Assembly (NCBI GenBank): GCA_963790345.1
Contig: CAWBOD010000011.1
Location: 227,681-291,680 of the forward strand
Length of the DNA: 64,000 bases
Source of the DNA: an uncultured Acidimicrobiia bacterium
Lineage (GTDB): Bacteria; Actinomycetota; Acidimicrobiia; Spongiisociales; ZC4RG35
Direction of reading: 5' to 3'
Shown: positions 1-64,000 of the stretch, one piece after another
Layout of the letters: each line of letters begins with the position of its first letter
Position numbering within the stretch: position 1 is the stretch's first letter
The notes under the pieces: model-generated
Told to the model about the DNA's origin: nothing
Database searches by the model: none
Seen by the model: only the letters and a program-made list of their open reading frames with translations
Made by a program: the position numbers and the translations under genes

Positions 1-1038
1 TTTCTGATTCCCGAGATTGCCGCTGAGCTCGAAGTCCGGCTCGGCGCCGCCGGCCTCCTCTCGACATTTCAGGTAGGCGGATTCGCCGCCACCACGTTCC
101 TGGCGGGACGGCTGCTGCGGCCCCAGGAGTCCTTTCACAAGGTCGGGTTGATGGCCACCGGGTTGGCCCATCTTCTCTGCGTCGTGGCACCCGAGTTCTG
201 GATGGTCCTGGTACTGCAACTGTTGGCCGGGGTCGGGATGGGGTTCATGACATGGCTCTCGTGGTCGGAGGCGACCCGTCATCGGAGAGGGCTCGCCGAT
301 GTCGCAGCCGTGGCCCCCCTGGTCGCCGCCTTCTCGTCTCCACTCCTCAGTTGGCTGGCCGGATTTGGCTCCTATCGGGCCGTTTTCGCACTGGTTGGCG
401 CCCTCACGGTCGCCATCGCCATCATCCCCGCCCGCTACGGCGAGCTGCCGGCGATCGGTAGGAATGTGTCCGATTCAAAGACCAATCGCATCCTGCTCGG
501 CGCCCTCTTTCTCCTGATGCTGGCGGGGTCGGCGGTATTCGTATTCGCCGCCGCCGCGGGACAGGAAATCGCCCATCTGTCACCCGTGGTCGTATCCGTT
601 GCGTTCAGCCTCAATGCGCTGCTGGGGGTGGTTGCCACCCGCTTTTCGGCCAGGCCCGGGACCGCGTGGATGTGGCTGGCGGCCACTGCCCTCGGAGCCC
701 TCGGAATCGGGCTCATCGAATCGCCGATCGTATTCATGGCGGCGATGGTCGGTTGGGGCTTTGTGTTCTGGATGGGAGTCCCGGCGGTCTTCTTGTTGCT
801 GGCCGAGCGTTCACTCAGTCCGGCCGAGAGAGTCGGGGACGCTCAGTCCCTCATGGCCCTGGGACGTGTCGTCGGACCCATCGTCGGTGGCATCGTCCTC
901 GGCGCCGGTGCGTTTGATCGACTGTCGGTGGTGGGAGCGGTTGGTCTGGTGGCCGCCGCCGTCCTGGTGGGTGTTGTCGAAGTGGCGCGGCTCCGGCTGG
1001 CACCCCATTCGCACCCTCAGAGCGCCAGCACTCCCTGA
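1..1038 (+). CDS. MFS-type transporter, 5' end cut by window edge
   Basis: Frame 1 is open from base 1. ORF 148..1038 encodes successive hydrophobic helices (LQLLAGVGMGF, GRVVGPIVGGIVLG) typical of major-facilitator permeases. Confidence 0.7.
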   Translation, partial: FLIPEIAAELEVRLGAAGLLSTFQVGGFAATTFLAGRLLRPQESFHKVGLMATGLAHLLCVVAPEFWMVLVLQLLAGVGMGFMTWLSWSEATRHRRGLADVAAVAPLVAAFSSPLLSWLAGFGSYRAVFALVGALTVAIAIIPARYGELPAIGRNVSDSKTNRILLGALFLLMLAGSAVFVFAAAAGQEIAHLSPVVVSVAFSLNALLGVVATRFSARPGTAWMWLAATALGALGIGLIESPIVFMAAMVGWGFVFWMGVPAVFLLLAERSLSPAERVGDAQSLMALGRVVGPIVGGIVLGAGAFDRLSVVGAVGLVAAAVLVGVVEVARLRLAPHSHPQSASTP

Positions 1039-2135
1039 ATCGCCTCCATGCGCCGGACCCGGTCCATGGTCACCGCGCTGGTCCCATCCATGAGGGCCCG
1101 GGTCTCAGCGAGCACGTCCTCGAACGGGAACAATCTGATCCAGGAATCGGAGGTGGGATCACCGCTGTCGGTGAGGTTCCAGCCGGCCATGCGGTCGGTG
1201 GACCCGGCCAGTACCGCCTGCACCGCTACCAGTCCGAACCGACCAGCCAACAGCCGGTCGCGGAAGCTGGGATTTCCGCCTCGGACCAGATGACCGAGCA
1301 CCGTCCCTCGCACCTCCACGTTTGATTCGGGCCCGAGCCGGGCGACGACTTCCTGGACCAGTTCGTGAGTCGGTACAGGCACGCCCTCCGCCTTGATGAT
1401 CAGGGTCCTGGTCTTGTCGCGGATGCGGTTGAAGCCGTCCTCGATGCATTGGGTGACGGCGGTCAGAATCTCCTCTCGGCTCCTCTGATGCTCGGGCAGG
1501 AGAACACCGTCGGCGGCGGCGGCCACCGCCGATGCCATCGCCAGGTAGCCGGAGTGTCTGCCCATGACTTCGACGATGAAGGCGCGGTGATGGCTCCGGG
1601 CGGTATCGGTGATGCGGTCACAGGCCTCGATGATGGTGTTGAGAGCGGTGTCAACGCCGAGGGACTCGCGGGAGAGACCGATGTCGTTGTCGATCGAAGC
1701 CGGGATGCCGATGATGGGCATGGAGCACTCGGTGGCGATGACGTGGGCCCCCTCGAACGACCCGTTGCCCCCGATCACGATCATGCCCGATATCGAATAC
1801 TTTTCCAGCTGTCGGATCCCCTCGGCGCGACCTTCTTTCGTAAAGAACCGGGCAGATCTGGACGAGCCCAGAACGGTCCCGCCCATGCTGCCCATCGCCT
1901 CCACTTCGGCAGTGGGGGTCAGGTAGCCACTGCCGGCGCTCTGACGGGTCAGGGGACGAAACTCTCCGTCGATCAGTCCGTCATAGCCCATCTCCACCCC
2001 CCACACGGGCACCCCCCGCGAGGCGGAGACTTTCGTCACCGCCCTGATCGCGGCATTCATGCCGGGGGCATCACCGCCCGAGGTGAGGACTGCGAGAGCG
2101 GCCACGGCGGAACGGTAGCGAGGGGCACGCGCCAA
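1017..2135 (-). CDS. pfkA: 6-phosphofructokinase
   Basis: 372-aa ORF. N-terminal LTSGGDAPGMNAAIRAV, then IGGNGS and MGRHSGYLA motifs of the PFK family. Confidence 0.9.
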   Translation of the reverse strand: MARAPRYRSAVAALAVLTSGGDAPGMNAAIRAVTKVSASRGVPVWGVEMGYDGLIDGEFRPLTRQSAGSGYLTPTAEVEAMGSMGGTVLGSSRSARFFTKEGRAEGIRQLEKYSISGMIVIGGNGSFEGAHVIATECSMPIIGIPASIDNDIGLSRESLGVDTALNTIIEACDRITDTARSHHRAFIVEVMGRHSGYLAMASAVAAAADGVLLPEHQRSREEILTAVTQCIEDGFNRIRDKTRTLIIKAEGVPVPTHELVQEVVARLGPESNVEVRGTVLGHLVRGGNPSFRDRLLAGRFGLVAVQAVLAGSTDRMAGWNLTDSGDPTSDSWIRLFPFEDVLAETRALMDGTSAVTMDRVRRMEAIQGVLAL

Positions 2136-2178
2136 ATCTCAAACTGCAAACCCGATCCTGATGACCTAGCACCCGCGG

Positions 2179-3324
2179 TTGCCATACCATCGCCCGATGA
2201 GGCGTTGGCTCCTGATCGTTACCACCTTCGGTCTTCTCACTTCCTGCACCTCGTCGCCCGCCCTCCCCCCGCTCCTGGTCGTCACCGACGACCATGCGGT
2301 GAATGCGATTTCGACCGAGGGGGAAACGGTCGAGCTGGTAGCGGCCGAACCCGGTCGTCTGGTGTCCCAGGCGACCTGGGGGCCCGATGGCCGGCTAGCG
2401 GTTTGGACCGAAACGAACACTTCGGACGGCCTGGCGGTGATCGCGATGGGTGACTCGCAGGGACAGCGAAGGATCGACGGTGGTACGGCTCCGTTCTTCT
2501 ATGCCTGGAGCCCCCAGGGCACACACGTCGCCTATCTGGGCAATTCCCCGGATGGCTTTGGAGTGGCGATGGGATTGGTCGACGTCACGGCCGGCACCGC
2601 CCGCATCGTCGACCAGGGGGCGCCGTACTACCTCGATTGGGCGCCGGACGGATCTCGTCTCGCGATCCATGTCGATGCGACCTTCTTCGGCTTCGTCGAC
2701 CTGGAGGGCAATCGGACCGCCCTGACCGGTGTGGCGGGCCTGTTTCAGGCACCCCAATATCTCGACGACGGCCGGCTGCTGGTCGCCACCGGCGGAGACC
2801 AGCGGGGAGTGGCCGTGTCAGAGGAGTCGGGCGAACCGGTCTTGATCGCTCCGACCACCGGGGGCACCTTTTTCTCCGCCTCGCCAAAGGGTGATTTGCT
2901 CGCATACACCGACACCGACGACGCGCCGATCCTCGGGGCCCTGTCTGTCGTTCCCCTCGAGGGAGGCGAGTCGCAGACAGTGAGCGAGGAAGGTGTGGTG
3001 GCCTTCGAGTGGTCGCCATCAGGCGAACAGCTCCTCTTCATGACCGTGAACGCCGAAGGCACGGCCGTCATCCCCCAGATTTGGGAGGCGGGCTCGGTGG
3101 ACACCTATCAGGAGCTCCTCCCGACCCGGGAGATGATCGGCAACTACCTCCCCTTCTGGGATCAATACAGCCGGGTCCTGACCCTGTGGGCACCAGACGG
3201 CGCCAGCTTCGTGCTTCCGGTGGACGGGGAAAATGGTGGCAGCATCGTGGTCTACGACGTCGAGACTGGCGACACGAACCGGGTCTCCGGAGGACGCTTC
3301 GCCAGCTGGGCTCCCGGTTCCTAG
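2179..3324 (+). CDS. PD40/TolB-like beta-propeller lipoprotein
   Basis: Lipobox-like N-terminus (MRRWLLIVTTFGLLTSC). Repeated WSPxG/WAPDG blades (YAWSPQGTHVAYL, LDWAPDGSRLAIH, FEWSPSGEQLLF, LWAPDGASFV). Confidence 0.75.
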   Translation: MPYHRPMRRWLLIVTTFGLLTSCTSSPALPPLLVVTDDHAVNAISTEGETVELVAAEPGRLVSQATWGPDGRLAVWTETNTSDGLAVIAMGDSQGQRRIDGGTAPFFYAWSPQGTHVAYLGNSPDGFGVAMGLVDVTAGTARIVDQGAPYYLDWAPDGSRLAIHVDATFFGFVDLEGNRTALTGVAGLFQAPQYLDDGRLLVATGGDQRGVAVSEESGEPVLIAPTTGGTFFSASPKGDLLAYTDTDDAPILGALSVVPLEGGESQTVSEEGVVAFEWSPSGEQLLFMTVNAEGTAVIPQIWEAGSVDTYQELLPTREMIGNYLPFWDQYSRVLTLWAPDGASFVLPVDGENGGSIVVYDVETGDTNRVSGGRFASWAPGS

Positions 3325-3353
3325 CGAACAACCCTTCCGTTAGGGTCCCGGGG

Positions 3354-5337
3354 GTGTCCGCCACCATCACGCCTGAAGTCCTCTGGACCCTGCCGCGGGT
3401 GGGAGCGCCTGTTCCGGCCGGCCGCGGCCGCGTCGTGGTCCCGGTGACCACCTACGACATCGCCGCCAACAAGGGAAGCGGCCGCATCTGGCTGATCGAA
3501 CAAGATGGATCCAGGCGACCTCTGACCGCTCCGGACTTCAACGCTTCGAAGCCCACCGTGCATCCGACCGATTCGAAACTGGCCTTCATCGCCTCGATCG
3601 GTGACGAGAAGGTCAAGCAGGTCTTCGTCTCGGACCTCGATCACGAAGCCCATCCCGATTCGACCAAAGCCTCGACTTCCTTCCCGCTCGGCGCGCTCGG
3701 GGGGCCGCTGGCTTCTCGACGGCCACGCGCTGGTGGTGCTGGCGTATCTGTTCAAAGGACACCTCGATCTCGAAGCCACGGGCGAGGAGATGGTCCGTCG
3801 CCAGGACGCCAAATTCGTCTCTCACACAACCGAAGATCTCATCTATAGATATTGGGACACGTGGCTGACCACCGGTGAAGTCCCCCACCTCTTCCGGGTG
3901 GATCTGGAGTCGAGCGGCGTCGTCGACCTGACTCCCCGGTCGACCCGATGGTGGAGCTGGCCGAGCACAGATGACCCCATCGACAGCCTGACGATCTCCC
4001 CCGATGGACGTCACCTCTGTTACGTCGCCGACTCCTCGGAGCCACCCCATCGGAGAATCAGGCGACACCTGTACGAGATCGACCTGGAGACCGGGCACGA
4101 ATCCGACGTGACCCCCGACGGTGTCGTCCAGGTCCATCGCCCCCGATACTCACAGGACAGCCAGAGCATCGTCTACGGCTTCCAGATCGTTCCCGACTAC
4201 TACGGAGACCCGGTGAGGTTGGGTAGGTTCGATCGCGACAGCGACGAACATCGAAAACTGGCCGAGGGATGGGATCGATCGGCCGATCAATGGGAGTTCG
4301 ACGGCCGCGGTGATCTGCTCATCGTTGCCGAAGAGGCCGGCTATTCCCATCTGTTTCGCCTGACTTGGATGGACCCGCAGCCGCAACCGATTGCTCTCGG
4401 CGGGAGTTTGGGTTCTCCCGCCGTGGATACTGACGGAACGGTCTATCTCCTTCGTCACAGCCTGCGGGAGCCGCCTGAGGTAGTCAGGCTCGGCGCCGAT
4501 GGCGTGCTGGAGCCGTTGACCGATTTCGCCGCAAGCCTTCTCGACGGCATCAGTTGGGGACCGGTAGAAGACCTCACCTTCCTGGGAGCGGACGAGGACC
4601 CGGTGCAGATGTTCCTGATTCATCCACCGGAGCCGACCGAGGAATCGGGAGGCGGACCGCCCCCGTTGTTGCATCTCATTCACGGTGGACCCCATGGAGC
4701 CTTCATCGACGGATGGCAGTGGCGCTGGCACGCCCAAAGCTTCGCTGCCCGGGGATTCCTGGTGGCCATGGTCAACTTCCACGGCTCCACCTCTTTCGGC
4801 TCGTCGTTCACTTCCTCGATCCAGGGAGCATGGGGAGACAAGCCCTATCGGGATATCGAGGCGGCGACTGACCTGCTCGTCGGTCGTGGCCTGGTCGACG
4901 AGGCCAGAATGGGGCTCGCCGGCGGGTCGTACGGGGGGTATCTGGTGGCGTTCATTACCGGTCAGACCAGCCGGTACTCGTGTGCTGTCGCCCACGCCGC
5001 CGTCACCAACCTGGGCGGCATGTATGCATCGGATATCACAGGGGGTCGGGCCCTGGCTTACGGAGCAGAGATATTCGAGGACCGCGCCAGGGTCGAGCGA
5101 TACAGCCCTTCCTCCCATGCCGTCGGGTATTCCACCCCGACCCTGGTCATCCATGGGGAGAGGGACTACCGGGTGCCGACGACCCAAGGCCTCGAGCTCT
5201 ATGGCGTTTTGAAGGCCAAAGACGTCCCGGCCCGGCTGGTTGTTTACCCCTCCGAGAACCACTGGATTCTCAACCCTCAACCATCACTTCACTGGTACGA
5301 CGAAGTGTTCTCATGGCTCGACGTCTACTTGAGGTAG
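3354..5337 (+). pseudogene. S9 family serine peptidase (prolyl oligopeptidase/acylaminoacyl peptidase type), one frameshift
   Basis: The N-terminal propeller (GTG 3354, VSATITPEVLWTLPRV...FPLGALGG) is in frame 3. It continues in frame 1 as RWLLDGHALVVLA... through GGSYGGY and a C-terminal His region. The switch falls at a G6 run, 3700..3705. Confidence 0.85.
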
Positions 5338-5424
5338 AGACCTTACCCGCGGTTTTGTGGGTAAGTCGATTTTGTCATTCGACACCGGCCAGATGCGCTC
5401 CCGACCCGAGCGTTCCCGGGGCAA

Positions 5425-6084
5425 ATGGACATGGCTGAGACGGTCCTGGTGTTTGCAGGGGGAGATCCTCCCCCGCCAGCGGTCCTGGACCAGGTTCCGG
5501 CTGACGCCTATGAGCCGAATGGTGGCTTTGTGATCGCCGCCGACTCGGGCTTCGACCATGCCCGGCGGCTGGGGGTGGCGGTGGACCTGGTGGTCGGGGA
5601 TCTGGATTCCATTTCCGCCGAGGGACTCACAGCCGCCAAGGAAGTCGACCAGTACCCGACGGACAAGGACTCGACCGACCTCGCCATCGCCCTCGATACC
5701 GCGGCCCGGAGAAAGCCATCCCGGGTCATCGTGATAGGTGGGGCGGGCGGGCGCATCGATCACTTCCTGGCCAATGCCGGCCTGCTGGCATCTTCCGAAT
5801 ATGCCGATCTCGACCTGGTGTGGCTGCCGGGGGATGCCGTGATCCATGTCGTGCGACGCCGAGTTCAACTGTCCGGGTCGCCTGGCGACCTGGTGAGCCT
5901 TCTCCCCTTCGGCGGCCCGGTGCGGGGCGTGACCACCGACGGGCTTCGATGGCCCTTGCGTACCGCCCTGCTGGCGCCCGGCACCAGTCTGGGGGTATCG
6001 AATCAAATGTTGGGCACAACGGCCGTGGTGGAAGTCGGGGAAGGAGTCCTGCTCAGCGTCCAGCCCGACACCACACGAAAGTAG
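5425..6084 (+). CDS. thiN: thiamine pyrophosphokinase
   Basis: 219 aa with VVGDLDS, YPTDKDSTDLAIAL and GGAGGRIDH motifs. Confidence 0.85.
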   Translation: MDMAETVLVFAGGDPPPPAVLDQVPADAYEPNGGFVIAADSGFDHARRLGVAVDLVVGDLDSISAEGLTAAKEVDQYPTDKDSTDLAIALDTAARRKPSRVIVIGGAGGRIDHFLANAGLLASSEYADLDLVWLPGDAVIHVVRRRVQLSGSPGDLVSLLPFGGPVRGVTTDGLRWPLRTALLAPGTSLGVSNQMLGTTAVVEVGEGVLLSVQPDTTRK

Positions 6085-6105
6085 GGGGCGCGGTAGCGTC
6101 AGATC

Positions 6106-6537
6106 ATGGACTTCGGGTCGAACCTCTTGAACCTTCTCGTTGCGGCCGGTCTGTCCGGGCTGGTCGGATTCGAGCGTCAATTCAAACAACGCGACGCCGG
6201 CCTCCGCACCCACATGATGGTGGGCATGGGAGCGGCGCTGTTCACCATCGTCGGAGCTGAACTGGGTATGGACCGAACCCGCATGGCCGCACAGGTGGTT
6301 TCCGGAATCGGCTTCATCGGCGCCGGGACCATCTTTCGGGCGGGCGACAGCATCAAGGGCCTGACCACTGCGGCGGGGTTGTGGACGGTGGCGGCCATCG
6401 GAGTAGCCGCGGGATTCGGAATGATCGGACTCGCCACTACAGCGACGCTGGTTGCTCTCTTTGTGCTTTTCGGACTCCTGCCGGTGGTCGATTGGATCGG
6501 CCGGGGACGCACCCCGAAAGCCGACAGCTCGGACTAG
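6106..6537 (+). CDS. mgtC: MgtC/SapB family membrane protein
   Basis: 143 aa. GFERQ...AGLRTH, GIGFIGAGTIF and GLTTAAGLW signature of the MgtC family. Confidence 0.85.
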   Translation: MDFGSNLLNLLVAAGLSGLVGFERQFKQRDAGLRTHMMVGMGAALFTIVGAELGMDRTRMAAQVVSGIGFIGAGTIFRAGDSIKGLTTAAGLWTVAAIGVAAGFGMIGLATTATLVALFVLFGLLPVVDWIGRGRTPKADSSD

Positions 6538-7506
6538 GAGGAATAGACCTCGGGGTTGACGCACCACTGGAGTGGGCGACCCTCGAGGCCTGCCGCCAAA
6601 TTCTCCACCGCTCTGGTGGCCATGGCCAGCCGGGTCCGCACGCTGGCGGACCCGATGTGCGGTATCACGATGCAATTGGGCATCGATACCAGCGGGTGAT
6701 CGGCGGGTATGGGCTCCGGATCGGTGACATCGAGAGCGGCGCGGCCCATCCGCCCGGAAGCAAGGGCACTGGCCAGGGCGTCGTGATCCACCAGGCCACC
6801 ACGGGCGATATTCACCAATGTGGCCCCGGGCTTCATCGCGTTGAGGGCGGCCTCGTCGATGAGGCGCCGGGTCGAAGGGTTGAGTGACGCGCTCGAGAAT
6901 GACGTGGTCCGACTCGGCGAGGAGTTCCCCCACCTCCCGGTAACCGATCTTCAACTCGGACTCGAGAGAGGCTTTGCGACTGGGTCCGGAGTACAACATC
7001 CGGACTCCAAAGCCAGCGAGGCGGCGCGCAATCGCTTCACCGATCCTTCCCAGACCGATGATCCCAACGGTGGAGCCGTGAAGGTCCTCGCCCGTGAGGA
7101 GGTCAAGGCTCCACTGCCTCCAGTGCCCGCCCCGAACCAGATCCTGGCCCTCCGGAATCCGCCGGAGGCTGGCGAGGAGAAGCGCCATGGCGGTATCGGC
7201 GGTGGTCTCGGTCAGGACATCCGGGGTGTGTCCCACGGGGATTCGCCGGGCGGTGCAAGATGCAACATCGATGTTGTCGACTCCCACCGCCATTTGGGAG
7301 ACCACGCGCAAACGCGGGGCCGAGTCCAGGAGCACCGCGTCGACCTGATCGATCAGCATGCATAGGAGTCCCTCTGCCTCCCCCAACTCCTCGAGTAGCG
7401 AAAGGCGCTCGGCCGGATCGGGTCCAGGGAACTCGAACGCAGGGCCTGGCGGGTAGAGGGATCGGGCCGCTTCCGGCAATCCCCCAGTCACTACGAACCT
7501 GGCCAC
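6534..7506 (-). pseudogene. D-isomer-specific 2-hydroxyacid dehydrogenase (glyoxylate/hydroxypyruvate reductase-like), one frameshift
   Basis: N-terminal part (MARFVV...GIIGLGRIGEAIARRL...ESDHVIL) is in one frame. C-terminal part (SASLNPSTRRLIDEAALNAMKPGATLVNIARGGLVD...PHIGSAS) is in another. Junction near 6890..6897. The rest of the 731-aa ORF is antisense noise. Confidence 0.85.
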
Positions 7507-7564
7507 CGAGCAACCCTAGGTGCCTCTTCGGAGGATTTTCGAGTTCACGGCTAGTTTGAGGGGA

Positions 7565-8394
7565 ATGCCTCGAATCCGGTTCGCCGTGACCACAGGCCCC
7601 CGGGCCCGGCTCATCTTCTTCGGCGTGATCGCCGCGACCCTTCTGAGCGCTTGTGATGCGGCGTCGACCGCCAAGGCGATGTCCCGGACGACGACGTCCA
7701 CCGCCTCTAGACCACGACCACGACCACGGAATATCAATCACCCGTCATGTCCGTGACAAGTACCACCCTCGTCACGGCCGAGTCGTTGTCAGCCGGTTCC
7801 TCGCTCATCGGACAGGCAAAGGCGAACGTGGAGATCTACGAATGGCCGGGGGTAACGGCCCCTTCCCGGATTCTCGAGGCAGCCACTCTCCTGGGCTCAC
7901 CCCGCGTGTTCCTGGTGGAAACGGGACCCATTGATGGCTGGGTCGAAGTGGCCCTTCCCATCAGACCGAATGGGTCCACGGGGTGGGCGAGGGCGGGCGA
8001 CCTGGAGCTCAAGGTGGTCGATCACGCGATCGTCGTCGACTTGTCCGCGCGGTGGCTGCGCCTCGAACAGGGTGATGAGATCGTGCTGGAAACGGAGGTG
8101 GCAGTCGGGTCGCCCCATAACCCGACCCCGGTCGGCAACTATTTCGTGACCGATGTCGTGGAGCTCGCCGACCCCACCGGCCCCTGGGGTCCCTTCGCTC
8201 TAGGGCTCTCCGCCTTCTCCGACACCATCACCGAATTCAACGGTGGCGACGGTGTCATCGGAATCCATGGCACCAACCGCCCCGCCAGCATCGGGGAACC
8301 CGTCTCGCTTGGGTGCGTGAGAGTCCCCAATGATGTTGCCGTCCGTCTGGCCGACCTCGTGAAACTGGGGACGCCCGTAGAGATCAGGGCCTGA
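7565..8394 (+). pseudogene. L,D-transpeptidase (YkuD domain) lipoprotein, one frameshift
   Basis: Signal/lipobox (LIFFGVIAATLLSAC) and a Thr-rich linker are in frame 2. The catalytic part in frame 1 ends with IGIHGT...SLGCVRV. Frames switch near 7705..7712. Confidence 0.75.
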
Positions 8395-8409
8395 AGAGTC
8401 TCTTTACAT

Positions 8410-9639
8410 CTATCTCGGCACCGACTTCCAGGGAACGTCTTTGTCGACTCTGGGCTCCCCCGGAAGGCCCAGGACCCGCTCGCCGAGGATGTTCTTCATG
8501 ATCTCGGACGTTCCCCCCTCGATCGAGTTGGCACGTGCGCGGAGGAAGCTCTTCTGCCGGGTCAATCGCCCCGAGCCTGCTTCCTGGGGGGTCACAAAAG
8601 GATATCCCTCGGGCAACAGCATGCCGTCGGCGCCCATGAGATCGATCGTGAAAGACGAGATTCTCTTGTTGAGATCCGCCCAATGGAGCTTTGCGGTCGA
8701 GCCCTCCGGCCCCGGGGTCCCCAAAGCTCGGGCTTGACCGGCTCGCATCCCGGTGAGACGCAAGGCCTCGGCCTCGCACCACAACTTCATCAGCTCATCA
8801 CGCAGATAAGGATCGGTCAGGCCCTTCTCGATCCACACTGAGGTCGTCTCGGCGATGGCCCCACCGCCCCTCGGAAGTTGGGCAGACCCGATTGCCACCC
8901 GCTCGTTCATGAGGGTCGTCAGCGCAACCCGCCATCCATCGCCGACCTCACCCAGTCGATATGAGTCCGGGATTCGGGCGTCGGTGAAGTACACCTCGTT
9001 GAACTCAGCCTCGCCCGTGATCTGGCGCAGCGGCCTCACCTCGACCCCGGTTTGATGCATATCAACGACGAAATAGGTAAGTCCCTGATGCTTGGGAAGA
9101 TCCGGATCGGATCGGGCCACCAGCATCCCCCAGCGAGAAGTGTGCGCCAGGGTCGTCCACACCTTCTGACCGTTGACGATCCACTCCTCGCCATCCCTCA
9201 CTGCCCGGGTAGCCAGGCCGGCCACATCGGAGCCCGCCCCTGGCTCGGAGAACAGCTGGCACCAGACTTCCTCGGCCGTAAACATCGGTCGGAGCCAACG
9301 CTCCATCTGCTGGTCCGACCCGTGAGCCACGACTGTTGGAGCCCCCATCCCGTGGCCGATCACATTGCGGGCAACATTCAGTTGGGAAACTCCCTCTTGG
9401 GCAAGGCGATCGTTCACGACCTTCTGCAGACCCGGTGCCACGCCGAGGCCTCCGTGGCCCGGCGGAAAGTTGACCCACGCCAGCCCGGTGTCGAATTGAC
9501 GGCCCCAAAACTCTTCGGCGGGAGTTGTCTGAGGAGGATGTTGAGCCAGGAGTAGTTCGAGCGTCTGGCGGACTTGCTGCTCGTCCTCCTGGCTCCAATT
9601 CCCGGAGACCTGGAAACCAGGAGTCATAACGCTCGTCAT
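8410..9639 (-). CDS. acyl-CoA dehydrogenase
   Basis: 409 aa. QLFSEPGAGSDVAGL and WIVNGQKVWTT motifs; C-terminal EGGTSEI. Confidence 0.9.
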   Translation of the reverse strand: MTSVMTPGFQVSGNWSQEDEQQVRQTLELLLAQHPPQTTPAEEFWGRQFDTGLAWVNFPPGHGGLGVAPGLQKVVNDRLAQEGVSQLNVARNVIGHGMGAPTVVAHGSDQQMERWLRPMFTAEEVWCQLFSEPGAGSDVAGLATRAVRDGEEWIVNGQKVWTTLAHTSRWGMLVARSDPDLPKHQGLTYFVVDMHQTGVEVRPLRQITGEAEFNEVYFTDARIPDSYRLGEVGDGWRVALTTLMNERVAIGSAQLPRGGGAIAETTSVWIEKGLTDPYLRDELMKLWCEAEALRLTGMRAGQARALGTPGPEGSTAKLHWADLNKRISSFTIDLMGADGMLLPEGYPFVTPQEAGSGRLTRQKSFLRARANSIEGGTSEIMKNILGERVLGLPGEPRVDKDVPWKSVPR

Positions 9640-9738
9640 GCCGACAGGCTAGACCCTCGGCCGAGCAGTGGACTGTCGAGCACGCGGCAAGCGGCCGGCG
9701 ATCAGCCTCCGAGATTGCGGGCGATGATCATGATCTCG

Positions 9739-10608
9739 TCATTGGAGCTCGCCGGGATCTCGAAGGAGGACGACGTCGCGGATCTCGTCGATATGGGTCT
9801 GCACATCCTCGACCGTTGGAACCACCTTTGCGCCTGCGAACCACCCGGGATTGGTCCCGATGAAGATCCTGCCATACCGCCCTCCCCCGGCGGTGAAGAT
9901 CTCATGGCTGTATGGATTGGTCTCTGACGCCAGGAAGACGACCAGGGGCATGACTTGCTCCGGAGCCAACAGATCTGCCAGTGGACCCAGGAGTTGTTCG
10001 GTCATGCGAGTCCTGGCGACAGGGCCGATCACATTCGATTGGATCCCGTACTTGGCCCCTTCGATCGCAAGAACATTGGAGAGGCCGACGAGTCCCATCT
10101 TGGCGGCCCCGTAATTGGCCTGGCCAAAGTTCCCAAACAGGCCCGAGTTGGACGAGGTGTGGACGAACCGACCATACCCCTTCTCCTTCATCACCTTGAA
10201 GGCCGGCATCGAGACATAGAACGCACCTTTGAGATGAGTGTCGAGAACCCCATGCAGGTCGTCGAGGGTGAGATTGGAAAAGCTCCGGTCCCGCAGGATC
10301 CCCGCATTGTTGATGACCACGTCCACGGTGCCGAAGGCCTCGACTGCCGCCCCGATGATCGCCTCGCCGCCTTCCGGGCTGGATACGGAGTCGTAGCTGG
10401 CGAGGGCTTCGCCACCGACCGACTTGATCTCGGCGACCACCGCGTCGGCCGCCCGGGTTCCCGCCCCGCTGCCATCGACTGATCCGCCCAGGTCGTTGAC
10501 GACCACGCGGGCCCCTCGCCGCGCCAACTCGAGTGAATACGCCCGGCCCAGCCCCCCGCCGCCACCGGTGACCACAGCCACGCGGCCATCAAAGGATATG
10601 TCGGACAT
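9739..10608 (-). CDS. SDR family oxidoreductase (multifunctional-enzyme-type 3-hydroxyacyl-CoA dehydrogenase-like)
   Basis: Starts at ATG 10608 (MSDISFDGRVAVVTGGGGGLGR), inside the longer 405-aa ORF. NNAGIL and YGAAK catalytic motifs present. Confidence 0.85.
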   Translation of the reverse strand: MSDISFDGRVAVVTGGGGGLGRAYSLELARRGARVVVNDLGGSVDGSGAGTRAADAVVAEIKSVGGEALASYDSVSSPEGGEAIIGAAVEAFGTVDVVINNAGILRDRSFSNLTLDDLHGVLDTHLKGAFYVSMPAFKVMKEKGYGRFVHTSSNSGLFGNFGQANYGAAKMGLVGLSNVLAIEGAKYGIQSNVIGPVARTRMTEQLLGPLADLLAPEQVMPLVVFLASETNPYSHEIFTAGGGRYGRIFIGTNPGWFAGAKVVPTVEDVQTHIDEIRDVVLLRDPGELQ

Positions 10609-10634
10609 GGACGGGTCGCTTTCCGGGGTTCTGT

Positions 10635-12330
10635 CTACAGCCCCAAGGCTCTGGCCACGAAGGTAGCCATCTGGTCTCGCTTTACCGGGTCGATCGGGCA
10701 ATACAGACTGGGAGTGGTGCTGCAGCCGGTCGTGATCCCGGCCAGACGAATCGCCTCGACTGCCTGGGCGTACCACTGGTCGGCGGGAACATCTCCGAAA
10801 ATCGAACCGGCGGCCGGTTGGGAGAGCTGAAAGGCGCGGTTGAGAAAAACCGCCATCTCCGCACGCGTGACAGGCCGGTTGGGACCGTAAGTCCCGTCCG
10901 CGTTGCCGGTCGTGATGCCGAGCTCTCTGAGCCGCTCCACGTAGCCGGTGTACCACTGCCCCGCCGGAACGTCGGGAAAGGCGCCGGTGAAAGAAGCCGA
11001 GGGCTGTTCCTCGATAGCCGCAATGAGAAACGCAGCCATTTCAGCGCGGGTGACGTTGGAGGCGGGACAGAACCGATCGACCAGCGGAGGATTGCATCCA
11101 CGAGTGATGCCCCGGGCGGCGATGGCCTCGATGTTGGACTCGTGGAAGTTTCCGTTGTCGTCAATGAACCGCTCGCTGACGGCGTCGCCCTGGACCCGCA
11201 CCCGGAAGCTTTCGCCGGTCCTCTCGAGAATCGTGATGGTCATTCCCCGGACCGAGAACGAGTCCCCGACAGCGAAGACATGCTCGCTCGAGCTGAAGGA
11301 CACGGTCGGCGGGACCGGTGCTGTCCTGCGATCGAGGCCGAAGCAACCGCCGACGATCGAAGGTGAGCAACTGTTCTGATCGATCGAATAGACCTCCACC
11401 CCCTCGGCAGGAAGGCCGAAGTCGTATCCGCTCCGCACTCTGACGCTCAATGTCTCGAAGACGCCCTGCTGATCGGTTGGGAGCACAAGCATCCTGACCC
11501 CGGCCGTGGCCCCGAGGGTGTAGACCAGGTCCCCTCCACGGTGGAAGTAGACGCCCTCCGGACCAAACCACCCGGCCGCATAGCGGTTGACTGCGATCGT
11601 CCCGATGTCGAGATCGTCGGAGTCGCCCCCGCTCATCAGATCCATCGGATTGTCATATTCGTAAATGACGCCGTCCTCGAACGTCGCCAGGCCGGCGAAG
11701 GAATGGGGCCAGAAAATGGCGTGACCTATTTCATGGGCGGCGGTGCGGAACGCCGGCGAGCTTTCGAAACCCGACCAGCGCCTCCCCACCGACCACAACG
11801 ATCCGCGAGTTGGCCGGATAGGTGCTCGGACACCCCTGGGTGACTCGACAAACGAAGCCACCAGTTGCATAGCCGCCGCCGTAGGAGGCGTCCACCACGA
11901 CCAGCGCCCCTTCGCTGATCCCCGAACTCTCGAACGCGACCAGCCCTTCGCATTCTCCTTGCAGGTGGAAGGGATTGTCGGGCCATTGCGACGGAGCGGT
12001 CGCAGTGACAGTCCCGGCGGCTGCGAACACAGGGCGATACTGATTGGCGGACAGCGCCTGAAAGTACGAAGTGACCGAGGCGTTGAGCACGTCGGCAGCT
12101 TTGGCCGGAGTGATCGGAACGCTTCCGTCGGGAACATCGCAGACCCACACCTCCCAGGAGTCCGTGCCGGTCGAGTACGTATCGGTCTGGTCCTTGTGCG
12201 AGATCAGCCCCAGAGGATCCGACCCGTACGGATCTGTCTGAGCTGCCGCCGGCAACGACGTCATGAGCAGCAGAATCAGTGATGAGACCGCCCCCACCTT
12301 GCTCAACTCGCCGAGTGGCGACCGCCTCAC
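10635..12330 (-). pseudogene. secreted zinc metalloprotease with three C-terminal SLH repeats, one frameshift
   Basis: N-terminal signal peptide (VSSLILLLMTSLPAAAQ) frame joins the HEIGHAIFWPH frame near 11765..11772. C-terminus has three SLH-like repeats (FPDVPAGQWY..., FGDVPADQWY...). Start is either GTG 12330 or ATG 12375. Confidence 0.7.
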
Positions 12331-12332
12331 TC

Positions 12333-12430
12333 GCTTATCCAAGCGGGGGACCCGGTGCCCATCCGCTCTATCCAAGCGGGGGACCGGTGCCCATCCGCTC
12401 TATCCAAGCGGGGGACCCGGTGACCATCCG
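12333..12430. repeat. 3 x 32-33 bp tandem repeat in the fadD/metalloprotease intergenic region
   Basis: GCT(C)TATCCAAGCGGGGGACC(C)GGTG(C/A)CCATCC units start at 12333, 12365 and 12397. Each holds a small CCGCT-N7-AGCGG inverted repeat. Confidence 0.85.
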
Positions 12431-12461
12431 CAGGTTCCGTCGACTCAGCATGGCCGTCGAT

Positions 12462-14288
12462 TCAGCCGTACATCGACTCGATGTCGGACGAGTACTTCTC
12501 GAGCACGACCCGCCGCTTCAACTTCAGCGATGGGGTTATTTCGCCACTGTCAGGAGTCCAGGCATCGGGCACGATGACGAACTTCTTGACCTGTTCGACC
12601 CTCGACACTTCCTGATTGGCGGCATCGAGAGCGGTCTGCAGTTCGGCTCTGACCTCGGGGAGCCGGCTGAAGCTGGCGAGATCGGTGAACGTCACGCCAT
12701 TCTTGGCGGCCCAGATCGGCGCCTCTTCGCCATCGAGGGCGAAGATCATCGAGAGATACTGTCGGCCGTCGCCGATCATGCACGCCTGAGCCACGAGCTG
12801 ATGGTTCTTCAGCGCCGTTTCCAGCTTGGCCGGGGCGATGTTCTTCCCGGCAGCATTGATGATGATTTCCTTCTTCCGTCCGACGATGAAGAGGAACCCA
12901 TCGTCATCGAAGCGACCCAGATCGCCCGAGTGCAGCCAACCTTCGCTGTCAAAGGCCTCGGCCGTCTCCTCCGGAGCCCGGTAATAGCCGGAGGTGATGA
13001 CTCCACCGCGCATCAGGATTTCACCGTCGTCCGCCAGGACCACCTCGACCCCCGGCAGAGCGCGGCCGACACTTCCGACCTTTTCTGCATCGGGGAGGTT
13101 GCTGGTGGCCGGGCCGGTGGTCTCGCTCATGCCATAAAGCTCGAAGAGTGGAAGCCCGATTCCCCGGAAGAAGAAGATCAAGTCGGCGCTGATCGGTGCA
13201 GCGGCGGTGATGGCGATGTCGATGGCGTCCATCCCGAGGCCATGGCGAACTTTGGAAAATATGAGGCGCTCAAAGAGAGCCAGCTTGACCCGGTCGATCA
13301 AGCCGGGTGTTTTTCCTGCTTGCCGGGTTCGCATCACGGACTCGCCATGGGCGACCGCGCTCCGGATCAGCTTCTCACGCTTGGGATCCTCGCCGAACCT
13401 TGCTTCCAGGCGGTTGTGGAATTTTTCCCAGACCCGGGGCACGGCCACGAACAGGGTCGGCCTGGCTTTGGTCACATACTCGAGGACCAGACCGACGTCG
13501 GGGCAGTACCAAACCTCGCCGGCGAGATACGCGCCCAGGTAATGGGTCGACATCCGCTCGGCGATATGAGCCAAAGGCAGATACGACACCATCCTCGGGT
13601 TGTCGGCAAGATGGGTTCCCAGGCGAACGCACTCCGCGGTCCACATGACGTTGCGATGGGTGACCATTACCCCTTTGGGAACCCCGGTGGTCCCCGACGT
13701 GTAGATGAGAGTGGCCAGACCTTCGGGCTTGGCGGCCGCGGCCGCTCGCTCGACCAGGCCGGGATCGGCGGCCAGGGCCGAGCGACCCCGCTCCATCAGG
13801 TCATCCCACGACAGCACCCAGTCGACCATGTCGTAGTTCTCGGACCCCTCCATCAGGATCACATGGCTCAGAGCCGGCAACTCGGCCTTGATCGACTCCC
13901 AGCGCTTCATGAACGAAAGATCCTCGAGAATCGCCACCTTGGCGCCGCAGTTGGCAGCCACATACTGAATCTGGCTCTGCGCCAGCGTCGAATAGATCGT
14001 GACGCCCGTGGCCCCGGCATGCACGGCCGCCAGGTCGCCGATCACGTGCTCGGGCCTGTTGCCCGACATGATTGCGACGAAATCGCCTCCCGACACCCCG
14101 AGTGAAATCAGCCCGGCCGCGGCCTCGTGGACCGACCTGCGATATTGGGACCAGGTGAGATGGCGCCAGATGTCGCCTTCCTTCCAGTGGATCGCAGCTT
14201 TGTCCGCGTAGTCACGAGCGTTGCGATTGAAGACATCGACCAGGGTCTTCCCCTCCACCGTCGCATCGATCGCCGCGCGTTCTGCCAT
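12462..14288 (-). CDS. fadD: long-chain fatty-acid--CoA ligase (AMP-dependent synthetase)
   Basis: LIYTSGTTGVPKGVMVTHRN AMP-binding motif, with GWLHSGDLG and a C-terminal PSLKLKRR. ATG 14288 is preferred. A TTG at 14387 would overlap the upstream gene. Confidence 0.9.
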   Translation of the reverse strand: MAERAAIDATVEGKTLVDVFNRNARDYADKAAIHWKEGDIWRHLTWSQYRRSVHEAAAGLISLGVSGGDFVAIMSGNRPEHVIGDLAAVHAGATGVTIYSTLAQSQIQYVAANCGAKVAILEDLSFMKRWESIKAELPALSHVILMEGSENYDMVDWVLSWDDLMERGRSALAADPGLVERAAAAAKPEGLATLIYTSGTTGVPKGVMVTHRNVMWTAECVRLGTHLADNPRMVSYLPLAHIAERMSTHYLGAYLAGEVWYCPDVGLVLEYVTKARPTLFVAVPRVWEKFHNRLEARFGEDPKREKLIRSAVAHGESVMRTRQAGKTPGLIDRVKLALFERLIFSKVRHGLGMDAIDIAITAAAPISADLIFFFRGIGLPLFELYGMSETTGPATSNLPDAEKVGSVGRALPGVEVVLADDGEILMRGGVITSGYYRAPEETAEAFDSEGWLHSGDLGRFDDDGFLFIVGRKKEIIINAAGKNIAPAKLETALKNHQLVAQACMIGDGRQYLSMIFALDGEEAPIWAAKNGVTFTDLASFSRLPEVRAELQTALDAANQEVSRVEQVKKFVIVPDAWTPDSGEITPSLKLKRRVVLEKYSSDIESMYG

Positions 14289-14368
14289 TACGTTTGCCGC
14301 GCTGCGAACGGGGCCATTGCTCCTCCAGATTTCAGCGGACGGCTCTCTCTTGACGGAGCATACCGATG

Positions 14369-15514
14369 TCAGCTGTGCTGTATCCAAGGGACTCGAGGAG
14401 CTGGCTCACCTCGGTTGCCGATGAGACAGGGTCGGGTGATGTCGATCCAGGAGGAATCGACAGCCGGCGTTAGGGAGAATCGGGGGGCGGGAGCGGGCTG
14501 AGGGATGCCGTCGATGTCGACGAACGTCTCTCTGGCCAACAGGTGGTCGTCGATGAGCGATTCGGAGAGTGACCAGACCGGTGAAACGCAGGCATCGGTC
14601 CCCGCGAACCGCTCTACCCATTCTCCCCGGGTGCGGCTGGCGAATTCGGCCTCGAACCGCGCCGTCATAGCGGCCCAGCCCTTGCGGTCGTATTGATCGC
14701 CGACTTCGGCAGCAGCGAGATCGAGGCCCTTCAGCAGTTCGGCGAAGAACTGCGGCTCGAGAGCGCCCACCGCTACGAAGCCGCCTTCGCGGGTGCCGTA
14801 GGTGCGATAGAACGGGGCCGCGCCGTCGAGCAGATTCGATTGGCGTCCATCCACCCAGCTTCCGGAAGCAAGCAGTCCTCGCAAGGCGGCGGCCAACAGG
14901 GCAGATCCGTCGACCATGGCCGCATCCACCACCTGGCCTTCCCCGGAACTTCGGGCGTGGTTGAGCGCGGCCAGAACCCCCACCAACAAGAGCATCGCCC
15001 CTCCGCCGTAGTCGGCCACCAGGTTCAGAGGGGGATAAGGGCGATCGGCCGGTCCGATCGCGGAAAGGTTTCCAGATACCGCCAGATAGTTGATGTCGTG
15101 TCCAGCCGTCGCCGCCAAGGGTCCCGCCTGACCCCAACCGGTCATGCGACCGTATACGAGGGCCGGGTTGCGGGCGTGACACTCCTCCGGTCCCAGTCCG
15201 AGCCGTTCGACCACTCCGGGCCGGTGACCTTCGATCAGAATGTCGGCGGAGGTTGCCAGGCGCAGAACCACCTCGACTCCGGTCGGCTGTTTGAGATCGA
15301 CGACGATGGACCTCTTCCCTCGCGTTGTGGGATCGGAACCAGTCATCTCCGCGATGAGCCCGGGTTCGGGTCGATCGACCCGGACAACGTCGGCTCCGAG
15401 GTCGGCCAGGACCATGCCGGCAAACGGCACCGGGCCGATCCCCGCCAATTCCACCACCTTGACTCCATCGAGTGGCCCCCCGCGTCGTGAAGTGTCGTGA
15501 TTCGCAGTGACCAT
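14369..15514 (-). CDS. CoA-transferase family III protein (alpha-methylacyl-CoA racemase-like)
   Basis: GPLDGVKVVELAGIGPVPFAGMVLADLGADVVRVDRP N-terminus typical of the CaiB/BaiF family. Start taken as ATG 15514. Confidence 0.85.
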   Translation of the reverse strand: MVTANHDTSRRGGPLDGVKVVELAGIGPVPFAGMVLADLGADVVRVDRPEPGLIAEMTGSDPTTRGKRSIVVDLKQPTGVEVVLRLATSADILIEGHRPGVVERLGLGPEECHARNPALVYGRMTGWGQAGPLAATAGHDINYLAVSGNLSAIGPADRPYPPLNLVADYGGGAMLLLVGVLAALNHARSSGEGQVVDAAMVDGSALLAAALRGLLASGSWVDGRQSNLLDGAAPFYRTYGTREGGFVAVGALEPQFFAELLKGLDLAAAEVGDQYDRKGWAAMTARFEAEFASRTRGEWVERFAGTDACVSPVWSLSESLIDDHLLARETFVDIDGIPQPAPAPRFSLTPAVDSSWIDITRPCLIGNRGEPAPRVPWIQHS

Positions 15515-15599
15515 CGATGACAACCGTAGAGCCTTGGTTGCACGCAGGGACACGCCCACGCGATTGATCTAGCCTCCGGCTGCAAATGGAGACCGGTCT

Positions 15600-16231
15600 A
15601 TGAGCAACAAAGGAATCGTCGTCACCGCGACCGGCGTCGCCTCGGGACCCCCAGACCGGGCCGTGCTGACGCTGGGCGCCAACGCGGTACGCGGCAGATG
15701 CGGCAACGGCACTCGCAGCCGCCAACAGCAGTATCGAGAAGCTCATTTCAACACTGGCCGGCCTCGGCATCCAAGGTCCCGACATCCAGACATCTGACTT
15801 GTGGATCCACCCCGAGCACAACCACGAGGGTTCGTCGGCCGGCTTTCGGGTGAGGAACACGGTGCGAGTCACAACGACGGCACTGGACGGTCTGGGAGAG
15901 CTCATCAGCGCAGCCACTGCGGTCCTGGGAGACCTCACCGAAATCCATGGCCTCACCTTCGAGGTCTCCGATCCGGCTCCCCTGGAAGCCCAAGGCGCGG
16001 GTTCGAGCCTGGGCGCGGGCCCATGACAAAGCACGACAACTCGCCGACCTGGCCGGCGCCCGTCTCGGCAAGGCGGTCGAGGTGCGGGAAACCAGCCGTT
16101 ACGACCAGGGACCGATGTACATGGACCTCGCCAGTCCCAAAGGTGTTCCCATCGAAACCGGAGCGGCCTTGGTGGAGGTCCATCTCCAGGTCCGGTTTGC
16201 CCAGTTCCCGGACGACAACACTTCCGGATGA
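15600..16231 (+). pseudogene. SIMPL/DUF541 family protein, two frameshifts
   Basis: Three consecutive frames read GIVVTATGVASGPPDRAVLTLGANAV / ADAATALAAANSSIEKL...FRVRNTVRVTT...EVSDPAPLEAQ / ARVRAWARAHDKARQLADLAGARLG. Switches near 15688..15695 and 15990..15998. Confidence 0.75.
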
Positions 16232-17713
16232 CGCGCCAGAGCGGCGTTCTCGCCCACATCACATCGCTCCCGGGACCACATGGAGTTGGCACGTTGGGTG
16301 AAGAGGCTCGAGAGTTCGCCCGGGCTCTCGCCGACGCCGGCCAAAAACTGTGGCAGGTGCTGCCGGTCGGACCGACCGGTTATCGGGACTCGCCCTATCA
16401 ATCGCCCTCGACTTTTGCCGGGAACCCGTTGTTGATCGACCTGAACGACCTCGTGGTCGATGGACTCTTGCACGGTCCCGAGATAACCCAACTCGATGCC
16501 CTCCCTCGTCATTGGGTCGAATTTCGGGGAGTTGATCCCGGACAAGTCCAGGTTGCTGGTCCTGGCGGCCCGGCGGTTCCTCCGTCGGGGGGGCGACAAC
16601 GAATACGATGGTTTTCGGAAGACACCCTGGCTTGACTCGTATGCGACGTATGCAGCCATCAAGCAGTCATACGGAGGACGTTCGTGGGTGGAGTGGGACC
16701 ACGGCCTGGCCATGAGGGATCCCATCGCCCTGGCCCGCGCCTCGGCCCGCTTGGAAGGGTCGGATCGAAGTCGAGCGGGCGATTCAATACCTGTTTCATC
16801 GACAGTGGGAAAGGCTCATCGATCACGCCCACTCGTTGGGGGTGTCATTGATCGGGGACCTTCCGATATTCGTGGCTCACGACTCGGCCGATGTCTGGTC
16901 GCGGCCCGACCTCTTCCATCTGAGTGGCGACGGCCGTCCGACGGTGGTCGCCGGCGTGCCTCCCGACTATTTCGCCGCGACCGGGCAGCGATGGGGCAAT
17001 CCGTTGTACGACTGGGAGGCCCACCGCTCGGAGTCCTACCAATGGTGGGCCGACCGACTCCGGGCCACCTTTGCACGGTTCGATATGGTGAGGATCGACC
17101 ACTTCCGCGGCTTCGTTTCTTTCTGGGAGATCCCCGCTCACGAACCCACCGCCGTGAACGGCCGCTGGGTGAAGGGTCCGGGACTCGAATTGTTCACGGC
17201 CCTGGAATCGAGGATCGGATCGATGGCGATCATCGCCGAGGACCTTGGCATCATCACCGACGAGGTCACCGATCTGCGTCGCTTGCTCGGCTTCCCCGGA
17301 ATGAGGGTCGCCCAGTTCGGCTTCGATGAGGAGAGCAACACTGCCATTCATCACCCCTCCAATTACCCACCCGATGTCGTCGCCTATACCGGTACCCACG
17401 ACAACGACACAACCGTCGGATGGTTCTGGGGAGCCGATCAGCGCCACGATCGGCGCCGTCTCAATCGCAATCGGCGGCGACTGCTGGCTCTGGCAGGATC
17501 GCGAGGCCAGGACATCAACTGGGACCTGATCAGGATTGTTTTTGAGTCGGCAGCGGATACCGCGGTGGTGCCGGTGCAGGACCTTCTCGGCCTCGGCAGC
17601 GAGGCCCGGATGAATACCCCGGGGCGGGAGGAGGGCAACTGGATCTGGCGGATGACGAACCGGTTGAGCCCGGAACTATCGGAGCGACTCCAGCAGATGA
17701 CCGCTCGACCTGA
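16228..17713 (+). pseudogene. malQ: 4-alpha-glucanotransferase (amylomaltase), at least two frameshifts, 3' end unresolved
   Basis: SGVLAHITSLPGPHGVGTLG start. Frame switches near 16524..16529 and 16757..16761. Downstream motifs are GDLPIFVAHDSADVW, RIDHFRGF and YTGTHDNDT, ending ...EEGNWIWRM. The current frame has no stop until 18236, so another indel is implied. Confidence 0.85.
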
Positions 17714-17760
17714 CGCCGATCGAGACGAAGAGGCCTCGACGACAGGTCACGACGCAGGAG

Positions 17761-18560
17761 ATGACCCGATCGACACGGAGACTGAATTGGGATCCCGACA
17801 GCTACATGGAGTTCGCCGACCTGCGGAGCCGCCCCGGACTCGAATTGATCGCCCGGATCAGCCATCCCGATCCCGAGGTCATCGTCGACCTCGGCTGCGG
17901 ACCCGGGCATTTCACCGCAGTGCTGGCGCGGCGCTGGCCCAACGCCAAGGTCGTTGGAATCGACGACTCCGGGGAGATGCTGCAGAGGGCCGAATCTCAA
18001 TTCCCCTCCCATCTCTGGCCGACGATCGAATGGCGTCACGAAGAGATCGCACGATGGGCTCCACAACATCCCGTCTCCATCCTGTTCAGCAATGCCGCGC
18101 TGCATTGGCTGGGGAGCCATCAGACCCTTTTCCCGCGGCTGCTGGCGACCATCAAGCCCGAGGGAGTGTTCGCCGTTCAGATGCCGGACAATTGGGACCA
18201 GCCTTCTCACCGACTCATCGGCCGCCTGGTTGGTGATCCCCGCTGGAGCGCAGCGGACCGCCCCGGCGTTCCTCGGCCATCCGGTTGCAGAACCGGCCGA
18301 GTATCGAAGATGGCTGCGAGCGAGCGCAGCCGAGATCGATCTCTGGAGGACGACCTATCACCACGTTCTCGAAGGCTCTGACGCGGTGTTGGGGTGGGTC
18401 AAAGGATCGGTGCTTGCGACCGATCCTTTCCGTCCTCGAGCCGGCTGAATCGGAAGAATTCCTATCCGAACTGGCCGAGGGCGTACCGGACGAGCTATCC
18501 GCCGCAGGAGGATGGTGGGACCCTCTTCCCGTTCAGCCGCCTGTTCATCGTGGCCAGCGA
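17761..18560 (+). pseudogene. tam: trans-aconitate 2-methyltransferase-like SAM methyltransferase, at least three frameshifts, 3' end unresolved
   Basis: WDPDSYMEFADLRSRPGLELI and VDLGCGPGHFT are in frame 1. The reading then passes through frames 2, 0 and 1 (AEYRRWL..., [35 protein letters not shown]). Switches near 18245, 18415 and 18480. Confidence 0.75.
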
Positions 18561-18590
18561 CGGCGGTCTTGCAGACTTCGACGAGCCGCT

Positions 18591-19487
18591 TCATCGGGCT
18601 TTCTCGATCGGGCTTCTCGTCGGGACCTCACTGCATTTCCGTATTCGGTCCACGATCCGTCGTAGTTGCGAACCCGCTCGAACCCCAGCAGATGGGTCAG
18701 CACGAACCAGGTATGCGCCGATCGCTCGCCGATGCGGCAATAGGCGATCACGTCATCGCCCGGGAGCGAGGCCCGCTTCGTCGATGTAGAGGGCCTTGAG
18801 TTCCTCGGCGGACTTGAAGGTGTTGTCTTCGTTGGCGGCCTTTTTCCAGGGAACGCTCTTGGCCCCGGGGATGTGGCCACCCCTCAGCGCCCCTTCGTTG
18901 GGATAGTCGGGCATATGCAGCCGCTCACCCCGGTACTCCTCCGGTGACCGAACATCGATGAGAGGTTTGCGTTCCTTGCTGTGCGGCAAGACGTCACCGA
19001 GAAAGGCTCGGACCTGTGCGATCGTCACGAGTCGGCATCGGGTAGTCCGCTGCCTCTCGGTCGGGTGTGTCGGTGCTCAGCTCGCGGCCTTCGGCCACCC
19101 ACTTGGCGCGGCCGCCATCGAGAAGGCGTGTATCGGCGTGGCCGAAGAGCTCGAACACCCACAAGGCGTAGGCGGCCCACCAGTTGAAGTTGTCGCCGTA
19201 GAAAACAACTGTGCTGTCGGGCCCGATTCCACTGCTTCGACATGAGTCGGGCGAATTCATCCGGCCCGAGGTAGTCCCGCATGACCGGATCGTTGAGATC
19301 CGCCACCCAGTCGATCTTGATAGCGCCCGGAATATGTCCGGTGTGGTAGAGCAGGACGTCTTCATCGGATTCGACGATGACCAGGTTGGGGTCGTTCAAA
19401 TGCTCGGCCAGCCAGTCCGTCGAAACCAGGCGATCGGGGTGTGGAGTAGTCCCGGAACTTTTCGGCAGGGTCGGCAGCGACAGGCAA
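18591..19487 (-). pseudogene. sseA: thiosulfate sulfurtransferase (tandem rhodanese), about five frameshifts
   Basis: Pieces in different frames concatenate to a full-length rhodanese: [11 protein letters not shown]...[11 protein letters not shown] / [19 protein letters not shown] / [11 protein letters not shown]...[11 protein letters not shown] / [17 protein letters not shown]...[10 protein letters not shown] / [11 protein letters not shown]-stop. One switch sits at a G4 run, 19436..19439. Confidence 0.85.
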
Positions 19488-19556
19488 GAAAACTCCTCTT
19501 CTCGATCTCTTAACACTATCACCGTAGTGGTAACTCGACCCGGGGGTACACTCCGG

Positions 19557-19983
19557 ATGGCCCTTCCGGAACGCTTGGCCCAGATCGTCGAGGCCTTCAG
19601 CAAGCTCCCCAAGGACTTCCGGGTTGAGGCGTTGCTCGACTTCTCCAAGCGGCTCCCGCCCTGCCGGACGACCTGGCGGCCAACCGCGACGCCTCGAGCA
19701 GGTCCACGAATGCCAGACTCCGTTCTTCCTCGCCACCAGGATCGAGGATGGCAAGGTGAGGGTGTTTTTCGATGCCCCGCCGGAGTCACCGACAGTGCGC
19801 GGCTATGCCGGAATTCTCGCCGCCGGTCTCGATGGTGAGACGGCCGAGGCAATCCTCGATGTCGACAGCGACTTCTATCTGAACATGGGCCTCGAAGAAG
19901 TCGTGACTCCGCTGCGTTTCCGCGGGATGGGGGCGATCCTGGCCCGATTGAAGCGACAGGTGGCCGCGGCCCAAGCCGCATGA
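19557..19983 (+). pseudogene. sufE: SufE-like sulfur acceptor protein, one frameshift
   Basis: [35 protein letters not shown] (frame 0) continues as ...[28 protein letters not shown]...[11 protein letters not shown] (frame 1). Switch near 19660. Confidence 0.8.
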
Positions 19984-20176
19984 AGACACGCATGGGAGCA
20001 TCTGCCCGATGAAACGACAGGTCGCGACCGACCGCAGACTTTCTAGCGTCGGATCACTATGGGTAACAACTGCAGTGCCGGCGCGTCTTGCCCTATGGGT
20101 ATCGATATCATCGACCACGGAGAGTGGTAAGAGCCGGCGGGTGCGGGCCTGCGGCCCAGACGCAAGGGAGTCCTCG

Positions 20177-21874
20177 ATGATGAGACGCCAACTCGATTGC
20201 AGCAAACTCACTGTGGCGAAACAAGAAGGACGATCGTCGCCGCGTATAGTCGTGCTGGCGCTTTTCATCGCTGGCGCCGGCGGCGCTTTCGAAACCGGGG
20301 ATCGTCTTCCAGGTGGTCACGCCGGATGTGACCGTCGCGGCGACCGACAATGCCGCCGCCGAGAAGCCGGGGCCAACACCGGTACGTTCACGATCAGCCG
20401 GACCGGCGACACCACCAACCCGTTGACGATCAACTATTCCGCTGACCGGCACGGCCAGCAACGGGACCGACTACACGCTCCTGTCCACCGCGGTGGTGAT
20501 ACCGGCCGCCCAGGCACTCAGTGAGCGTGGTGGTGGCGCCGGTGAATGACATGGCACCAGGAAGACGCCGAGACCGTGATCCTCACAGTCACCAGCGGCA
20601 CGGGTTACAACGTCGGTTCGCCCTCGGCGGCCACCGTCACCATCACCGACAACGACCTGCCGACGGTGACCGTGGTGGCAACCGATGCGAACGCTTCCGA
20701 GTCGGGTTCCAACACTGGCAGCTTCACCGTCTCGCGAACCGGTCCGACCACCGCCGCCCTCTCGGTCAGTTACGCCTTGACGGGAACGGCCGGCAACGGC
20801 ACCGACTACTCCGCTCTGTCGACGACGGTTCTGATCGGCGTCGGCCAAGGGTCGGCAACGGTCACGGTGACGCCGACCAACGACGGTGCCCCCGAACCGG
20901 CCGAAACGGTGATCCTGACCGTTTCGCGCCAACGCCCTCTACGACGTCGGTTCGCCCGCGGCGGCCACCGTCAACATCACCGACAACGATCTGCCGACGG
21001 TGACTGTGGTGGCAACCGATGCGAATGCTTCCGAGTCGGGGTCCAACAGTGGAAGTTTCACCGTTACGCGAACCGGTCCCACCGCCGCCGCCCTCTCCGT
21101 CAGTTACACCATGACGGGAACGGCCGGCAACGGCACCGACTACTCCGCTCTGTCGACCACGGTTCTGATCCCCGTCGGACAGCAGTCCGACAACGATCCC
21201 GGTGGTTCCCGTCAATGACGGCGTCTATGGAGCCGACCGAAACGGTGATTCTGACCGTTTCCGCCAACGCCCTCTACGGCATCGGATCGCCTTCGGCGGC
21301 CACCGTCAACATCACCGACAACGACCTGCCGACCGTGAATGTCAACGCCACCGATGACTCGGCGGCGGAGGCTGGACTTGCCACCGGAACATTCACGATC
21401 ACAAGGGGCGGGGACCTCACCTCCCCGCTGACCGTCAACTACACAATCGGTGGATCGGCCACCAATGGCAGCGACTACGCCACCTTGTCGGGATCGGTAG
21501 TGATTGCGGCCGGGTCGGCCTCGGCCACAGTCGTCGTCACCCCTGCGGATGACGGCCTCGACGAAACCAACGAGACCGTGGTCCTCACCCTGGCGGCGGG
21601 AGCGGGCTATCAAGTCGGCTCTTCGAACGACGACACGGTGACGATTGCCGACAACGACGGAACCACCCCCAATCCGCAGCAGCCTGGAAACGGAAACAAC
21701 CAGACTGCCAAGGATCAATGCAAGAACGGTGGCTGGCGAACCCTTGGAGACTTCAAGAACCAGGGTGATTGCGTGAGCTGGTTTGCAACCGGTGGCAAGA
21801 ACCCGCCGGCCGGATCGGCCCCAGAACAAGCATCCTTAGAACAAACAGCCCCAGAACAGACCGACAGCACCTAG
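20177..21874 (+). pseudogene. secreted Calx-beta repeat protein (four ~111-aa repeats plus Cys-containing C-terminal module), at least eight frameshifts
   Basis: SD-like AAGGGAG lies 7 nt before ATG 20177. Four repeats have the form (L)PTVTVxATDxxAxE..G.FT(V/I)(S/T)RTG....L.V.Y...GTA.NG.DY..LS......G..S..V.V.P.ND...E..ETV.LT. Frames switch at, for example, the G4 runs 20297..20300 and 20369..20372, and near 20923, 21188 and 21228. Confidence 0.75.
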
Positions 21875-21918
21875 CAACATCCGAACAGCCTAGAACAAAC
21901 AGCTCTAGAACAACACCA

Positions 21919-21951
21919 GAATGGGGGCGGCTCCACAAGCCGCCCCCATTC
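21919..21951. terminator. bidirectional hairpin between convergent genes
   Basis: GAATGGGGGCGGC (21919..21931), loop TCCACAA, GCCGCCCCCATTC (21939..21951): a 13-bp perfect stem. Confidence 0.6.
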
Positions 21952-21952
21952 C

Positions 21953-22715
21953 TCACTTCGGGGCCATCCGAATCCCACCGTCCATCCGAATGGTTTCGGC
22001 GTTCATGTAGTCGTGGGTCAGAAGGAAGTAGGCAGCTTCCGCGAACTCCTCCGGGGTGCCGAGCCGCTTGGGAAAGAGCACCTGCTGACCGAGCGACTCC
22101 CGGGCCGGCTCGGGCAATCCGGCCAGCAAGGGTGTGTCCATGATGCCGGGTGCCAGCGTGTTGACCCTGATGCCTACAGAGGACAGGTCCCTGGCAATGG
22201 GCAGAGTCATCCCGACGATCCCGGCCTTTGAGGCCGAATATGCCGCCTGGCCGATCTGGCCGTCGAACGCCGCCACCGACGCAGTGTTGACGATGGCCCC
22301 TCGCAGACCGTGTGCCATTGGCTCGGTCGTCGCCATCGCGGCGGCCGCCAGACGAATGACATTGAACGTCCCGACGAGATTGACCTCGATGAGCGACTTG
22401 AAATGTCCCAGGTCGTGCGGTACTCCCTCTCGATTCAATGTGCGGGCCGGTGGGGCGATCCCGGCGCAGTTGACCAGCACTCGCAGCGGCGCCATCGCCA
22501 TCGCCACCGCGACCGCCGCCTGCACCTCTGACTCGTTGGTGACATCGGTGTGGGCGTACTCGCCGCCAACCTCTTTGGCCAACGCATGTCCCTTGTCGTC
22601 CTGGAGATCGGCGATCACGACCAGAGCTCCGGCCATGGCCAGGCGACGAGCCGTGGCGGCGCCGAGCCCGGAGGCTCCTCCCGTAACCAGCGGCCACGAC
22701 TCCCACCAGATCCAT
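21953..22715 (-). pseudogene. SDR family 3-hydroxyacyl-CoA dehydrogenase/3-oxoacyl reductase, one frameshift near the 5' end
   Basis: The 227-aa ORF lacks its Rossmann start. Upstream in the same frame reads LVTGGASGLGAATARRLAMAGA, while the ATG (MDLVGVVA, 22715) is in another frame. Switch near 22690. YSASKAG catalytic motif present. Confidence 0.8.
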
Positions 22716-22762
22716 TCAGGTCTCCTTGCTTGAAGGCCCGGCCGACGATAATCGGGAGCCAG

Positions 22763-23551
22763 ATGACGTTGATCGGTGTGTTCGATTCCGGTGTTGGCGG
22801 TCTCTCGGTGCTGGGTGAGGTTCGTCGACTTCTTCCCGGAGCGGACCTCATCTACCTGGCCGATCAGGCCAACTCACCCTACGGGCAACGCTCATTGGGA
22901 GAAGTGCGCAAGCTCGCCGAGGCCTGTACCAGACACCTTCTCGATCTCGGAGCAGATCTCATCGTCGTGGCCTGCAACACCGCTTCGGCGGCCGCCCTCC
23001 ACCATCTGCGATCGATGTTTCCGGGCGTGCCTTTCGTCGGCATGGAACCGGCGATCAAGCCGGCGACCGGCCTCACTCGAAGCAAGGTGGTAGGAGTCCT
23101 GGCGACGGCAGCCACCTTTCAGAGTGAACTGTTCTCGTCGGTGGTGGGCAGGTTCGCAGATGGAGTGACGATCGTCACCCAAGCTTGCCCGGGATGGGCC
23201 GACCTGGTGGAGACCGGTGAGATTTCGGGACCGGTGACCGAGGCGGCCATCGCCCGCCAGCTCGATCCGGTCCTGGCCGCCGGCGCCGACACCCTGGTCC
23301 TCGGATGCACCCACTATCCGTTTCTACGCCGCGTGATCGCCGAACGGGCGGGGGCGCAGGTCGTCATCGTGGACCCCGCCCCGGCCGTCGCCAGACAAGT
23401 CGTCGTTGTGGCCGGGGATTCGAACGGGCCGGGACATGGTGGAGAACTCCGCCTGTTGACCACCGGCAACGCCGTCGGGGCCCAGAACGTCATACGCCAC
23501 CTCACCGGAATTCGGACACCGGTGACCGCCGTAACCTTGGCCGAAGAGTGA
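22763..23551 (+). CDS. murI: glutamate racemase
   Basis: MTLIGVFDSGVGGLSV, VVACNTASA and LGCTHYP motifs. ATG at 22763 inside the longer ORF. Confidence 0.9.
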   Translation: MTLIGVFDSGVGGLSVLGEVRRLLPGADLIYLADQANSPYGQRSLGEVRKLAEACTRHLLDLGADLIVVACNTASAAALHHLRSMFPGVPFVGMEPAIKPATGLTRSKVVGVLATAATFQSELFSSVVGRFADGVTIVTQACPGWADLVETGEISGPVTEAAIARQLDPVLAAGADTLVLGCTHYPFLRRVIAERAGAQVVIVDPAPAVARQVVVVAGDSNGPGHGGELRLLTTGNAVGAQNVIRHLTGIRTPVTAVTLAEE

Positions 23552-24048
23552 GCGAATCGAACGATCTCGACCCGTGGGACGAGGCACTTCTGGCGGCCCT
23601 GGAGCGGGATCCCCAAGAGTTGCTGATGACGTTGCCCGAATTGGCTGAAGCCTCGAGCTTCTCGACCACCCTTCTCGAGGTGGTGATCCGTGAAGGATTT
23701 CTCATACCGGCCCGGGAGGACCCCGAGCCGCTCTTCGAGCAATCCGACGCCGAGACTCTCAAATCGGGGCTCGCCCTCATCGAGGCCGGGCTGCCACTCG
23801 GAGAGTTGCTGGATCTTGCCCGCCGGACCGACAGCGCCATGCGACCGATCGCTGAGCGGGCGGTGGAGGTCTTCGCCAGATATGTGAGGGACTCGGTCGA
23901 AGCCAACGCCGGTAGCGAGGAGGAAGCAGCCAGGAAGCTCGTTTCCGCGTTCACGACCATGCTGCCCGCCACGGGACGGCTGGTGGACCGCCACTTTCGC
24001 CGCCTTCTGATCGAGGTTGCCCGGCGGCGCCTGTCGGGCGAAGCGTGA
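23548..24048 (+). CDS. MerR-like helix-turn-helix protein (function uncertain)
   Basis: GTG 23548 overlaps the murI stop (GTGA). MTLPELAEASSFSTTLLEVVIREGFLIP resembles a MerR-type HTH. The stop overlaps the menF start (GTGA). Confidence 0.45.
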   Translation: MSESNDLDPWDEALLAALERDPQELLMTLPELAEASSFSTTLLEVVIREGFLIPAREDPEPLFEQSDAETLKSGLALIEAGLPLGELLDLARRTDSAMRPIAERAVEVFARYVRDSVEANAGSEEEAARKLVSAFTTMLPATGRLVDRHFRRLLIEVARRRLSGEA

Positions 24049-25244
24049 CCATCCGGATCGATCCGACCGGCGTCACCACTGCCGAAGCCCTGGCGCGCAA
24101 GCCCCATACCGTTTGGATCTCGTCCGAGGTGACGCTGGCTGGATTCGGTCAACGAACAAGGCTCGACCCCGGAGTCGGGCCCGGTCGGTTCGCACGAGCC
24201 CAAGAAATGTTTGCCGAATGGGTTACCGACCAAGGCCCGATCGAGGCGTCGGATTCCGGTGGACCCTACGCCTTTGCGAGCTTCACCTTCGATCACGAGG
24301 CTTCCCCCTCCAGCGTTGTCATCCCGGAAATCGTCTTCGCCTCCCGAGGCCCGTCCCGCTGGATCATCCGTCACGGGTCCGATGCTGAGGAATGGGGGGA
24401 ACCACCGACGCCGCCTTTGGGTGGTGCTCACGACCGACCTCGCTTCGCCGGCTCCTCACTACCCGATCACCTGTGGCTCGAAGCCGTGGCCAAGGCGATC
24501 AAGGAGATCGAGGAAGGTCATCTGGAGAAGGTCGTCCTCGCCCGCGACCACGCGCTCTGGTCGAAGGAGCCTTTCGACCTGCACCGGGTGCTGGGAAAGC
24601 TCCAGCGAGGTTTCCCTGAATGCATGGTTTACCTGGTCGACGGACTGTTGGGGGCATCGCCTGAGTTGCTGATACGCCGGGTCGGCAACGTTGTCACCTC
24701 CCTGGCCCTGGCCGGATCTGCGCGTCGCGATCGTGATCCCGTCGCCGACCAGCAGCTCGGTGCCGAGTTGCTCGCGTCGAAGAAGGATTTGCACGAGCAC
24801 GCGCTGGCTTCGACTTCCGTAGCAAGGGTCCTCGAGGAAGTTTGCAGGTCCCTTGAACGGCCTCCCGGTCCCTACGTCTTCAAGCTGGCGAACGTGCAAC
24901 ACCTCGCAACCTCGTTTACCGGAGTGCTGGCCGAGTCTCACCACGTGCTCGACCTGGTGCGAAAGCTGCACCCCACCGCCGCGGTGGGAGGAACCCCAAC
25001 GGCTGCTGCCGTCGACATGATCAGATCGCTGGAGGGGATGGATCGTGGTCGTTACGCAGGTCCGGTTGGGATCTTCGATGCCACCGGCAACGGTGAGTTC
25101 GCTATTGCATTGAGATGCGCCGAGGTCTCCGGGGCGCGGGCTCGTTTGTTCGCCGGCGCCGGGCTCGTGAGGGGATCCGTGCCCGAGGATGAGCTGGAGG
25201 AGACCAGGATCAAGCTGCAGGCGATGCTGTCAGCGTTGGAATAG
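24045..25244 (+). CDS. menF: isochorismate synthase
   Basis: Chorismate-binding C-terminus: LHPTAAVGGTP, GRYAGPVGIFD, FAIALRCA, AGAGLV. Confidence 0.85.
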   Translation: MTIRIDPTGVTTAEALARKPHTVWISSEVTLAGFGQRTRLDPGVGPGRFARAQEMFAEWVTDQGPIEASDSGGPYAFASFTFDHEASPSSVVIPEIVFASRGPSRWIIRHGSDAEEWGEPPTPPLGGAHDRPRFAGSSLPDHLWLEAVAKAIKEIEEGHLEKVVLARDHALWSKEPFDLHRVLGKLQRGFPECMVYLVDGLLGASPELLIRRVGNVVTSLALAGSARRDRDPVADQQLGAELLASKKDLHEHALASTSVARVLEEVCRSLERPPGPYVFKLANVQHLATSFTGVLAESHHVLDLVRKLHPTAAVGGTPTAAAVDMIRSLEGMDRGRYAGPVGIFDATGNGEFAIALRCAEVSGARARLFAGAGLVRGSVPEDELEETRIKLQAMLSALE

Positions 25245-26915
25245 GACCTCAACGCCCTCGACGACGGCGGCCGTCAACCGCCGGTGGAGGACCAGATTTT
25301 CGTTGCGGTCCGTTCGAATTTCGATGAGCTGGACCCCACCCCCGGTGATGCCATTGGTCACCGCCGACCCAACGTCAGAAGCCTTCTCGACCAGCCGGTG
25401 GGCGAGGCCGTAGAACTCGGCCAACTTTGCCAGGTTGGCCCCGGTGGGGGTTCCGAACAGTTGCTCGAACGAAGCAGGAAAACCGGCTTGGGGCAGGAAG
25501 GAGAAGATCCCGCCCCCATCATTGTTGAGAATCACTACGACTAGAGCCGGACGTGGGGCAACCAGGAAACCGTTCTGATCGTGCAGAAGGGAGAGATCAC
25601 CGACCAAGGCAACCGCCGGCCCGGTGGCTCCGACTCCGAGAGCGGTCGACACCAACCCGTCGATCCCGGAAGCCCCCCGGTTGGAAATCACCTTCACCGG
25701 TGAACCCGCCCTGGAAAACCAGTCCAGGTCCCGAACGGGCATCGATGAACCTACGACCAAGCTGGCCCCGGCCGGGATGGCCGCGGCGACATCGCGGGCC
25801 ACCCTGGGTTCACTGGGACTTTCGGCACCGTCGAGCTCCGAGTCGAGCACCTGGCGAGCGATCGATTCGGCTCTCCGCCACGTAGATCGCCACTCGAGAT
25901 CAGGATCGACCTGCACGAATGAGACCGCCCGCACCATGCGCGATACCCGCCGGTCCGGATCGAACCATCCGTTCCCGACGCCGACCGTCTCGACGGACGC
26001 GAGGTAATTCGTGAGGTTGCGCGATAGTCCTGCCCGGCCGAGCACCACCACCAGGTCCGGCTGGAGTGATGAGGCAGCCGCCGGGGAAGCCAATATGTGG
26101 TGTGCCGTCGTGACGGTCCCGGGAACGCGGCAGCCGCTGTGAGCCTCGGCCACCACAACGCATCCCGCCTCGAGTGCGGAGACCACTTCATTCAGATCGG
26201 CGCCGTCGCCCGCCACCACCAGCACCCGCCCGCGGACCTCGATCGGAAGAGGCATCGGTCGGGGCTCAACCGGCAGAGTTGTCCAGGGAGCGCCTGACTC
26301 GCGACCCTCGAGGGAGTTTTGATACGCCGAGCCGGACACTCTGCCATCGTTGGTAAGCGGCACGATCGGCTCCCGAAACGCCACATTGATGTGAACCGGA
26401 CCGCGCCTCCCGGCCCATCCCTGCGACTCGGCGCTGGACCGGCATATGAGCGACCGCCAGTAATCCGACTCGGCGACCCGATCTTCGGCGGCCGGTATGT
26501 CGACGAACCATCGGACCGCGTCTGAAAAGAGCTTCACCTGATCGATCGTCTGGTTGGAGCCCGTGCCCCGGAGCTCGTGCGGGCGATCGGCTGTGATCAA
26601 CAGAAGGGGCACCATCGCCAGGTCGGCTTCTACCGCGGCCGGATGGAGATTGGCGGCGGCGGTGCCGGAGGTGGTGAGCACCGCCGACCTGGCCCCCGCC
26701 TTGGCGAGGCCAAGGGCAAAGAATCCCGCCGATCTCTCATCGACTTCTACCCAGAGCCTCAGCTCGGGGCGGTCGCAGGCAGCGAGCGCCAGCGCCGCCG
26801 AGCGCGAGCCCGGAGCCAGGACCAGGTCGAGGACCCCGTTGCGGATCAACTCGTCGATCATCACGGTCGCCATGGCGGTGGAGCCGTTGGGAGCCATGCC
26901 TGGCGCGGAAGTCAC
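25230..26915 (-). CDS. menD: SEPHCHC synthase (2-succinyl-5-enolpyruvyl-6-hydroxy-3-cyclohexene-1-carboxylate synthase)
   Basis: 561-aa ThDP enzyme (PGSRSAALALA, GASGIDG, VILNNDGGGIF). Its start overlaps the menC stop by 4 nt. Confidence 0.9.
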   Translation of the reverse strand: MTSAPGMAPNGSTAMATVMIDELIRNGVLDLVLAPGSRSAALALAACDRPELRLWVEVDERSAGFFALGLAKAGARSAVLTTSGTAAANLHPAAVEADLAMVPLLLITADRPHELRGTGSNQTIDQVKLFSDAVRWFVDIPAAEDRVAESDYWRSLICRSSAESQGWAGRRGPVHINVAFREPIVPLTNDGRVSGSAYQNSLEGRESGAPWTTLPVEPRPMPLPIEVRGRVLVVAGDGADLNEVVSALEAGCVVVAEAHSGCRVPGTVTTAHHILASPAAASSLQPDLVVVLGRAGLSRNLTNYLASVETVGVGNGWFDPDRRVSRMVRAVSFVQVDPDLEWRSTWRRAESIARQVLDSELDGAESPSEPRVARDVAAAIPAGASLVVGSSMPVRDLDWFSRAGSPVKVISNRGASGIDGLVSTALGVGATGPAVALVGDLSLLHDQNGFLVAPRPALVVVILNNDGGGIFSFLPQAGFPASFEQLFGTPTGANLAKLAEFYGLAHRLVEKASDVGSAVTNGITGGGVQLIEIRTDRNENLVLHRRLTAAVVEGVEVLFQR

Positions 26916-27889
26916 GTCAACACCTCGGCTGCCCAGCGAAGACGCCGGAGAAGCTCCGCCGAGGTATCGCGGTCGGCTGCGAATTGCTCTACCAATGTGG
27001 GGTCGGGCTCGGGTCGTCGTAGCTCCATCTCGCCGTCGATCGGGAGCAGTGAATCCAGCACCACGTCCCCGGTGAAAAGGGAAACGGTGCCAAGACCACA
27101 GGCGAAATCCAGCTGGGGCAGGGCCGCCGCCGCCGCCAGGCCGGCGGCAATCCCGATCGACGTCTCGAGGGCCGATGAAACCACCGCGGGAAGACCGGAA
27201 CGCTGCGCCAGCCCGAGGGCCCGCTCCACGCCCCCCAATGGCTGAACCTTGAGAACGATGACATCGGCCGCTCCCCTCTCGGCAACCTCGAGAGGATCGG
27301 CCGCCAACCGCACCGCCTCATCTGCGGCAATTCGAACGGGCACCCGACGACGGAGCTCGATCATGTCCTCCAGGGTCCGCACGGGCTGTTCAGCGTATTC
27401 GAGGTCATAGTTGGCCAGCCGGAGCAGCATCTGTGTGGCCGTATCGAGATCCCAAGCTCCGTTCACATCGATTCGAATCTTGCCGGTCGGACCTAGGGCT
27501 TGCCGCACCGCGGCGAGCCGCTCCTCGTCTTCCTCCGGACTCTGACCGGGATCGGCCACTTTTACCTTGGCGGTGCGGCATCCGGATCCAGTGACGATCG
27601 AGTAGGCGGTGGGGCCGTCGACGGCCGGAACTGTCACGTTGATCGGCACCTTCGCTCGCACGGGCGCGGGCCAGGTGGAACAGGCTGCCTCCAGCGCCGC
27701 GGCCAGCCATCTGGTCGTCACCTCCGGCGGATAGTCGGGAAACGGCGAGAACTCGCCCCAGCCCTCCGGGCCCCTGATGAGGACCGCGTCGCGGCGCTCG
27801 ACGCGGCGAAACCGATATTTCATAGGGATGGAGACCGGATGCAACTCGAGGGCCTCGAGAACCGCGCCCGAAGCGGAGATGGCCGTCAT
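26912..27889 (-). CDS. menC: o-succinylbenzoate synthase (enolase superfamily)
   Basis: 325 aa. GWGEFSPF, KVKV, RIDVNGAWD and YAEQP motifs. Adjacent to menD. Confidence 0.85.
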   Translation of the reverse strand: MTAISASGAVLEALELHPVSIPMKYRFRRVERRDAVLIRGPEGWGEFSPFPDYPPEVTTRWLAAALEAACSTWPAPVRAKVPINVTVPAVDGPTAYSIVTGSGCRTAKVKVADPGQSPEEDEERLAAVRQALGPTGKIRIDVNGAWDLDTATQMLLRLANYDLEYAEQPVRTLEDMIELRRRVPVRIAADEAVRLAADPLEVAERGAADVIVLKVQPLGGVERALGLAQRSGLPAVVSSALETSIGIAAGLAAAAALPQLDFACGLGTVSLFTGDVVLDSLLPIDGEMELRRPEPDPTLVEQFAADRDTSAELLRRLRWAAEVLT

Positions 27890-28200
27890 CCGGTGCCGTC
27901 CGACCGCTGTTGGGTCCTCAAGTATTCCACCACTCGGGCGATTTGATCATCACTGAGTGTGGAGTCGAAGGAAGGCATGCGGCCCCTGCCGCGATCGATG
28001 GTCAGAACCAGGAATTCATCGTCTTGTTCGGCGGCGTTTGATCCTGCCCCCAGCGCCGGCCCAATTCCGCCGCCAAGGTCGTCACCATGACAATTGGCAC
28101 AGACCTGTTGATATATCTCCTGGCCCGTCGCGCTCGCCGGCGGAGGCCCGGCGCAGGCGGCCAGAGCCAAGACCAAGAAGGCGACTAGTGATCTGAACAT
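27886..28200 (-). CDS. membrane-anchored/lipoprotein c-type cytochrome
   Basis: ATG 28200 (MFRSLVAFLVLALAAC...). CANCH heme-binding motif and a downstream Met (GRMPSF). Confidence 0.8.
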   Translation of the reverse strand: MFRSLVAFLVLALAACAGPPPASATGQEIYQQVCANCHGDDLGGGIGPALGAGSNAAEQDDEFLVLTIDRGRGRMPSFDSTLSDDQIARVVEYLRTQQRSDGTG

Positions 28201-28239
28201 CCCCGGCGATGGTAGGAACCAGGCCCTTATGATCGATTC

Positions 28240-29043
28240 ATGGAGCAATCCATGGACTTGGCCGCTGCCTCCGAACAGACCTGGGATGCAGTCTCGGAAC
28301 TGATCGCCGGCCTGGAGCTCAGCGACTGGGATCGTCCGACGCCATGTGTCGGGTGGTCGGTCAAGGATGTTGTTGCTCATCTCGGGCACGTCGAAGGAAT
28401 GCTCGTGCACGGGTTCGAGCAGCCTGAGGCGTCCCCGGATTGGATCGGCGAAGGATCTCCTCTCGACCAGATCACCGGCCAGGGTGTGGCCGCGAGGCGC
28501 AATTGGTCGATCGCCGACGTGGTAGACGAGTTGGAGCGGGCCTCGGTGGCAACGCGGACATTGTTGAGCCGCACCGACCTCGACTGGCAGGAACTCGCGC
28601 CTACCCCGGTTGGAACGGCGCCTCGAAGCGTGGCGGTCGAGATGCGAATCAACGATGCCTACCTGCACATGTGCGATATCAGAACGGCGATCGGCCAGGC
28701 GATCGATGGCATCAATGAACCGCTGACACGAAGCGTTGCAACCGGTCGGGCGATTCGCTTGTCTCCCTGGGCCTGGGCCAAGAGAGTCCAGGCCGGCGAC
28801 GGCCAGCGTCTGCGGCTTTCGCTCAGCGGGGTATCCGGAGTAGAACACGATGTCGTGATGCGCGCCGGAAAAGCCGTGGTCGAGCCTCAAGACGGCACTC
28901 CCGATGCCTTGGTCGAAGGATCCGCTCTCGCCTACCTGCTGGCGGTCAGCGGTCGCCATGCCCTCGTTTCCGCCGGGGGCGGCCTGATTGCAACCGGAGA
29001 GCCGGCCCGCGCGCTGCTCGAGAAGTTTCGACTGGTCGGCTGA
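28240..29043 (+). CDS. mycothiol-dependent maleylpyruvate-isomerase-family / DinB-like protein
   Basis: N-terminal WDRPTPCVGWSVKDVVAHLGH motif typical of the actinobacterial TIGR03083-type family. Confidence 0.7.
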   Translation: MEQSMDLAAASEQTWDAVSELIAGLELSDWDRPTPCVGWSVKDVVAHLGHVEGMLVHGFEQPEASPDWIGEGSPLDQITGQGVAARRNWSIADVVDELERASVATRTLLSRTDLDWQELAPTPVGTAPRSVAVEMRINDAYLHMCDIRTAIGQAIDGINEPLTRSVATGRAIRLSPWAWAKRVQAGDGQRLRLSLSGVSGVEHDVVMRAGKAVVEPQDGTPDALVEGSALAYLLAVSGRHALVSAGGGLIATGEPARALLEKFRLVG

Positions 29044-29062
29044 ATCTCGAAACTGCCGCTTA

Positions 29063-29135
29063 CCACCCGCAGATCTAGGCACCCGCAGCTCTGGGTACTT
29101 CCCTCTAGGCACTTCCCTCTAGGCACTTCCCTGGG
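29063..29135. repeat. five degenerate 14-17 bp tandem units spanning the manC stop codon
   Basis: CACCCGCAGATCTAGG / CACCCGCAGCTCTGGG / TACTTCCCTCTAGG / CACTTCCCTCTAGG / CACTTCCCTGGGTCC. The manC stop (CTA 29119..29121) lies inside one unit. Confidence 0.75.
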
Positions 29136-30235
29136 TCCGGTCGCCGAGCCTCTCGACCAGGGTCTTGACATCTTGGGCCCGGTCCCGGGGAACAATCAAG
29201 ACTGCGTCGCGGGTGGCCACCACCACCAACCCTTCGACACCGATCGCCGCCACCAGCGGCCCTTCCGACCTCAGATAGTTGTCCGCCGCGTCGAGAGAGA
29301 TGACGTCGCCCACATTGACATTCCCCTGCTGGTCGTGCTCCCCCAATTCCCAAAGGCTCTCCCACGAGCCGACGTCGTTCCAAGAGGCGTCGAGCTCAAC
29401 CACAGCCGCACGGTCGGTTGGCTCCATCACTGCGACGTCGATCGAACTCGCAGGCGCGGATCCGAATTCGGGTCCCAGCTCGATTCGATCCGCCACCGAG
29501 ACGGACGATCGGAGTGACTCCTCAACGCGCGCCAACACCTCGGGGGCATAGCGGCTCAGCTCCTCGATGAGTACGCCCACGGGGAAGACGAACATCCCGC
29601 TGTTCCAGAGGGCCCCGCTCGCGATAAGTTCAGCCGCGACCGAAACACTGGGCTTTTCGACGAAACGTTGGACGCGGAGGGCACCGGGCCCCCCGCCAAT
29701 TGAAGCGCGGAGGGCCCCCGCCAATTGAAGTGCGAAGGGCACCGGTGGTCGATGGGCCTTCCAGGTCGGAGGGGGCAGGAACGATGTAGCCAAATCCGGT
29801 CTCGGGACGGGTGGGCACCACCCCGAAGGTCACGAGCCGACCCTGCCGGGCAGCCTCGACCGCGGAATCGAGGGCAAGATGGAACGCAGGTACGTTGGCG
29901 ATGTGGTGGTCCGCCGGCAAGACCAGGAGCACGTCGTCGGGGGATGCGGTCAACGCGGCCGCCGCAACTGCCGGGGCGGTATTGCGACCCACCGGCTCGC
30001 CGATGAGTAGGCGCGGAAGATCGGGTCGAATCTGGGCCGCAACCGCGTCGAGGGAGTTGACGTTCGCCACGATCACCATCCGACCATCGAGATGGTTGAC
30101 CCTCGCCAGGGTCGATTGCAGCATCGTCTCGGGTCCCAGCAGTGACTGAAGCTGCTTCGGGGTCGAAGGACGCGACAGCGGCCAGAGCCGCGTGCCCGCT
30201 CCCCCCGACAGAATGACCGGAATTGTCGACGCCAT
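29119..30235 (-). pseudogene. manC: mannose-1-phosphate guanylyltransferase, interrupted by a 58-nt tandem duplication
   Basis: MASTIPVILSGGAGTRLWPLSR and PADH are in the 5' ORF. RFVEKP and LWNSGMFVF are in the 3' ORF. The two ORFs differ by one frame and are separated by the duplicated segment 29673..29745. Confidence 0.85.
29673..29745. repeat. intragenic tandem duplication in manC (33 nt + 25 nt + partial copy)
   Basis: CGCGGAGGGCACCGGGCCCCCCGCCAATTGAAG (29673..29705), CGCGGAGGGCCCCCGCCAATTGAAG (29706..29730), TGCGAAGGGCACCGG (29731..29745). It encodes repeated GALRxSIGGGP. Confidence 0.85.
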
Positions 30236-30256
30236 GGACCGTTAGGGTACCGAGCC

Positions 30257-31450
30257 GTGCTGGACGTCTCCCCGTCCCCGTCTCCCTCACCCTCCGGCGG
30301 CGCGAACAGCCTCGTAGTCGTCCCCGTCCTCAACGAAGACCCGGATGTCGTCTTGAGCACGCTGCGGGCGGCGGCCTCCCATCCCGCCGTGGGGTTGGTT
30401 TTGGCCATCACCGGCGACCACGACGAGAGCAACCAGGGAATTCGGGCCATGGTCACCGAGCTGGGCCCAAGGGTGCAAGTGATGCCACAACAACGTCTCG
30501 GGAGCTTGCGGCCCGGCAAGGGTGATGCGATCAACACCGGATGGAAGGTGTTCCTGGAGGACGGTCGATTCCAGAGAATTCATTTCTACGACGCCGACAT
30601 CAAGACGTTCGGCACTGATTGGATCACCAAGGCAGAGGAGGCCCTCGATCTCGGCTTTCAGTCCGTCCGTCATTTCTATCCGAGAGCGGCGACCGACGCG
30701 ATGATCACGTGGATGGTGACCCGACTTGGCTTCGCCCTGCTCTGGCCGCGATCACAACTCCCCACTATCGAGCAACCACTCTCCGGTGAGCTGGCGTTCA
30801 GTCGGGCGGCTTCCGAAATCATCGCCGTCGATCCGCGCGTCAAGTCTCAGAGCGATTGGGGGATCGACACCGCGATTACTTTCGCGACCATTGCGCATGG
30901 TCAATCGATCTACTCGTCGTACATCGCGCGAGGGAAGGACCACGCCCTCTATTCGGTGTTGACGGACATCAAGGTCATGATGGTCGAGTGCCTCGGAGCT
31001 CTCCAGCGGTTACGTTCCGCCGTTGATCAGGACGACGCTCTCGACAAGCCAGTGGAGCGATTCAGCGAACCGGCCGATTCGGTTTCCCAACAGATCGCCC
31101 AGCAGATCGGTTTCGACATAGAAGCGACCCAGAGGCTATTGGCCGTGGGTTGGTCAACCAGACAGGACGCCCTGCTCAGTGCCCATTTTCCGGCGGGCGT
31201 CGCCGCCCGAGCGAGGCAATGGCGCGACTGGCCCGACACCTCGTGGATGGATGAACAGACGTGGTTGGAAACGCTTGCGATCCTGCTCGATGACTTTGTG
31301 CCGACCGACAACGATTGGGTCGACCTCGCCTTCCGTATGTGGGTGGGTCGCGTGCTCCACTACACGCTTCGGATCGCCGTCCGAGGTCACGCGTTCGCAG
31401 ACGCATATCTTCATCAAATGGTCGCGCGGGCGATCACTGCTGCGACTTGA
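30257..31450 (+). CDS. mgs: mannosylglycerate synthase (GT78-type, single-step GDP-mannose + glycerate)
   Basis: Long blocks match my recollection of the Rhodothermus marinus Mgs: LRPGKGDAINTG, RIHFYDADIKTFGTDWITKAEEA, ATDAMITWMVTRLGFALLWP, IEQPLSGEL, SDWGIDT, MMVEC. Divergent from manC. Confidence 0.8.
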   Translation: MLDVSPSPSPSPSGGANSLVVVPVLNEDPDVVLSTLRAAASHPAVGLVLAITGDHDESNQGIRAMVTELGPRVQVMPQQRLGSLRPGKGDAINTGWKVFLEDGRFQRIHFYDADIKTFGTDWITKAEEALDLGFQSVRHFYPRAATDAMITWMVTRLGFALLWPRSQLPTIEQPLSGELAFSRAASEIIAVDPRVKSQSDWGIDTAITFATIAHGQSIYSSYIARGKDHALYSVLTDIKVMMVECLGALQRLRSAVDQDDALDKPVERFSEPADSVSQQIAQQIGFDIEATQRLLAVGWSTRQDALLSAHFPAGVAARARQWRDWPDTSWMDEQTWLETLAILLDDFVPTDNDWVDLAFRMWVGRVLHYTLRIAVRGHAFADAYLHQMVARAITAAT

Positions 31451-31520
31451 TCCGGCCAAACATTTCGTCAATACGCGCCGCCTGTGGATTCTGCTTCATG
31501 CTGTTAAACATTTGAATTTC

Positions 31521-31548
31521 TTGACGCGGTGGAAAGCTTGAATACTCT
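31521..31548 (+). promoter_or_regulatory. putative sigma-A type promoter of the AKKA-repeat gene
   Basis: TTGACG (31521..31526), 16-nt spacer, TACTCT (31543..31548, fits TANNNT). It sits in a locally AT-richer stretch ~65 nt upstream of the start codon. Confidence 0.35.
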
Positions 31549-31612
31549 TGCAACGTCTACGCACTGTCGAGAGATTGGCTTTCGATAAATGGTGCGACGA
31601 CAAGGAGGACAC

Positions 31613-31792
31613 ATGGCAACCAAGAAAGCGGCCAAGAAGGCTCCGGCCAAGAAGGCGGCGCCAAAGCGTGCCGCCAAAAAGGCTCCAGCCAAGAAGGCCG
31701 TAAAGAAGGCCGTCAAGAAGGCTCCAGCCAAGAAGGCCGTCAAGCGAGCCGTCAAGAAGGCCCCCGCCAAGAAGGCTGCGAAAAAGCGCTAG
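31613..31792 (+). CDS. small lysine/alanine-rich histone H1-like (AKKA/PAKKA repeat) basic protein
   Basis: AAGGAGG lies 5 nt before ATG 31613. The 59-aa product is MATKKAAKKAPAKKAAPKRAAKKAPAKKAVKK... The antisense ORF is a mirror artefact. Confidence 0.75.
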   Translation: MATKKAAKKAPAKKAAPKRAAKKAPAKKAVKKAVKKAPAKKAVKRAVKKAPAKKAAKKR

Positions 31793-31811
31793 CGCTTCAA
31801 CGTCAAGCCGT

Positions 31812-31860
31812 AAACAAAGAGAAGCAGGACAGCCATCGGTTGTCCTGCTTCTCTTTGTTT
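31812..31860. terminator. perfect 20-bp stem hairpin downstream of the AKKA gene
   Basis: AAACAAAGAGAAGCAGGACA (31812..31831), 9-nt loop, TGTCCTGCTTCTCTTTGTTT (31841..31860). The right arm ends in a T-rich run. Confidence 0.7.
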
Positions 31861-32155
31861 AGGTCCGAGCTGAGCTGGTTCTCTTGTTTAGGTCCGAGCT
31901 GAGCCGCTTCTCTTGTTTAGGTCCGAGCTGAGCCGCTTCTCGTTCTTTAGGTCCGAGCTGAGCTGCTTCTCTTTTTAGGTCCGAGCTGAGCTGCTTCTCG
32001 TTCTTTAGGTCCGAGCTGAGCCGCTTCTCTTTCTTTAGGTCCGAGCTGAGCTGCTTCTCTTTCTTTAGGTCCGAGCTGAGCCGCTTCTCTTTCTTTAGGT
32101 CCGAGCTGAGCGCTTCTCTTTCTTTAGGTCCGAGCTGAGCGGCTTCTCTGTGTTT
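31861..32155. repeat. 10 x 28-30 bp head-to-tail tandem array
   Basis: AGGTCCGAGCTGAGC(C/T)GCTTCTC(T/G)TT(C)TTT units start at 31861, 31890, 31919, 31949, 31977, 32007, 32037, 32067, 32097 and 32126. There are no spacers. A degenerate 11th unit follows. Confidence 0.95.
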
Positions 32156-32196
32156 AGTTGCGAGCGGGAGCTCTGGTCGGTGTCCGCCGGGTGAAG

Positions 32197-33150
32197 TCAC
32201 GCAGTCACGCGAGCGGCGGAGACCGGTCGCGACACAATCGAGCTCTTGATCCATGCCCTCCGACCCGGATCCTCCGACAGCATTAGTGCCCGCCGGAAAT
32301 ACGCATCGGCCTCACGGGCTCGACGTCGGCGGCTGGCGTAGGCACCGAGGTAGGCGAACGGGATGTCGAGTTGGGCGAACCTGCCCGGCTTCGACAGCTC
32401 CGACACCCACCACCACGCCCTCAGCTCGCCGGCCCTGGGGTCCTCGAGTTCGAAGATCCGGATATCCGCCCTGGCCATGGTGGCCGTGTCTCCAACAGCC
32501 GACGCCAGCGACAAAGCTTCGGCCAAGAGGTCACCGGCGACGTGGGACCGGCCATCGATGATCATGAGCTCAGCCAGCCGCTCGAGCCACGGGGCCCGAT
32601 CCGGGCCTCGCGACTCGCTCAGACGGGCATTGACGATGTCGAGAAACGATGAGATCGGGACCGGCGAGGATGGCGGAAAGTCTTCTCCCGACCTCAGCTC
32701 GGCAAGGTGGACGTCACCGCTGACCTGAGCAAGTCTCTCCTCGACCGGTTCCATCGAGGCAAGAGCTCTATGCGCAATTGCGAGGTGACGCGGGTCGACG
32801 TTGAGGGGCGCCAGGTGCAGGGGTAGGAACAAGCCGAGATTGCTAGTCCCACCGTCCACCTCCACGCGATAACCCAGCAGGAGAGTTTCCGAGTCGGGGG
32901 ATCGAAACCCACCAATCGGATGCGGTCGTCCCGGTATCAAACCCAAGCCCTCGATGAGTTGGGTCGCTGCTTCGCTCGGAGTCTCTCCCGACGCCAGTGT
33001 CACAGCCGGGAGTTCCCAAACGTCGGAAAGGTCAGCGTTCCTCATCCAGACCCGGGAAGCGTGATCGGTGATCACCGGAACCACCTGTACGGAAGTGTTT
33101 AGGGATCGGTCAGATGAACGACGTGAGGCGAGTGGGACGACGTCGGTCAT
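32197..33150 (-). CDS. hypothetical protein (degenerate Nudix-like N-terminus, helical C-terminus)
   Basis: 317-aa ORF with GC-rich third positions. ASGETPSEAATQLIEGLGL resembles a Nudix box but lacks the RE..EE residues. Confidence 0.5.
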   Translation of the reverse strand: MTDVVPLASRRSSDRSLNTSVQVVPVITDHASRVWMRNADLSDVWELPAVTLASGETPSEAATQLIEGLGLIPGRPHPIGGFRSPDSETLLLGYRVEVDGGTSNLGLFLPLHLAPLNVDPRHLAIAHRALASMEPVEERLAQVSGDVHLAELRSGEDFPPSSPVPISSFLDIVNARLSESRGPDRAPWLERLAELMIIDGRSHVAGDLLAEALSLASAVGDTATMARADIRIFELEDPRAGELRAWWWVSELSKPGRFAQLDIPFAYLGAYASRRRRAREADAYFRRALMLSEDPGRRAWIKSSIVSRPVSAARVTA

Positions 33151-33232
33151 TGCCCGCCAAGGCTACCGTCGAGGAAGTCACAGGCATGTGATTACCGAAT
33201 CCGGTTTTCGCCGGCCCGATAGATCTCCGGAC

Positions 33233-34531
33233 CTAGTCGTGGCTCCCGATCGAAACGTAAGCACATTCGATGCAGACACGCCGGACCAGGCCGACCGATG
33301 AGCCCGACTCCTTGAAGGTGTGGACATGATCCTCTCTGAGCTTGGGCGGGCGTCGCAACTTGGCGAGCAATCCCGTGCTGGTCTCAGAAGGATGATGACC
33401 GTCCGGGGCAAACCGAACGTCGCCACCGTTCTCGACAGGGCCTTTCTTGGGCGCGGCGGCCGTGGTATCGACCTCTCGGCGTTCATCGCGAGCCTTCACC
33501 GCCGCCGCCGAGATGGGCTCGGGCACCCGTACCCGGCCGAGGTCATCGGCGTCCTTGGGTTGGGCGTCGGCCGTGATCTTCTTGCGGCGGGCCGCCAACG
33601 AAGTATCGGCTGGTGGGTCCGCCACGACCTCGGCCGAAGTGGCTCTTTCGTCAAGGGGCTGAACGACAGGAACGTCCAGTGACGCCACGGCTTTGATCGC
33701 TGCCACCTCTTCGACCTGGGTGAGGGTGGTCACCGGATCCTGGCCGTTTTTCGTTCTGCGGCCGCTACCTGAACCCTGCTTGGCGGGAGCTTTGGGTCGG
33801 GCCGACGCGGCTGGAGCCTTCTCGGCCGGAGCCTTCTCAGATGGAGTCGATTTCACCGGCTTTTCGCGCTTGACCGATGCCGCTCGGGGCGTTAGTTCTG
33901 GAGCGGTTGGTTCTGGGGCGATAAGTTCTGGAGCTGGGGATACCTCGGGGGCCGGCACCGCCTTTCGCTCCTTGCGCGTCTCCGAACGCAGTGCTGCTGG
34001 CGCCTCGGCGACTGGTGGCGGAGTTGCCGCGACGGCAGCGCGTTCGGGAGCCAGCGATTCGGCTGCTTTGGAGCCCGCCTGGCGTCGGCGGTTTCGGACC
34101 GTGTCGGAATCCGAAACGTGAAGCGGGCGCTCTACGGGGCTTACCGTCTCGAGGGGCCGCGACCCATCCTTGCGCCTCGCTGCGTCCTCGGCGGCCCGGC
34201 GATGACGGCGCTTCCTCTTCTGCGCCGCCAACCAGCCTTCTTGCATCGCGGTGACCCCTCCGTACGCGAACTGGAGGGCATCGTCGGCCAGAAACTCGAT
34301 TTCATCGTCGCCCAGGAAGAGAATGAACCTCTCGGCTATGTCCCGGGCGACCTCGACATCGGCCAGGTAGTAGCGCCCGATCAGTTCCGAGTCGCGTTTG
34401 ATCTCAAGGTGGTACTCGTCGATCTCGAGAACCACCCTGACGCCAGGGTCCCTGTCACCCGGGGTACGGACTGATCCTTTGAATTGCACGTTTGTCCTAA
34501 GGCCCCGGTCGCGCCCCTCAATTAGGAACAC
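33233..34531 (-). CDS. hypothetical protein (structured N-domain, long Pro/Ala/Glu/Lys-rich disordered linker, C-terminal CxxC tail)
   Basis: 432-aa ORF directly downstream of gcvP. N-terminal IGRYYLADVEVARDIAERFILFLGDDEIEFLADD; C-terminal HVHTFKESGSSVGLVRRVCIECAYVSIG. The start codon is uncertain. Confidence 0.5.
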   Translation of the reverse strand: MFLIEGRDRGLRTNVQFKGSVRTPGDRDPGVRVVLEIDEYHLEIKRDSELIGRYYLADVEVARDIAERFILFLGDDEIEFLADDALQFAYGGVTAMQEGWLAAQKRKRRHRRAAEDAARRKDGSRPLETVSPVERPLHVSDSDTVRNRRRQAGSKAAESLAPERAAVAATPPPVAEAPAALRSETRKERKAVPAPEVSPAPELIAPEPTAPELTPRAASVKREKPVKSTPSEKAPAEKAPAASARPKAPAKQGSGSGRRTKNGQDPVTTLTQVEEVAAIKAVASLDVPVVQPLDERATSAEVVADPPADTSLAARRKKITADAQPKDADDLGRVRVPEPISAAAVKARDERREVDTTAAAPKKGPVENGGDVRFAPDGHHPSETSTGLLAKLRRPPKLREDHVHTFKESGSSVGLVRRVCIECAYVSIGSHD

Positions 34532-34576
34532 GTTCCCACAACGGGGGAGGCCGTCAAGGGAGATTCTACGGCCGCA

Positions 34577-37345
34577 TCAAGGGTTATAAGCATCAAGGGG
34601 CGGACAGGCGCAAATCAGATTGCGGTCTCCGCCGGGCCCGTCGACTCTCGAAACCGGCGGCCAATACTTGGCGAGCCGTTGCCGCGGATCGGGAAATGCC
34701 GCGGTTTCCCTTGAATACGGGCGATCCCAGTCGCTGGAGACCACATCGGCGGCCGGATGGGGGGCCATCCGCAGAGGGCTCTCGGCCTCGGTCCACTCCC
34801 CCGACTCGACCCGGGCGATCTCGCTCCGTATTGAGATCATCGCATCACAGAATCGATCGAGTTCTTCGAACGACTCGCTCTCCGTCGGCTCGACCATGAG
34901 AGTCCCGGCGACGGGAAAGCTCAACGTGGGGGCGTGGAACCCGTAGTCGGCCAGTCGTTTGGCGACGTCTTCGGCTGTGATTCCGGTCGTCCGGGCGATC
35001 GGGCGGACATCCAGAATGCACTCGTGGGCGACCCGACCGTTGGAGCCCGCGAATAGAACTGGAAAGTGCGGATGCAGCCTGGCTGCCAGGTAGTTCGCAT
35101 TGAGGATCGCAACCTCGGTTGCCTTCCTCAATCCATCCGGACCCATCATTCGTATGTAGGCATACGAGATCGGCAGGATCCCGGCCGATCCCCACGGCGC
35201 CGAAGCCACCGGACCGATTCCGGTGGGTGGCCCGGCTTCGGGCCGCAAGGGATGATTGGGGAGAAATGGAGCCAAATGCTCCTTCACCCCGACCGGGCCT
35301 ACGCCGGGCCCGCCTCCGCCGTGCGGGATCGTGAAGGTCTTGTGCAGGTTCAAATGGGACACGTCCGCTCCGAATTTTCCGGGACGAGCTACTCCCACCA
35401 TGGCGTTGAGATTGGCGCCATCGAGGTATACCTGTCCGCCGCGGTCGTGGACGATCCGGCAAATCTCTTCGACTGCCTCCTCGAAGACGCCGTGGGTCGA
35501 CGGGTAAGTGATCATCACCGCCGACAAACGGTCGCCATGGCGCTCCGCCTTTTCCGTGAGATCCCCGACGTCGACATTGCCGCGGGCGTCACAGGCCACG
35601 ACCACAACCTCCATTCCGGCCATCACCGCCGAGGCGGCGTTGGTGCCGTGAGCGGATGAAGGTATGAGGCAAACCACCCGCTGGTCTTCACCCCTGCTGC
35701 GGTGATAGGCCCGGATTGCCAGAAGACCGGTGAGCTCGCCCTGCGACCCGGCGTTGGGTTGCAGCGAAACGCGGTCGTACCCCGTGATCTCCACGAGATA
35801 CGACTGCAACCGCTCTATCAGCTCGACGTATCCGCCAATCTGGTCGAGAGGTGCGAATGGGTGGACCCTGCCAAAGCCCTCCCATGTAATCGGGATCATC
35901 TCGGCAGTCGCGTTGAGCTTCATGGTGCAGGAGCCGAGGGGAATCATCGTCCGATCGAGAGCGAGGTCGCGATCGGCCAGACGCCGAAGGTAGCGCAACA
36001 TCTCGTGTTCGGACCGGTAGCGATGAAAGACGTCATGCGTCAGGAACTCGTCCTGTCTTGCCAGTGCGGCTGGTATTCCTTCCGAGACTCGACCCCGGTC
36101 CTCCCCCAATCCGAAAGCCATGACCAACGCGTCAACGACTTCCGGTGTGCTGAGCTCGTCGAACGAAATACCTACTCGATCCGCGTCTAGCGGCCGCAGG
36201 TTGATCCCAGCCAGCAATGCCTTCTCCACGATTTCGCTCGCGCGGCCCGGAACTCTCACGGTGAGGGTGTCGAACCAGGTCGCGTTCTCAACCTCGACGC
36301 CTGCCGCGGCTAGCTCGCCGACCAGCCTTCCGGCGAGGTGGTTGATCCGCCGAGCTATGGCCGCAAGACCATCGGGCCCGTGCCAGCAGGCGTAGAGAGC
36401 GGCCATGATCGCCAGGAGAACCTGGGCTGTGCAGACGTTCGAGGTGGCCTTTTCACGTCGAATGTGTTGCTCGCGGGTCTGCAAAGAGAGGCGGAATGCG
36501 ACCCGCCCCCCCGTGTCCTTGGAGACCCCCACCAGACGCCCGGGCAACGCCCTCACCAGCGATTCCCGGGTTGCGATGAAACCAGCATGAGGACCACCGA
36601 AACCCAGCGGAACCCCGAACCGTTGCGACGAACCTACCGCGATGTCCGCACCCATCGAACCGGGCGAGGCGAGCAACGTGAGGGCAAGCAGATCAGTCAC
36701 CACCGCGATCAATGCACCGGCTTGATGAGCCTCGGCGATGATCGCCCTGTGGTCAGAGATCGCTCCACTCGATCCGGGATACGCCAGCAGCGCTCCACAT
36801 GACTCGGCGAAGTCGAAATCGGCCGGCCTGGCTACCTTCACCTCAATCCCCAGGGGTTCTCCCCGGGTCGAGACCACAGCGATCGTTTGGGGGTGGCAGT
36901 CTTCGTCGACCCAAAAAATCAATCTGTCTGCGGGTCCCAGGCGTCGGCACATGGTCATCGCTTCGGCAGCTGCGGTGCCTTCGTCCAGCAAGGAAGCGTT
37001 GGCGATCTCGAGGCCGGTGAGATCGGAGACCATCGTCTGAAACGTCAGGAGCAACTCGAGGCGGCCCTGGGAGATCTCGGCCTGATAGGGCGTGTAGGCG
37101 GTGTACCACGCCGGATTTTCGAGAACGTTTCGCAATATCACGGGAGGCGTGATCGTGTCGTAGTAGCCGAGCCCGATCATGGAGATGAGAACCTCGTTGC
37201 GCTTGGCCAGCCCCGACAACTCGGCCAGTGCGGCGCGCTCGGAGAGTGCGGGCTCGAGGGCAAGGGCGCGGTCGGTTCTGATTCCCTTGGGCACGGTCTG
37301 GGCGATCAACTCCTCGAGGGAATCGGCGCCGATCTCGGCGAGCAT
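34577..37345 (-). CDS. gcvP: glycine dehydrogenase (decarboxylating), P-protein
   Basis: 922-aa intact ORF with an internal PLP-lysine region ([18 protein letters not shown]). The conserved [15 protein letters not shown] lies in frame just upstream, with no start codon. An SD-preceded ATG at 37407 (MEALADF) is one frame off, so a 1-nt indel near 37385 probably truncates the annotated 5' end. Confidence 0.9.
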
Positions 37346-37475
37346 TTTGGCGATATCGGCGGGCCGCGGCCCGATGTGGCGGTCCGGAAATCCGCAAGGG
37401 CCTCCATCAAAGGCTCCCTTCTGTTCCGTCCCCCGACTGTCGGCCCGTCGCCTTCAGCCTCGCCTCAGCCGTGCG

Positions 37476-37593
37476 GTCCTTATGCCTGAGAGTTTGTGGG
37501 GATGCGTTGCCCCTTCGGCGACCAATTCGACCCCAGGCCAATTGCTGGAGAGTTGGCCATTCCTGGCCTTGGGTCGATCTGGTCTCTCCCGCC
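37476..37593 (-). promoter_or_regulatory. glycine riboswitch (single aptamer seen) in the gcvP leader
   Basis: The minus strand reads GGGAGAGACC...TCGCCGAAGGGGCAACGCATCCCCACAAACTCTCAGGCATAAGGAC. This contains the conserved CCGAAGGGGCAA and CTCAGGCA-AAGGAC cores, closed by GGAGAG/CTCTC. Confidence 0.75.
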
Positions 37594-37672
37594 CGGCTTC
37601 ACAGGCAAGGTCAATGTAGCGCAGGGCGATCGACTATCCACTAGGGAAGGCATGGCTTGGGAAGGAAGAGAA

Positions 37673-37707
37673 GCGGGGCTCCGGAAAGGGGGGAACCGGA
37701 GCCCCGC
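37673..37707 (-). terminator. hairpin terminator after ychF
   Basis: GCGGGGCTCCGG (37673..37684) and CCGGAGCCCCGC (37696..37707) form a 12-bp stem. On the minus strand it is followed by TTCTCTTCCTTCCC. Confidence 0.5.
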
Positions 37708-37884
37708 AATGCCCTTCTTGCGAAGAGCCGACAGGGGATCTCCATCGGCGGGTGCCAGGGGTTCCCGCAGCCCCTGTCGTGGGGTTGGGGACCGCCCGAT
37801 GAAGAATCACCGAGCGGCTTTGGGCATCATATAGATAGCCTTTGCCGCCTGCAAACAGTTGCACAAGCAACAAAGAACCACACC

Positions 37885-38968
37885 TCAGACCGAGAAGCGG
37901 ATCACCAGCACGTCGTCGGGTTTGATCACGTAGGACTTTCCTTCGACCCGGACAATTCCCAAACGCTTTGCTTGATCCCAGCCGCCGGCCTCGATGACCT
38001 GGTCGATCGTCGAGACCTCGGCCCGTATGAATCCCCTCTCGAGGTCGGAGTGGATCTTTCCTGCTGCCTCAGGTGCGGCCGCCCCGGCCCGCACAGTCCA
38101 CGCCCGCGATTCCTTGGGACCGACTGTGTAGAACGAGAGCAACCCGAGACCTTGATATGCAGCGCGGACCATCAAGGACAGCGCGCCCTCACCAAGACCG
38201 AGGCCTTCGAAAAGTTCGGCTCGTTCGTCGGCAGACAGCTTCGCCCCTTCCTCCTCGAGGCGGGCCGAGACCGCGACTACAGGATCACCAGGGGGGAACC
38301 AGCCGTTGCAGACGCTCAACCACCTCGGATGTGTCCTCGGTGCCTTCGTCGAGATTCACGACCCACACCGCCGGCTTCAGCGTCAAGGGGCTGGAATCTC
38401 GGAATGCAGCAAGTGCCTCCTCCGACCATTCCCTGGTTCGAAGGGACGCCCCACCGGCTAGCACCTCGACTGCCTCGTTGATCACGTTGGCCGCTCCCCG
38501 TTTCGACGGATCGGAGTTGGCCTCCCGGTTGAGGCGGTCGGCCCGGCGGGCCAGCACTTCATGGTCTGCCAATGCCAGCTCGAGTAGCAGTTCCTCCGCC
38601 TGGGTCATCGGATCGATCCCCGTGTCCTCGCTGGTGACCGATGGATTCGAAAATGCTCGCAGAACGACCACGAGCGCATCCATCTCGCGCAATTGGCCGA
38701 GGAACCGGCCGCCGAGGCCGCCACCTTCGCGACCGGGAGGCGATAAGGCGGGAAGATCGAGCAGCTCGAGAGTGGCCGGAACGACCTTCACCGACTTCTC
38801 CACCAGGGCCGCCGCCTCCAACTTGGGATCGGGGATACGAGCCACACCCATGTTCGGTTCAGTCGTGTTGTAGGGGTGGGTCGCAGTGGCAGCTTCGAGG
38901 CCCGTGAGGGCGTTGAACAGTGTCGTCTTTCCGCTGTTGGTGAAACCAACGATCCCGAGCCGTGCCAT
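37885..38968 (-). pseudogene. ychF: ribosome-binding ATPase YchF, one frameshift
   Basis: MARLGIVGFTNSGKTTLFNALT (ATG 38968) ...ERLQRLVPP is in one frame. GDPVVAVSARLEEE...GKIHSDLERGFIRAEV...VIRFSV is in the next. The switch is at the G6 run 38291..38296. Confidence 0.9.
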
Positions 38969-39057
38969 TCCCTCATTGTGCCAACTACGAAACCCTTCTC
39001 CGACGAGGGTGAATCCAGCGAGGACGGCGGCCGGGCCGGGCAAGTAGGTTGAGATCT

Positions 39058-40052
39058 ATGGATCACGTTGCGGTAATCGGTGCCGGCTCCTGGGGAACCG
39101 CGGTGGCGGCCCTGGCCGCCACCCACCAGCCGGTGGTCCTGTGGTCGCGCCGCCCCGAGTTGGCGGAGGTCATCAATGCGACTTCGGAGAATCCGGACTA
39201 CCTCCCCGGGTATCGCCTCCCCTATGGCGTGCGGGCCACCAGTGATCTGGACGAAGCCACCAGGGGGCCACCGTGGTGGCCATGGCGGTTCCTTCTCATG
39301 GATTTCGAGGGGTGATCGGTCGGATTTCGGGTCTCCCGGCCGAGCTCCCGATGGTTTCTCTCACCAAGGGAATCGAGGAGAGAACGCTGAGACGGATGAC
39401 AGAGGTCGTCGCCGATGTGATCCCCGATCACAACCCCGCAACGATCGGGGTGTTGACCGGACCGAATCTCGCCGGTGAGGTCATGGCGGGCCAGCCAACG
39501 GCCGCGGTGGTTGCGATCGTCGACGACGAGGCCGCGACGATCGTCCAACGAGCCTTGATGGGCCTCACCTTTCGCGTCTATACCAACCCTGACGTCGTCG
39601 GCTGTGAATTGGCAGGGTCGCTCAAGAACGTCATGGCAATCGCCGCCGGAATGTCAACCGGTCTTGGCTTCGGTGATAACACCCGGGCCGCCTTGCTGAC
39701 GCGGGCCCTCGCCGAGTTGACCCGACTCGGGAGTAGCGCTCGGCGGACAACCGGCAACCTTCGCCGGTCTGGCGGGCATGGGTGACCTGATCGCCACGTG
39801 CACGTCGGTCCAGAGCCGCAACTTTCGGGTCGGCATCGGCCTGGCTCAGGGACGCAAACTCGATGACATCATCGAAGAGATGAAAATGGTGGCCGAAGGC
39901 GTCAAGACCACAAGGGCCGTTTTAGAACTGGCCGCGGCGCCAACGTCGAGATGCCGATCGCGACCCAGGTGGCAAAGGTCCTGTACGAGGGGCATCACCC
40001 CCGGGACGCAGTGATGAGCCTGATGACCCGCCAGGCCAAATCCGAGAGCTAG
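39058..40052 (+). pseudogene. gpsA: NAD(P)H-dependent glycerol-3-phosphate dehydrogenase, three frameshifts
   Basis: [15 protein letters not shown] / [12 protein letters not shown]...LTKGIE...GPNLAGEV...GSLKNVMAIAAG / FAGLAGMGDLIATCTS...EGVKT / ANVEMPIATQVAKVLYEG. Switches at the G5 run 39263..39267 and near 39730 and 39938. Confidence 0.9.
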
Positions 40053-40077
40053 GCCCGACACCTAGATAGAACCGCTC

Positions 40078-40529
40078 CTAGATATAGAACCGATAGAGGA
40101 CCTGCGCCACGCACGCCGGCTTTTCGGACCCTTGGATCTCAAAGGTCAGATCGAGGCTGACCTGGTAGCCCCCGGGAACGTCTTCAACCGCGGCGAGCGT
40201 TCCCCCCGCTCGCAATTTGGCGCCGACCGGAACCGGTGAGACGAAACGGACCCTGTTGGTTCCGTAGTTGACACCCATGCTCACGCCACCCACCGAGAGG
40301 ATTTCGGACACGAACGGCACGGCGAGGGACAAAGTCAGATAGCCATGGGCGATCGTCGTCCCGAACGGACCCGCCCGGGCCTGCTCCGGATCGACGTGGA
40401 TCCATTGATGATCGTCAGTGGCCTCGGCGAAGGCGTCGATCCTCTCCTGGGTTATCTCCAGCCAATCCGAGTATCCCAGATGGGATCCGACCGACCCGGC
40501 CAGCTCCTAGGCGATGCAAAAGTCGTCAT
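40078..40529 (-). pseudogene. MaoC-like (R)-specific enoyl-CoA hydratase, frameshift near the 5' end
   Basis: ELAGSVGSHLGYSDWLEITQERIDAFAEATDDHQWIHVD...GTTIAHGYL is in frame with the 84-aa ORF but is preceded by a stop. The ATG (MTTFASP, 40529) is in another frame. Switch near 40505. Confidence 0.8.
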
Positions 40530-41470
40530 CGGAGCGACCTTAATGGTCCGGCGTCGACGATCAGCGCCGCCGAACCCGCAACGACTCGATACAGCAGTTC
40601 GCGATCGCCCAGAAGGTGGTGAAGCCTCCGTTCCAGTTGGCCCACCGGGTAGAGATTCTGAGGGGCGCGAGGGTCTTTGTGGGCTGCGCTGGCGTAACGA
40701 CACATGGTCGCGGCGGTGAGGTCGGCGATGCGGCGGGCCGAGGCAACGTCTTGATCGGCATTGACTTCTGCCCGAACGATGCCGTCCATCGGACCCGGCA
40801 TCCTTCAGTGGGAGCTTGAGATACCAGGAGAAGCGACTCCAGCTGGTCGTGGTCAGAAAAAGCGGGGTCCGATCTCCGGGTCCGAGCCTGCCCAGGATCG
40901 GACGCAGGTTCGGGAGGGAGATAGTGGACGTGCTGGGTCTTGATGTACCCGACTGCCCCGGGAACGTGCCGATGATGGGACAGAGGGCCGTCAACGACTA
41001 TCAGCGGGGCATCGGCGTGGGAGGCGACGATCGTTCCTTCGAATTCGCCCATTCGCTGTTGCAGGCCCAGCCAGAGATCTTCGGCGACGATGCCCCGGGT
41101 TTGATGGATGTCGTATTCGGCATGACGGGTGATGACCTGGCTTGCGGCCGCCGCCGACGGTGAAGATTCCCCGCCGAATCTCGTGGGCCACGATGCGAGC
41201 GCTGTGGTTGCAGAGCACTGCCCCGGCGCCATAGCTGGCGGCCAGGGCCAGCATGGGTGTCCCGTCCTCTTCCTCGATCCAGAGATTGGCGTCGACACGG
41301 CGCACGCCGTCGACAAAGAGCACCTCCTCGGCCGGTTTGGCATTGACGACGATCGGGGCCCACTTGGCTGCATCGACTTCGATGTCGACGACGGCCTCGG
41401 GTGCCTCGAGGTCTTCCTTGCCGCCCGGGCTTCCGTACTCAGGTGACCAGGGCTGCACCGTGAACTTCAT
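40526..41470 (-). pseudogene. nurA: NurA-like nuclease (putative), three frameshifts
   Basis: Four frames concatenate to ~315 aa: MKFTVQPW...VLFVDGVRRVD... / ...ADAPLIVVDGPLSHH...GYIKTQHVHYLPP / LRPILG...TPLFLTTTSWSRFSWYLKLPL / DGIVRAEV...KDPRAPQNLYPVGQLE... The two DG motifs, the size and the position after rad50/sbcC fit NurA. The call is from memory of motifs only. Confidence 0.5.
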
Positions 41471-41479
41471 GGTGTCCTG

Positions 41480-43816
41480 TCATTGCCGCACCTCTGTGAC
41501 CGTCGCTCCCTCAGCCGACTTGCGGATTTCGTACCGAACCGGCATTTGTTCGGCTAACTCTGCTACATGGGTGACGATTCCCACGGTCTTTCCGGAAGCG
41601 CCCAGCTCGGAGATGACCGAACCAACCACATCGAGGGTCTCGGCGTCGAGTGTGCCGAAGCCCTCATCGAGGAAGATCGATTCGAGCCGGGCCGACGCCA
41701 ACGAGGTTTCGGCTACTTGATCGGCCAGGGCCAGAGCCAGCCCAGGGAAACCAGAAACGTCTCTCCCCCCGAAAAAGTCCTGATCGAGCGGCGGTTGCCG
41801 GCCGAGAGATTGTCGATGACTTCGAAGTCGCGCCTTGCTCGTATCGAGCGAGTACTGCCCCTTGGTCAGATCGGCCAGCCGCAGGTTGGCCCCTGCCACG
41901 AGGGCGGCGAACACTTCGTCGAGCAGCCAGCTTCGGAAGGCAGTCGTTGCGCAGCAGCTTGACCAGCAGATGCCGCCACTTCCTGGAGTGCCAATGTGTC
42001 GCGGCGCTCGGCCGTGAGCCGGCTCTGATTCGATCCTCGCCTTCTTGATATGATCGAGTCGGGCCTTCGCCCGAGTGAGAGCGTCGAAGGCAACGTCGCG
42101 TAGCGGGCGATCTTCGATGCGATGTCCAGAGCGGGAAACCGGGAGGTGATCTCGGCGGTTCTCACCTCGAGCCGAGCCTCAGCCTCCGTCCCTGCTCGGC
42201 CTCCGCTTCGGCTTGGGCTTCGGCGATCGTTGTGGCCTGCTTGCCCGCCCACGCAATCAGGGATTTCCAGTCGATGGCCGGATCATCGAACGACAACTTC
42301 GGCGGATCGAGGCTGGCTAACCGATCGCGGGCGTTCTGCAGATCACGCATGGCATTGCGTTCCCGTTCGGCCAGGCGCTTGCGGCCCTGCTCGACTTCTT
42401 CGTGCCTGCGTTTGATCGATTCATCGTCCTTGCGGGCTTGCTTGAGTTGTTCTTCGGCGCTCGGCCACTTGTCTGGCGATCGCCGGCAAGGTCGCTTCCG
42501 GCGGCGACTCAGTGTCTGCTTGCGGAGTCCCTCCAACCTCTCCTCCAACCGGAGCAGGGCACTCTCCGCCGTTGACAGCTTTGGTGAGCTTTTCAACTCC
42601 TTCTCGGCCCTCTCCTTGGCCGATCGAGCCTTGTCGACCCCGGGTTCGGCCAACGGACGCGAGGAAGGGTGTCACTTTTGATCGCACACCGGGCAGCGAT
42701 GTCCGGCTTCTAGCGATCGTCGGAGATGGGCAGCTCGGTTTTGGTCGATGGTTTCGTCCAGCGCCTGCTTGGCGGCGAGCTGGACCTGGCTGCCTCGGTC
42801 ACCTGTGCCCGGGCTTCTACGACAGCGGTATTGGCCACGACCATCTGTCCTGGGTGCCTCGCAACTCGGTCCATGCCGTCGACCATTGGGAAAGGAGCTT
42901 CGAGGTCGGCAACGTGGCGAGCGATTTCTCGATGGCAGTTAGCCGGGCCAGCGATCTCGGTCCGGGCGGCGACGATTTCGGCCGCTTTCTCTGCAACTCG
43001 ATCCTCTCTCCGGCCATGGAATCGAGATCTTCGGGCAGGCTCAGCTTCTCCAGCACGTTGCGCCAGTTGCTCGTGCGCTCGACCTCGGCCGCTGCCGCCT
43101 TTCCCGCCGCCCTGAGCGCCTCGAGTTCGGGCTCGACCAGTTCGACCTCGCCCAACAATGTTGTCAGCGCCGCGACCGCGCTGGCGGCCAACTCCTCGTC
43201 GAGGTCTCCGATCGTTCCGAGGGCGGCGAGCCGTTGGTCGATCGTTGCGAGCTGCCCACCGGCTCGCTCTCGTCGCTCGGAGGCTCGCTGGCCGATGCGC
43301 TCATAGATACCAAGATCGAGAAGGGCCGAGAGGAGGTTCTGGCGATTGGCCGGCTTGTCGTGGAGGAAGCGTTGGAACTCGCCCTGGGGCAAAAGCACGC
43401 AGGTGGTGAACTGTTCGAAGTCGAGACCTAGCAACGCCACGACGGCAGAGGTGACGGCATCTGCGCCCGTCGCCAGCACTTCCCCGGCCTTCTCGAGGGT
43501 CGCCTCATCGGTGGTTGCGGTCCCCCGTCTTCGAATCTTTGCGGACGTGGCGCGCGACCTGATAGTGATCGTCCCCGACCGAGAACGCGAGAGACACAAC
43601 CGATTCATTGAGGCCCTGGGTCACCACCGGCGCAACATCGCGGCGACCGTGCCGGGGAACTGACCCATACAGAGCGAAGCAGATTCCGTCGAGGACGGTG
43701 GTCTTGCCAGAACCCGTCGCCCCGACGAGGGCGAACAATTCGACTCCTGAGAAGTCGATCTCGGTGTATTGGCGAAACGCACCAAAGCCCTTGAGAACCA
43801 GCCTCTCGGGTCTCAC
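41480..43816 (-). pseudogene. sbcC: SbcC/Rad50-family ATPase, roughly ten frameshifts
   Basis: N-terminal MRPERLVLKGFGAF...GATGSGKTT. Coiled-coil fragments lie in several frames. Zinc hook HRCPVCDQK at ~42675..42700. The signature FSGGETF is out of frame. C-terminal IFLDEGFGTLD...GIVTH. The GTG start overlaps the sbcD stop (GTGA). Confidence 0.85.
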
Positions 43817-44972
43817 GAGTCTGGCTCTCCCCCACCCGGTTGGTCGAGCACCTCGACCAGCAACTCGTCGAACAACGCGGTCAGCCGGCGATCCTCGACC
43901 TTCTTGACCCCCAGGTAATCGCGAAATAGCTCCGAGGGATCACGGCCCAGCCGCTGCGGGACTTCTCTGGCAGCCTCCGAGGCGAGGGAGGCGGCAAGGC
44001 GTACCTCCACCGCCTCCGGGAAAATTGCCCGGACCTCGTCGGCCAGGCCGGCCCGAGCTGCTTCCTCGAGTTCGATCCGAAGGTAGGCGTCTCCCACCTT
44101 GTCGGCCATCGCTTCGATCTGCGCAAGAGTTCCGCGAAGCGTCCTCAGGCGTCGACCACCTTTGAGGTCCCTCGTGGTGACGGCCACCGGCAGGCCGGGC
44201 TCGGCATCCACCAGGACGATGGCCTTGCGGTCTTCCCCTTCTCCGAAGTCGAGCTGGATCGGTGATCCGGAATACCACATCGGAACGGGCGCCGGGACCT
44301 TTTGCGGACGATGGAGATGGCCCAGGGCGACGTAGCTGATGTGACCGGGAAACGAGAGTGCGGGCACCGAATAGTCGAACAGGTGAGCAGTTCTCTCTCC
44401 ACCACCCGGTACTCCGCCCGCCACCATCAGGTGGGACAAGACCAGGTTGACGGTGTCGGAGGTCATACCGGCCGTGAGGGCACTGGAGAATGTCGGCCAC
44501 CCTTTCGGCGTACTCGCCAATCCGCTCGGCCTGGTCGAGTCGCAGAATCTCCTCGACCCGGACGATGCCGCGCTTGCCGATGAAAGGCACCAGAGCGATG
44601 CGAACCGCCATGTCGGGCAAGTCGAGAATGCCTCCCTCGTCCGGGCCGAGCGATCGTCGCCCCTACGGTGACGCGCCCGAGGGAGAGCAACGGTGCCACC
44701 GCTCGCAGGCGGGCCGGGTTGTCGTGGTTGCCGGCAACGATGACAACCGGCGCGACCTGGGCAAGGTCGAGAAGAGATCGATAGACGATCTCTTCGGCTG
44801 CCGGAGACGGGGCGCTCATGTCGAAGATGTCGCCGGCGACGAGGATGAGGTCGACCTGCTCGTCGCCGGCCATGGCGGCGATCTCCGACAGAACCTGGCG
44901 ATGCTCGTCGTCACGGGAACGACCGCGGATCGTCCGGCCCACATGCCAATCGGCGGTATGAAGAAGTTTCAA
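43813..44972 (-). pseudogene. sbcD: SbcD/Mre11-family nuclease, two frameshifts
   Basis: MKLLHTADWHVG, LVAGDIFD and VAGNHD are in the first frame. ALVPFIGKR is in the second. GHLHRPQ and the C-terminal domain are in the third. Switches near 44645 and 44495. Confidence 0.85.
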
Positions 44973-44984
44973 CTCGTCCTCACC

Positions 44985-46667
44985 TCACGTGAGGCCGGCA
45001 AACGGGTCCTCCGACTTGCGGCCCGGCATCGCCAACGCCTCCGAGGCCCGTGTTGCCCAGGCCGGGAAGGGGAACTCGAGAACCAGCGGCACGGGCAGCT
45101 CCGGTTGTGACAGCAGCATCGTGCCCGGTTTGAGAATGGTGGCTCGCTGGCGCTGCATCGCCGGAAGGAACCCGTATTCCTCCCGCGAAGCCTCGGCGGC
45201 GTCGAGCCGACCCACCACCCGGATCGAGCAGTTGGAAATGATGCGGCGCTCAACCTCGCTGGCCGTCTGCTGGGCTCCGATGAGGATGACGCCGAGGCTG
45301 CGACCACGTTCGGCGACGTCGAGAAGAATCTCTTTGATCGGGCTGTTTCCCTCGCGCGGGGCGTACTTGTTGAGTTCGTCGAGGACCAGGAAGAGAAGCT
45401 CGGCCGACTGCCCCGAGCCCTCCTTGTCGTCGAAGGCTCGGCGGATGGTCACACCCACAGCGAACCGCTTGGCGCGATCGTGGAGGTTGTGAAGGTCGAC
45501 GACCGTGACCTGGCGGTCGAGCTTGATCCGGTTCTTCTCGGGGTCGGGCTGATCGCCGCGAATCAGGCGCTCCACATGCCTGACCGAGCCCTGGAGGCGA
45601 CGGACGAAGGCGTTCACCGTCCCCCGGCCGATGGCCGTCCCGGCCCACACCGGTGCATCGTCCTCGCTTTGCACCTTCTGGGTGATCAGGTCGACCAGGT
45701 CGCGGAAGGTCCGTGCCTCCTGGCCCTCCAACCGGACGCCGCCGTCACCGATGGCGATGACCCGCCGAAGCTGGACCATCACGCTGTAAACGACCATCGT
45801 GTACTGGGCGCGATCGTCTTCGGCATCGGCAAACAGAAACGGCAGCAGATCTTCGTGGCAAAACTCTTCGAGCGTCCAAAAGAACGCGGTGACGCCGGTC
45901 GCGCGCGAGGCGACATCGGGCACCGCGGCTCCACCGGGCCGGGGCGGGGCATAGACCGTCATCGAGCGAAACGCTTCGGCGGGTAGTCCGAGCTGCTGGT
46001 ATCGAAGACGCTGCTCGTCGTCGAGAACGGCGTTGGCATGATCCAGGAACAAGAGATCTTCGCCCTTGACGTTGAAGATCAAGGCCTTGGTGTTGAGGGC
46101 GCGCTTTTCGAGCACTCCCGAGGTGAAGAGAGAATGCAGCAGGAACGTCGCGTAGCTGGTCTTGGTGGCGACACCTGAGATTCCGGAGATGTTGACGTGG
46201 GCGCCGCGCTGGCCGTCGAGAAACTCGAGGTTGACGAAGAGAGGCTCGCCGCCGCGGCTGAGACCCACTGGCAGACGCTTCTCCATCCGGTCGAAGAACA
46301 GGGCCTGTTCGCGCTCGGCCCCTTTGGCTATACGGACCGGCTGTCCGGGGAGCGGAGGTACGAACATCTCGGGCTCGAACCGGGTAGCGGTGATTTGGGC
46401 GGACTCGGACACCTCGGCCGGCAAGAGTCCCTGTTCGATCAGAAATACATCGGAGTCGAAGCGGGCCCCCTCATGGCGAGCCCGAACCTGGCTGACCATC
46501 CCATAGATGTGGACGATCTCCCCTCCGGGGAGGTGGCGCTCGAGGGCGACCACGTCGTCAAGCTGAAGAAACCGCTGCGGATCCACCCCCACCCAGAACT
46601 CGAGCGGGGTGGCATCCTCGGTTCCAATCACCCGACCGACGGGCTCTTCCGGTGCGCCCACTTCCAC
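44985..46667 (-). CDS. herA: HerA-family hexameric ATPase/helicase (DUF87 type)
   Basis: Intact 560 aa. N-terminal barrel (GRVIGTEDATPLEFWV), deviant P-loop region NISGISGVATKTSYA, Walker B FLVLDELNKYAP, and ILIGAQQTASEV...IRVVGRL. Confidence 0.8.
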   Translation of the reverse strand: MEVGAPEEPVGRVIGTEDATPLEFWVGVDPQRFLQLDDVVALERHLPGGEIVHIYGMVSQVRARHEGARFDSDVFLIEQGLLPAEVSESAQITATRFEPEMFVPPLPGQPVRIAKGAEREQALFFDRMEKRLPVGLSRGGEPLFVNLEFLDGQRGAHVNISGISGVATKTSYATFLLHSLFTSGVLEKRALNTKALIFNVKGEDLLFLDHANAVLDDEQRLRYQQLGLPAEAFRSMTVYAPPRPGGAAVPDVASRATGVTAFFWTLEEFCHEDLLPFLFADAEDDRAQYTMVVYSVMVQLRRVIAIGDGGVRLEGQEARTFRDLVDLITQKVQSEDDAPVWAGTAIGRGTVNAFVRRLQGSVRHVERLIRGDQPDPEKNRIKLDRQVTVVDLHNLHDRAKRFAVGVTIRRAFDDKEGSGQSAELLFLVLDELNKYAPREGNSPIKEILLDVAERGRSLGVILIGAQQTASEVERRIISNCSIRVVGRLDAAEASREEYGFLPAMQRQRATILKPGTMLLSQPELPVPLVLEFPFPAWATRASEALAMPGRKSEDPFAGLT

Positions 46668-46814
46668 CCTGCGAGGGTATCAGCGGGGTGTGACGCTTTC
46701 GGGGACCGCAGGCACGGCCGACACCATCGGCCTCACCGTTGGCAGGCCCGTCCAGATGTGGCTGTTGCCGACAGTTATCGTGGCGATGCTGGTTTTCGAG
46801 GAACGGAGACTGAC

Positions 46815-47015
46815 ATGGCCTATTCGGTCGACATAGATCTGCCGACCAAGGTGGTCCTGAACAAGGACGTGAGGTTCGTTATCAGGAGTGACAACGCCAA
46901 ACTCGGCGAGTTCCTTATCAGCAAGGGCGGAATCGACTGGTACCCGGCCAACAAGAAGACTCCGATTACGAAAACCTGGAAGCAGTTCGACCGCCTCATG
47001 CAAAGCGGAAGCTGA
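46815..47015 (+). CDS. small hypothetical protein (66 aa), low-GC orphan
   Basis: GGAG precedes ATG 46815. Product: MAYSVDIDLPTKVVLNKDVRFVIRSDNAKLGEFLISKGGIDWYPANKKTPITKTWKQFDRLMQSGS. About 54% G+C by hand count. Divergent from herA. Confidence 0.55.
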   Translation: MAYSVDIDLPTKVVLNKDVRFVIRSDNAKLGEFLISKGGIDWYPANKKTPITKTWKQFDRLMQSGS

Positions 47016-47019
47016 CTCT

Positions 47020-48222
47020 CTAACGAACCGGGTCGATCCGGTACACGGTCTCCGTGTTCATCACATACACCTCGCCCGCCGCACTTCTCCCGAAAGAGAT
47101 GACGTTGCCGATGGCGCCGACCTGTTCGCTCCAATCCTGGGCTTCGGTCACAGCCCCATCTGAGTACAGGAAGCTTCGAAGGTAGCCACCGCAATAGTCC
47201 GAGTAGAAGTAGTGCCCTGTCAGCTCCGGGATCGCTTCCCCCCGGTAGACCACTCCCCCGGCGATTGAGCAAGTCCCGGCATCGCCATGAGGCACCTCGA
47301 GGACGGGAGGCGTCTGTCCAGTCGTGTCGCATCCCTCCGGCGGCTCGAAGCAATGCAGACCCTCGCTGATCGACCAGCCATAGTTGAGTCCCGGGGCATC
47401 GGCCGGAGCGACGTTGATCTCCTCGTAGGAGCCTTGACCTACATCACCGATGTAGATCAGACCTTCGTCGAACGAAAACCTCCAGGGGTTGCGAAGTCCG
47501 CTCGCCCACACCTCCGGAGCCCCGGAACCGTCCGTGTACGGATTTCCGTCCGGAATTGCATAGGGATCGCCGGAGTCGACGTCGATTCGCAAGATGTTGG
47601 CCAACAGATCATCGACCGGTTGGCCGGTTCCGAAGGTATCGCCACCCCCACCACCATCACCTAGTGCGATGTAGAGGTAGCCATCGGGACCAAATTCGAT
47701 CATCCCGCCGTTGTGGTTGGCAGCCGGTTGAGCAACTTCAAGGATCAACCGCTCCTCACCATCGACGAACTCAGAGATGACCGTGTCCCCGTTTCGATCC
47801 GAGTAATGAAGAAAGAGGCGATCGGGGTCGGTCGGATGCCAGGCCATTCCAAGCAGCCCGCGCTCACCCTCATCCGTCACCCGATCGGAGATGTCGAGGA
47901 ACTCCTCCGGTCCGTTCTCGGTCAGCATCCATACCTGTCCGTTTTTCGTGAGGATGAAGTTCTGGCCGTCGGAAGGACGGAACGTGAAGAGCACCGGGAA
48001 CGGCAGCCCGAAGGCGATCTCGGTGTAGGTGAGGCCTGTCAATTCGGGCAACGGGGCCGCAGTTGTGGTTGTGGTCGGTGCAGTTGTGGTCGTGGTGGTT
48101 TCGGCGGACGTGGTGGAGGTCGACCCCGGGCCGGCGGCAGCCGTGGTGGTCGTCAACGCCGGATCTCCACCGCCCGAGCAGGCCGACAGAAGCAAAAGGA
48201 CTACGGGAAGTCTCGACCGCAT
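47020..48222 (-). CDS. PQQ-dependent sugar (glucose/sorbosone) dehydrogenase-like lipoprotein
   Basis: MRSRLPVVLLLLSAC lipobox and a Thr-rich linker. HNGGMIEFGPDGYLYIALGDGGGGGD and GLRNPWRFSFD motifs. Confidence 0.8.
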   Translation of the reverse strand: MRSRLPVVLLLLSACSGGGDPALTTTTAAAGPGSTSTTSAETTTTTTAPTTTTTAAPLPELTGLTYTEIAFGLPFPVLFTFRPSDGQNFILTKNGQVWMLTENGPEEFLDISDRVTDEGERGLLGMAWHPTDPDRLFLHYSDRNGDTVISEFVDGEERLILEVAQPAANHNGGMIEFGPDGYLYIALGDGGGGGDTFGTGQPVDDLLANILRIDVDSGDPYAIPDGNPYTDGSGAPEVWASGLRNPWRFSFDEGLIYIGDVGQGSYEEINVAPADAPGLNYGWSISEGLHCFEPPEGCDTTGQTPPVLEVPHGDAGTCSIAGGVVYRGEAIPELTGHYFYSDYCGGYLRSFLYSDGAVTEAQDWSEQVGAIGNVISFGRSAAGEVYVMNTETVYRIDPVR

Positions 48223-48297
48223 CGAACTGAAGGTACCGGAGGCCGGGTTCTATGGCCCTAGGTGAAAGAGCCTTTGGGAAGGTTCGCTGGGGAAGGT

Positions 48298-49554
48298 TTA
48301 CGAGCTCAGGGTGGGAGGCCGCTGGTGGTGTAGGTGTGGCCGAGTTGGCTGGTCCATATGGTGGTCGCCGTTGGGGAGGGGTTGGTGGGTCCAGTTGGAG
48401 TGGTGTCGGGTTTGGTGGTGGTGGCGGCAGAGGGGTGCGAGGTTGTCGGTGGTGGTGGGTCCGCCGTGGGCCCAGGGTTGGCGGTGGTCGAGGTCGCATT
48501 CGGCGGCGGGGATGCGACAGCCGGGGAAGACGCAGTGGGGGTGGCGAGCTTCGACCTGGCGGCGTTGGAGGTGGGTGGGCCGTCTTCGGGTTACACCGTT
48601 GTCGATGGTCATACCGCTGTCACTATCGGTCAAGGTCCAGCGCCATTCGGCTCCGGGTTGGTTTTCTGCGACTTGGCGGGCGATGTCGGCGATGACCGGC
48701 CCATATCCGGCTAACTCTCCCGGATCGTCGGTGAGCCGGGTCAAGGTGGTGAGGTCGACGTGGATGTCGACCGTTCCCCGCCGACCGCCATGGGCTTGGT
48801 GCTTTCCGTCTAAGCAGGTCTAAGAAGATGTCGGCTCGGAGCTGATCGATGGTTCTGGTCTCGTCCCCGGTTTTGAGGTCTTGGGCCAGGTCGGCGATCC
48901 GTCGCATCGCCGCTTGGACCCGGTCGGGGGGCAGATCCAACCCGAACAGGTGGGCGGTCCCATCCACGGACGGTTCCATCACGACCCGCCGCCCTTCCAC
49001 CGCTTCCCCGTATCGGGTGGCGGCGTCGTCGGGATCGGCCTGGACACAGACCCGGCGGATCAGAGCGTCCGAGCTGTCCGGTGGTGAGACGGGCCGCCGC
49101 TTCGAGGATCCGAGCCACCACCTCCCGGGCGGTCACCTCTGACAGGTGGGCGGTTCCGTGGACGATGACTCGGGCCCGGCGGAGATCGATCTTCCCGGCC
49201 GCCAACGCTTCCCACACTTCGGGCAGCCGCTCCTTCAAATCGACAGCCAGGGCCAGATCGGCATCGGCGGCGCGGCGGGTCAGATGCAACGCCGCCCCGA
49301 TCTCGGCCGCCGCCGACTCCGCAGCGATCTCCGGGTCGGCTTCCAACTCGGACATCAGCTCGGAGATCGAAGCCATCGCCTCGAAAACCTGGGCTTGGAA
49401 GAACGAAGCCAGACCGCTGATGGGCCTGCAACATCCTGATCCGGTTGTAACCAGACAAATCCTCAACAGACACGCTGGAGAGGAAAGCGGCCAAAGCCGG
49501 GGTCGGTTCCATCCCCTCCAACCCCTTCGGCAACCCACCACCCGACTCGAACAT
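48298..49554 (-). pseudogene. DUF222 + HNH endonuclease (REP13E12-like actinobacterial family), three frameshifts
   Basis: N-terminal fragments MFESGGGLP...AFLSSVSVEDLSGYNRIRMLQA and ...AAEIGAALHLTRRAADADLALAVDLKERLPEVWEALAAGKIDLRRARV. C-terminal CVFPGCRIPAAECDLDHRQPWAHGGPTTTDNLAPLCRHHH. Confidence 0.8.
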
Positions 49555-49596
49555 ACGTTCGAATCATACAGGAAGCCACTGACAGAAAACACCCCC

Positions 49597-51094
49597 TCAC
49601 ACCGGAGCGAACGAAATTTTTCTGGCGCCATCCAACGGACCAACAAACTCGAGCAGCCGCTCCGCCTCCCTCACCACCTCGGCTCTGTTCGCACTTGAAA
49701 GCGGGCGGAAAGCCTTCACTAATAGCTCCGATCCCTGCAACGACCAGGTGCCGGCTACGAACCCATCCACGAGGAAGGTCGGCATCACCTGGGCACCTCC
49801 CGGCATGACCAACTTTCGATCCTCATCGCTGATGATCCTGGTGCAACGTCGGCGTTTCCCAGCAGGACGTTGTCAAACGGGGAAGGAACCGGACCGGCGC
49901 AGGCACGTGGATGTCCATGAGTACCGCGTCGGGCAGGTCGAAGAGATTCACCTTCCTCCGTGCGATAGACCACGAACGAAATTTTTCTGGCGCCATCCAA
50001 CGGACCAACAAACTCGAGTAGCCCCTCCGCCTCCCTCTTCACTTCGGCCCTGTTCGCGTGAAAGCGGGCGGAAAGCCTTCACCAATAGCTCCGATCCCCG
50101 CAACGACCAGGTGCCGGCCACGAAGCCGTCCACGAGGAAGGTCGGCACCACCTGGGCACCTCCCGGCATGACCACCTTTCGATCCTCATCGCTGATGATC
50201 CTGGTGCGGTCGGCGTGGCCCAGCAGGACGTTGTCGAACGCGGGAAGGAACCGGACCGGCGCCGGCACGTCAATGTCAACGACGGCCGCGTCAGGCAGGT
50301 CGAAAAGTTCACCTTGCTCTGTGCGATAGACCCGCAGACCCGGTCGCATCCTTTCGAAGATCTCACCCGTCCTGGTGAGACCGGACCAACTCTGGAAGTC
50401 ACTGACGGCGGCCGGTCCGAAACCTGCCAGGTACCTTCGGATCAGCGCCTCCGGTTGCGACACGGACATCTCTCCCACAACGACCTCGGCACGAACAACC
50501 GCCACGCCAGCAGGGCTTCCCCATCGCCCCCACGAGCTGGTCGCGGGCGAGTGGACCAGCGGCACACGACGTTCCAATGCCGCAACCAGCACCTGACCAT
50601 TGCGTCCCGGCCACTTCTCGACGAAGCGCTTCCCCAATTCACGCCTTGTCAAGCGTGTTGTCGGCGAGAAGTTCGATTCCGACAGCCGTGATCTCATCGA
50701 GGTCGAGTCCGATCGTCTCGCGGGCGACATAGGGAGACCGGGCGTTGCGATCGAGTACCGGCTGGATCGTCGGTCGGAGCCAGCGGAAATCCTCCGCAGC
50801 CACGAGATGTTGCGTGCTTCGCAGTGCGGCGCCGCGCACCACCTGGCCGCTGCTCAGCAACGACACCAGATCGTCCCGTCGAAAGTCGACGACCCGGGCC
50901 CAGAGCCCGACATAAGGCCAGTTGGGCTCCTGCGCCTGCAGCGCGACGAGGCGTCGGATTACGTCGAGCGGAGAAAGCGAGACACGGTCGAGGAGAAACT
51001 GCCGGTCGAGCAGAGTTCGGTTGAGGGCGCGAAGCGAAATCTGGCTCCCGTTTACCAAGCGGCGCCGATCCCATTCACTCCCGTACCCACACAC
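49597..51094 (-). pseudogene. winged-helix AlkZ/YcaQ-like DNA glycosylase family protein with duplicated C-terminal segment, several frameshifts
   Basis: N-terminal LRALNRTLLDRQFLLDR...LVALQAQEPNWPYVGLWARV. The middle and C-terminal parts lie in other frames. The last ~120 codons occur twice in tandem. The start may be GTG 51055. Confidence 0.7.
49608..50332. repeat. ~365-bp direct tandem duplication (2 copies, roughly 90% identical by eye)
   Basis: CGAACGAAATTTTTCTGGCGCCATCCAACGGACCAACAAACTCGAG... begins at 49608 and again at 49973. Both copies end ...GTGCGATAGACC (49960..49971 and 50321..50332). Confidence 0.9.
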
Positions 51095-52239
51095 TCACAT
51101 TCGACGGTTGCATCGTCTGCCTGGCCACACGCTCGAGGTCCCGACCCAACTCCGCCAGATCGACCTCGGACGACAACCGGCGCGACATCGCCTCCATGGT
51201 CCTTTCACGATCAAACCTGGAACGGTTGAACCTCCGGTCCACCGCGTTCTGTATTCGTCGACGCAACGGATTGAACAGCGCTGCCGCGAGCAACGTCGAC
51301 CCTGCCACCGCGAATTCCCCCTGCAGCGGCGGCAGACTTCCCAGCACGAACACCGTTGTCAAATAGATTCCGATCAACACGGCCGACACCAACCCGTAGG
51401 ACACCGTCCGCGAGATGATTCGATCGATCTCATATAGGCGATAGCGAACGACGGCCAGTGCCATCGCCGCCGGAATGCTCAGCGGGGCGAGCGTCCAGAC
51501 CACGTGACCGAGGTCGTTCTCCATCTGGACTGGCAGGGCCAGATTGAGCGCCAGGAGCACAGAGAGGGTGGCACCAGCCGCAAGAAAGACCCATCTGATC
51601 TGCAATCGTTCGATCCCCAGGGAACGCCGGTAGCGGATGCCCAGGATCACTACTCCACCGACGAACGAGACCCCGGTGGCGAGGCCCTCGATAACCGTGA
51701 GAATCGGGAGTGCGGATCGCATGAACCCAAGCCCAACCGGGTTGGCAACGGTTGGCAGATCTTCCAGTGGGCCCGGAGTGAAGGCCAGGCGGGCACCAGT
51801 CGCCGAGCGCGCCGGCAAGCGCCACGAACACCAACACCCGACCCAACTTCCCCATCGGTCGCCCGGAGGGGTAGAGCAATAGGAGCAATCCGAAGCTCAG
51901 GACGAAACCGGGGGTGCGAAGCACGGTCGCCAACCAGGCGGCTGCTGCGCCCTGCGACCACCCTTCGTGCACGGCGAGAACCGCGTATTCGCCTGCCCCG
52001 ACCTGGGTGGCGGCAGCCACCCCCGCGATCAGCAGCACCAGTCCGATCGTTTGGCGAGGGCGGTGAACCAGGATGACTGAACCAAGAGCTGTCATTGCGA
52101 TCGCAAAGATGAGACCTTCCCAGGCGTACTCGTAGTGGGCCAGCGACGGCCTGCGTTCGACCGCAAGGAGGAGGCCGATCCCACCCAGTACAAACAGGCT
52201 CACCCAGACCCAGCTGCCGATCAGCCACGTCCCCCTCAT
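51075..52239 (-). pseudogene. polytopic membrane protein, paralog 1 (sensor-kinase-like N-terminal module without kinase), one frameshift
   Basis: N-terminal helices are in ORF 51430..52239. The C-terminal part is in ORF 51075..51818 (RYRLYEIDRIISRTVSYG...LFNPLRRRIQNAVDRRFNRSRFD). Switch near 51800. Confidence 0.6.
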
Positions 52240-53396
52240 CCGCTGGCTGCGCGCACCCAGACGCTGACATTCGACGGCTGCATCGTCTGATGCGCCACTT
52301 GCTCCAACTCGAGGCCCAGGGCCGACAAGTCCACCTCATTGGCCAATCGCCGGGACAAGGCTTCCATCGTCAACTGGGCATCGAAGCGCGACCGGTTGAA
52401 CCGGCGGTCCACCGCATTCTGAATCCGCCGCCGCAGCGGGTTGAAAAGGGCCGCCGACAACAACGTCGAACCTGCGACGGCGAATTCTCCCTGCAGGGGC
52501 GGCAGACTCCCCAGCACAAAGACCGCTCCCAGGTACACGGCCACCAACACCGCCGTCACCAATCCATAGGAGACCGTCCGCGAAATGATCCGGTCGATGT
52601 CATACAACCGGTACCGCAGGACCGCGACACCAAAGGCGATCGGGAAGCTCAGCATGGCGAGGTAGACGATGATCCAGGGCCCGTCGCCCGGGTCCTCTCC
52701 TTGCATCGCTTCCGCAACGGTGATCCATATGAGGGTCACGACGATCGACAAGACCAGGAAGGCCAGCGGCAGCACCACCCACCCGAGCTGAGCACGCTCA
52801 ACCCCCGTCGAGTGCCGCCGCCGCACGACGAGCGACACCGCCCCACCGATCAGGATCACCACCAGCACGAGATAGGACGGCAGCCAAACCCAGGAGGGCA
52901 GAACACTGACCGGATTCTGCTCAGGCCCGTCTTGGCTCCGACGCCAGAGCGGAAACAACAACCGCGGCAGGGAGCAGCCATCGACCGGCTAGTCGCCCTA
53001 TCCGGGCCCAGCGGCTGATCCCCCACCGGCCAATGGCCGCCAGGAAACACAAGCGTCATCGCCGCAAAGAACCCAAAGACGAGCGACCATCCGGCGCGGT
53101 CCACCCAAAGCGCCAAGGTCGGGGGAACTCCTGGAAAACGTTGCACGTTGGAGACCGAGAGCACCGTGGCGCCAAGGGCAAGCAGCAGCCATCCAACAGC
53201 ATTGCCATCGCGACGGAAGATGATGATTCCCGCCAGTCCTGCGTAGGCGACCAACCCCACCACGTCGATTGCGGCTTCACCGGCCGGATATCCGGTCGTC
53301 ATCGCTCCGACCAGGACGACCACCGGCACGGCCATCAGAAGAGCAAACAACACCACGCGCCAAATCGGCGTCGCCTCGATGGCTCTGGACGTCACG
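52236..53396 (-). pseudogene. polytopic membrane protein, paralog 2, frameshift(s) near 52950..53020
   Basis: GTG 53396 (VTSRAIEATPIWRVVLFALLM...). The C-terminal ORF 52236..52961 shares RYRLYDIDRIISRTVSYG...LFNPLRRRIQNAVDRRFNRSRFD with paralog 1. A 4-nt overlap links it to paralog 1. Confidence 0.6.
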
Positions 53397-53500
53397 TACC
53401 CATTCTCGCCCACCAACGTCCCGAAAGCGTTACGAACCGCCCGGACACCGAAAGGGGATTCCCGGGCAAGCCGAACTCCGGCCCCATAGAGTGCCCGCCG

Positions 53501-54850
<1,350 letters not shown>

Positions 54851-54860
54851 TGTCGACGTC

Positions 54861-55196
54861 GTGAGCGACGAACCGAGGGACGACGGCGCCAGCTTCGAGC
54901 GAGAGCCCGATCTGGTTCCGGCGACGACAGCCACCAAGCCCTCGTCAGATTTCTCATGGAGCCTCGCCGGGTTCCTCCTGATCGGCCTCGGATTCGTGGT
55001 GTTTGCCGTCCAGAACGCGGTCGATGTCCCCGTCGAGTTCCTCAGGTGGGATTTCACCGTCTCCCTGCCGCTCCTTCTCGTCGTCACTGCCCTGATCGCC
55101 GTCATCTCTGACGAAATCGTCGGATTGATCCGCCGGCGCCGGCGCCGCCGCCGGCTCGCCGAGAAGGAAGAGCTGAAGCGGTACCGCAGCACGTGA
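54861..55196 (+). CDS. LapA-domain (DUF1049) small membrane protein
   Basis: GTG 54861. FAVQNAVDVPVEFLRWDFTVSLPLLL followed by a poly-Arg/coiled tail. Confidence 0.6.
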   Translation: MSDEPRDDGASFEREPDLVPATTATKPSSDFSWSLAGFLLIGLGFVVFAVQNAVDVPVEFLRWDFTVSLPLLLVVTALIAVISDEIVGLIRRRRRRRRLAEKEELKRYRST

Positions 55197-56573
55197 GTGC
55201 CGGGCCATCTCGAACCAGACTCATTGTTGTCGGAGGCGATGCCGCCGGAATGTCGGCCGCCAGTCAAGCCAAACGTCGGAATCAAGACCTGGAGATCGTC
55301 GCGTTCGAGCGCGGCGCCTACGTCAGCTACTCGGCCTGCGGGGAGCCCTATTACATCGGTGGCCTGGTCGACGACCTCGACCGACTGGTCGCCCGGACAC
55401 CGGAGCAGTTCGCCGAACGCGGCATCGAGGTGCACACCCATCACGAAGTAACGTCGATTGACCTCGATCGCCGCGAGGTGAGCGTGGTCGACCTCGCGAC
55501 AGAGTCCTCGCGTACGATCGGATTCGACCACCTCATGGTCTCGACCGGATCGCGGCCGCTGCGCCCGTCTTATATCAGAGGCGTGAATCTTCCCGGCGTC
55601 GTCGGCCTCCGCACCCTGGAGGACGCCGACCAGATACGACAACAGTTGACGGTCGACGACGTCAAGAGAGTGGTCATCGTCGGCGGCGGGTACATCGGGA
55701 TCGAGGTCGCCGAGGCCCTGATCGATCGCGGGATCGACGTCACCATGATCACATCCGGTAGCCACGTCCTCGAGAAGACTCTGGATGCCGAGATGGGCGC
55801 TTTGGTCGACGAGGCGGTTCGGGCCTATGGCATCGACCTCCACACGGGTTCGCGGGTCCAGTGCATCCAGGGCAGCGACCGCGCCACCGGGATCGGGTGT
55901 GACGAGATGGAATTTCCGGCCGACCTCATCGTCATCGGCTTGGGTGCCGGCCCCGAGGTGGACCTGGCGAAGGGGGCAGGGATCCCGCTCGGGGCGTCCG
56001 GGGCGATTGCGGTCGACGAATTCCAACGAACGCAGGTCGAGGGAGTCTGGTCGGCGGGCGACTGTGCGGAGGTTCGACATCGGGTAACGGGCAAGCCCTT
56101 CAATGTCGCGCTCGGCACCGTGGCCAACAAGTCCGGCCGAATCGCCGGTGACAACATTGCCGCAACCATCGAGGGCTCAGACCTGAAACCCTTCCCGGGA
56201 GCCATTGGGACCGCCATCACCAAGATCGGTGACACCGAGATCTCGAGAACCGGCTTGAAGGTGGAGCAAGCCCGCCAGGCCGGTTTCGCACCCGTGGTGG
56301 GTCAAGTGACGGGTACTACGACAGCCGGCTACTGGCCGGCCGCCGAACGTCTCGATCTGATGGTGATCGCCGATGAGGACACCGGGAAAATTCTCGGGGC
56401 GCAGATCGTCGGCGGCCGGGGCGCAGGCAAGAAGATCGACGTGATTGCTACTGCGATTTGGAACGACATGACGGCAGAGGAGTTGTCGTGGGTGGATCTG
56501 TCCTATGCCCCGCCTTTCGGCGGCGGTGTGGGACTTGATTCATATCGCGGCTCGCAGGGCGGCCGGCGATTGA
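55193..56573 (+). pseudogene. FAD-dependent pyridine nucleotide-disulfide oxidoreductase (CoA-disulfide reductase/NADH oxidase family), frameshift near the 3' end
   Basis: LIVVGGDAAGMSAA, SYSACGEPYY (redox Cys), VIVGGGYIGIE, GDCA. After DLSYAPPF the expected tail AAVWDLIHIAARRAAGD-stop (TGA 56571..56573) is one frame off. Switch near 56518. Confidence 0.8.
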
Positions 56574-57376
56574 GGGTTGGCTTATCGGTTGTCCTGGCCG
56601 TTCTCACACTCTCATGCACCAGTGCTGAAGGCGGGGCGACGACCGGGGTGAATTTGCCGACGAGCGACGTCGACGTCGTCGTGACCGCCGTCGCCGACGG
56701 CGACAGCTTTCGGGCGCAGTCTCCGACTGGTGAGATCGAGGTGCGCCTGCTTGGAATCAACTCCCCCGAACTGGACGAATGCCATGGCCAGGCAGCGAGA
56801 GACGCTCTGGATCGGATGATTTCGGGCCGGGAGATCGGGTTGGCCACCGAGTCCGAAAACGATCAATTTGGTCGAGTCCTGGCCAGGGCAGTCGTGAAAG
56901 ATCGTTACGTCAATCTGGAGATGGTTGGCAACGGCGACAGCCTCGCGACAGCTGACGGAGGCACCGACCGGGAGGTCCTCTTTCAGGCCCAGGAGAGGGC
57001 ACGGGCGGCCGAAATCGGGCTGTGGGGAAGCGAGGTCTGTGGAGCCGTCGGGCCGCGGGCTTCTCTGGAAATCAGGGGTGTCGACTACGACCCGCCGGGA
57101 CCGGACGACGATGAGTCGGTGACAATCGTCAACACAGGCACCGACCCGATCGACCTGGCCGGGTTCGTGCTCAGGGATGAGTCATCGGTCAACCGCTTCG
57201 TGTTCCCGGCCGTCACCCTGGAGCCGGGACAAGAGGTACAAGTCACAACAAACTGTGGCGGGGGCGGCGACGGGACCATCTCGTGGTGCTCCGCCCAGCC
57301 GATCTGGAACAACGGTGGCGACACAGCTCTCGTGCTCGACCGGGTCGGGCGGATCGTCGCCTTCCACCGGTATTAG
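56570..57376 (+). CDS. secreted thermonuclease (SNase-like) lipoprotein with C-terminal lamin-tail-like domain
   Basis: TTG 56570 overlaps the reductase stop. RVGLSVVLAVLTLSC lipobox. DGDSFRA...VRLLGINSPE...GRVLA nuclease motifs. C-terminal ESVTIVNTG...DLAGFVLRDES...GGDTALVLD. Confidence 0.75.
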   Translation: MRVGLSVVLAVLTLSCTSAEGGATTGVNLPTSDVDVVVTAVADGDSFRAQSPTGEIEVRLLGINSPELDECHGQAARDALDRMISGREIGLATESENDQFGRVLARAVVKDRYVNLEMVGNGDSLATADGGTDREVLFQAQERARAAEIGLWGSEVCGAVGPRASLEIRGVDYDPPGPDDDESVTIVNTGTDPIDLAGFVLRDESSVNRFVFPAVTLEPGQEVQVTTNCGGGGDGTISWCSAQPIWNNGGDTALVLDRVGRIVAFHRY

Positions 57377-57413
57377 CTAACTTCAAATTGAACAGATCAC
57401 AAAGGAGACCGAA

Positions 57414-57950
57414 GTGACGTTCATGGAAACTTTGAAGCGGTGGTTGGGCAAGACCAAGGAGCTGGCGGGGGAAGCAGCCGAGAAGGCTGGACCGGCCCTC
57501 GAGAAGGCCAAGGAGAAGGCCGGACCGGCGATGGAAAAGGCCAAGGAGAAGGCCAGTGAGGCCCTGGAGAAGGCCGGACCGGCGATGGAAAAGGCCAAGG
57601 AGGTCGCGGGCGAGGCCTGGGAGAAGGCGACCGAAAAGATCGACGAGATGCGGAGCGGGGGCGTTGAAGGCGCCAAAGACAAGGCTGGCGACATGGCCGA
57701 CAAAGCCGAGGAAAAGGTCCACGACATCAGCGGCATGGCGACAGAGGCGGGTGAGAAGGCCATGGAGGAAGCCAGGCACATGGGCGATCACACGCACCAT
57801 CACGCCCACGACATCGAGGAAATGGCTAAGGAGTTGGCCGGCGCCGACGAGGACATCGCCGAAAAGCTGCACGACGTCAGCGACATGGCGAAGGATGCAG
57901 CCGATGACGTCGTCGACAAGGCGAAGGACGTCGGGGACAAGGCCAAGTAG
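57414..57950 (+). CDS. LEA-like / repeat-rich hydrophilic stress protein with His-rich patch
   Basis: AAAGGAG lies 6 nt before GTG 57414. Contains repeated EKAGPA(L/M)EKAKEKA 11-mers and HMGDHTHHHAHD. There is no hydrophobic core. Confidence 0.7.
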   Translation: MTFMETLKRWLGKTKELAGEAAEKAGPALEKAKEKAGPAMEKAKEKASEALEKAGPAMEKAKEVAGEAWEKATEKIDEMRSGGVEGAKDKAGDMADKAEEKVHDISGMATEAGEKAMEEARHMGDHTHHHAHDIEEMAKELAGADEDIAEKLHDVSDMAKDAADDVVDKAKDVGDKAK

Positions 57951-58056
57951 CTCCCATCCTGGCTCTGCGCTACTGCCGCTGAGCTTGCGCTCCTAAACGG
58001 CCCGGTGGGCTCATACTTCCAGTCGAGGTGCGGGCGGGCTCGTTAACCTCCCGGGA

Positions 58057-59239
58057 ATGTCTCGGATTTCCAGGCGCGTCGGGTCGATCGAAGAGTCGGC
58101 CACCATGGCGATCAGCGAACGCGCCGCGCGGCTGAAGGCCTCGGGGCGTCCCACGATCAGCTTCGGGGCCGGCGAACCCGACTTCCCAACCCCTCCCCAC
58201 ATCGTCGAGGCGGCCATCGTCGCCGCCCGCGACCCGCGCTACCACCACTACACCCCCAACGCCGGCCTCCCCGAACTTCGCGAAGCCGTCGCGGCGGCAA
58301 CTCTCCAGCACTCGGGGGTGGCAACCTCGGCCCGAGAAGTCCTGATCACCAACGGGGGCAAACAGGCTGTCTATCTGGGGCTAGCGGCATTGCTGGACCC
58401 GGGCGACGAGGTCTTGATCCCGGCTCCCTACTGGGTCACGTATCCGGAGGCGGCTGCTCTATCGGGAGGCGTGCCCGTGCGGGTGGTGGCGGGAGAAGCA
58501 GCCGGCTTCAAAGTGACGGTCGACCAACTCGAGGCTGCCACCACTCCGCGCACCAAGGTCCTCGTATTCGTCTCGCCATCCAACCCGACCGGAGCCATCT
58601 ACTCCCCCGGCGAAGTCGCGGCGATCGGTCGCTGGGCGGGGGAACGGGGCATCTGGGTTCTCACTGACGAGATCTATCAGCAACTCGTGTACCGCGGAGT
58701 CAAGGCGAAATCAATTGCAACCGTGCCCGAGCTGGAAGACAGATGGCTCATCGTGAACGGGGTCGCCAAGACCTACGCCATGACCGGCTGGCGAGTTGGG
58801 TGGTTGGTCGGACCGGCCGATGTCATCCAGGGCGCCAGCAACCATCAATCCCACATGACCTCCAATGTCAACAACATCGCCCAGCGTGCTGCCCTCGCCG
58901 GCCTAACCGGACCCACCGAGCCGATCGAGGAGATGCGACAGGCCTTCGACAAGCGGCGCCAGGCGATGCACGGAAGGCTGGCCAAGATGGCCGGGGTGAC
59001 CTGCGTCGAACCCGAGGGAGCCTTCTATTGCTACCCGGGTCTGGCGGCCCATCTGGGACGATTCGGGTCCTCGATGGGGGTTGCTTCCTACCTGCTCGAG
59101 GAGGCCGATGTGGCAGTTGTTCCAGGCGAAGCTTTCGGCACCGATGGCTATGCCGCGCCTGTCATACGCCCTCAATGATGACGACCTCGAAGAGGGTCTC
59201 GAGCGGATGGGACGGGCCCTCGAGCGGGCCCAGGATTAG
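58057..59239 (+). pseudogene. aspC: aspartate/aromatic aminotransferase (class I), frameshift near the 3' end
   Basis: [19 protein letters not shown] and PGEAFG motifs. After GTDGY the conserved [27 protein letters not shown]-stop (TAG 59237..59239) is in the adjacent frame. Switch near 59150. Confidence 0.85.
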
Positions 59240-59271
59240 CCCTTCGGAAGCGGGTTTACACTCGCCGATCA

Positions 59272-60348
59272 GTGGAGTCACCCGACAGCGCCAAGGCCAT
59301 GCTCTTGGTCGAGCCCCGCCATCTGAGCTGCAATCGGTTACCCGTCAAGTCCGTCGAAAGAGGTGGCTGGCTGGCTATCGAGGCAACCGGGATCTCCGGA
59401 GCGGACGTCCAGACCTGGAAGGGCGACCGTCTTGACGTCGTCTACCCGCTGGTCCTAGGTCATCAGGTTGTGGGAAGGATCGCAGCCACCGACGACCTCG
59501 ACGGCTTTGAAGTCGGAACCAGGGTCGTGGTCGAGCCCGAGTTGCGATGCGGCGTCTGCGGCCGGTGTCGAAACGGCGTCGGCGGGTGTCGAAAGCGTGT
59601 GCCCGTCAATAGCTACGGCCGGCTCCCTTCCACCGAACCTCCCGGGCTTTGGGGAGGCCTAGCCGAATATCTCTATCTGGATCCGTCGGCCCGCCTGCAC
59701 GTCGTTTCGGACGACATATCGGCGGAGTTGGCGACCTTCGTCCATCCCCTCGCGGCGGGATACACGTGGGCCGTAGAGCTGGCCGATTTGAAACCCGGTG
59801 AAACGGTGATGGTCCTCGGGCCGGGACCACGAGGCCTGGCGTGCGTCGTCGCGGCCATGGCAGCAGGCGCCGAATGGGTGGGGGTTACCGGTCTCGATGT
59901 GGATAGCGACCGGCTGGCAATCGCCCAAAAGCTTGGTGCCAACCTCACGGTCAACGCGTCCAGCGAAGACGTGGCGGCCTCGGTTGCGGACCACCTCGGC
60001 ACCCGGCCGGATGTGGTCATCGATGTCACCTCCGACGACCCTGAGGCCATGTTCACCGCACTCGACCTGGTGCGATCCGGCGGCCGGGTGATTCTGGCGT
60101 CGACCAAGGGCAACCGCCCGGTCCATTTCTTCTCGGATCTGATCGTGACCAAGCAGCTCACCCTGCGAGGCGCCCTGGGGGCGAGCAGCAACGCCTACGA
60201 CTGGGCTTGCGACCAGGTAGCCGCGGATTCCCGGATCGACGACCTGGTTTCCCATCAGTTCCCTCTTACCGAAGCTTCCCGGGCCCTCCAGGCGGCGGCC
60301 GGCATGCTCGGTCACGACGAGCTGATTTCTGTGGCAGTCACCTTCTAA
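59272..60348 (+). CDS. zinc-binding alcohol dehydrogenase (MDR) family protein
   Basis: 358 aa. LGHQVVG, a structural-zinc Cys cluster (CGVCGRCRNGVGGC) and VLGPGPRGL Rossmann motif. Confidence 0.8.
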   Translation: MESPDSAKAMLLVEPRHLSCNRLPVKSVERGGWLAIEATGISGADVQTWKGDRLDVVYPLVLGHQVVGRIAATDDLDGFEVGTRVVVEPELRCGVCGRCRNGVGGCRKRVPVNSYGRLPSTEPPGLWGGLAEYLYLDPSARLHVVSDDISAELATFVHPLAAGYTWAVELADLKPGETVMVLGPGPRGLACVVAAMAAGAEWVGVTGLDVDSDRLAIAQKLGANLTVNASSEDVAASVADHLGTRPDVVIDVTSDDPEAMFTALDLVRSGGRVILASTKGNRPVHFFSDLIVTKQLTLRGALGASSNAYDWACDQVAADSRIDDLVSHQFPLTEASRALQAAAGMLGHDELISVAVTF

Positions 60349-60462
60349 TAGGTCCCGGTCATACCCCCGGCATCCTCACCTCGCGGGGCCATCGGGCCCA
60401 CTCGGGCGAGGTGGGGCTGGATCGTTTACGACCTGGCCAATACGATTTTCGCTCTGGGGGTC

Positions 60463-61575
60463 GTGGGGCTCTACATACCGGCCTGGCTCCATGAATCCGG
60501 CTTGCCCGACTCGGCCCTGGCCGTAACCGAAGCCCTGGCCGGAGCTTCAGTCATGGTCCTCGCCCCGTGGATCGGGATCCAGACGGATCGAGCGTCACGG
60601 CGTCTGCCTGCGCTGGGCTTGACCACCGCCGTCGCCATCATGGCCACGGCCGGGCTGGCGTGGTTCTCCCCCACCGTGACCCTCGTGTTGCTCGGACTGG
60701 CGCTGATCGGGGTCAATACCGGGTCGGCCATCTACGACTCATTGCTTCCATCCGTCAGTGACGAAGTCACGAGGGCCCGGACCTCGGGGCTCGGAGTCGG
60801 AATCGGATATCTGGGTGCCTTCGTCGGACTCGGCCTCGGGCTGCTGGCTTTCGAGGTCTTCGACGCCGGCTATCCGGCCACATTCCGGTTCCTCGCAGCC
60901 GGATTCGCCCTTTTCTCGATCCCTATCTTCGTCTGGGTTCGCGAGCAACCGCGGGCCGGGAATGAAAGGGTCTCGCTCAATCCCTTCAGAGGCTTGGCCG
61001 CAGCCTGGCGGCGAGCTGCCCGAACGCCCGGGGTGCTCCGGTTTCTCCTTGCCAGGTTCCTCTACTCGGATGCGATCAACACTCTCATCGGCGGCTTCCT
61101 GGCTCTCTTCGTGCTGACCGAATTGAACCTATCGACGAGGGAGGTCAACAACCTTCTTGGGGTTGCGATCGCCGCCGCCATCGGCGGCGGGCTCGGGGGT
61201 GGCCGACTGACAACTCGACTCGGAGCGAGACGGGCGCTGCGGGTGGCGCTCCTGCTCTGGGTCCTGGCACTTCTTCTCGGGGCCGTCACCGCCGCGATCG
61301 GGGTCACCTGGTTGATCTGGGTTGTCGGGGTGATGGGTGGCCTCGCGCTCGGTGCCACCTGGACCGCCGATCGGGTGCTGATGCTCGATCTGAGCCCGCC
61401 CCGGCACGTCGGTGAGTTCTACGGCCTCTATGCGACGGTGGGTCGGTTCGCGACCATTTTCGGTCCCCTGGTTTGGGCCGCGGTGGTCGACGGTCTTGGG
61501 TGGGGACGTACCTCGGCGCTTTTGATCCTGGCGGCCTTCATCCTCAGCGGTTGGTGGGTCGTCAGACGGGAATAG
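60463..61575 (+). CDS. MFS transporter, UMF1 family (second copy), start unresolved
   Basis: The first canonical start is GTG 60463. The family N-terminus (RARWGWIVYDLANTIFALGV) continues in frame upstream to ~60403. No ATG, GTG or TTG occurs back to the ADH stop. Confidence 0.7.
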   Translation: MGLYIPAWLHESGLPDSALAVTEALAGASVMVLAPWIGIQTDRASRRLPALGLTTAVAIMATAGLAWFSPTVTLVLLGLALIGVNTGSAIYDSLLPSVSDEVTRARTSGLGVGIGYLGAFVGLGLGLLAFEVFDAGYPATFRFLAAGFALFSIPIFVWVREQPRAGNERVSLNPFRGLAAAWRRAARTPGVLRFLLARFLYSDAINTLIGGFLALFVLTELNLSTREVNNLLGVAIAAAIGGGLGGGRLTTRLGARRALRVALLLWVLALLLGAVTAAIGVTWLIWVVGVMGGLALGATWTADRVLMLDLSPPRHVGEFYGLYATVGRFATIFGPLVWAAVVDGLGWGRTSALLILAAFILSGWWVVRRE

Positions 61576-61603
61576 ATCCGGGCTTCAATCAGGTCGTCTG
61601 CAA

Positions 61604-63023
61604 TCAGGCGTCGCCTGCAATCATCCTTCTTCTGACCCGAAGCTCGAACCCCATTTCCTCGGCCAGTGCGGTCATGAGGCCGACCAGGTCGTCCCGAGCC
61701 TCTGATTCCGGAAACCGTTCGATGGAATCGAAAGCCTTTTCGAGGCTCTCGGCGGACTTCTCCATATCGCCGGCTCTCCACTGTTCCACTGCTTTTTCAA
61801 TCCGTTCGTCCACTTCCCTGACGTCCTTCGGTTTGTAATCGGGAGGACCTAGTGAGGCGAGGAGAGTCCCTATCTCAGCTGCCAGGGAGGTGGGGCTTGG
61901 TTCGGTGGTAGCTACCACTGACGATGTCGTTGTGGCGGCGGTCGTGGTCGAACCTGTGGTTGCCGACCGCGCCAGAACTCCCGTGTATTTGGTTCCGGAT
62001 CGGTCGGCCGCGATGGACAAAATGGCGATGACTCCCACCAGCACCAATCCTCCGGCCACGGCGAGGCTGCGCCGGAGAGGCCTGCGCTCACTCAGGTCAG
62101 AGTCTCTTCTTTCACCCTGATTCGGGTCTGGCAGCTTGAGGACGGTGGACTCGTCGGGTGAAACCCTTGACTCCGGCGGGACGAAGGGAGGCGCAGCCGG
62201 AGCGCTCACACCGACGGGGAGGACGAGCGTGGAAGGCTCGCTGAGCCCCGCGACGAAGGCTGCAGCCGAAACCGGACGCTCCGATGGGTCCTTCGCCAGA
62301 GCCCTGGTGAGAGCCGGGATGGCCTCGGGTGGAACCTTTCCGACGAGGATCGGCCCATCAGCGGTTCGGATCGCCTCGAGAAGACCAGCCGCCGTGTCCC
62401 TCGAGAAGGGCTTCTCCCCGGTGAGCATCTCGTATGTGACCGCCGCCAATGAGTAGATATCGGAAGCAGCCGAGGCGTTCTCGCCCCCGATTATTTCAGG
62501 AGCCACGTACGAGATGGTCCCGACCACTTCGCCGGGCGACGTGATGGTCGCGGCGTCGTCCAATGGCTTGGCGATCCCGAAGTCGGCCAACCGGATCCTC
62601 TCGCCGGGATCGATGATCAAGTTGGCCGGCTTTATGTCCCGATGAACGATCCCGTTGTTATGGGCGTAGTCGAGGGCAGCTGCCACCTGACCGACGAAGA
62701 GGGCGACCGTCGTGAGGTCCATCGGCCCGTGCGCCGCCAATCGTTGCGCGAGGGTTTCACCCTCGATCAGTTCCATGGCAATCCAGGGACCGTCTTGGTC
62801 CTCCCCCGCGTCGAAGACTGTGAGTATCCCCGGGTGGTTCAGTCGCGCCGCGGCCTGTGCCTCGCGGCGAAATCTGTCCGAAGAAGTCGGATTCGATTTC
62901 AGGTGAGGGGCGAGAGCGCTTGATCGCCAGCCTGCGCCCTAGAAGGGTGTCCGTAGCCCTCCAGACCGTGGCCATACCCCCGGCGCCGATCTGTTCCTCG
63001 AGGACATAGCGACCGTCAATCAC
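61604..63023 (-). pseudogene. Ser/Thr protein kinase with one TM helix and extracellular tail, one frameshift
   Basis: GTG 63023 (VIDGRYVLEEQIGAGGMATVWRATD...LAIK), then a frame switch near 62917..62921. It continues ...RFRREAQAAARLNHPGI...HRDIKPANL...DFGIA...GTISYVAPE, followed by a TM segment. Confidence 0.85.
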
Positions 63024-63049
63024 CGGGCAAGGGTATAGAGAGTCTCCTT

Positions 63050-63409
63050 CTAGCCGATCAACGTCGCCGCCACCGCGGCCACTGCAAACGCCAGGAGCCA
63101 GGAGGCCAAGGATCCCACCAATACGTATTCGGGCGAGATCTCGCTGTTGACGCCCGTTATCTCCGGAAATCGCAAAAGGCTCTTGGCGGCGGCCACCAGC
63201 CCGGCCGCACCGGGCTCCCCCATCAACACGAGGATGTAGATCAACAGGCGCTCCATGCCGCCGATCCACCTACCTGCCCCGGCTGCGGCCGGGAGCGCCA
63301 CCCCCCGGGCCTTTCTGAGGATCCAGCGAACCGCGAAGTTGGCCGGGGTGAGCAGCAGGGCGGCACCGATCACGACGACGAGCAGATCGAAGAGATCGTT
63401 GATGTTCAT
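63050..63409 (-). CDS. small membrane protein (DUF3307-like guess) downstream of satD
   Basis: 119 aa with 3-4 hydrophobic helices. The start codon sits in the last copy of a 14-bp tandem repeat. Confidence 0.55.
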   Translation of the reverse strand: MNINDLFDLLVVVIGAALLLTPANFAVRWILRKARGVALPAAAGAGRWIGGMERLLIYILVLMGEPGAAGLVAAAKSLLRFPEITGVNSEISPEYVLVGSLASWLLAFAVAAVAATLIG

Positions 63410-63440
63410 GCGTTGATGTTCATGCGTTGATGTTCATGCG
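63399..63440. repeat. 3 x 14 bp tandem repeat covering a start codon
   Basis: GTTGATGTTCATGC occurs at 63399, 63413 and 63427 (minus strand GCATGAACATCAAC x3), followed by a degenerate GATGCTCATGC. Confidence 0.9.
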
Positions 63441-63444
63441 ATGC

Positions 63445-64000
63445 TCATGCCAATGCTCGCGCGGAGCGCAGAAGGGCAGCGAGGCCGTGATTCTGCACCC
63501 TCCGGCTGATCGAGCTCTTGTTGACGCCCAACCGGATGGCCGCTTCTTGCTGCGTCGCACCACCGATCAGCAGCCTCAGAATCGTGGCATCGTCCTTGTC
63601 CATGCCGGCGAGGACCTGATCGCGCAGCACCAGGATGGCGTTGAACATCGACTCCTGGGCGTTACCGGTCCGACAAACGGTGCGCAGCGAGTTGGGCTCC
63701 CGGTTGGACCGTTCCGTCCGAGCCAGCTCCTCGAGGGCTTCACGCGCCCGCCACCAGCAAGGCCCGTCCTGTCCGAATGGGGTGCGACTCGGATCCTGAG
63801 TTCGCAAGGCTCCCCACCCGATGCCGATCCTCAACTCGATCTGGTCCACAACCTCCAACCTGAGTCGGAAACAAGCCTCCATGGCCTCGGGCACCGTCCC
63901 GTACATTCCTTGGAACTCATCTCCCAGGGTCGGGGTGAGGGCTTGGACCGGCTTCATGACGCGGTTGACTTCCGCCAGGGCTTTGTCGAGGCGCTGCTGC
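63445..64000 (-). CDS. satD: SatD-family protein with C-terminal HTH, 5' end beyond window
   Basis: TLGDEFQGMY, RIGIGWG and the C-terminal QQEAAIRLGVNKSSISRRV HTH. The frame stays open upstream of ATG 63957 (…QQRLDKALAEVNRV) to the window edge. Confidence 0.65.
   Translation of the reverse strand, partial: QQRLDKALAEVNRVMKPVQALTPTLGDEFQGMYGTVPEAMEACFRLRLEVVDQIELRIGIGWGALRTQDPSRTPFGQDGPCWWRAREALEELARTERSNREPNSLRTVCRTGNAQESMFNAILVLRDQVLAGMDKDDATILRLLIGGATQQEAAIRLGVNKSSISRRVQNHGLAALLRSARALA

Follow-up and report, generated by a model that had tools for sequence, protein, structure and literature searches.

Do the broken reading frames in this stretch of DNA record genes in decay, or errors made when the sequence was assembled? 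The window, the whole 64,000-nucleotide stretch analysed here, is part of a contig from an uncultured Acidimicrobiia bacterium of soil, and its conserved proteins hop repeatedly from one frame to another. More than 45 such events in at least 28 genes had been claimed from the letters and their translations. We find that the frame breaks very probably arose in the consensus sequence and are not mutations that the organism carries, and that its real genes are almost certainly intact.

Frame breaks were located with a frameshift-aware aligner, a protein-versus-DNA dynamic programme with explicit frameshift states, using as references intact genes from four syntenic relatives (A–D, 66–97% amino-acid identity). 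Raw six-frame tblastn is uninformative, as every frame cross-matches at such DNA similarity, and the aligner was used instead. Open reading frames of the GcvP region from 80 genome_contigs and 80 metagenome_contigs loci are at most 69% identical with poor synteny, and were dropped as too distant; the relatives finally used are 84–88% identical and were reached via the protein collection. A reference-free codon-usage Viterbi frame map correctly finds many of the switches but, with a GC3 of only about 0.75, is noisy as to strand and served only as a guide. The aligner yields 50 robust events across 48,875 assessable coding bases, at positions where independent references are concordant to a few bases; events seen with one reference only (33491/33510, 37394, 48211, 42423 and 42819) were judged doubtful and excluded. 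Further sites, added separately, are five in the Calx-beta N-terminus, one in the S9 peptidase (3698), about seven in 48.3–53.1 kb and one in the kinase (62915), which brings the total to about 63 across 28 genes, so that the original prediction slightly undercounted the events. Not every event is a single base: the one at 29740 is a 58-nt segment and the one at 7709 a 5- or 11-nt difference. The corrected translations are family-like, as had been noticed, with 66–97% identity to intact orthologues in the four syntenic contigs. In-frame stops, whose absence had also been remarked on, do not occur with references A, B and D; among approximately 16,000 corrected codons none is credible, and one dubious stop appears with a 50%-identical reference.

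Starting from the left end of the window, the S9 peptidase gene (3354..5334, + strand) has one frame break, with one frame ending in ...PLGALG and the next continuing as GRWLLDG...; the C at 3698, adjoining the G6 run at 3699–3704, is absent from contigs of two runs. The 2-hydroxyacid dehydrogenase gene (6537..7398, − strand) has an extra base at 6894, found by the aligner and absent from contigs of two runs. The YkuD gene (7664..8391, + strand) is broken near its 5′ end, where the aligner places the event at 7755 and contigs lack 5 nt (three runs) or 11 nt (one run) at 7709. Extra bases follow in the gene of a 301-aa SDR (9705..10608, − strand; base 9771, found by the aligner and absent from contigs of three of three runs) and in that of an SLH-domain protein (10638..12270, − strand; base 11770, placed by the aligner at 11772 and absent from contigs of two runs). 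The CoA-transferase gene (14335..15481, − strand) has one at 14464, on which references A and B are concordant, and near-identical contigs reveal two more, at 14304 and 14307, in the fadD/CoA-transferase junction.

The first error-dense patch (15600..22715) holds about 23 events, and 31 indel places relative to four runs; the positions listed from these runs match those of aligner events. The events lie in the genes for SIMPL (15705, 15988), GH77 (16520, 16760), a methyltransferase (18250, 18413, 18483), a rhodanese (18625, 18759, 19016, 19234, 19443), SufE (19654, 19692), a Calx-beta protein (20270, 20362, 20441, 20517, 20555, 20927, 21187, 21222) and SDR253 (22690), and intergenic indels occur at 19488–19606. 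The adjacent stretch, 22801..29600, encodes an Asp/Glu racemase, hyp171, MenF, MenD, MenC, a cytochrome c and DinB, and is clean: it has no aligner events and only four indel places, all without effect on the frame of a gene. Of the 32 longest contig pieces, 31 are gap-free, with substitution divergence unchanged at 2–4%. An absence of events in 22.7–29.1 kb, fadD and menD had been proposed, and the aligner found none there; no herA gene, also named in that claim, was identified. Beyond the clean stretch, the NTP-transferase gene contains a messy, frame-shifting 58-nt extra segment (29675..29740, − strand; placed at 29740 by the aligner against both reference A and reference B). This segment is an imperfect 25-nt duplication, with a tandem repeat at 29690–29740, and the X3 and X4 contigs lack 29675–29734.

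The second error-dense patch (37888..44972) has about 24 events, on which references A, B and C agree, and 49 indel places relative to four runs. Affected are YchF (38296), GpsA (39260, 39732, 39938), MaoC (40505), hyp302 (40797, 40914, 41152), SbcC (13–14 events from 41741 to 43528) and SbcD (44482, 44647), all of them intact in the relatives; one of the indel places is +T behind 39260, in four of four runs. A second clean stretch (44988..48222, − strand), with hyp558 (97% identical to reference A) and GSDH, shows no credible frame breaks by the aligner. It is followed by a variable island (48309..53434, − strand), found in the relative L168 and missing from references C and D, where about seven events affect a DUF222-HNH gene (48814, 49070, 49413), an AlkZ-like gene split at Pfam position 100/101 (approximately 50640–50730) and a tandem pair of hyp406-like genes (approximately 51700–51800; 52938, 53014). 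Towards the right end, an aminotransferase gene (58057..59236, + strand) has an extra base at 59153 (references C and D; two runs), and a second MFS gene (60403..61616, + strand) is broken near its 3′ end, at about 61568 (references C and D). The Ser/Thr kinase gene (61607..63050, − strand), in which the Pkinase match begins at profile position 39, has extra bases at 62915, absent from four of four runs, and at 61639, absent from two. Outside the first patch, near-identical contigs place further intergenic indels at 10624, 57975 and 63436–63463.

The events are thus distributed with about 23 in 15.6–22.7 kb, 24 in 38.3–44.65 kb, about 7 in 48.3–53.1 kb and 1 in 22.7–38.3 kb. The clustering claimed at the outset holds: under frameshift-aware alignment the spread is uneven (chi-square, 4-kb bins, p = 8e-11), the densest 6.5-kb span contains 23 events, where 5000 permutations give 19 at most, and the longest event-free run covers 7305 assessable bases (P = 0.016). 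Event rates are 2–4 per kb inside the patches and 0.06–0.5 per kb elsewhere, the patches measuring 4–16 kb and the untouched stretches between them 7–15 kb. Indel places counted relative to independent contigs give the same picture (49 in 38–45 kb, 31 in 15.5–22.8 kb and 4 in 22.8–30.1 kb), while in the same runs substitution divergence is equal across the dense patches and the clean stretch. GC content was considered as a cause of the patches; the profiles are similar, at 0.625–0.639 in the patches and 0.64–0.664 in the clean stretch.

Contigs from other samples bear directly on whether the organism itself carries these indels. The indels are absent from contigs of 96–98% identity to the window, which come from at least five unrelated runs (soil or rhizosphere) and agree among themselves to the base at those sites; two of the comparator runs carry Nextera adapter tails and are therefore short-read libraries. 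In a search for the source run, the best run shares 0.28–0.36 of the 31-mers of the window, and so represents a relative, not the strain of the window. The nearest comparators differ by 2–4% in substitutions, which formally leaves room for private strain mutations and hence for genuine, very recent gene decay, in which about 60 true frameshifts would have made 28 young pseudogenes, perhaps after a population bottleneck or the loss of a repair function. The indels are, after all, present in the deposited sequence, and the repair nuclease SbcCD is among the broken genes.

The lesions themselves make such decay very unlikely. Nonsense mutations are usually a sizeable share of the inactivating lesions in bacterial pseudogenes, yet some 60 frameshifts here come without credible nonsense codons. 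Nor is constraint relaxed: in the corrected frame, third positions take 90% and 69% of substitutions in the patches versus 74% in the clean stretch, and in a relative-rate test the ratio of window-unique to reference-A-unique amino-acid changes is 149:111 for patch genes and 164:146 for clean ones (Fisher P = 0.31). The indels are blind to function, striking housekeeping genes (gpsA, ychF, sufE) as well as intergenic DNA, and they fall several to a gene, up to 14 in one and 5 in a gene of 292 aa, although one suffices to inactivate. Under decay, moreover, it would be odd that the 7–15 kb between patches are spared. A real, very recent and localised burst of frameshifts, for instance through error-prone gap-filling over tracts of 4–16 kb in a lineage newly without SbcCD or another repair function, would leave patches of single-base insertions ahead of substitutions and selection; it is likewise very unlikely. 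Against consensus error, patch genes have a slight, non-significant surplus of window-unique amino-acid changes (ratio 1.34 versus 1.12).

The control that also argues against decay is L168 (ENA ERZ25039550 contig_61680, 318.7 kb). This relative shares the gene order of the window and carries its own set of about 28 frame breaks within 21 kb. These are mostly extra bases, patchy and stop-free, and differ from those of the window in gene and position. The same syndrome thus recurs at other sites in a long ‘contig_N’ assembly and in none of four short-read-style contigs (k141_ and JGI Ga), in which the genes are intact. To judge from the names and sizes of the contigs, the syndrome appears to follow assembly type rather than lineage. 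We prefer consensus error because the indels are absent from near-identical contigs, the damage is of indels only, constraint is unchanged, intergenic DNA carries indels and L168 shows the same syndrome. The original prediction had likewise favoured consensus error over old pseudogenes, and the absence of the indels from 96–98% identical contigs, the lack of stops and the retained constraint bear it out.

Programmed recoding, in which ribosomal frameshifting or transcriptional slippage would restore the frame in vivo, has a negligible probability: the approximately 60 sites share no slippery motif, the shifts run in both directions with up to 14 per gene, orthologues are single-frame in all relatives, 96–98% identical contigs lack the shifts, and intergenic DNA also carries indels. 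An alternative genetic code was considered and rejected, the shifts going in both directions, without a common motif, and being absent from relatives.

The near-identical contigs allow some of the indels to be placed exactly, and among these, extra bases outnumber missing ones by 31 to 9 (direction bias P = 7e-4). Twenty of the 31 extra bases are singletons and only 2 lie inside runs of three (background 15%); nine of the 31 stand directly next to a run of at least three of a different base (background 8.8%, P = 0.001). Of the nine missing bases, four are beside a run of 3–4 of their own kind. The 50 aligner events are no closer to runs of at least four than are random coding positions (P = 0.8–0.9). 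Many events had been attributed to G/C homopolymers, and most of that claim does not hold. The G6 runs exist, at 3699–3704 (one base off the coordinates first given) and 38291–38296, and there is a weaker link, by adjacency. The indels themselves are mostly outside runs, and at the gpsA, 19443 and S9 sites the contigs put the indel next to the cited G run, not within it. The error is mainly a random extra base; homopolymer slippage is not the main mode. A pure homopolymer-slippage sub-type, as in Nanopore R9, 454 or Ion Torrent data, is ruled out, with no effect on the class of artefact.

How could consensus errors of this type arise in patches? Uneven coverage, uneven polishing and strain mixing had been suggested at the outset. 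The size of the contig alone, 443.6 kb, suggests a long-read metagenome assembly. A weakly supported consensus would retain spurious single bases, about three-quarters of the events, and drop true bases, about one-quarter, often at short runs. Because the patches, at 4–16 kb, are of the same order of length as long reads, the patchiness most likely comes from stepwise changes in long-read depth, or in how far polishing extended, in a genome of low coverage. The merging of co-occurring strains into a single consensus may be an alternative or added cause, with mis-merged alleles, for example of recombined tracts, leaving extra bases behind. As the main cause of patchiness we regard it as a minority possibility, to be taken seriously yet doubtful. 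It agrees with the predominance of extra bases that are mostly not homopolymer expansions, and contigs of 90–95% identity make up a larger share in the patches than in the clean stretch. SbcC, the densest gene, is also the most variable, with 79% identity to reference A (neighbours, 90–97%) and 8–10% nucleotide differences to contigs in its region. Against it, outside SbcC the substitution divergence to near relatives is alike inside and outside patches (approximately 2.5–3.4%), and the rhodanese (90%) and SufE (95%) of the first patch are not more variable than MenD (75%) and cytochrome c (69%) of the clean stretch.

Residual indels in long-read consensus sequences are a familiar problem, for which IDEEL scoring, polishing with short reads and programs such as proovframe are used. 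The window resembles the Nanopore or PacBio CLR form of this problem, with indel-only damage, gene calls that are fragmented or falsely fused, and corrected proteins that are full-length and conserved. It differs from the contraction of homopolymers in Nanopore R9 data in that extra bases outside homopolymers dominate (31 versus 9), and from usual long-read consensus indels in that its errors are strongly patchy at 4–16 kb. Pseudogene-rich reductive genomes, such as those of Mycobacterium leprae and recently host-restricted bacteria, also have frequently frameshifted conserved genes. Unlike in those genomes, the lesions of the window include no nonsense mutations, come without relaxed constraint, hit single genes several times, affect intergenic DNA equally, are missing from near-identical relatives, whose genes are intact, and are patchy along the chromosome instead of sorted by gene dispensability. 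In long-read assemblies, leftover consensus indels lead to frameshifted gene calls, and near-finished quality needs approximately 40-fold coverage (PMC9262707); raw PacBio CLR errors are mostly insertions (10.1101/2021.08.23.457338), and the severity of the consensus indels is set by coverage and polishing (PMC9262707; 10.1101/2021.08.23.457338).

The frameshifts are a data-quality warning, not biology. Gene calls, pseudogene counts, completeness, pangenomes and ‘novel fusion proteins’ from this genome are corrupted in patches, and other odd findings from it need to be checked against the error map, as do those from ENA ERZ25039550 contig_61680 and similar ‘contig_N’ assemblies. The error profile, of random extra bases in read-length-scale patches not bound to homopolymers, may help in curating or re-polishing such assemblies. 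Artefacts in the window include the seeming loss of gpsA, ychF, sufE and sbcCD, and a 727-aa open reading frame that joins Pyr_redox to an SNase/LTD gene. In the latter, an extra base at 56522 in the Pyr_redox gene (55217..57373, + strand), on which references C and D agree and which an X2 contig lacks, removes the stop of the gene and produces the false fusion; the fused frame has Pfam matches, and in relatives its two parts are separate genes.

The window has a G+C content of 64%, and the top named relatives of its glycine dehydrogenase gene (GcvP, 34577–37345, minus strand) are uncultured soil Acidimicrobiia and Acidimicrobiales. Distant loci (at most 69% amino acid identity) were of little use as references, so relatives at 79–88% identity on long contigs were fetched with their flanks via a protein collection. 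The references are ENA k141_7560100 (reference A; loci L161 and L164), JGI Ga0502594_08313212 (reference B; L162, L163 and L165), JGI Ga0506524_0000328 (reference C; L166) and JGI Ga0556615_0000387 (reference D; L167). Gene order is kept between the window and all four, and genes that are fragmented in the window have uninterrupted single-ORF counterparts in each of them, with sizes of 360 aa for YchF, 331 for GpsA, 778 for SbcC, 384 for SbcD, 292 for the rhodanese and 142 for SufE.

We mapped frame-breaking indels by aligning all called reference proteins to the window with a local protein-to-DNA aligner in which the loss or gain of one or two bases is modelled explicitly. Event positions agree within a few bases between mutually independent references, the frame-corrected window proteins are 66–97% identical to reference A, and the frame-corrected alignments with references A, B or D contain no in-frame stops. 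Dropping events supported by just one of two available references left 50 events across 48,875 assessable coding bases. Further breaks lie in the N-terminus of the Calx-beta protein (5, with peptide segments directly readable as hopping between frames), the S9 peptidase gene (1), the kinase gene (at 62915) and an island at 48.3–53.1 kb (about 7, in the DUF222-HNH gene, two tandem hyp406-like genes and the AlkZ-like gene, which is split exactly at Pfam position 100/101). The total of about 63 events in 28 genes shows the original prediction, of more than 45 frameshifts in at least 28 genes, to be accurate, if slightly low. Two events go beyond a single base: the NTP-transferase gene contains a messy extra segment of 58 nt (29675–29734), and at 7709 the difference is 5 or 11 nt. 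At 56522, one extra base abolishes the Pyr_redox stop and creates a false 727-aa ORF (55193–57376) with Pyr_redox, SNase and lamin-tail (LTD) domains; in relatives, Pyr_redox and SNase/LTD are separate genes, 449 and 277 aa in length. The GcvP ORF is 922 aa long, as against 943–948 aa in relatives, which possibly reflects a further sequence error or a different start; at its 5′ end (37345–37453), a missing base near 37394 is suggested by reference A but not by reference B.

The events are strongly clustered. Their density is approximately 3 per kb in two patches, at 15.6–22.7 kb and 38.3–44.65 kb, 1.5 per kb in 48.3–53.1 kb, 0.3–0.5 per kb in 3.3–15.5 and 53–63 kb, and 0.06 per kb in 22.7–38.3 kb. 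This distribution is uneven by chi-square test in 4-kb bins (p = 8e-11), and 23 events fall within 6.5 kb, more than in any of 5000 permutations. An independent count used contigs from four sequencing runs, matched at 90% identity or more to three stretches, and gives 49 indel places in 38–45 kb, 31 in 15.5–22.8 kb and 4 in 22.8–30.1 kb, at approximately equal substitution divergence across the three. The predicted clustering is therefore borne out by both the aligner and the contigs. As the patches are 4–16 kb in size, matching read length, we favour the view that they would stem from locally reduced long-read support or polishing reach. Strain collapse is a plausible contributor, in that the most variable gene, SbcC, is also the most damaged, although the patch at 15.6–22.7 kb is not unusually variable.

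Several observations separate error in the consensus, the reading preferred originally, from genuine gene decay. Short-read contigs that share 96–98% identity with the window lack the indels and are mutually consistent; they come from several unrelated runs on soil and rhizosphere, one of which, X2, shows Nextera adapter tails. In the sparse regions, the indel lists from these contigs are complete, and every aligner event is matched within 0–3 bases. Lesions in the broken genes are exclusively indels, and intergenic DNA carries indels as well. Substitutions between the window and these near relatives fall at third positions of the corrected frame in 90% of cases in the 38.3–44.65 kb patch, 69% in the 15.6–22.7 kb patch and 74% in an intact stretch; the shares in the patches indicate that purifying selection on the genes was normal over the whole of this divergence. 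A relative-rate comparison of the window with references A and B finds no significant excess of window-specific amino acid change in broken genes (149:111 versus 164:146, P = 0.31).

A control comes from L168 (ENA ERZ25039550 contig_61680, 318,749 bp), a long contig assembled independently from a related Acidimicrobiia bacterium; it shares the window's gene order, DUF222/AlkZ island included. Its positions 1–21071 (21 kb) carry their own set of approximately 28 frame breaks, which are patchily distributed, consist mainly of extra bases and come without stops. They either affect genes whose window counterparts are unbroken (hyp558, MFS, ADH) or fall at positions that differ from those in the window. 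The four short-read-style contigs show no such breaks. The frameshift syndrome thus tracks assembly type rather than lineage. Residual indels in long-read consensus are known to yield frameshifted gene calls, with quality set by coverage and polishing (PMC9262707), and insertions dominate the errors of raw PacBio CLR reads (10.1101/2021.08.23.457338); the syndrome in the window matches the documented behaviour of long-read consensus sequences. The sole direct hint of a long-read origin is that the window's own GcvP copy in the protein collection lies on a 443,582-base contig, unusually long for a soil metagenome; the platform we infer. Together, these lines of evidence support consensus error: the frame breaks are present in the record but are not a biological feature. 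The map is a useful quality flag for the genome of the window, and L168 calls for the same caution.

Otherwise the original observation describes the record well, but the emphasis it placed on homopolymers is largely not borne out. Aligner events lie no nearer to runs of four or more than random coding positions do. Exact placement by the near-identical contigs, available for 40 single-base indels, gives 31 extra and 9 missing bases in the window (P = 7e-4, n = 40). The extra bases comprise 20 singletons, 9 members of two-base runs and 2 of three-base runs, against a background of 15% of bases in runs of at least three. A modest real link remains within this weak association: 9 of the 31 extra bases lie directly beside a run of at least three of another base (8.8% in the background, P = 0.001), and same-base runs of 3–4 border 4 of the 9 missing bases. 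The cited G runs do exist, but in the S9 gene, in gpsA and at 19443 the contigs place the indel beside the run, not inside it.

The window also contains tandem repeats and a variable island. The approximately 5-kb island between GSDH and a UMF1-type MFS gene (48300–53490), which encodes the DUF222-HNH endonuclease, the AlkZ-like DNA glycosylase and the two tandem hyp406-like paralogues, is present in L168 but missing in references C and D, which have GSDH and the MFS gene 0–2 kb apart. The region varies between strains. The Calx-beta protein gene, found in reference B but not in reference A, holds a 334-nt tandem repeat (20606–21478, 2.6 copies, 80% matches), and skips of approximately 90–110 nt by contigs around 20190–20372 are probably cross-mapping between repeats. 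A 30-nt unit (CTGCTTCTCTTTCTTTAGGTCCGAGCTGAG) recurs in approximately 11 head-to-tail copies at 31845–32165 (92% matches, higher-order period 88), within a non-coding gap of lower GC that directly follows, on the downstream side, the gene for a small Lys/Ala-rich repeat protein (31613–31789); the absence of spacers rules out a CRISPR array. The intergenic region that separates the SLH-protein gene from fadD holds a 32-nt repeat (12332–12431, 3.1 copies); near-identical contigs lack 32 or 65 nt here, so its copy number differs between strains. Intergenic tandem repeats with a 14-nt unit and 3.1 copies occur twice: at 29089–29132, where an X2 contig has one additional unit, and at 63397–63440, where contigs carry several small indels.

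Follow-up and report, generated by a model that had tools for sequence, protein, structure and literature searches.

The window, the 64,000-nt stretch of DNA that was analysed, belongs to a genome of the class Acidimicrobiia, so the actinobacterium-like origin suspected in an earlier sequence-only reading is correct. It holds two divergent genes in close apposition (Table 1). The plus-strand gene, mgs, is the 397-aa open reading frame which that reading had described, and it is predicted to encode a bona fide single-step mannosylglycerate synthase (MGS) of family GT78, an ordinary addition to a family already known and annotated. Its minus-strand partner, manC, corresponds to a ManC/CpsB-type mannose-1-phosphate guanylyltransferase (TIGR01479) whose frame is interrupted in the assembly.

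The GT78 reading is supported by Pfam domains, matches to solved structures and conserved residues. The mgs product matches the Pfam family MGS_GT (PF21969) with an E-value of 7.6e-84 (281 bits against a cut-off of 27), and MGS_C (PF21967), the MGS-specific helical C-terminal domain, with one of 1.8e-28 (99 bits against a cut-off of 27). In a phmmer search of the PDB, residues 18-391 align end to end with residues 2-373 of the Rhodothermus marinus MGS chain (2y4k/2bo4, E 5e-108), with an identity of 47.7% over 369 aligned residues, and MGS chains are the only matches at E <= 1. This similarity is far beyond chance. The sequence blocks that had been named as typical of the R. marinus enzyme can all be found in the HMMER alignment to it: LRPGKGDAINT, HFYDADIKTFGTDWITKAEEA, ATDAMITWMVTRLGFALLWP, IEQPLSGEL, SDWGIDT, and MMVEC.

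The sequence-only reading had also placed manC head-to-head with mgs. The arrangement itself holds, with the manC ATG at 30235 on the minus strand and 21 nt between the two start codons (22 from start to start), but no continuous open reading frame covers 29119..30235. The gene is instead split between frames -1 and -2 into an N-terminal half of 201 aa (29630..30235) and a C-terminal half of 224 aa (29119..29793), a break that the sequence-only reading had not mentioned. The 5' part matches NTP_transferase (1.7e-26, profile positions 2-151) and TIGR01479 (positions 2-158), and is 91% identical to residues 1-168 of ManC from L001, the nearest long contig. The 3' part continues with NTP_transferase positions 155-244, ManC_GMP_beta-helix (5.6e-18) and TIGR01479 positions 164-347 of 467, and is 92.6% identical to residues 165-352 of the L001 protein. 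Both domains of the family are present across the two fragments, which together cover profile positions 2-347, but not in a single uninterrupted frame. Unlike the TIGR01479 family, this manC also lacks the C-terminal phosphomannose-isomerase cupin domain.

Table 1. Features of the manC/mgs locus, in window coordinates
Feature	Position	Strand	Description
14-bp tandem repeat over the manC stop codon	29089..29132		TRF, 3.1 copies; 28 nt longer than in L001 (blastn gaps)
manC 3' part	29119..29672	-	remaining nucleotidyltransferase domain and beta-helix domain; other frame
Extra nucleotides relative to L001	29673..29730	-	58 nt; DNA alignment to the intact 352-aa manC of L001
Unit B, CTTCAATTGGCGGGGGGCCCGGTGCCCTCCGCG	29705..29673	-	33 nt, G6 run; in frame with the C-terminal half
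Unit A, CTTCAATTGGCGGGGGCCCTCCGCG	29730..29706	-	25 nt, G5 run
manC 5' part	29731..30235	-	N-terminal nucleotidyltransferase half; in frame with ATG 30235, frame continues to a stop at 29630
Divergent intergenic region	30236..30256		21 nt
Intergenic core, GTTAGGGTACCG	30241..30252		12 nt, overlapping TANNNT hexamers
TAGGGT hexamer	30243..30248	+	8 nt from its own start codon
TACCCT hexamer	30249..30244	-	8 nt from its own start codon
mgs, single-step mannosylglycerate synthase, GT78	30257..31450	+	intact, 397 aa, GTG start; Pfam and PDB matches
mgs product, domains			Ser/Pro-rich N-terminal extension, 17 aa; GT-A catalytic domain, residues 18-250; helical MGS_C, residues 280-389

Conservation of the manC/mgs pair

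MGS had been expected to be sparsely distributed among bacteria. This is true of the phylum, where it was found in three of 401 sampled Actinomycetota, all three from the same Acidimicrobiia family as the source genome, but not of the lineage, where 28 of 61 relatives and all six genomes of the genus carry it. At the level of the family, MGS is present in 23 of 37 genomes, against none of about 397 sampled from the remaining phylum. Metagenomic homologues number more than 700, many of them already named mannosylglycerate synthase.

A divergent manC adjoins mgs in all 13 fetched loci that group with the window (a 14-row clade, SH-aLRT 100%); in other Acidimicrobiia clades no manC was found next to mgs, within about 4 kb. 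The gene order in the clade is fixed as menF-menD-menC-(cyt c)-manC<>mgs-small ORF-2 hypotheticals-gcvP, and the synteny is maintained down to 52% MGS identity, which rules out a recent horizontal gain as an island. Its fixed chromosomal position in one clade marks the pair as a trait inherited within the lineage. It is standard in this clade, whose members are soil MAGs as judged by their isolate names, and its proteins are already named in databases. Orthologues annotated as 'mannosylglycerate synthase (domain-containing protein)' by JGI and NCBI, from Acidimicrobiia, Bipolaricaulota and other MAGs, have the same Pfam architecture, with identities to the mgs product of 52-94% inside the clade and 40-50% outside. 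Compared with them, mgs differs in nothing essential, and only its neighbour does, being a manC that carries a 25 + 33-nt repeat and is broken in frame. The Bipolaricaulota gene, unlike those of the manC-paired loci, sits after a sugar ABC-transporter operon.

The 21-nt region between the two genes is probably a bidirectional promoter, a candidate whose transcripts would carry little or no leader. Its core is identical in 11 of the 13 clade loci, while the remaining two keep TAGCGTA, which still reads TANNNT on both strands, and the core motif occurs only once in the genome. Neither gene of the pair is preceded by a Shine-Dalgarno sequence. A scan for sigma-70 consensus promoters found none, a negative that is uninformative for a high-GC actinobacterium.

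The break in the manC frame

Relative to L001, manC contains 58 extra nucleotides and, since 58 mod 3 is 1, its frame shifts by +1. The extra nucleotides sit in a length-variable surface loop of ManC and consist of two tandem units, for which TRF reports a period of 25 and 2.0 copies. In the metagenome contig L131, which is closely related, an intact manC carries a single copy of unit B, in frame. Unit B is thus real, occurring in an independent intact allele, and only the 25-nt unit A, an extra partial repeat, breaks the frame. The double 25 + 33-nt unit is absent from public genome and metagenome contigs in exact scans in which the first G-run could hold 0-3 variable bases. A dispersed repeat family was rejected, as the genome contains neither unit outside its own site.

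The break is cautiously attributed to an assembly or consensus error, in which case the true manC would be intact and simply have a longer loop. Deleting one G yields a ManC of full length whose loop carries an insert of 19 aa, and G5 and G6 runs inside a repeat, as here, are a setting in which consensus errors typically arise. The assembly is rich in frameshifts: genome-wide, the parts of 18 out of 47 orthologues lie in different frames, at least seven other genes are split within the window, the frameshift density elsewhere is about one per 2-3 kb, and CheckM completeness reaches only 60.9% despite 16 large contigs. Any apparent pseudogene in it therefore needs read-level confirmation. In addition, manC is intact in L001, L131, all five same-genus genomes and every member of the clade. 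The artefact reading is weakened, however, by the locally clean assembly, with no further frame-breaking indel in the ~16 kb around the locus, where the two coding indels relative to L001 measure 3 and 30 nt.

A real inactivating duplication in the manC of this strain also has a substantial chance of being correct, if somewhat short of even. The frame shift coincides exactly with the strain-specific 25-nt unit, and the further differences from L001 at the locus, of 28, 30, and about 250-270 nt, likewise come from tandem repeats that differ in length, so that repeat expansion looks like a real process here. Under this alternative, the module would be decaying in the strain: the tandem duplication would kill manC and with it the dedicated GDP-mannose supply of MGS, and mannosylglycerate synthesis would be gone or would depend on an unseen GDP-mannose source. 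A second ManC-type GDP-mannose pyrophosphorylase, or any other ManC homologue, was not found in the assembly, and the remaining NTP_transferases of the genome are GlgC-like, GalU-like, and a third taken to be GlmU-like solely because of its 466-aa open frame. Against decay, mgs is fully intact with all its catalytic residues, and the frequency of frameshifts elsewhere in the assembly counts against a real duplication in the first place.

Among strains more than 90% identical in ManC, the loop occurs without any unit, with one in-frame 33-nt unit, and with 33 + 25 nt out of frame. It is quite unlikely, nevertheless, that the loop is a true tandem-duplication hot spot whose changes could turn manC, and the supply of GDP-mannose and mannosylglycerate, on in some soil strains and off in others living alongside them, with a conserved 21-nt bidirectional leaderless promoter driving the gene pair and with mannosylglycerate serving the whole lineage of presumably mesophilic soil Acidimicrobiia as a solute against desiccation or osmotic stress.

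Active site and predicted product of MGS

The comparison with the R. marinus structure that had been proposed as a check of the GT78 reading found the DXD motif, the His ligand, and the GDP, mannose and glycerate contacts all retained. The metal ligands are D112-A-D114 and H229 (R. marinus D100, D102 and H217), and the GDP-mannose contacts are E27, Q78, K88, D112, D204, L175, W201 and M241 (R. marinus E11, Q66, K76, D100, D192, L163, W189 and M229). In the R. marinus enzyme, D100, D102 and H217 serve the metal, Glu11 the ribose and Gln66 the guanine, Lys76-Asp100-Asp192 form a network, Leu163, Trp189 and Met229 make up the sugar pocket, and Thr139 and the Ile138 main chain contact D-glycerate (PMC2581804). 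The glycerate contacts are likewise kept as T151, I150 (main chain in R. marinus) and R143. The last of these corresponds to Arg131, which is reportedly a D-glycerate contact in R. marinus (Flint et al. 2005).

The mgs product therefore has in common with R. marinus MGS (CAZy GT78; PDB 2BO4-2BO8, 2Y4J-2Y4M) the MGS_GT plus MGS_C architecture, the DAD motif, the His ligand, the guanine Gln, the ribose Glu, the Lys-Asp-Asp network, the Thr and Arg for D-glycerate, and the Leu/Trp/Met mannose pocket; Y220 of the R. marinus enzyme is also conserved. It differs in its 17-aa Ser/Pro-rich N-terminal extension and in the replacement of R218 by Ala (A230). The genetic context differs as well, since mgs lies head-to-head with manC in an apparently soil-dwelling host, whereas R. 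marinus is a marine thermophile. R. marinus carries both mannosylglycerate pathways, while the two-step MPGS pathway is not seen in the source genome.

The enzymatic product is predicted to be alpha-mannosylglycerate, a prediction only, because R. marinus MGS is reportedly promiscuous in vitro. This promiscuity favours a GT78 member with a different product, such as glucosylglycerate or another glycoside, or with mannosylglycerate serving as a primer in biosynthesis or a reserve of carbon rather than as a stress solute. In the same direction point the facts that R. marinus MGS also takes lactate and glycolate, that plant GT78 homologues produce mannosyl- and glucosylglycerate, and that red algae build up mannosylglycerate, but not in response to stress. 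The clade, moreover, consists of soil MAGs, presumably of mesophiles, whereas mannosylglycerate has been described chiefly from (hyper)thermophiles and red algae (PMC8490865). A different product or role is nonetheless unlikely, given that no substitution affects the guanine-binding Q78, the mannose-pocket residues L175, W201 and M241, or the glycerate-binding T151 and R143, and that the partner conserved and inherited together with mgs is a mannose-1-phosphate guanylyltransferase in particular.

Assignment to another glycosyltransferase family (GT81 GpgS/MpgS or a generic GT2), with a merely superficial likeness to MGS, can be dismissed: the weak NCBIfam match to glucosyl-3-phosphoglycerate synthase (NF010496, GT81 GpgS, E 1.2e-05), which would favour it, is expected from the GT-A fold common to GT78 and GT81 (PMC2581804) and reaches 24.5 bits, far under the cut-off of 262, while the MGS-specific C-terminal domain is present and the solved-structure matches are to R. 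marinus MGS only, not to GT81, a possibility that the sequence-only reading had considered. GT81 GpgS (Mycobacterium tuberculosis) and MpgS (Rubrobacter xylanophilus), as well as GT55 MPGS with the phosphatase MPGP of the two-step pathway, resemble the mgs product in their retaining GT-A fold, DXD motif and related end product; unlike MGS, they use 3-phosphoglycerate, need a phosphatase, and have no MGS_C domain. The GT55 model does not fit either, as Osmo_MPGsynth (PF09488) gave no match in the source genome in a search that recovered the positive control, Thermus thermophilus.

Proposed pathway and significance

In the proposed pathway, ManC would form GDP-mannose from mannose-1-phosphate and GTP, and MGS, a retaining enzyme, would transfer the mannose from GDP-mannose to the 2-OH of free D-glycerate, giving alpha-mannosylglycerate. 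By analogy with R. marinus MGS, catalysis would involve a divalent metal, with D114 and H229 as its ligands, and the K88-D112-D204 network. Both genes would be transcribed divergently from the conserved 21-nt region, probably as near-leaderless transcripts, and sharing this region would link the expression of MGS to that of its donor supply. The notion of a self-contained module does not stand, as the supply of D-glycerate and mannose-1-phosphate is encoded elsewhere and manC is frame-broken in the assembly. Neither an MGH1-like mannosylglycerate hydrolase nor a type-I phosphomannose isomerase was found in the source genome, although missing pathway genes are weak evidence in an assembly that is incomplete and frame-damaged. 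A literature search for mannosylglycerate in Acidimicrobiia returned no relevant paper and no characterised MGS from this class.

Taken as a whole, a one-step MGS route with a divergent manC/mgs pair, inherited in the lineage and with manC frame-broken in this assembly, is very likely the correct explanation of the locus. What is known of the MGS enzyme family is unchanged by it, since databases already name such proteins. For the organisms, single-step MGS emerges as a trait that is common, and passed on vertically, in an uncultured Acidimicrobiia family represented mostly by soil MAGs. The role of mannosylglycerate here may be osmotic, desiccation or thermal protection, and its distribution points to it as a candidate osmotic or desiccation protectant in presumably mesophilic soil bacteria. 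The same family is a source of MGS enzymes, presumably mesophilic, for biotechnological production in one step.

The mannosylglycerate synthase and its distribution

The 397-aa product of mgs, present in the ORF list as the sequence-only reading had claimed, matches both domains of the mannosylglycerate synthase (MGS) family in profile searches, namely MGS_GT (PF21969; residues 18-250, E 7.6e-84, 281 bits) and MGS_C (PF21967; residues 280-389, E 1.8e-28, 99 bits), each with a cut-off of 27 bits. Among all PDB chains, the only matches at E <= 1 are entries of the structurally characterised single-step enzyme from R. marinus (2BO4, 2Y4J-M), the best of which (E 5e-108) aligns over chain residues 2 to 373; global identity to this enzyme is 47.7%. 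The following functional residues of the R. marinus enzyme are all conserved in the alignment: the ribose contact E11 (here E27), the guanine contact Q66 (Q78), the ion-pair network K76, D100 and D192 (K88, D112, D204), the metal ligands D102 and H217 (D114, H229), the glycerate carboxylate contacts I138 and T139 (I150, T151), L163, with its carbonyl near the anomeric carbon (L175), the sugar pocket W189 and M229 (W201, M241), and Y220 near the phosphates (Y232), with roles as described in PMC2581804. Identity as a GT81 GpgS was rejected, the protein reaching only 24.5 bits where that model requires 262, and a search of the genome found no GT55 MPGS. Neither of the outcomes that the earlier reading had named as refuting it, best hits in another GT family or loss of the catalytic residues, was observed. 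Given these profile and structure matches, the conserved residues, the low GT81 score and the lack of a GT55 enzyme in the genome, the assignment to GT78 is secure. The gene, correctly identified by the earlier reading, is an unremarkable orthologue in an established enzyme family that the public annotation of sister MAGs already names.

The family had also been described as sparsely distributed. This holds for the phylum, where MGS_GT occurs in only 3 genomes of an even sample of 401 Actinomycetota, all from the same family as the window, but not for the lineage itself, where it is found in 28 of 61 related genomes (genus, 6/6; family, 23/37; other families of the order, 5/24). Such family-level prevalence in Acidimicrobiia, against near absence in the rest of the phylum, is mildly new. 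Wherever the relative is named, the closest mgs genes come exclusively from MAGs of uncultured Acidimicrobiia, most of them with soil-catalogue isolate names. Other phyla with mgs include Bipolaricaulota, Rhodothermota, Thermodesulfobacteriota (Desulfohalobiaceae), Planctomycetota and Sumerlaeota. Metagenomes hold more than 700 homologues, many named "mannosylglycerate synthase" by JGI; the NCBI name is "mannosylglycerate synthase domain-containing protein".

The divergent pair with manC

The start codons of manC and mgs are separated by 21 nt. A tblastn search of all fetched loci with ManC found an adjoining, divergent, single-frame manC in L001 (the nearest long related contig), L015-L022, L046 and L055, and the two genes are arranged in the same way in L128 and L129. 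When 84 MGS proteins are placed in a maximum-likelihood tree, the 13 manC-paired loci and the window form exactly one clade (100% SH-aLRT support); in the other large clades of Acidimicrobiia, no manC lies closer than about 4 kb to mgs. The order menF-menD-menC-(cytochrome c)-manC<>mgs-small ORF-two hypotheticals-gcvP is retained down to 52% MGS identity, which argues for vertical inheritance of the pair at a fixed chromosomal site. The context is wholly unlike this in Bipolaricaulota sp. J31 (L130), where mgs comes last, behind the genes of a sugar ABC transporter (SBP, two permeases and a MalK-like ATPase), and adjoins a GntR-SBP fusion.

Two small genes accompany the pair. The cytochrome c of the window, which is concealed within a spurious ORF of 408 aa, at its C-terminal end, is also found in L128 and L129, between menC and manC. 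Downstream of mgs, the gene for a basic protein is preceded by a strong AAGGAGG ribosome-binding site, and L001, L128 and L129 have a small ORF in the same position.

The core of the 21-nt intergenic region, GTTAGGGTACCG, is identical in 11 of the 13 clade loci, whose MGS identity is down to about 52-57%, and the two outliers keep TAGCGTA within it. All 13 carry a TANNNT hexamer on each strand, with a five-base overlap; in the window, 8 nt separate either hexamer from its start codon, and a Shine-Dalgarno sequence is missing from both genes. A genome-wide scan showed the motif to be unique, and a sigma-70 consensus scan of the intergenic region found no promoter. Actinobacterial promoters have a TANNNT -10 element and leaderless mRNAs are frequent. 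Together with the hexamers on both strands, these features suggest a compact bidirectional promoter, whose transcripts would have little or no leader. The clade-specific pairing and its conserved 12-nt bidirectional core are mildly new.

Features of the manC-mgs locus (window coordinates unless a contig is named)
Feature	Position	Strand	Size	Description
mgs	30257..31450	+	397 aa	GTG start
manC N-terminal ORF	29630..30235	-	201 aa	ATG at 30235; NTP_transferase positions 2-151, TIGR01479 positions 2-158
manC C-terminal ORF	29119..29793	-	224 aa	NTP_transferase positions 155-244 and ManC beta-helix; TIGR01479 positions 164-347 of 467
Unit A			25 nt	CTTCAATTGGCGGGGGCCCTCCGCG; window-specific
Unit B			33 nt	CTTCAATTGGCGGGGGGCCCGGTGCCCTCCGCG; also in L131
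Loop allele, L001	L001:5345-5600		352 aa	no unit
Loop allele, L131	L131:535-790		355 aa	one in-frame 33-nt unit and a 24-nt deletion
Loop allele, window	29673-29730			33 + 25 nt; frame-broken
Intergenic core	30241..30252		12 nt	GTTAGGGTACCG
Small cytochrome c	27886-28190	-		lipoprotein-like, CANCH motif; between menC and a DinB/MDMPI-like gene
Basic protein gene	31613-31792	+	59 aa	Lys/Ala/Pro-rich, AKKA/PAKKA repeats; histone-H1-tail-like
14-bp tandem repeat	29089-29132		3.1 copies	CTCTAGGCACTTCC; overlaps manC stop codon; 28 nt longer than in L001
Hairpin and 30-bp array	31812-32165		10.9 copies	long perfect hairpin after the basic protein gene, then directly the array (92% matches); about 250-270 nt longer than in L001; unit at no other site in the genome
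Uncharacterised protein	33233..34531	-	432 aa	at 33898, 30-nt in-frame tandem expansion (2 x 15 nt) vs L001, in a low-complexity linker

The frame break in manC

Proposed as a partner lying head-to-head with mgs, manC is indeed divergent and adjoining, but it is not one ORF, being read in two ORFs in different frames. Together they make up one ManC-type mannose-1-phosphate guanylyltransferase, interrupted near residue 170 and without the C-terminal isomerase domain. Alignment with the intact gene of L001, whose MGS is 94% identical to that of the window, reveals a single indel in manC, 58 extra nt that consist of two imperfect tandem units (A and B). The insertion falls in the loop that links the GYGYI strand to the RFVEKP motif and that varies naturally in length among clade members. 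In a JGI metagenome (P0121), contig L131 carries a closely related allele, which over the C-terminal half is 96% identical to that of the window; its manC is intact and has unit B once, in frame and with the same six Gs (...GVRRISIGGGPGALPVQRFVEKP...). Since unit B is tolerated there, it is real and harmless, and unit A alone causes the +1 shift; one G fewer in either G-run would yield a ManC of full length with 19 extra residues in the loop. Mildly new, too, is this repeat-prone loop, for which three alleles are seen in strains that share more than 90% ManC identity. Scans for the exact pattern of the 25 + 33-nt allele turned up no second copy.

An error of assembly or consensus is a moderately probable origin of the break. 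Relative to a same-genus short-read MAG, 18 of 47 orthologues are broken up into 2-4 frames; the window itself has at least seven further split genes (3200-5334, 6543-7584, 14309-14750, 15789-16275, 37888-38968, 39058-40046, 40565-41470); the completeness score of this 2.77-Mb MAG, in which the window is C11:227681-291680, is only 60.9% despite 16 large contigs; and manC is intact in all relatives examined. A genuine inactivating duplication is a serious possibility, if a little short of probable: no other gene is split across 21.9-37.8 kb of the window, and about 10 kb of coding sequence compared with L001 holds no other frame-breaking indel, the two coding indels being of 3 and 30 nt. Moreover, tandem-repeat length changes (+28 nt, +30 nt and about 250-270 nt) are the main strain difference from L001 at the locus.

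Genome-wide, frame-split genes occur on C1, C2, C4, C8, C14 and C15, with junctions mostly not at long homopolymers, and frameshifts have probably deflated the CheckM completeness. On C12 (around 39211-39939), a 684-aa open frame spans PlsY-like and GalU-like sequences and the N-terminus of MoeA, the rest of which lies in another frame; this fusion is probably a further assembly frame error. Given such pervasive frameshifts, apparent pseudogenes in this genome call for read-level checks.

Proposed pathway and role

By homology to the structurally characterised enzyme, ManC would form GDP-mannose from mannose-1-phosphate and GTP, and MGS would use D114 and H229 to bind GDP-mannose and a divalent metal. 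D-glycerate would be held by T151 and R143, the latter aligning with R. marinus R131, an acceptor contact. Mannose would then be transferred in one step, with retention and without a phosphorylated intermediate, giving 2-O-alpha-mannosyl-D-glycerate.

Contrary to what had been suggested, the module is not self-contained, the conserved block having no gene for the supply of D-glycerate or mannose-1-phosphate. The genome encodes two PGM/PMM-family proteins; no type-I phosphomannose isomerase, MGH1-like mannosylglycerate hydrolase or second ManC was found in it, absences that mean little in an incomplete, frame-damaged assembly. In the library searched, no paper connects mannosylglycerate with Acidimicrobiia. 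For R. marinus, a link between the single-step route and thermoadaptation has been reported (Borges et al. 2004, as cited in PMC8490865). Judging from other organisms, the most plausible role of MGS in the apparent soil habitat of this lineage would be to protect cells from osmotic stress or drying.

Follow-up and report, generated by a model that had tools for sequence, protein, structure and literature searches.

The origin of bacterial VNTRs is attributed to slipped-strand mispairing. Other regular arrays of direct repeats, such as iterons and the sopC array, lie beside par or rep genes on a plasmid, carry a conserved binding motif in each repeat (an inverted repeat in the case of sopC), and are conserved within a plasmid family. 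The REP and BIME clusters of Enterobacteria and Pseudomonas (PMC2817692, PMC3116915) are built of palindromic units in alternating orientation that occur in hundreds of dispersed copies and are mobilised by a RAYT transposase. Slippage itself has been followed in vitro: given a single-stranded template with a hairpin next to short direct repeats, DNA polymerases are reported to slip (PMC4134008; PMC13465473).

The array considered here belongs to genome G000, a 2.77-Mb MAG in 16 contigs that is 61% complete, and the window (the whole stretch of 64,000 nucleotides that was analysed) corresponds to C11:227681-291680. At a probability of about 0.75, the array is best read as a locus-specific, hypervariable, and near-neutral VNTR that was seeded by slippage on a bidirectional intrinsic terminator. 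The features of the locus, in window coordinates, are these:

31613-31792, plus strand: the AKKA gene, recognised from the ORF and the sequence; 59 aa, Lys/Ala/Pro-rich, histone-H1-like
31812-31860, both strands alike: palindromic hairpin, recognised from the sequence and from folds on both strands
31845-32171, no strand: minisatellite in the TRF phase; 10.9 units of [Y]GCTTCTCTTTCTTT-AGGTCCGAGCTGAGC, each 28-30 bp
31859-32254, minus strand: 131-aa ORF that spans the array, judged a spurious by-product of two stop-free unit frames
32172-32196, no strand: unique spacer (TCTGGTCGG...), 25 bases from the array end to the stop of the 317-aa gene
32197-33150, minus strand: the 317-aa gene, recognised from the ORF; convergent with AKKA

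Like MLVA-type VNTR loci (e.g. mycobacterial), this locus has a head-to-tail unit of 20-30 bp at one intergenic site, it varies from one close strain to another in copy number and in unit variants, and its edges are diverged and its centre homogenised. It departs from those loci in that the unit can visibly be traced to the adjacent putative terminator, namely to its 3' arm and T-tract, the first unit being the arm, and in that the unit length has been remodelled (30, 24-25, and 20 bp) within ~5-7% flank divergence. With REP/BIME clusters it shares a position in the gap between convergent genes, at or adjoining transcript ends; here, however, no element after the first is a hairpin, the units all run in one direction, and a single locus holds them. 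About ten direct repeats, regularly spaced and spacer-less, also recall sopC of the F plasmid and iterons, but this array has no par or rep neighbours, no plasmid setting, no motif conserved in every repeat, and no conservation within a family. A stable hairpin that directly adjoins direct repeats is likewise the arrangement of the in vitro slippage substrates (PMC4134008; PMC13465473), and it suggests a way in which units could often be gained and lost. Those engineered templates score deletion of the hairpin between the repeats, whereas here the hairpin persists, presumably under selection for termination, and variation is limited to the repeats 3' of it. A search of the literature returned general papers on VNTRs and on slippage and found none on an array seeded from a terminator arm.

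As assembled, the array comprises ten head-to-tail units of ~30 bp from 31861 to 32155, the number counted in the earlier note, plus one degenerate copy, and it does lie between convergent genes, AKKA on the plus strand and the 317-aa gene on the minus strand. The core AGGTCCGAGCTGAGC occurs exactly ten times (at 31861, 31890, 31919, 31949, 31977, 32007, 32037, 32067, 32097, and 32126), with steps of 29, 29, 30, 28, 30, 30, 30, 30, and 29 nt between successive cores; 0.27 occurrences are expected by chance, and ten were reached in 0 of 100 shuffles. TRF describes the repeat as 10.9 copies of period 30 with 92% matches over 31845-32165, and because it starts at 31845, the phase of the array begins inside the 3' arm of the hairpin and the first unit is the arm itself. 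The eleventh copy, at ~32141-32171, is degenerate (TTTAGTTGCGAGCGGGAGC) and puts the end of the array at ~32171. Ordered variants among the units of G000 affect the first base (C or T), CTCG versus CTCT, and GTTT versus CTTT, the hairpin-like GTTT being confined to the edge units 1-3 and 11 and CTTT to units 4-10. The array is also, as had been estimated by hand, less GC-rich than its surroundings (G+C 0.525 vs 0.60-0.68 in the flanks). Within the spacer that follows, the anchor CTCTGGTCG is present in G000 and in five of the close strains listed below (L033, L037, L038, L039, and L040); it is conserved across the strains with an array and shows where the array ends distally. In its direct head-to-tail repeats, its unit length within ~10-100 bp, and its confinement to a single locus, the array has the attributes by which a VNTR or minisatellite is recognised.

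The hairpin starts 20 nt past the AKKA stop and is made up of a 5' arm at 31812-31831 (AAACAAAGAGAAGCAGGACA), a 9-nt loop at 31832-31840, and a 3' arm at 31841-31860 (TGTCCTGCTTCTCTTTGTTT). Direct reading gives 20 pairs out of 20 and so upholds the perfect 20-bp stem first reported for this position; in RNAfold the stem continues into the loop. Its core is GCAGGACA/TGTCCTGC and its tail TTCTCTTTGTTT, an A-rich 5' flank lies within the 5' arm and a U-rich tail within the 3' arm, and the duplex of the two arms has an energy of -32.4 kcal/mol. A stable, G+C-containing stem followed by a U-rich tract shortly after a stop codon is what is looked for in an intrinsic terminator, and all of these are present. 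The promoter/terminator consensus scan did not list the hairpin itself, presumably because the T-rich tail sits inside the stem.

There is reason to think that this structure has been kept by selection. All 11 orthologous loci have a hairpin at the same position after the AKKA stop, with energies of -27 to -45 kcal/mol, an A-rich lead-in, a T-rich tail, and a stem that differs in sequence and is compensated (e.g. GGGTCCACC/GGTGGACCC, GGGCCGGCCAACC/GGTTGGCCGGCCC, and GATCGGTCG/CGACCGATC), and hairpins that hold their position with different stems point to a Rho-independent terminator maintained by compensating changes. The A-tract and the U-tract lie inside the stem, so that the hairpin is the same on both strands, and a bidirectional reading is therefore suggested. 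Between the 317-aa stop and the hairpin, the consensus scan found no terminator-like site. From the conserved and compensated hairpin, its strand symmetry, and the lack of any other terminator-like site before it, we infer a palindromic Rho-independent terminator that is common to the AKKA and 317-aa genes and would end both. The array is situated downstream of this putative terminator for AKKA, and between the stop codon and the predicted terminator for the 317-aa gene. In one relative, G003, a second G+C-rich hairpin, GGTCCCCCCGC-aagc-GGGGGGAC (L013 1290-1330), adjoins the stop of the 317-aa homologue, and in that genome the convergent genes may have a terminator each.

The relation between hairpin and array can be read from the units themselves. 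The tail of the hairpin 3' arm, TGCTTCTCTTTGT, is present in every unit type of every strain, and removal of TTAGGTCCGA from the 30-bp unit yields exactly the 20-bp unit (GCTGAGC-TGCTTCTCTTTGT); the 20-bp array of L033 still ends in one copy of the 30-type. In L040 the arm has TTTT in place of TTCT, a C-to-T change, the first units after the arm carry the same variant, and the 5' arm has a compensating AAAA. Because the variant is common to the arm and the first units and is compensated in the 5' arm, the units adjoining the hairpin were copied from the arm recently, and the arm is still paired. The suggestion that the hairpin's right arm gave rise to the array is thus borne out by the TRF phase inside the arm, by TGCTTCTCTTTGT in all units, and by the L040 variant. 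The centre of the array appears to have been homogenised by repeated gain and loss, with edges that remain arm-like, as in arrays that evolve by slippage.

Close strains were found via the exact AKKA protein, an identical copy of which is on three independent metagenome contigs, and via members of the 90% cluster of the 317-aa protein. Exact-protein look-ups for the 317-aa protein, for the MGS protein, and for a 292-aa protein of L033 gave no match, and cluster members were used instead. Seven independent metagenome contigs, with flanks 86-99.7% identical to the window (92-99.7% in six of them), have repeats at the same site in structures unlike that of G000, and the variation in copy number among strains for which a check had been proposed is therefore real. 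The structures are as follows:

G000 (window): ten 30-bp units and one degenerate copy
L033 (JGI 3300064746): four 20-bp units (TGCTTCTCTTTGT-GCTGAGC), then one 30-type copy
L036 (ERZ25039588): one 20-bp unit, then a 30-type copy
L037 / L038 (ERZ27311206 / ERR6862852): two units of ~25 bp each
L040 (ERZ27257127): four units of 19-20 bp (GTTGAGC variant), then two 24-bp units
L034 (ERZ27257127, the sample of L040): a different array of at least four units that runs off the contig end
L035 and L039 (ERZ27257057): left and right ends of an array of at least seven 20-bp units

At least six array structures are represented in total, which is the between-strain variation that the term VNTR implies. 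The two arrays from sample ERZ27257127, L034 and L040, sit on somewhat different flanks and may therefore come from co-occurring strains. In two samples the MEGAHIT k141 contigs break inside the array, and the L035/L039 array is not closed; such breaks are expected for a real, heterogeneous repeat longer than k. The L036 contig (contig_109347) has a broken AKKA frame, one base missing in the hairpin 5' arm, and a 317-aa homologue called as 356 aa, indels that suggest an error-prone long-read assembly, so that its array of one 20-bp unit is to be read with caution. All seven close-strain contigs keep at least one extra copy, and for this reason at least two copies of the motif may be required.

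More distant relatives have no array. In G001, G002, G003, G005, and L041/L042, whose flanks are 73-77% identical, the gene pair is kept with a spacer of 117-215 bp that contains a single hairpin with a different stem. The pair itself is widely retained. The AKKA protein is composed almost entirely of K, A, P, and V, its gene has a Shine-Dalgarno sequence, AAGGAGG, at 31602-31608, and neither it nor the 317-aa protein has a match in Pfam; full-length homologues of the 317-aa protein, at 63-80% identity, are found in related Acidimicrobiia. The convergent AKKA and 317-aa genes stay together in four congeneric genomes and, beyond the genus, in at least two further genera of the family, and at G011:C27:57802-58975 and G012:C25:72175-73330 an AKKA-type gene and a member of the 317-aa family (33-35% identity) are again convergent, across a spacer of ~100-120 bp. 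This pairing across genera hints at a functional link or simply at a stable common terminator.

The wider neighbourhood consists of mannosylglycerate synthase, manC, the 317-aa gene, a 432-aa gene, and the ORF at 34577-37345, and the context of the array is one of chromosomal housekeeping genes. A full-length mannosylglycerate synthase (MGS_GT + MGS_C, E = 7.6e-84) is encoded at 30257-31450, directly upstream of AKKA and divergent from manC, and together with manC it makes up a compatible-solute locus. The manC gene (NTP_transferase + ManC_GMP beta-helix) is divided between two minus-strand ORFs, 29630-30235 and 29119-29793, with a 25-bp tandem duplication (two copies, 29690-29740) at the split point; it is intact (~351 aa) in the close strain L037 and in the relative L041. 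Either slippage has turned manC into a pseudogene or the split is an error of the assembly.

Searches for the unit outside this locus came back essentially empty. Across the whole 2.77-Mb genome the exact core is found at the array locus only, which settles one of the checks named in the earlier note, and a regex scan for the core and two arm-derived motifs confined them to the same place. Two one-mismatch matches to the core lie elsewhere in the genome, both single and at the level of the reversed-pattern control. A dispersed repeat family within the organism's own genome was accordingly rejected, all ten exact cores being at this locus and the remainder control-level singles. Rfam (E-value mode, 31000-33000) gave no match above threshold, with sub-threshold miRNA-type matches to the hairpin; the contigs of GTDB species representatives held no exact match to the unit, and the plasmid and phage collections (blastn in distant mode) no unit match. 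JGI metagenome contigs contained two single unit matches, unrelated, at chance level, and not in arrays. From these searches of the genome, Rfam, public contigs, plasmids, and phages, the unit does not belong to a dispersed or known family. The statement that no described element has this unit therefore stands, with no match in Rfam, plasmids, phages, or GTDB contigs and two chance singles in metagenomes, and the unit has turned out to occupy one locus rather than to be part of a known dispersed family with many genomic copies.

Tandem repeats of other kinds are common in this genome, for which TRF returned 291 rows at a score of at least 60. A dispersed, G+C-rich family of 31-34 bp, GCGG[A/T]AGGGCACCGGGCCCCCCGC followed by ~8 variable nt, has hairpin-capable GGGCCC cores and a sequence unrelated to the 30-bp unit; many intergenic sites have a tandem array of it, 3-5.4 copies long, among them window positions 12332-12431 (= C11:240012-240111) and at least 17 others (e.g. 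C1:168843-169025, C4:9065-9249, and C8:86700-86869), and it looks REP/BIME-like. Two short arrays at gene ends within the window, 29089-29132 and 63397-63440, each consist of 3.1 perfect or near-perfect copies of 14 bp. Seeding by a hairpin was not evident in the ten other arrays of the genome that were inspected. The genome-wide wealth of short tandem arrays fits a slippage-prone lineage.

Several other accounts of the array have to be weighed against a terminator-seeded VNTR. Folding of the 411-nt region gave no excess of structure over shuffles (z = -0.81 on the plus strand and -0.29 on the minus strand), and the promoter/terminator consensus scan found no promoter-like sites and nothing within the array. 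The idea of a stack of terminators or sRNA modules accordingly falls, as the units have neither a 5' arm nor a fold of their own, promoter-like sites are missing, and the Rfam matches are sub-threshold only. Membership in a REP/BIME family was rejected on the same folds (units without their own hairpin, z -0.81 and -0.29) and on the restriction to one locus, and a CRISPR array on the finding that the units abut, with no spacers. A role in RNA is unlikely, although several observations would suit it: the array could serve the 317-aa gene as a selected, copy-variable 3' UTR, or supply decoy arms for the shared terminator, and so tune mRNA stability, termination, or transcriptional interference between the convergent genes. 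It lies between the 317-aa stop (32197) and the sole strong hairpin downstream, with no other terminator-like site; the part complementary to the 5' arm is kept in every unit, at least one extra copy in all close strains, and the copy number is variable, as at phase-variable loci. Nevertheless, duplexes of the 5' arm with any of the units have energies of -14 to -19 kcal/mol as against -32.4 for the true arm, about half the energy, on which count decoy-arm pairing was rejected, and the true arm is both nearer and transcribed first. Structure does not rise above shuffled controls, the sequence beyond the arm-derived part is not conserved, and the relatives do well without an array. The broader proposal of a selected contingency locus, in which the number of arm copies would tune the shared terminator or the 317-aa 3' UTR, or would load the AKKA protein, as a heritable and reversible expression switch, is a long shot.

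That the array binds a protein, as an iteron- or centromere-like element or as a nucleation site for the histone-like AKKA protein, is very improbable. The regular spacing of 30 or 20 bp does approximate three or two helical turns, and the array is the most A+T-rich stretch of its neighbourhood and adjoins the gene for a basic protein of DNA-binding type; yet no replication or partition gene is nearby, the sole ParB_N gene in the genome is on contig C7 and not on the array contig, and the setting is one of chromosomal housekeeping genes with no plasmid or phage match. The unit contains no inverted repeat, its spacing and half of its sequence differ among strains that are 92-99% identical, and no genus relative with the same AKKA gene has the array. 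The likeness to sopC drawn in the earlier note fails on this housekeeping context, on ParB being elsewhere, on the missing inverted repeat, on a spacing that goes from 30 to 24-25 to 20 bp, and on the loss of half of the unit. An iteron or centromere array was rejected for want of rep or parAB neighbours and of a plasmid match, and a conserved binding motif at fixed spacing because the spacing is 30, 24-25, or 20 bp by strain and the 20-bp units have lost the AGGTCCGA half. It is quite unlikely that the assembly is at fault, with the ten units of G000 an over- or under-expanded count and the 28- and 29-nt units long-read indel errors. The MAG is only 61% complete and the differences in unit length are single bases, mostly in T runs, but arrays stand at the same site in independent assemblies from at least five other samples, the units of G000 are non-identical, ordered variants that artefactual expansion would not create, and the objection concerns the count of units rather than the existence of the array; the count of ten in G000 and its 28- and 29-nt units may nevertheless include some error from assembly or long-read indels. 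There remains the minus-strand ORF of 131 aa. Contrary to the expectation that the unit lengths would break any long frame, the minus-strand unit is stop-free in two of three frames and this ORF, with an ATG, is open across the whole array; even so, a real repeat-protein gene (LSSDLKKEKR / EAAQLGPKER) is hardly credible here, as the ORF shares sequence with the 3' end of the conserved 317-aa gene, alternates between two of the unit's frames, has unrelated peptides or stops in the same region of L033, L036, L037, and L040, and would have no room in the relatives.

A VNTR seeded on the terminator arm would have begun, within the species-level clade, with a tandem duplication of the tail of the 3' arm (TGCTTCTCTTTGTTT) together with the next ~15 nt (AGGTCCGAGCTGAGC). 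Expansion, contraction, and remodelling would have followed via replication slippage or unequal recombination, one of the remodelling steps being a 10-bp internal deletion that would convert the 30-bp unit into the 20-bp unit. The adjoining 20-bp perfect palindrome probably stimulates slippage, since polymerases slip on templates that have a hairpin flanked by direct repeats. The hairpin has been retained presumably because it is a terminator, and variation on its 3' side may be tolerated because that side falls between the ends of two genes. Most likely the array is without a dedicated function, and its lack of conservation suggests that it is probably near-neutral. One plausible effect is that the 3' UTR of the 317-aa gene would be longer by ~300 nt, and purine-rich, as the array would be transcribed in that 3' UTR if the hairpin is the terminator of the gene.

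The locus is a bacterial VNTR or minisatellite of unusually legible origin and fast unit remodelling. It shows the birth and the remodelling of a bacterial minisatellite whose seed, the terminator 3' arm and 15 nt, can still be made out; the genus relatives preserve the ancestral state without an array, and at least six descendant states, with units of 30, 24-25, and 20 bp, co-exist in close environmental strains. The locus would be a sensitive strain marker in metagenomes for this uncultured Acidimicrobiia lineage, and it is a spot where short-read assemblies break. Biological weight would come to it only if copy number does tune termination or the 317-aa 3' UTR; if that contingency reading were true, the array would be a terminator-side counterpart of promoter-spacing phase variation.

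Follow-up and report, generated by a model that had tools for sequence, protein, structure and literature searches.

Locus organization

The locus analyzed here raises the question of whether a string of four repair genes, herA - sbcD - sbcC - nurA, all on the minus strand of an Acidimicrobiia (Actinomycetota) genome, is a bacterial repair operon, an archaeal acquisition or a defence system, and whether the breaks in three of the genes are real. We consider it quite probable that it is a bacterial double-strand-break end-processing operon with HerA and NurA of the Deinococcus type, a layout normal for its clade, a predicted DNA-damage-type promoter, and frameshifts that are most likely technical. 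The window (the whole stretch of DNA analyzed, 64,000 nt) contained the following features:

46674..46694, minus strand: predicted operon promoter, GTCACACCCCGCTGATACCCT (RecA-NDp core fit and conservation among relatives)
44985..46667, minus strand: herA, intact ORF, 560 aa
43813..44972, minus strand: sbcD (Mre11-type nuclease), TTG start, 2 indels
41480..43816, minus strand: sbcC (Rad50-type ATPase), GTG start, 16 indels
40526..41470, minus strand: nurA, ATG start at 41470, 3 indels
40078..40529, minus strand: maoC-like dehydratase, 1 indel, aligned to the MaoC of related locus L008
about 39058-40052, plus strand: gpsA, housekeeping neighbour, 3 indels
37885-38968, minus strand: ychF, housekeeping neighbour, 1 indel

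The herA stop (44985) was separated from the sbcD TTG start (44972) by 12 nt, the sbcD stop and sbcC start shared a GTGA overlap (43813-43816), and the sbcC stop (41480) lay 9 nt from the nurA ATG (41470). This tight packing suggests that the four genes are read as a single transcript. The nurA stop (40526-40528) overlapped the maoC ATG (40527-40529). The gene string, strand, coordinates and spacings given by an earlier first-pass annotation were all reproduced on the sequence, as was every motif that it quoted for the four proteins.

Identity of the encoded proteins

The translated herA ORF contained the motifs GISGVATKTS and LVLDELNKYAP, and its product was 96% identical to P0001. A profile of HerA homologs matched D. 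radiodurans HerA (PDB 7f6d_B) over its full length (E=4.3e-175), and the P-loop NISGISGVATKTSYA and Walker B motif VLDELNKYAPREG were identical in the two proteins; the P-loop that had been called unusual is thus the one carried by D. radiodurans HerA. HerA gave no Pfam match, the HAS-barrel family appearing below threshold in homologs. As first annotated, the gene is HerA, and these matches identify its product as a bacterial HerA of Deinococcus type, putatively a hexameric FtsK/HerA-type ATPase, and an ortholog of D. radiodurans HerA.

The frame-corrected fourth product was about 313 aa long, carried the motifs FVDGV and VVDGPL, and was identical to the L008 ortholog at 269/309 positions with no stops. 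Its matches included D. radiodurans NurA (PDB 7F6D, chain 7f6d_H; E=1.6e-24) and TM1739 (E=5e-6). The score on the Pfam NurA family was 17.9 bits, under the 21-bit cut-off. A profile of NurA homologs matched 7f6d_H at E=3e-35, and homolog P0127, when modelled with AF2 (pLDDT 85), had 7f6d_G as its best Foldseek match (E=1.3e-18, TM 0.66). These sequence matches and the homolog fold bear out the proposal that the gene is NurA, and point to an RNase H-like 5'-3' nuclease of bacterial type, orthologous to D. radiodurans NurA. The HerA and NurA profiles detected the Deinococcus and Thermotoga proteins; no archaeal HerA or NurA PDB entry was matched by the HerA profile (E limit 1) or by the NurA profile (E limit 10).

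Assignment of the middle pair as SbcD and SbcC was confirmed by Pfam and TIGR models. Fragments of sbcD matched Pfam Metallophos and SbcD_C, the N-terminal fragment scoring 124 bits on TIGR00619 sbcd (cut-off 77.65). Frame-corrected SbcD was identical to L008 SbcD at 318/384 positions with no in-frame stop, and kept all four phosphoesterase motifs (DWHVG, GDIFD, GNHD, GHLH); the bacterial sbcd model gave SbcD 156 bits, and no archaeal Mre11 model gave it more than 37 bits. Fragments of sbcC matched sbcc and Rad50 models. Corrected SbcC (568/778 identical to L008 SbcC, no stops), a short coiled-coil protein of about 778 aa, had intact Walker A (GATGSGKTT), CPVC zinc hook, SGGE signature (SGGETF) and DEGFGTLD motifs. 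Intact L008 SbcC scored 282 bits on TIGR00618 sbcc, under the cut-off of 478.5 bits; the highest-scoring Rad50 model gave it 112 bits. By these model scores SbcD and SbcC are of bacterial type, not archaeal Mre11 and Rad50.

Conservation of gene order

Gene order was surveyed in 80 species-representative loci with a HerA of the same clade. The four genes were contiguous and in the same order in 45 of the 80, and in the same order with an insertion in a further 10; another 14 loci were truncated, yet had sbcD or sbcD-sbcC after herA. Most of the neighbouring genes overlapped or lay 0-20 nt apart. In the closest relatives (L001, L003-L008) all four genes were intact and in this order. The layout was also found in Streptomyces and Nonomuraea, and on chromosome records several megabases long that carry the labels Gammaproteobacteria (L066, OZ241908.1) and Dehalococcoidia (L080, OY760867.2). 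Thus herA-sbcD-sbcC-nurA is the standard layout for this HerA clade in several phyla, contrary to the view that it is not a standard bacterial arrangement, and the locus is an ordinary conserved operon, poorly named in the records examined. The first-pass annotation's counter-case was an order both common and already described in related Actinomycetota: the order is common, but no description of it in Actinomycetota was found in the literature, the nearest being a remark on Oceanithermus profundus (PMC5448004).

A maoC gene after nurA was confined to the closest relatives (L001, L005, L008, L010, L014, L016, L037) and was not seen in the wider clade. The overlap between nurA and maoC, noted earlier as an oddity, is present but reflects local synteny, and maoC is probably a neighbour that plays no functional part in the repair operon.

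Predicted promoter

The sequence GTCACACCCCGCTGATACCCT (46674..46694) fits the RecA-NDp core, tTGTCRgtg-8 nt-TAnnnT, a consensus from mycobacteria (PMC5656591) that extends to other Actinobacteria (reviewed in PMC8223512). Its TACCCT element ends 6 nt ahead of the herA GTG, and the mRNA is therefore probably leaderless. Alignment with close relatives showed the stretch to be conserved. Within the window the pattern GTCR-N11-TAnnnT was not enriched (2 matches versus 3.7 expected), one of the matches being the herA site. Across loci, the motif was found upstream of herA in 45/68 labelled Actinomycetota, against an expectation of about 1 (binomial P about 3e-66), and in 1/11 labelled as other phyla, as well as upstream of sbcD in 17 loci with an intergenic gap. 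The start codon lay 6-8 nt past the -10 element in 46 of 63 motif instances. These loci share with the mycobacterial RecA-NDp/PafBC regulon the TGTCR core, the 8-nt spacer and the TAnnnT -10 element; the core is mostly followed by cac, unlike the gtg of the consensus. No listing of the herA-sbcD-sbcC-nurA operon was found in the RecA-NDp/PafBC regulon papers examined. From the motif, herA is predicted to be preceded by a RecA-NDp-like promoter of the DNA-damage type, which may be under PafBC control.

Frameshifts

Indels were located by frameshift-aware alignment to the intact L008 orthologs. Between 38.3 and 44.6 kb there were 26 single-base indels, and the corrected frames, about 2,500 codons in all, contained no in-frame stop. 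Two +1 indels fell in sbcD (near 44645 and 44482), 16 single-base indels in sbcC (between 43528 and 41744) and three +1 indels in nurA (near 41158, 40914 and 40796); among the four genes only herA is intact, as had been stated. The indel block also reaches past the region first noted, which had been overlooked, into maoC (one single-base deletion near 40507), gpsA (3 indels near 39263, 39729 and 39935) and ychF (1 near 38296). The last two had no in-frame stops, and their tblastn matches were split across frames. Further genes split across frames in the window were malQ (16.2-17.8 kb), a DUF222-HNH gene (48.3-49.6 kb) and an AlkZ-like glycosylase gene (49.9-51.1 kb).

The indels were strongly clustered, with 0 in herA (1.7 kb), 0 in gcvP (2.8 kb) and 16 in sbcC (2.3 kb). 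Their link to homopolymers was weak, a run of 3 or more lying nearby for 52% of indels versus 35% background. Corrected identity to the L008 orthologs was 73-87% over the three broken repair genes. In each of the broken genes, substitutions relative to L008 fell mainly at the third position of codons (ratios 3.3 to 9.1), nurA (9.1) being on par with intact herA (8.7), a pattern indicative of purifying selection. The exact HerA protein and an sbcD 30-mer were not found in other assemblies, so there was no clean same-strain copy for comparison.

Were the frameshifts real, the lineage would have recently inactivated sbcD, sbcC and nurA and kept only herA, whose product would work alone or with another partner. 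An undisrupted herA beside three downstream genes carrying 21 indels, at a density highest in sbcC, would fit such a history, and natural nurA frameshifts do occur, since the nurA of T. thermophilus HB27 is truncated by a natural single-base deletion confirmed by resequencing (PMC5448004). However, like indels break gpsA, ychF, maoC, malQ and the AlkZ-like gene, and loss of gpsA and ychF is implausible in a free-living bacterium; 26 indels are accompanied by neither a nonsense mutation nor a larger deletion; the third-position bias of nurA is as strong as that of intact herA; and all related loci with enough sequence keep the gene order with no disruption detected. Real inactivation is accordingly judged unlikely. 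The damage to housekeeping gpsA and ychF likewise argues for a technical cause. Indel errors of assembly or sequencing, in a stretch of low quality, are the most likely source of the 26 frameshifts, and gene decay is an unlikely one.

Defence and archaeal origin as alternatives

It is less likely still that the locus is a mobile HerA-based anti-phage or anti-plasmid defence system, like Sir2-HerA, DUF4297-HerA or TdpAB, in place of housekeeping repair. In PADLOC the C-terminal half of HerA weakly matched HerA models associated with defence, as well as mad8 (E 1e-9 to 3e-3), and TdpAB was a weak fold match for the NurA homolog model (E=2.6e-3); but the repair proteins of D. radiodurans were by far the best matches (for HerA, E=4e-175 versus 4e-4 or weaker for defence HerAs). 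HerA is about 65% identical between phyla, which suggests horizontal spread, and one copy lies on a Streptomyces linear plasmid; yet a homolog occurred in only 6 of 72,556 plasmid records, phage records held no close homolog, a search turned up neither flanking repeats nor mobile-element genes, and chromosomal synteny with gcvP, ychF, gpsA and GSDH was kept among relatives. The partners, moreover, are canonical SbcCD, and the predicted promoter is of the DNA-damage type.

Had an archaeal herA-mre11-rad50-nurA operon been transferred into bacteria relatively recently, this would explain the identical order, which the first-pass annotation gave as that of thermophilic archaea; the herA of the Thermus group has been described as of archaeal origin (PMC5448004). 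The same source puts Thermus HepA at just 27% identity to the best archaeal HerA. The bacterial models outscored the archaeal ones for both SbcD and SbcC, the HerA and NurA profiles reached the Deinococcus and Thermotoga proteins and no archaeal HerA or NurA PDB entry within the E limits above, and the GC content of the operon was uniform with its surroundings. We regard this transfer as the least probable of the alternatives. The label "archaeal-style" thus suits the gene order as then given, but not the proteins, which are bacterial in profiles and models. An ancient common origin of the bacterial and archaeal gene orders is still conceivable.

Proposed mechanism

For the favored bacterial repair operon, activities may be assigned by analogy with characterized homologs. 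SbcCD, the bacterial Mre11-Rad50, would recognise DNA ends and clip those that are blocked or form hairpins. HerA, as a hexamer docked onto a dimer of NurA in the way expected from the D. radiodurans complex, would then translocate on DNA and feed the NurA nuclease, giving longer-range 5'-3' resection and 3' tails for RecA-dependent recombination. The four genes would be co-transcribed, probably as a leaderless mRNA, from the RecA-NDp-type promoter, a type that in mycobacteria is activated by PafBC on DNA damage; expression would therefore rise after DNA damage.

Comparison with known systems

In archaea herA, mre11, rad50 and nurA share one operon (PMC3326311, PMC8708640), written mre11-rad50-herA-nurA for Pyrococcus furiosus (PMC3326311). 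The present locus encodes the same four functional roles together as these thermophilic archaeal operons (Sulfolobus, Pyrococcus), and its order equals the herA-mre11-rad50-nurA of the first-pass annotation; it differs in its bacterial-type proteins, SbcCD models outscoring Mre11/Rad50, and in its actinobacterial RecA-NDp-like promoter element.

In Oceanithermus profundus, nurA-hepA(herA) is linked to sbcD and sbcC, which lie downstream of hepA, and Blesa et al. 2017 suggest that architecture and function resemble the archaeal system (PMC5448004). Both loci thus link bacterial herA and nurA to sbcD and sbcC; nurA is last here, whereas there, if Thermus is a guide, it presumably precedes hepA. 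The present survey finds herA-sbcD-sbcC-nurA to be standard in dozens of species-level loci from several phyla, a distribution that the paper does not report.

Like bacterial SbcCD (E. coli, Bacillus, Staphylococcus), the pair has the SbcD phosphoesterase motifs and SbcD_C domain and the SbcC Walker A, CxxC zinc hook, signature motif and Walker B. Unlike these, SbcC is short at about 778 aa (model lengths 1007-1130), and herA and nurA flank the pair.

The closest likeness in HerA and NurA is to D. radiodurans (PDB 7F6D, 7WRW, 7WRX), in which the ATPase and nuclease activities are mutually stimulated and have a role in recombination (PMC8708640, PMC4663267). The two HerA proteins align from end to end and share the deviant P-loop and the Walker B motif, and NurA is alike in sequence and predicted fold, with DG, DGP and HKDxRAPQNL motifs conserved. 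Both proteins are shorter here (HerA about 560 versus 618 aa; NurA about 310 versus 369 aa). In D. radiodurans nurA and herA are not clustered with the Mre11/Rad50 homologs (PMC8708640), whereas here and in most of the clade they bracket sbcD-sbcC.

The gene string and its products

The window locus is a HerA-SbcCD-NurA operon in the form that is standard for bacteria with this HerA clade: herA and nurA were found in one operon with sbcD-sbcC between them, a pairing kept in at least 55 related loci. On the minus strand at 40.5-46.7 kb, a single long intact ORF (44985-46667, 560 aa) was followed by shorter ORFs in shifting frames, with a GC content of ~64% throughout the window. In domain searches, fragments at 43.8-45.0 kb matched Metallophos, SbcD_C and the sbcd model, fragments at 41.5-43.6 kb matched SbcC and Rad50 models, and the uncorrected fragments at 40.5-41.5 kb gave no domain match. 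The four genes were grouped and co-directional, and the motifs and intergenic distances quoted for them in the first-pass annotation were all found in the window sequence.

Genes of the string and its neighbours, with single-base indels counted by frameshift-aware protein-to-DNA alignment against the intact proteins of L008, a related locus with a homologous HerA
44985-46667, minus strand: herA; 0 indels
43813-44972, minus strand: sbcD; 2 indels
41480-43816, minus strand: sbcC; 16 indels
40526-41470, minus strand: nurA, the fourth gene; 3 indels
40078-40529: maoC; 1 indel
beyond maoC: gpsA; 3 indels
beyond gpsA: ychF; 1 indel

HerA was identified by profile searches against the PDB, Pfam giving no usable match. 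The Pfam route suggested in the first pass (DUF87, PF01935; HAS-barrel, PF09378) failed for the window protein, which had no Pfam family at E<=0.01; two homologs gave a sub-threshold HAS-barrel (E 0.05-0.18) with DUF87 absent, and NCBIfam and PADLOC HerA models gave weak, C-terminal matches to the window protein. A profile built from 25 HerA homologs matched Deinococcus radiodurans HerA (7f6d_B) over the whole length at E=4.3e-175, in two stretches (query positions 5-310 and 315-548). Defence-associated HerAs matched the profile weakly (E of 4e-4 or weaker). Walker A (GISGVATKTS) and Walker B (LVLDELNKYAP) of the window protein recurred unchanged or almost unchanged in D. radiodurans HerA, P-loop NISGISGVATKTSYA and Walker B VLDELNKYAPREG being common to both. 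The P-loop, which departs from GxxxxGK[ST], was invariant in the 25 homologs. It had been described as unusual; the quoted sequence is present, but because D. radiodurans HerA shares the loop, the deviant form is typical of the bacterial HerA clade and not an oddity.

The proposal that the fourth gene encodes NurA was borne out by profile, PDB and fold matches. The frame-corrected window product matched D. radiodurans NurA (7f6d_H) at E=1.6e-24 and Thermotoga maritima TM1739 (1zup) at E=5e-6, and a profile of 26 homologs matched the same two entries at E=3e-35 and E=9e-15, respectively. Against Pfam NurA (PF09376), the family named for checking in the first pass, the corrected product scored 17.9 bits (E=0.0022), under the 21-bit gathering score, but NurA was the sole family matched; three intact close homologs scored 14.6-19.4 bits, also below 21, with no other family matched. 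Homologs 59-68% identical to the query, the ortholog from related locus L001, passed the Pfam threshold and carried both PF09376 and the NCBI name NurA. No NCBIfam model matched NurA. Fold evidence was taken from P0127, a close homolog ~72% identical to the window gene over the N-terminal part (tblastn). The AF2 model of P0127 (pLDDT 85) was searched with Foldseek, and the only strong matches were 7f6d_G (E=1.3e-18, TMq 0.66) and 1zup_A (E=6.8e-17, TMq 0.68); the predicted fold of the fourth gene product is the RNase H-like fold of NurA. Candidate active-site residues D54 (FVDGV), E144, D160 (DGPL) and H263 (HKDPRAPQN) were invariant in the 26 homologs, and the same four acidic/His residues were present in the corrected window product. 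The DG, DGP and HKD motifs aligned with D. radiodurans NurA.

Bacterial type of the four proteins

The string had been called archaeal in style in the first-pass annotation, which gives its order as that of the operon in thermophilic archaea. All four archaeal genes share one operon (PMC3326311). The togetherness of the four genes stood; the archaeal type of the components did not, bacterial models and PDB entries being matched instead. SbcD scored 124 bits (window N-terminal fragment) and 155.8 bits (L008 ortholog) on TIGR00619 (cut-off 77.65), and four calcineurin-type phosphoesterase motifs were present. L008 SbcD reached 156-168 bits on bacterial sbcd models versus <=37 on archaeal Mre11 models. 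Walker A, zinc hook, signature motif and Walker B were all present in SbcC after frame correction. L008 SbcC scored 282 bits on TIGR00618 (sbcc), under the 478.5 cut-off because its coiled coil is short, yet this was the best-scoring family, Rad50 models giving <=112. For SbcC and SbcD, bacterial models stood three- to four-fold above archaeal ones in score, and the HerA and NurA profiles matched no archaeal HerA or NurA PDB entry. Since the proteins score as bacterial type, any archaeal-style character is confined to gene order. An unusual archaeal-type insertion was rejected on the bacterial type of the proteins and on the layout, which is standard in the clade.

Frameshifts

Noise in a GC3 frame plot prevented frameshift mapping, and codon-usage tiling and frameshift-aware alignment were used instead. 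The observation that only herA is intact held, in that the frames of sbcD, sbcC and nurA were broken; the apparent pseudogenes are, however, probably sequencing errors. After frame correction, identity to L008 was 83% for sbcD, 73% for sbcC and 87% for nurA, and alignment against L008 gave no in-frame stop codon in the corrected genes. In every broken gene, substitutions relative to L008 fell mainly at third codon positions (ratios 3.3-9.1), the ratio for nurA being 9.1 versus 8.7 for intact herA. The genes gcvP and GSDH and those at 53-61 kb each aligned in one frame. Homopolymer enrichment at indel sites was weak and not decisive.

These data were weighed between decay of the operon and patchy assembly or consensus error. 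A decaying system was rejected on indels that were single-base and came without nonsense mutations, on the hits to gpsA and ychF, and on the retained selection signature. It is the combination of single-base indels only, absence of nonsense mutations, damage to housekeeping genes and undiminished signatures of selection that points to error, and gene decay is probably a far poorer explanation of the frameshifts than patchy assembly or consensus error. A second cluster of split genes, at 15733-19435, also supports indel error in patches along the contig; there malQ (GH77 4-alpha-glucanotransferase) lay in three frames (16222-16503, 16490-16765 and 16764-17792) and a SIMPL/DUF541 gene and a rhodanese-domain gene appeared fragmented.

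Outside the four-gene string, a further DNA-repair gene of the neighbourhood, encoding an AlkZ-like DNA glycosylase (49948-51094, minus strand), lay in two frames, 51094..50639 and 50730..49948, covering Pfam profile positions 1-100 and 101-315, respectively. A DUF222-HNH gene was split over several frames.

Conservation and distribution of the layout

The window HerA had thousands of close homologs, the best listed match being 96% identical, and the named homologs among the matches listed were from Acidimicrobiia or other Actinomycetota. Contigs with close HerA homologs (86-96% identical) carried all four genes intact and in the same order, encoding a HerA-like protein of 559-584 aa, SbcD of 378-384 aa, SbcC of 777-786 aa and an unannotated fourth protein of 301-306 aa. 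In two longer contigs (L001 and L005), MaoC, GpsA, YchF and GcvP came after the fourth gene, in synteny with the window. DNA of the closest available relative was ~78% identical over a 9-kb aligned stretch and ~85% within herA. For the same strain, a look-up of the exact HerA protein (first residue V or M) found no copy, and JGI metagenome contigs scanned for an exact 30-mer gave no match.

In a scan of one genome per species, at least 589 species were found to encode this HerA, and the layout was scored in the best 80 loci. In the first pass the layout was not known as a standard bacterial one; it is standard in the clade, with 45 contiguous cases and 10 with an insertion among those 80.

Gene order around herA in the best 80 loci
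herA-sbcD-sbcC-nurA contiguous, same strand, gaps mostly 0-20 nt: 45
order kept, one insertion: 10
contig ends early, herA then sbcD or sbcD-sbcC: 14
contig end within 3 kb of herA, nothing visible: 7
different or incomplete though flank sufficient: 4

Outside Acidimicrobiia, the layout was present in Nitriliruptoria, Streptomyces sp. BB1-1-1 and Nonomuraea gerenzanensis, in MAGs that carry the labels Gemmatimonadota, Saprospiraceae, Cyclobacteriaceae, Myxococcales and Acidobacteriota, and on the multi-megabase chromosome records OZ241908.1 (L066, labelled Gammaproteobacteria) and OY760867.2 (L080, labelled Dehalococcoidia). Streptomyces RefSeq names for the four products were, in order, 'ATP-binding protein', 'exonuclease SbcCD subunit D', 'SMC family ATPase' and 'hypothetical protein'; among the NCBI annotations of MAG proteins examined, HerA of the clade was also 'ATP-binding protein' and NurA 'hypothetical protein'. 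The HerA family comprised 515 clusters (50% clustering, E<=1e-30). A HerA homolog was carried by 6 of 72,556 plasmid records, and phage records held no close HerA homolog.

On the linear plasmid NZ_CP134205.1 of Streptomyces sp. BB1-1-1 (L088, 1-6319), the cluster adjoined TIGR02680, TIGR02678, DUF2397 and ImmA/IrrE peptidase genes, a setting that we take to be defence-island-like, unlike the housekeeping setting in Acidimicrobiia.

HerA of Actinomycetota shared 65-68% identity with HerA of loci that carry the labels Gammaproteobacteria, Bacteroidota, Dehalococcoidia and Gemmatimonadota (L060, L064, L066, L072, L080 and L086). Compared with the L001 and L002 orthologs, SbcC of the same loci was 34-39% identical and NurA 41-47%. 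That HerA is better conserved across phyla than SbcC and NurA would mean either that it is under unusually strong constraint or that the operon has spread horizontally.

Upstream region of herA

In the 150 nt upstream of herA, conservation was poor outside a single stretch, GTCACACCCCGCTGATACCCT (46674-46694, minus strand), the end of which lay 6 nt before the GTG start. This stretch reads cGTCACac-CCCGCTGA-TACCCT and agrees with the core of the RecA-NDp motif of actinobacteria, tTGTCRgtg-8nt-TAnnnT (PMC5656591; also PMC8223512). The pattern GTCR-N11-TAnnnT occurred just twice in the window. Of 68 Actinomycetota-labelled loci, 45 had it immediately upstream of herA versus ~1 expected from a background density of 0.044 per kb per strand (P ~3e-66), whereas just 1 of 11 loci with labels of other phyla had it; in 17 loci having an intergenic gap it was found upstream of sbcD. 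The consensus across motif instances was cTGTCacacccc-N5-TAc..TCg. In 46 of 63 instances the start codon lay 6-8 nt past the -10 element, a spacing that suggests leaderless transcripts. DNA-damage control of the operon through this predicted RecA-NDp-like promoter is supported, though not proven, by the motif and its recurrence. No LexA box was found upstream of herA, the sole perfect one (49547-49562) lying in front of another gene. Scans of 39.9-47.1 kb were uninformative, giving no promoter-like site for sigma-70 and one terminator-like site, inside sbcC, versus 4.8 expected by chance. Repeat and Rfam scans of the locus gave nothing relevant to the operon.

Additional features were recorded in the surrounding sequence.

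49547-49562: LexA/SOS box TCGAACATACGTTCGA, abutting the motif in the next line
49563-49583, minus strand: near-consensus RecA-NDp motif, TGTCAGTG-N8-TATGAT
49646..48298, minus strand: DUF222 and HNH endonuclease gene downstream of both elements, presumably akin to the damage-inducible mycobacterial 13E12-repeat family
46815-47021, plus strand: small divergent gene (~68 aa) between GSDH and herA, its position taken by a 67-aa gene in related loci L003 and L004
37464-37601, minus strand: glycine riboswitch (Rfam RF00504, 56 bits) preceding gcvP (37345..34577), in keeping with the role of gcvP in glycine cleavage

Comparison with known systems

As regards the window, the outcome chiefly corrects the earlier picture, in that the locus is a normal conserved repair operon. 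Its 'pseudogenes' being probable sequencing errors, neither import from archaea nor decay should be read into the locus. The survey of other loci, of modest use, points to cultured carriers (Streptomyces, Nonomuraea and Rhabdothermincola).

HerA and NurA homologs are present in Actinobacteria, and nurA and herA of D. radiodurans do not cluster with Mre11/Rad50 homologs (review, PMC8708640). In Blesa et al. (PMC5448004), sbcD and sbcC of Oceanithermus profundus are placed downstream of hepA (herA) and the archaeal parallel is drawn. A literature search with incomplete coverage of key HerA-NurA papers returned no description of the four-gene layout in Actinomycetota. The comparative pattern, in which HerA and NurA bracket SbcCD across many bacteria with a RecA-NDp-like promoter in Actinomycetota, was not found stated in the available literature and is modestly interesting.

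A broader reading is put forward as less likely than not: herA-sbcD-sbcC-nurA might be a widespread four-component bacterial end-resection operon, as yet undescribed as such (Actinomycetota and loci labelled Chloroflexota, Bacteroidota, Gemmatimonadota, Pseudomonadota and Acidobacteriota), lying in Actinomycetota within the PafBC/RecA-NDp DNA-damage regulon, its order, equated in the first-pass annotation with that of thermophilic archaea, derived from an ancient shared operon or from functional constraint, with HerA-NurA physically coupled to SbcCD. If true, the end-resection reading would bear on whether SbcCD works with HerA-NurA, a connection left open by the Deinococcus authors (PMC4663267). 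In the Deinococcus model organism HerA-NurA is encoded apart from SbcCD, whereas in the bacterial loci surveyed it is usually encoded around SbcCD, an arrangement that lends genomic support to functional coupling of SbcCD and HerA-NurA in bacteria.
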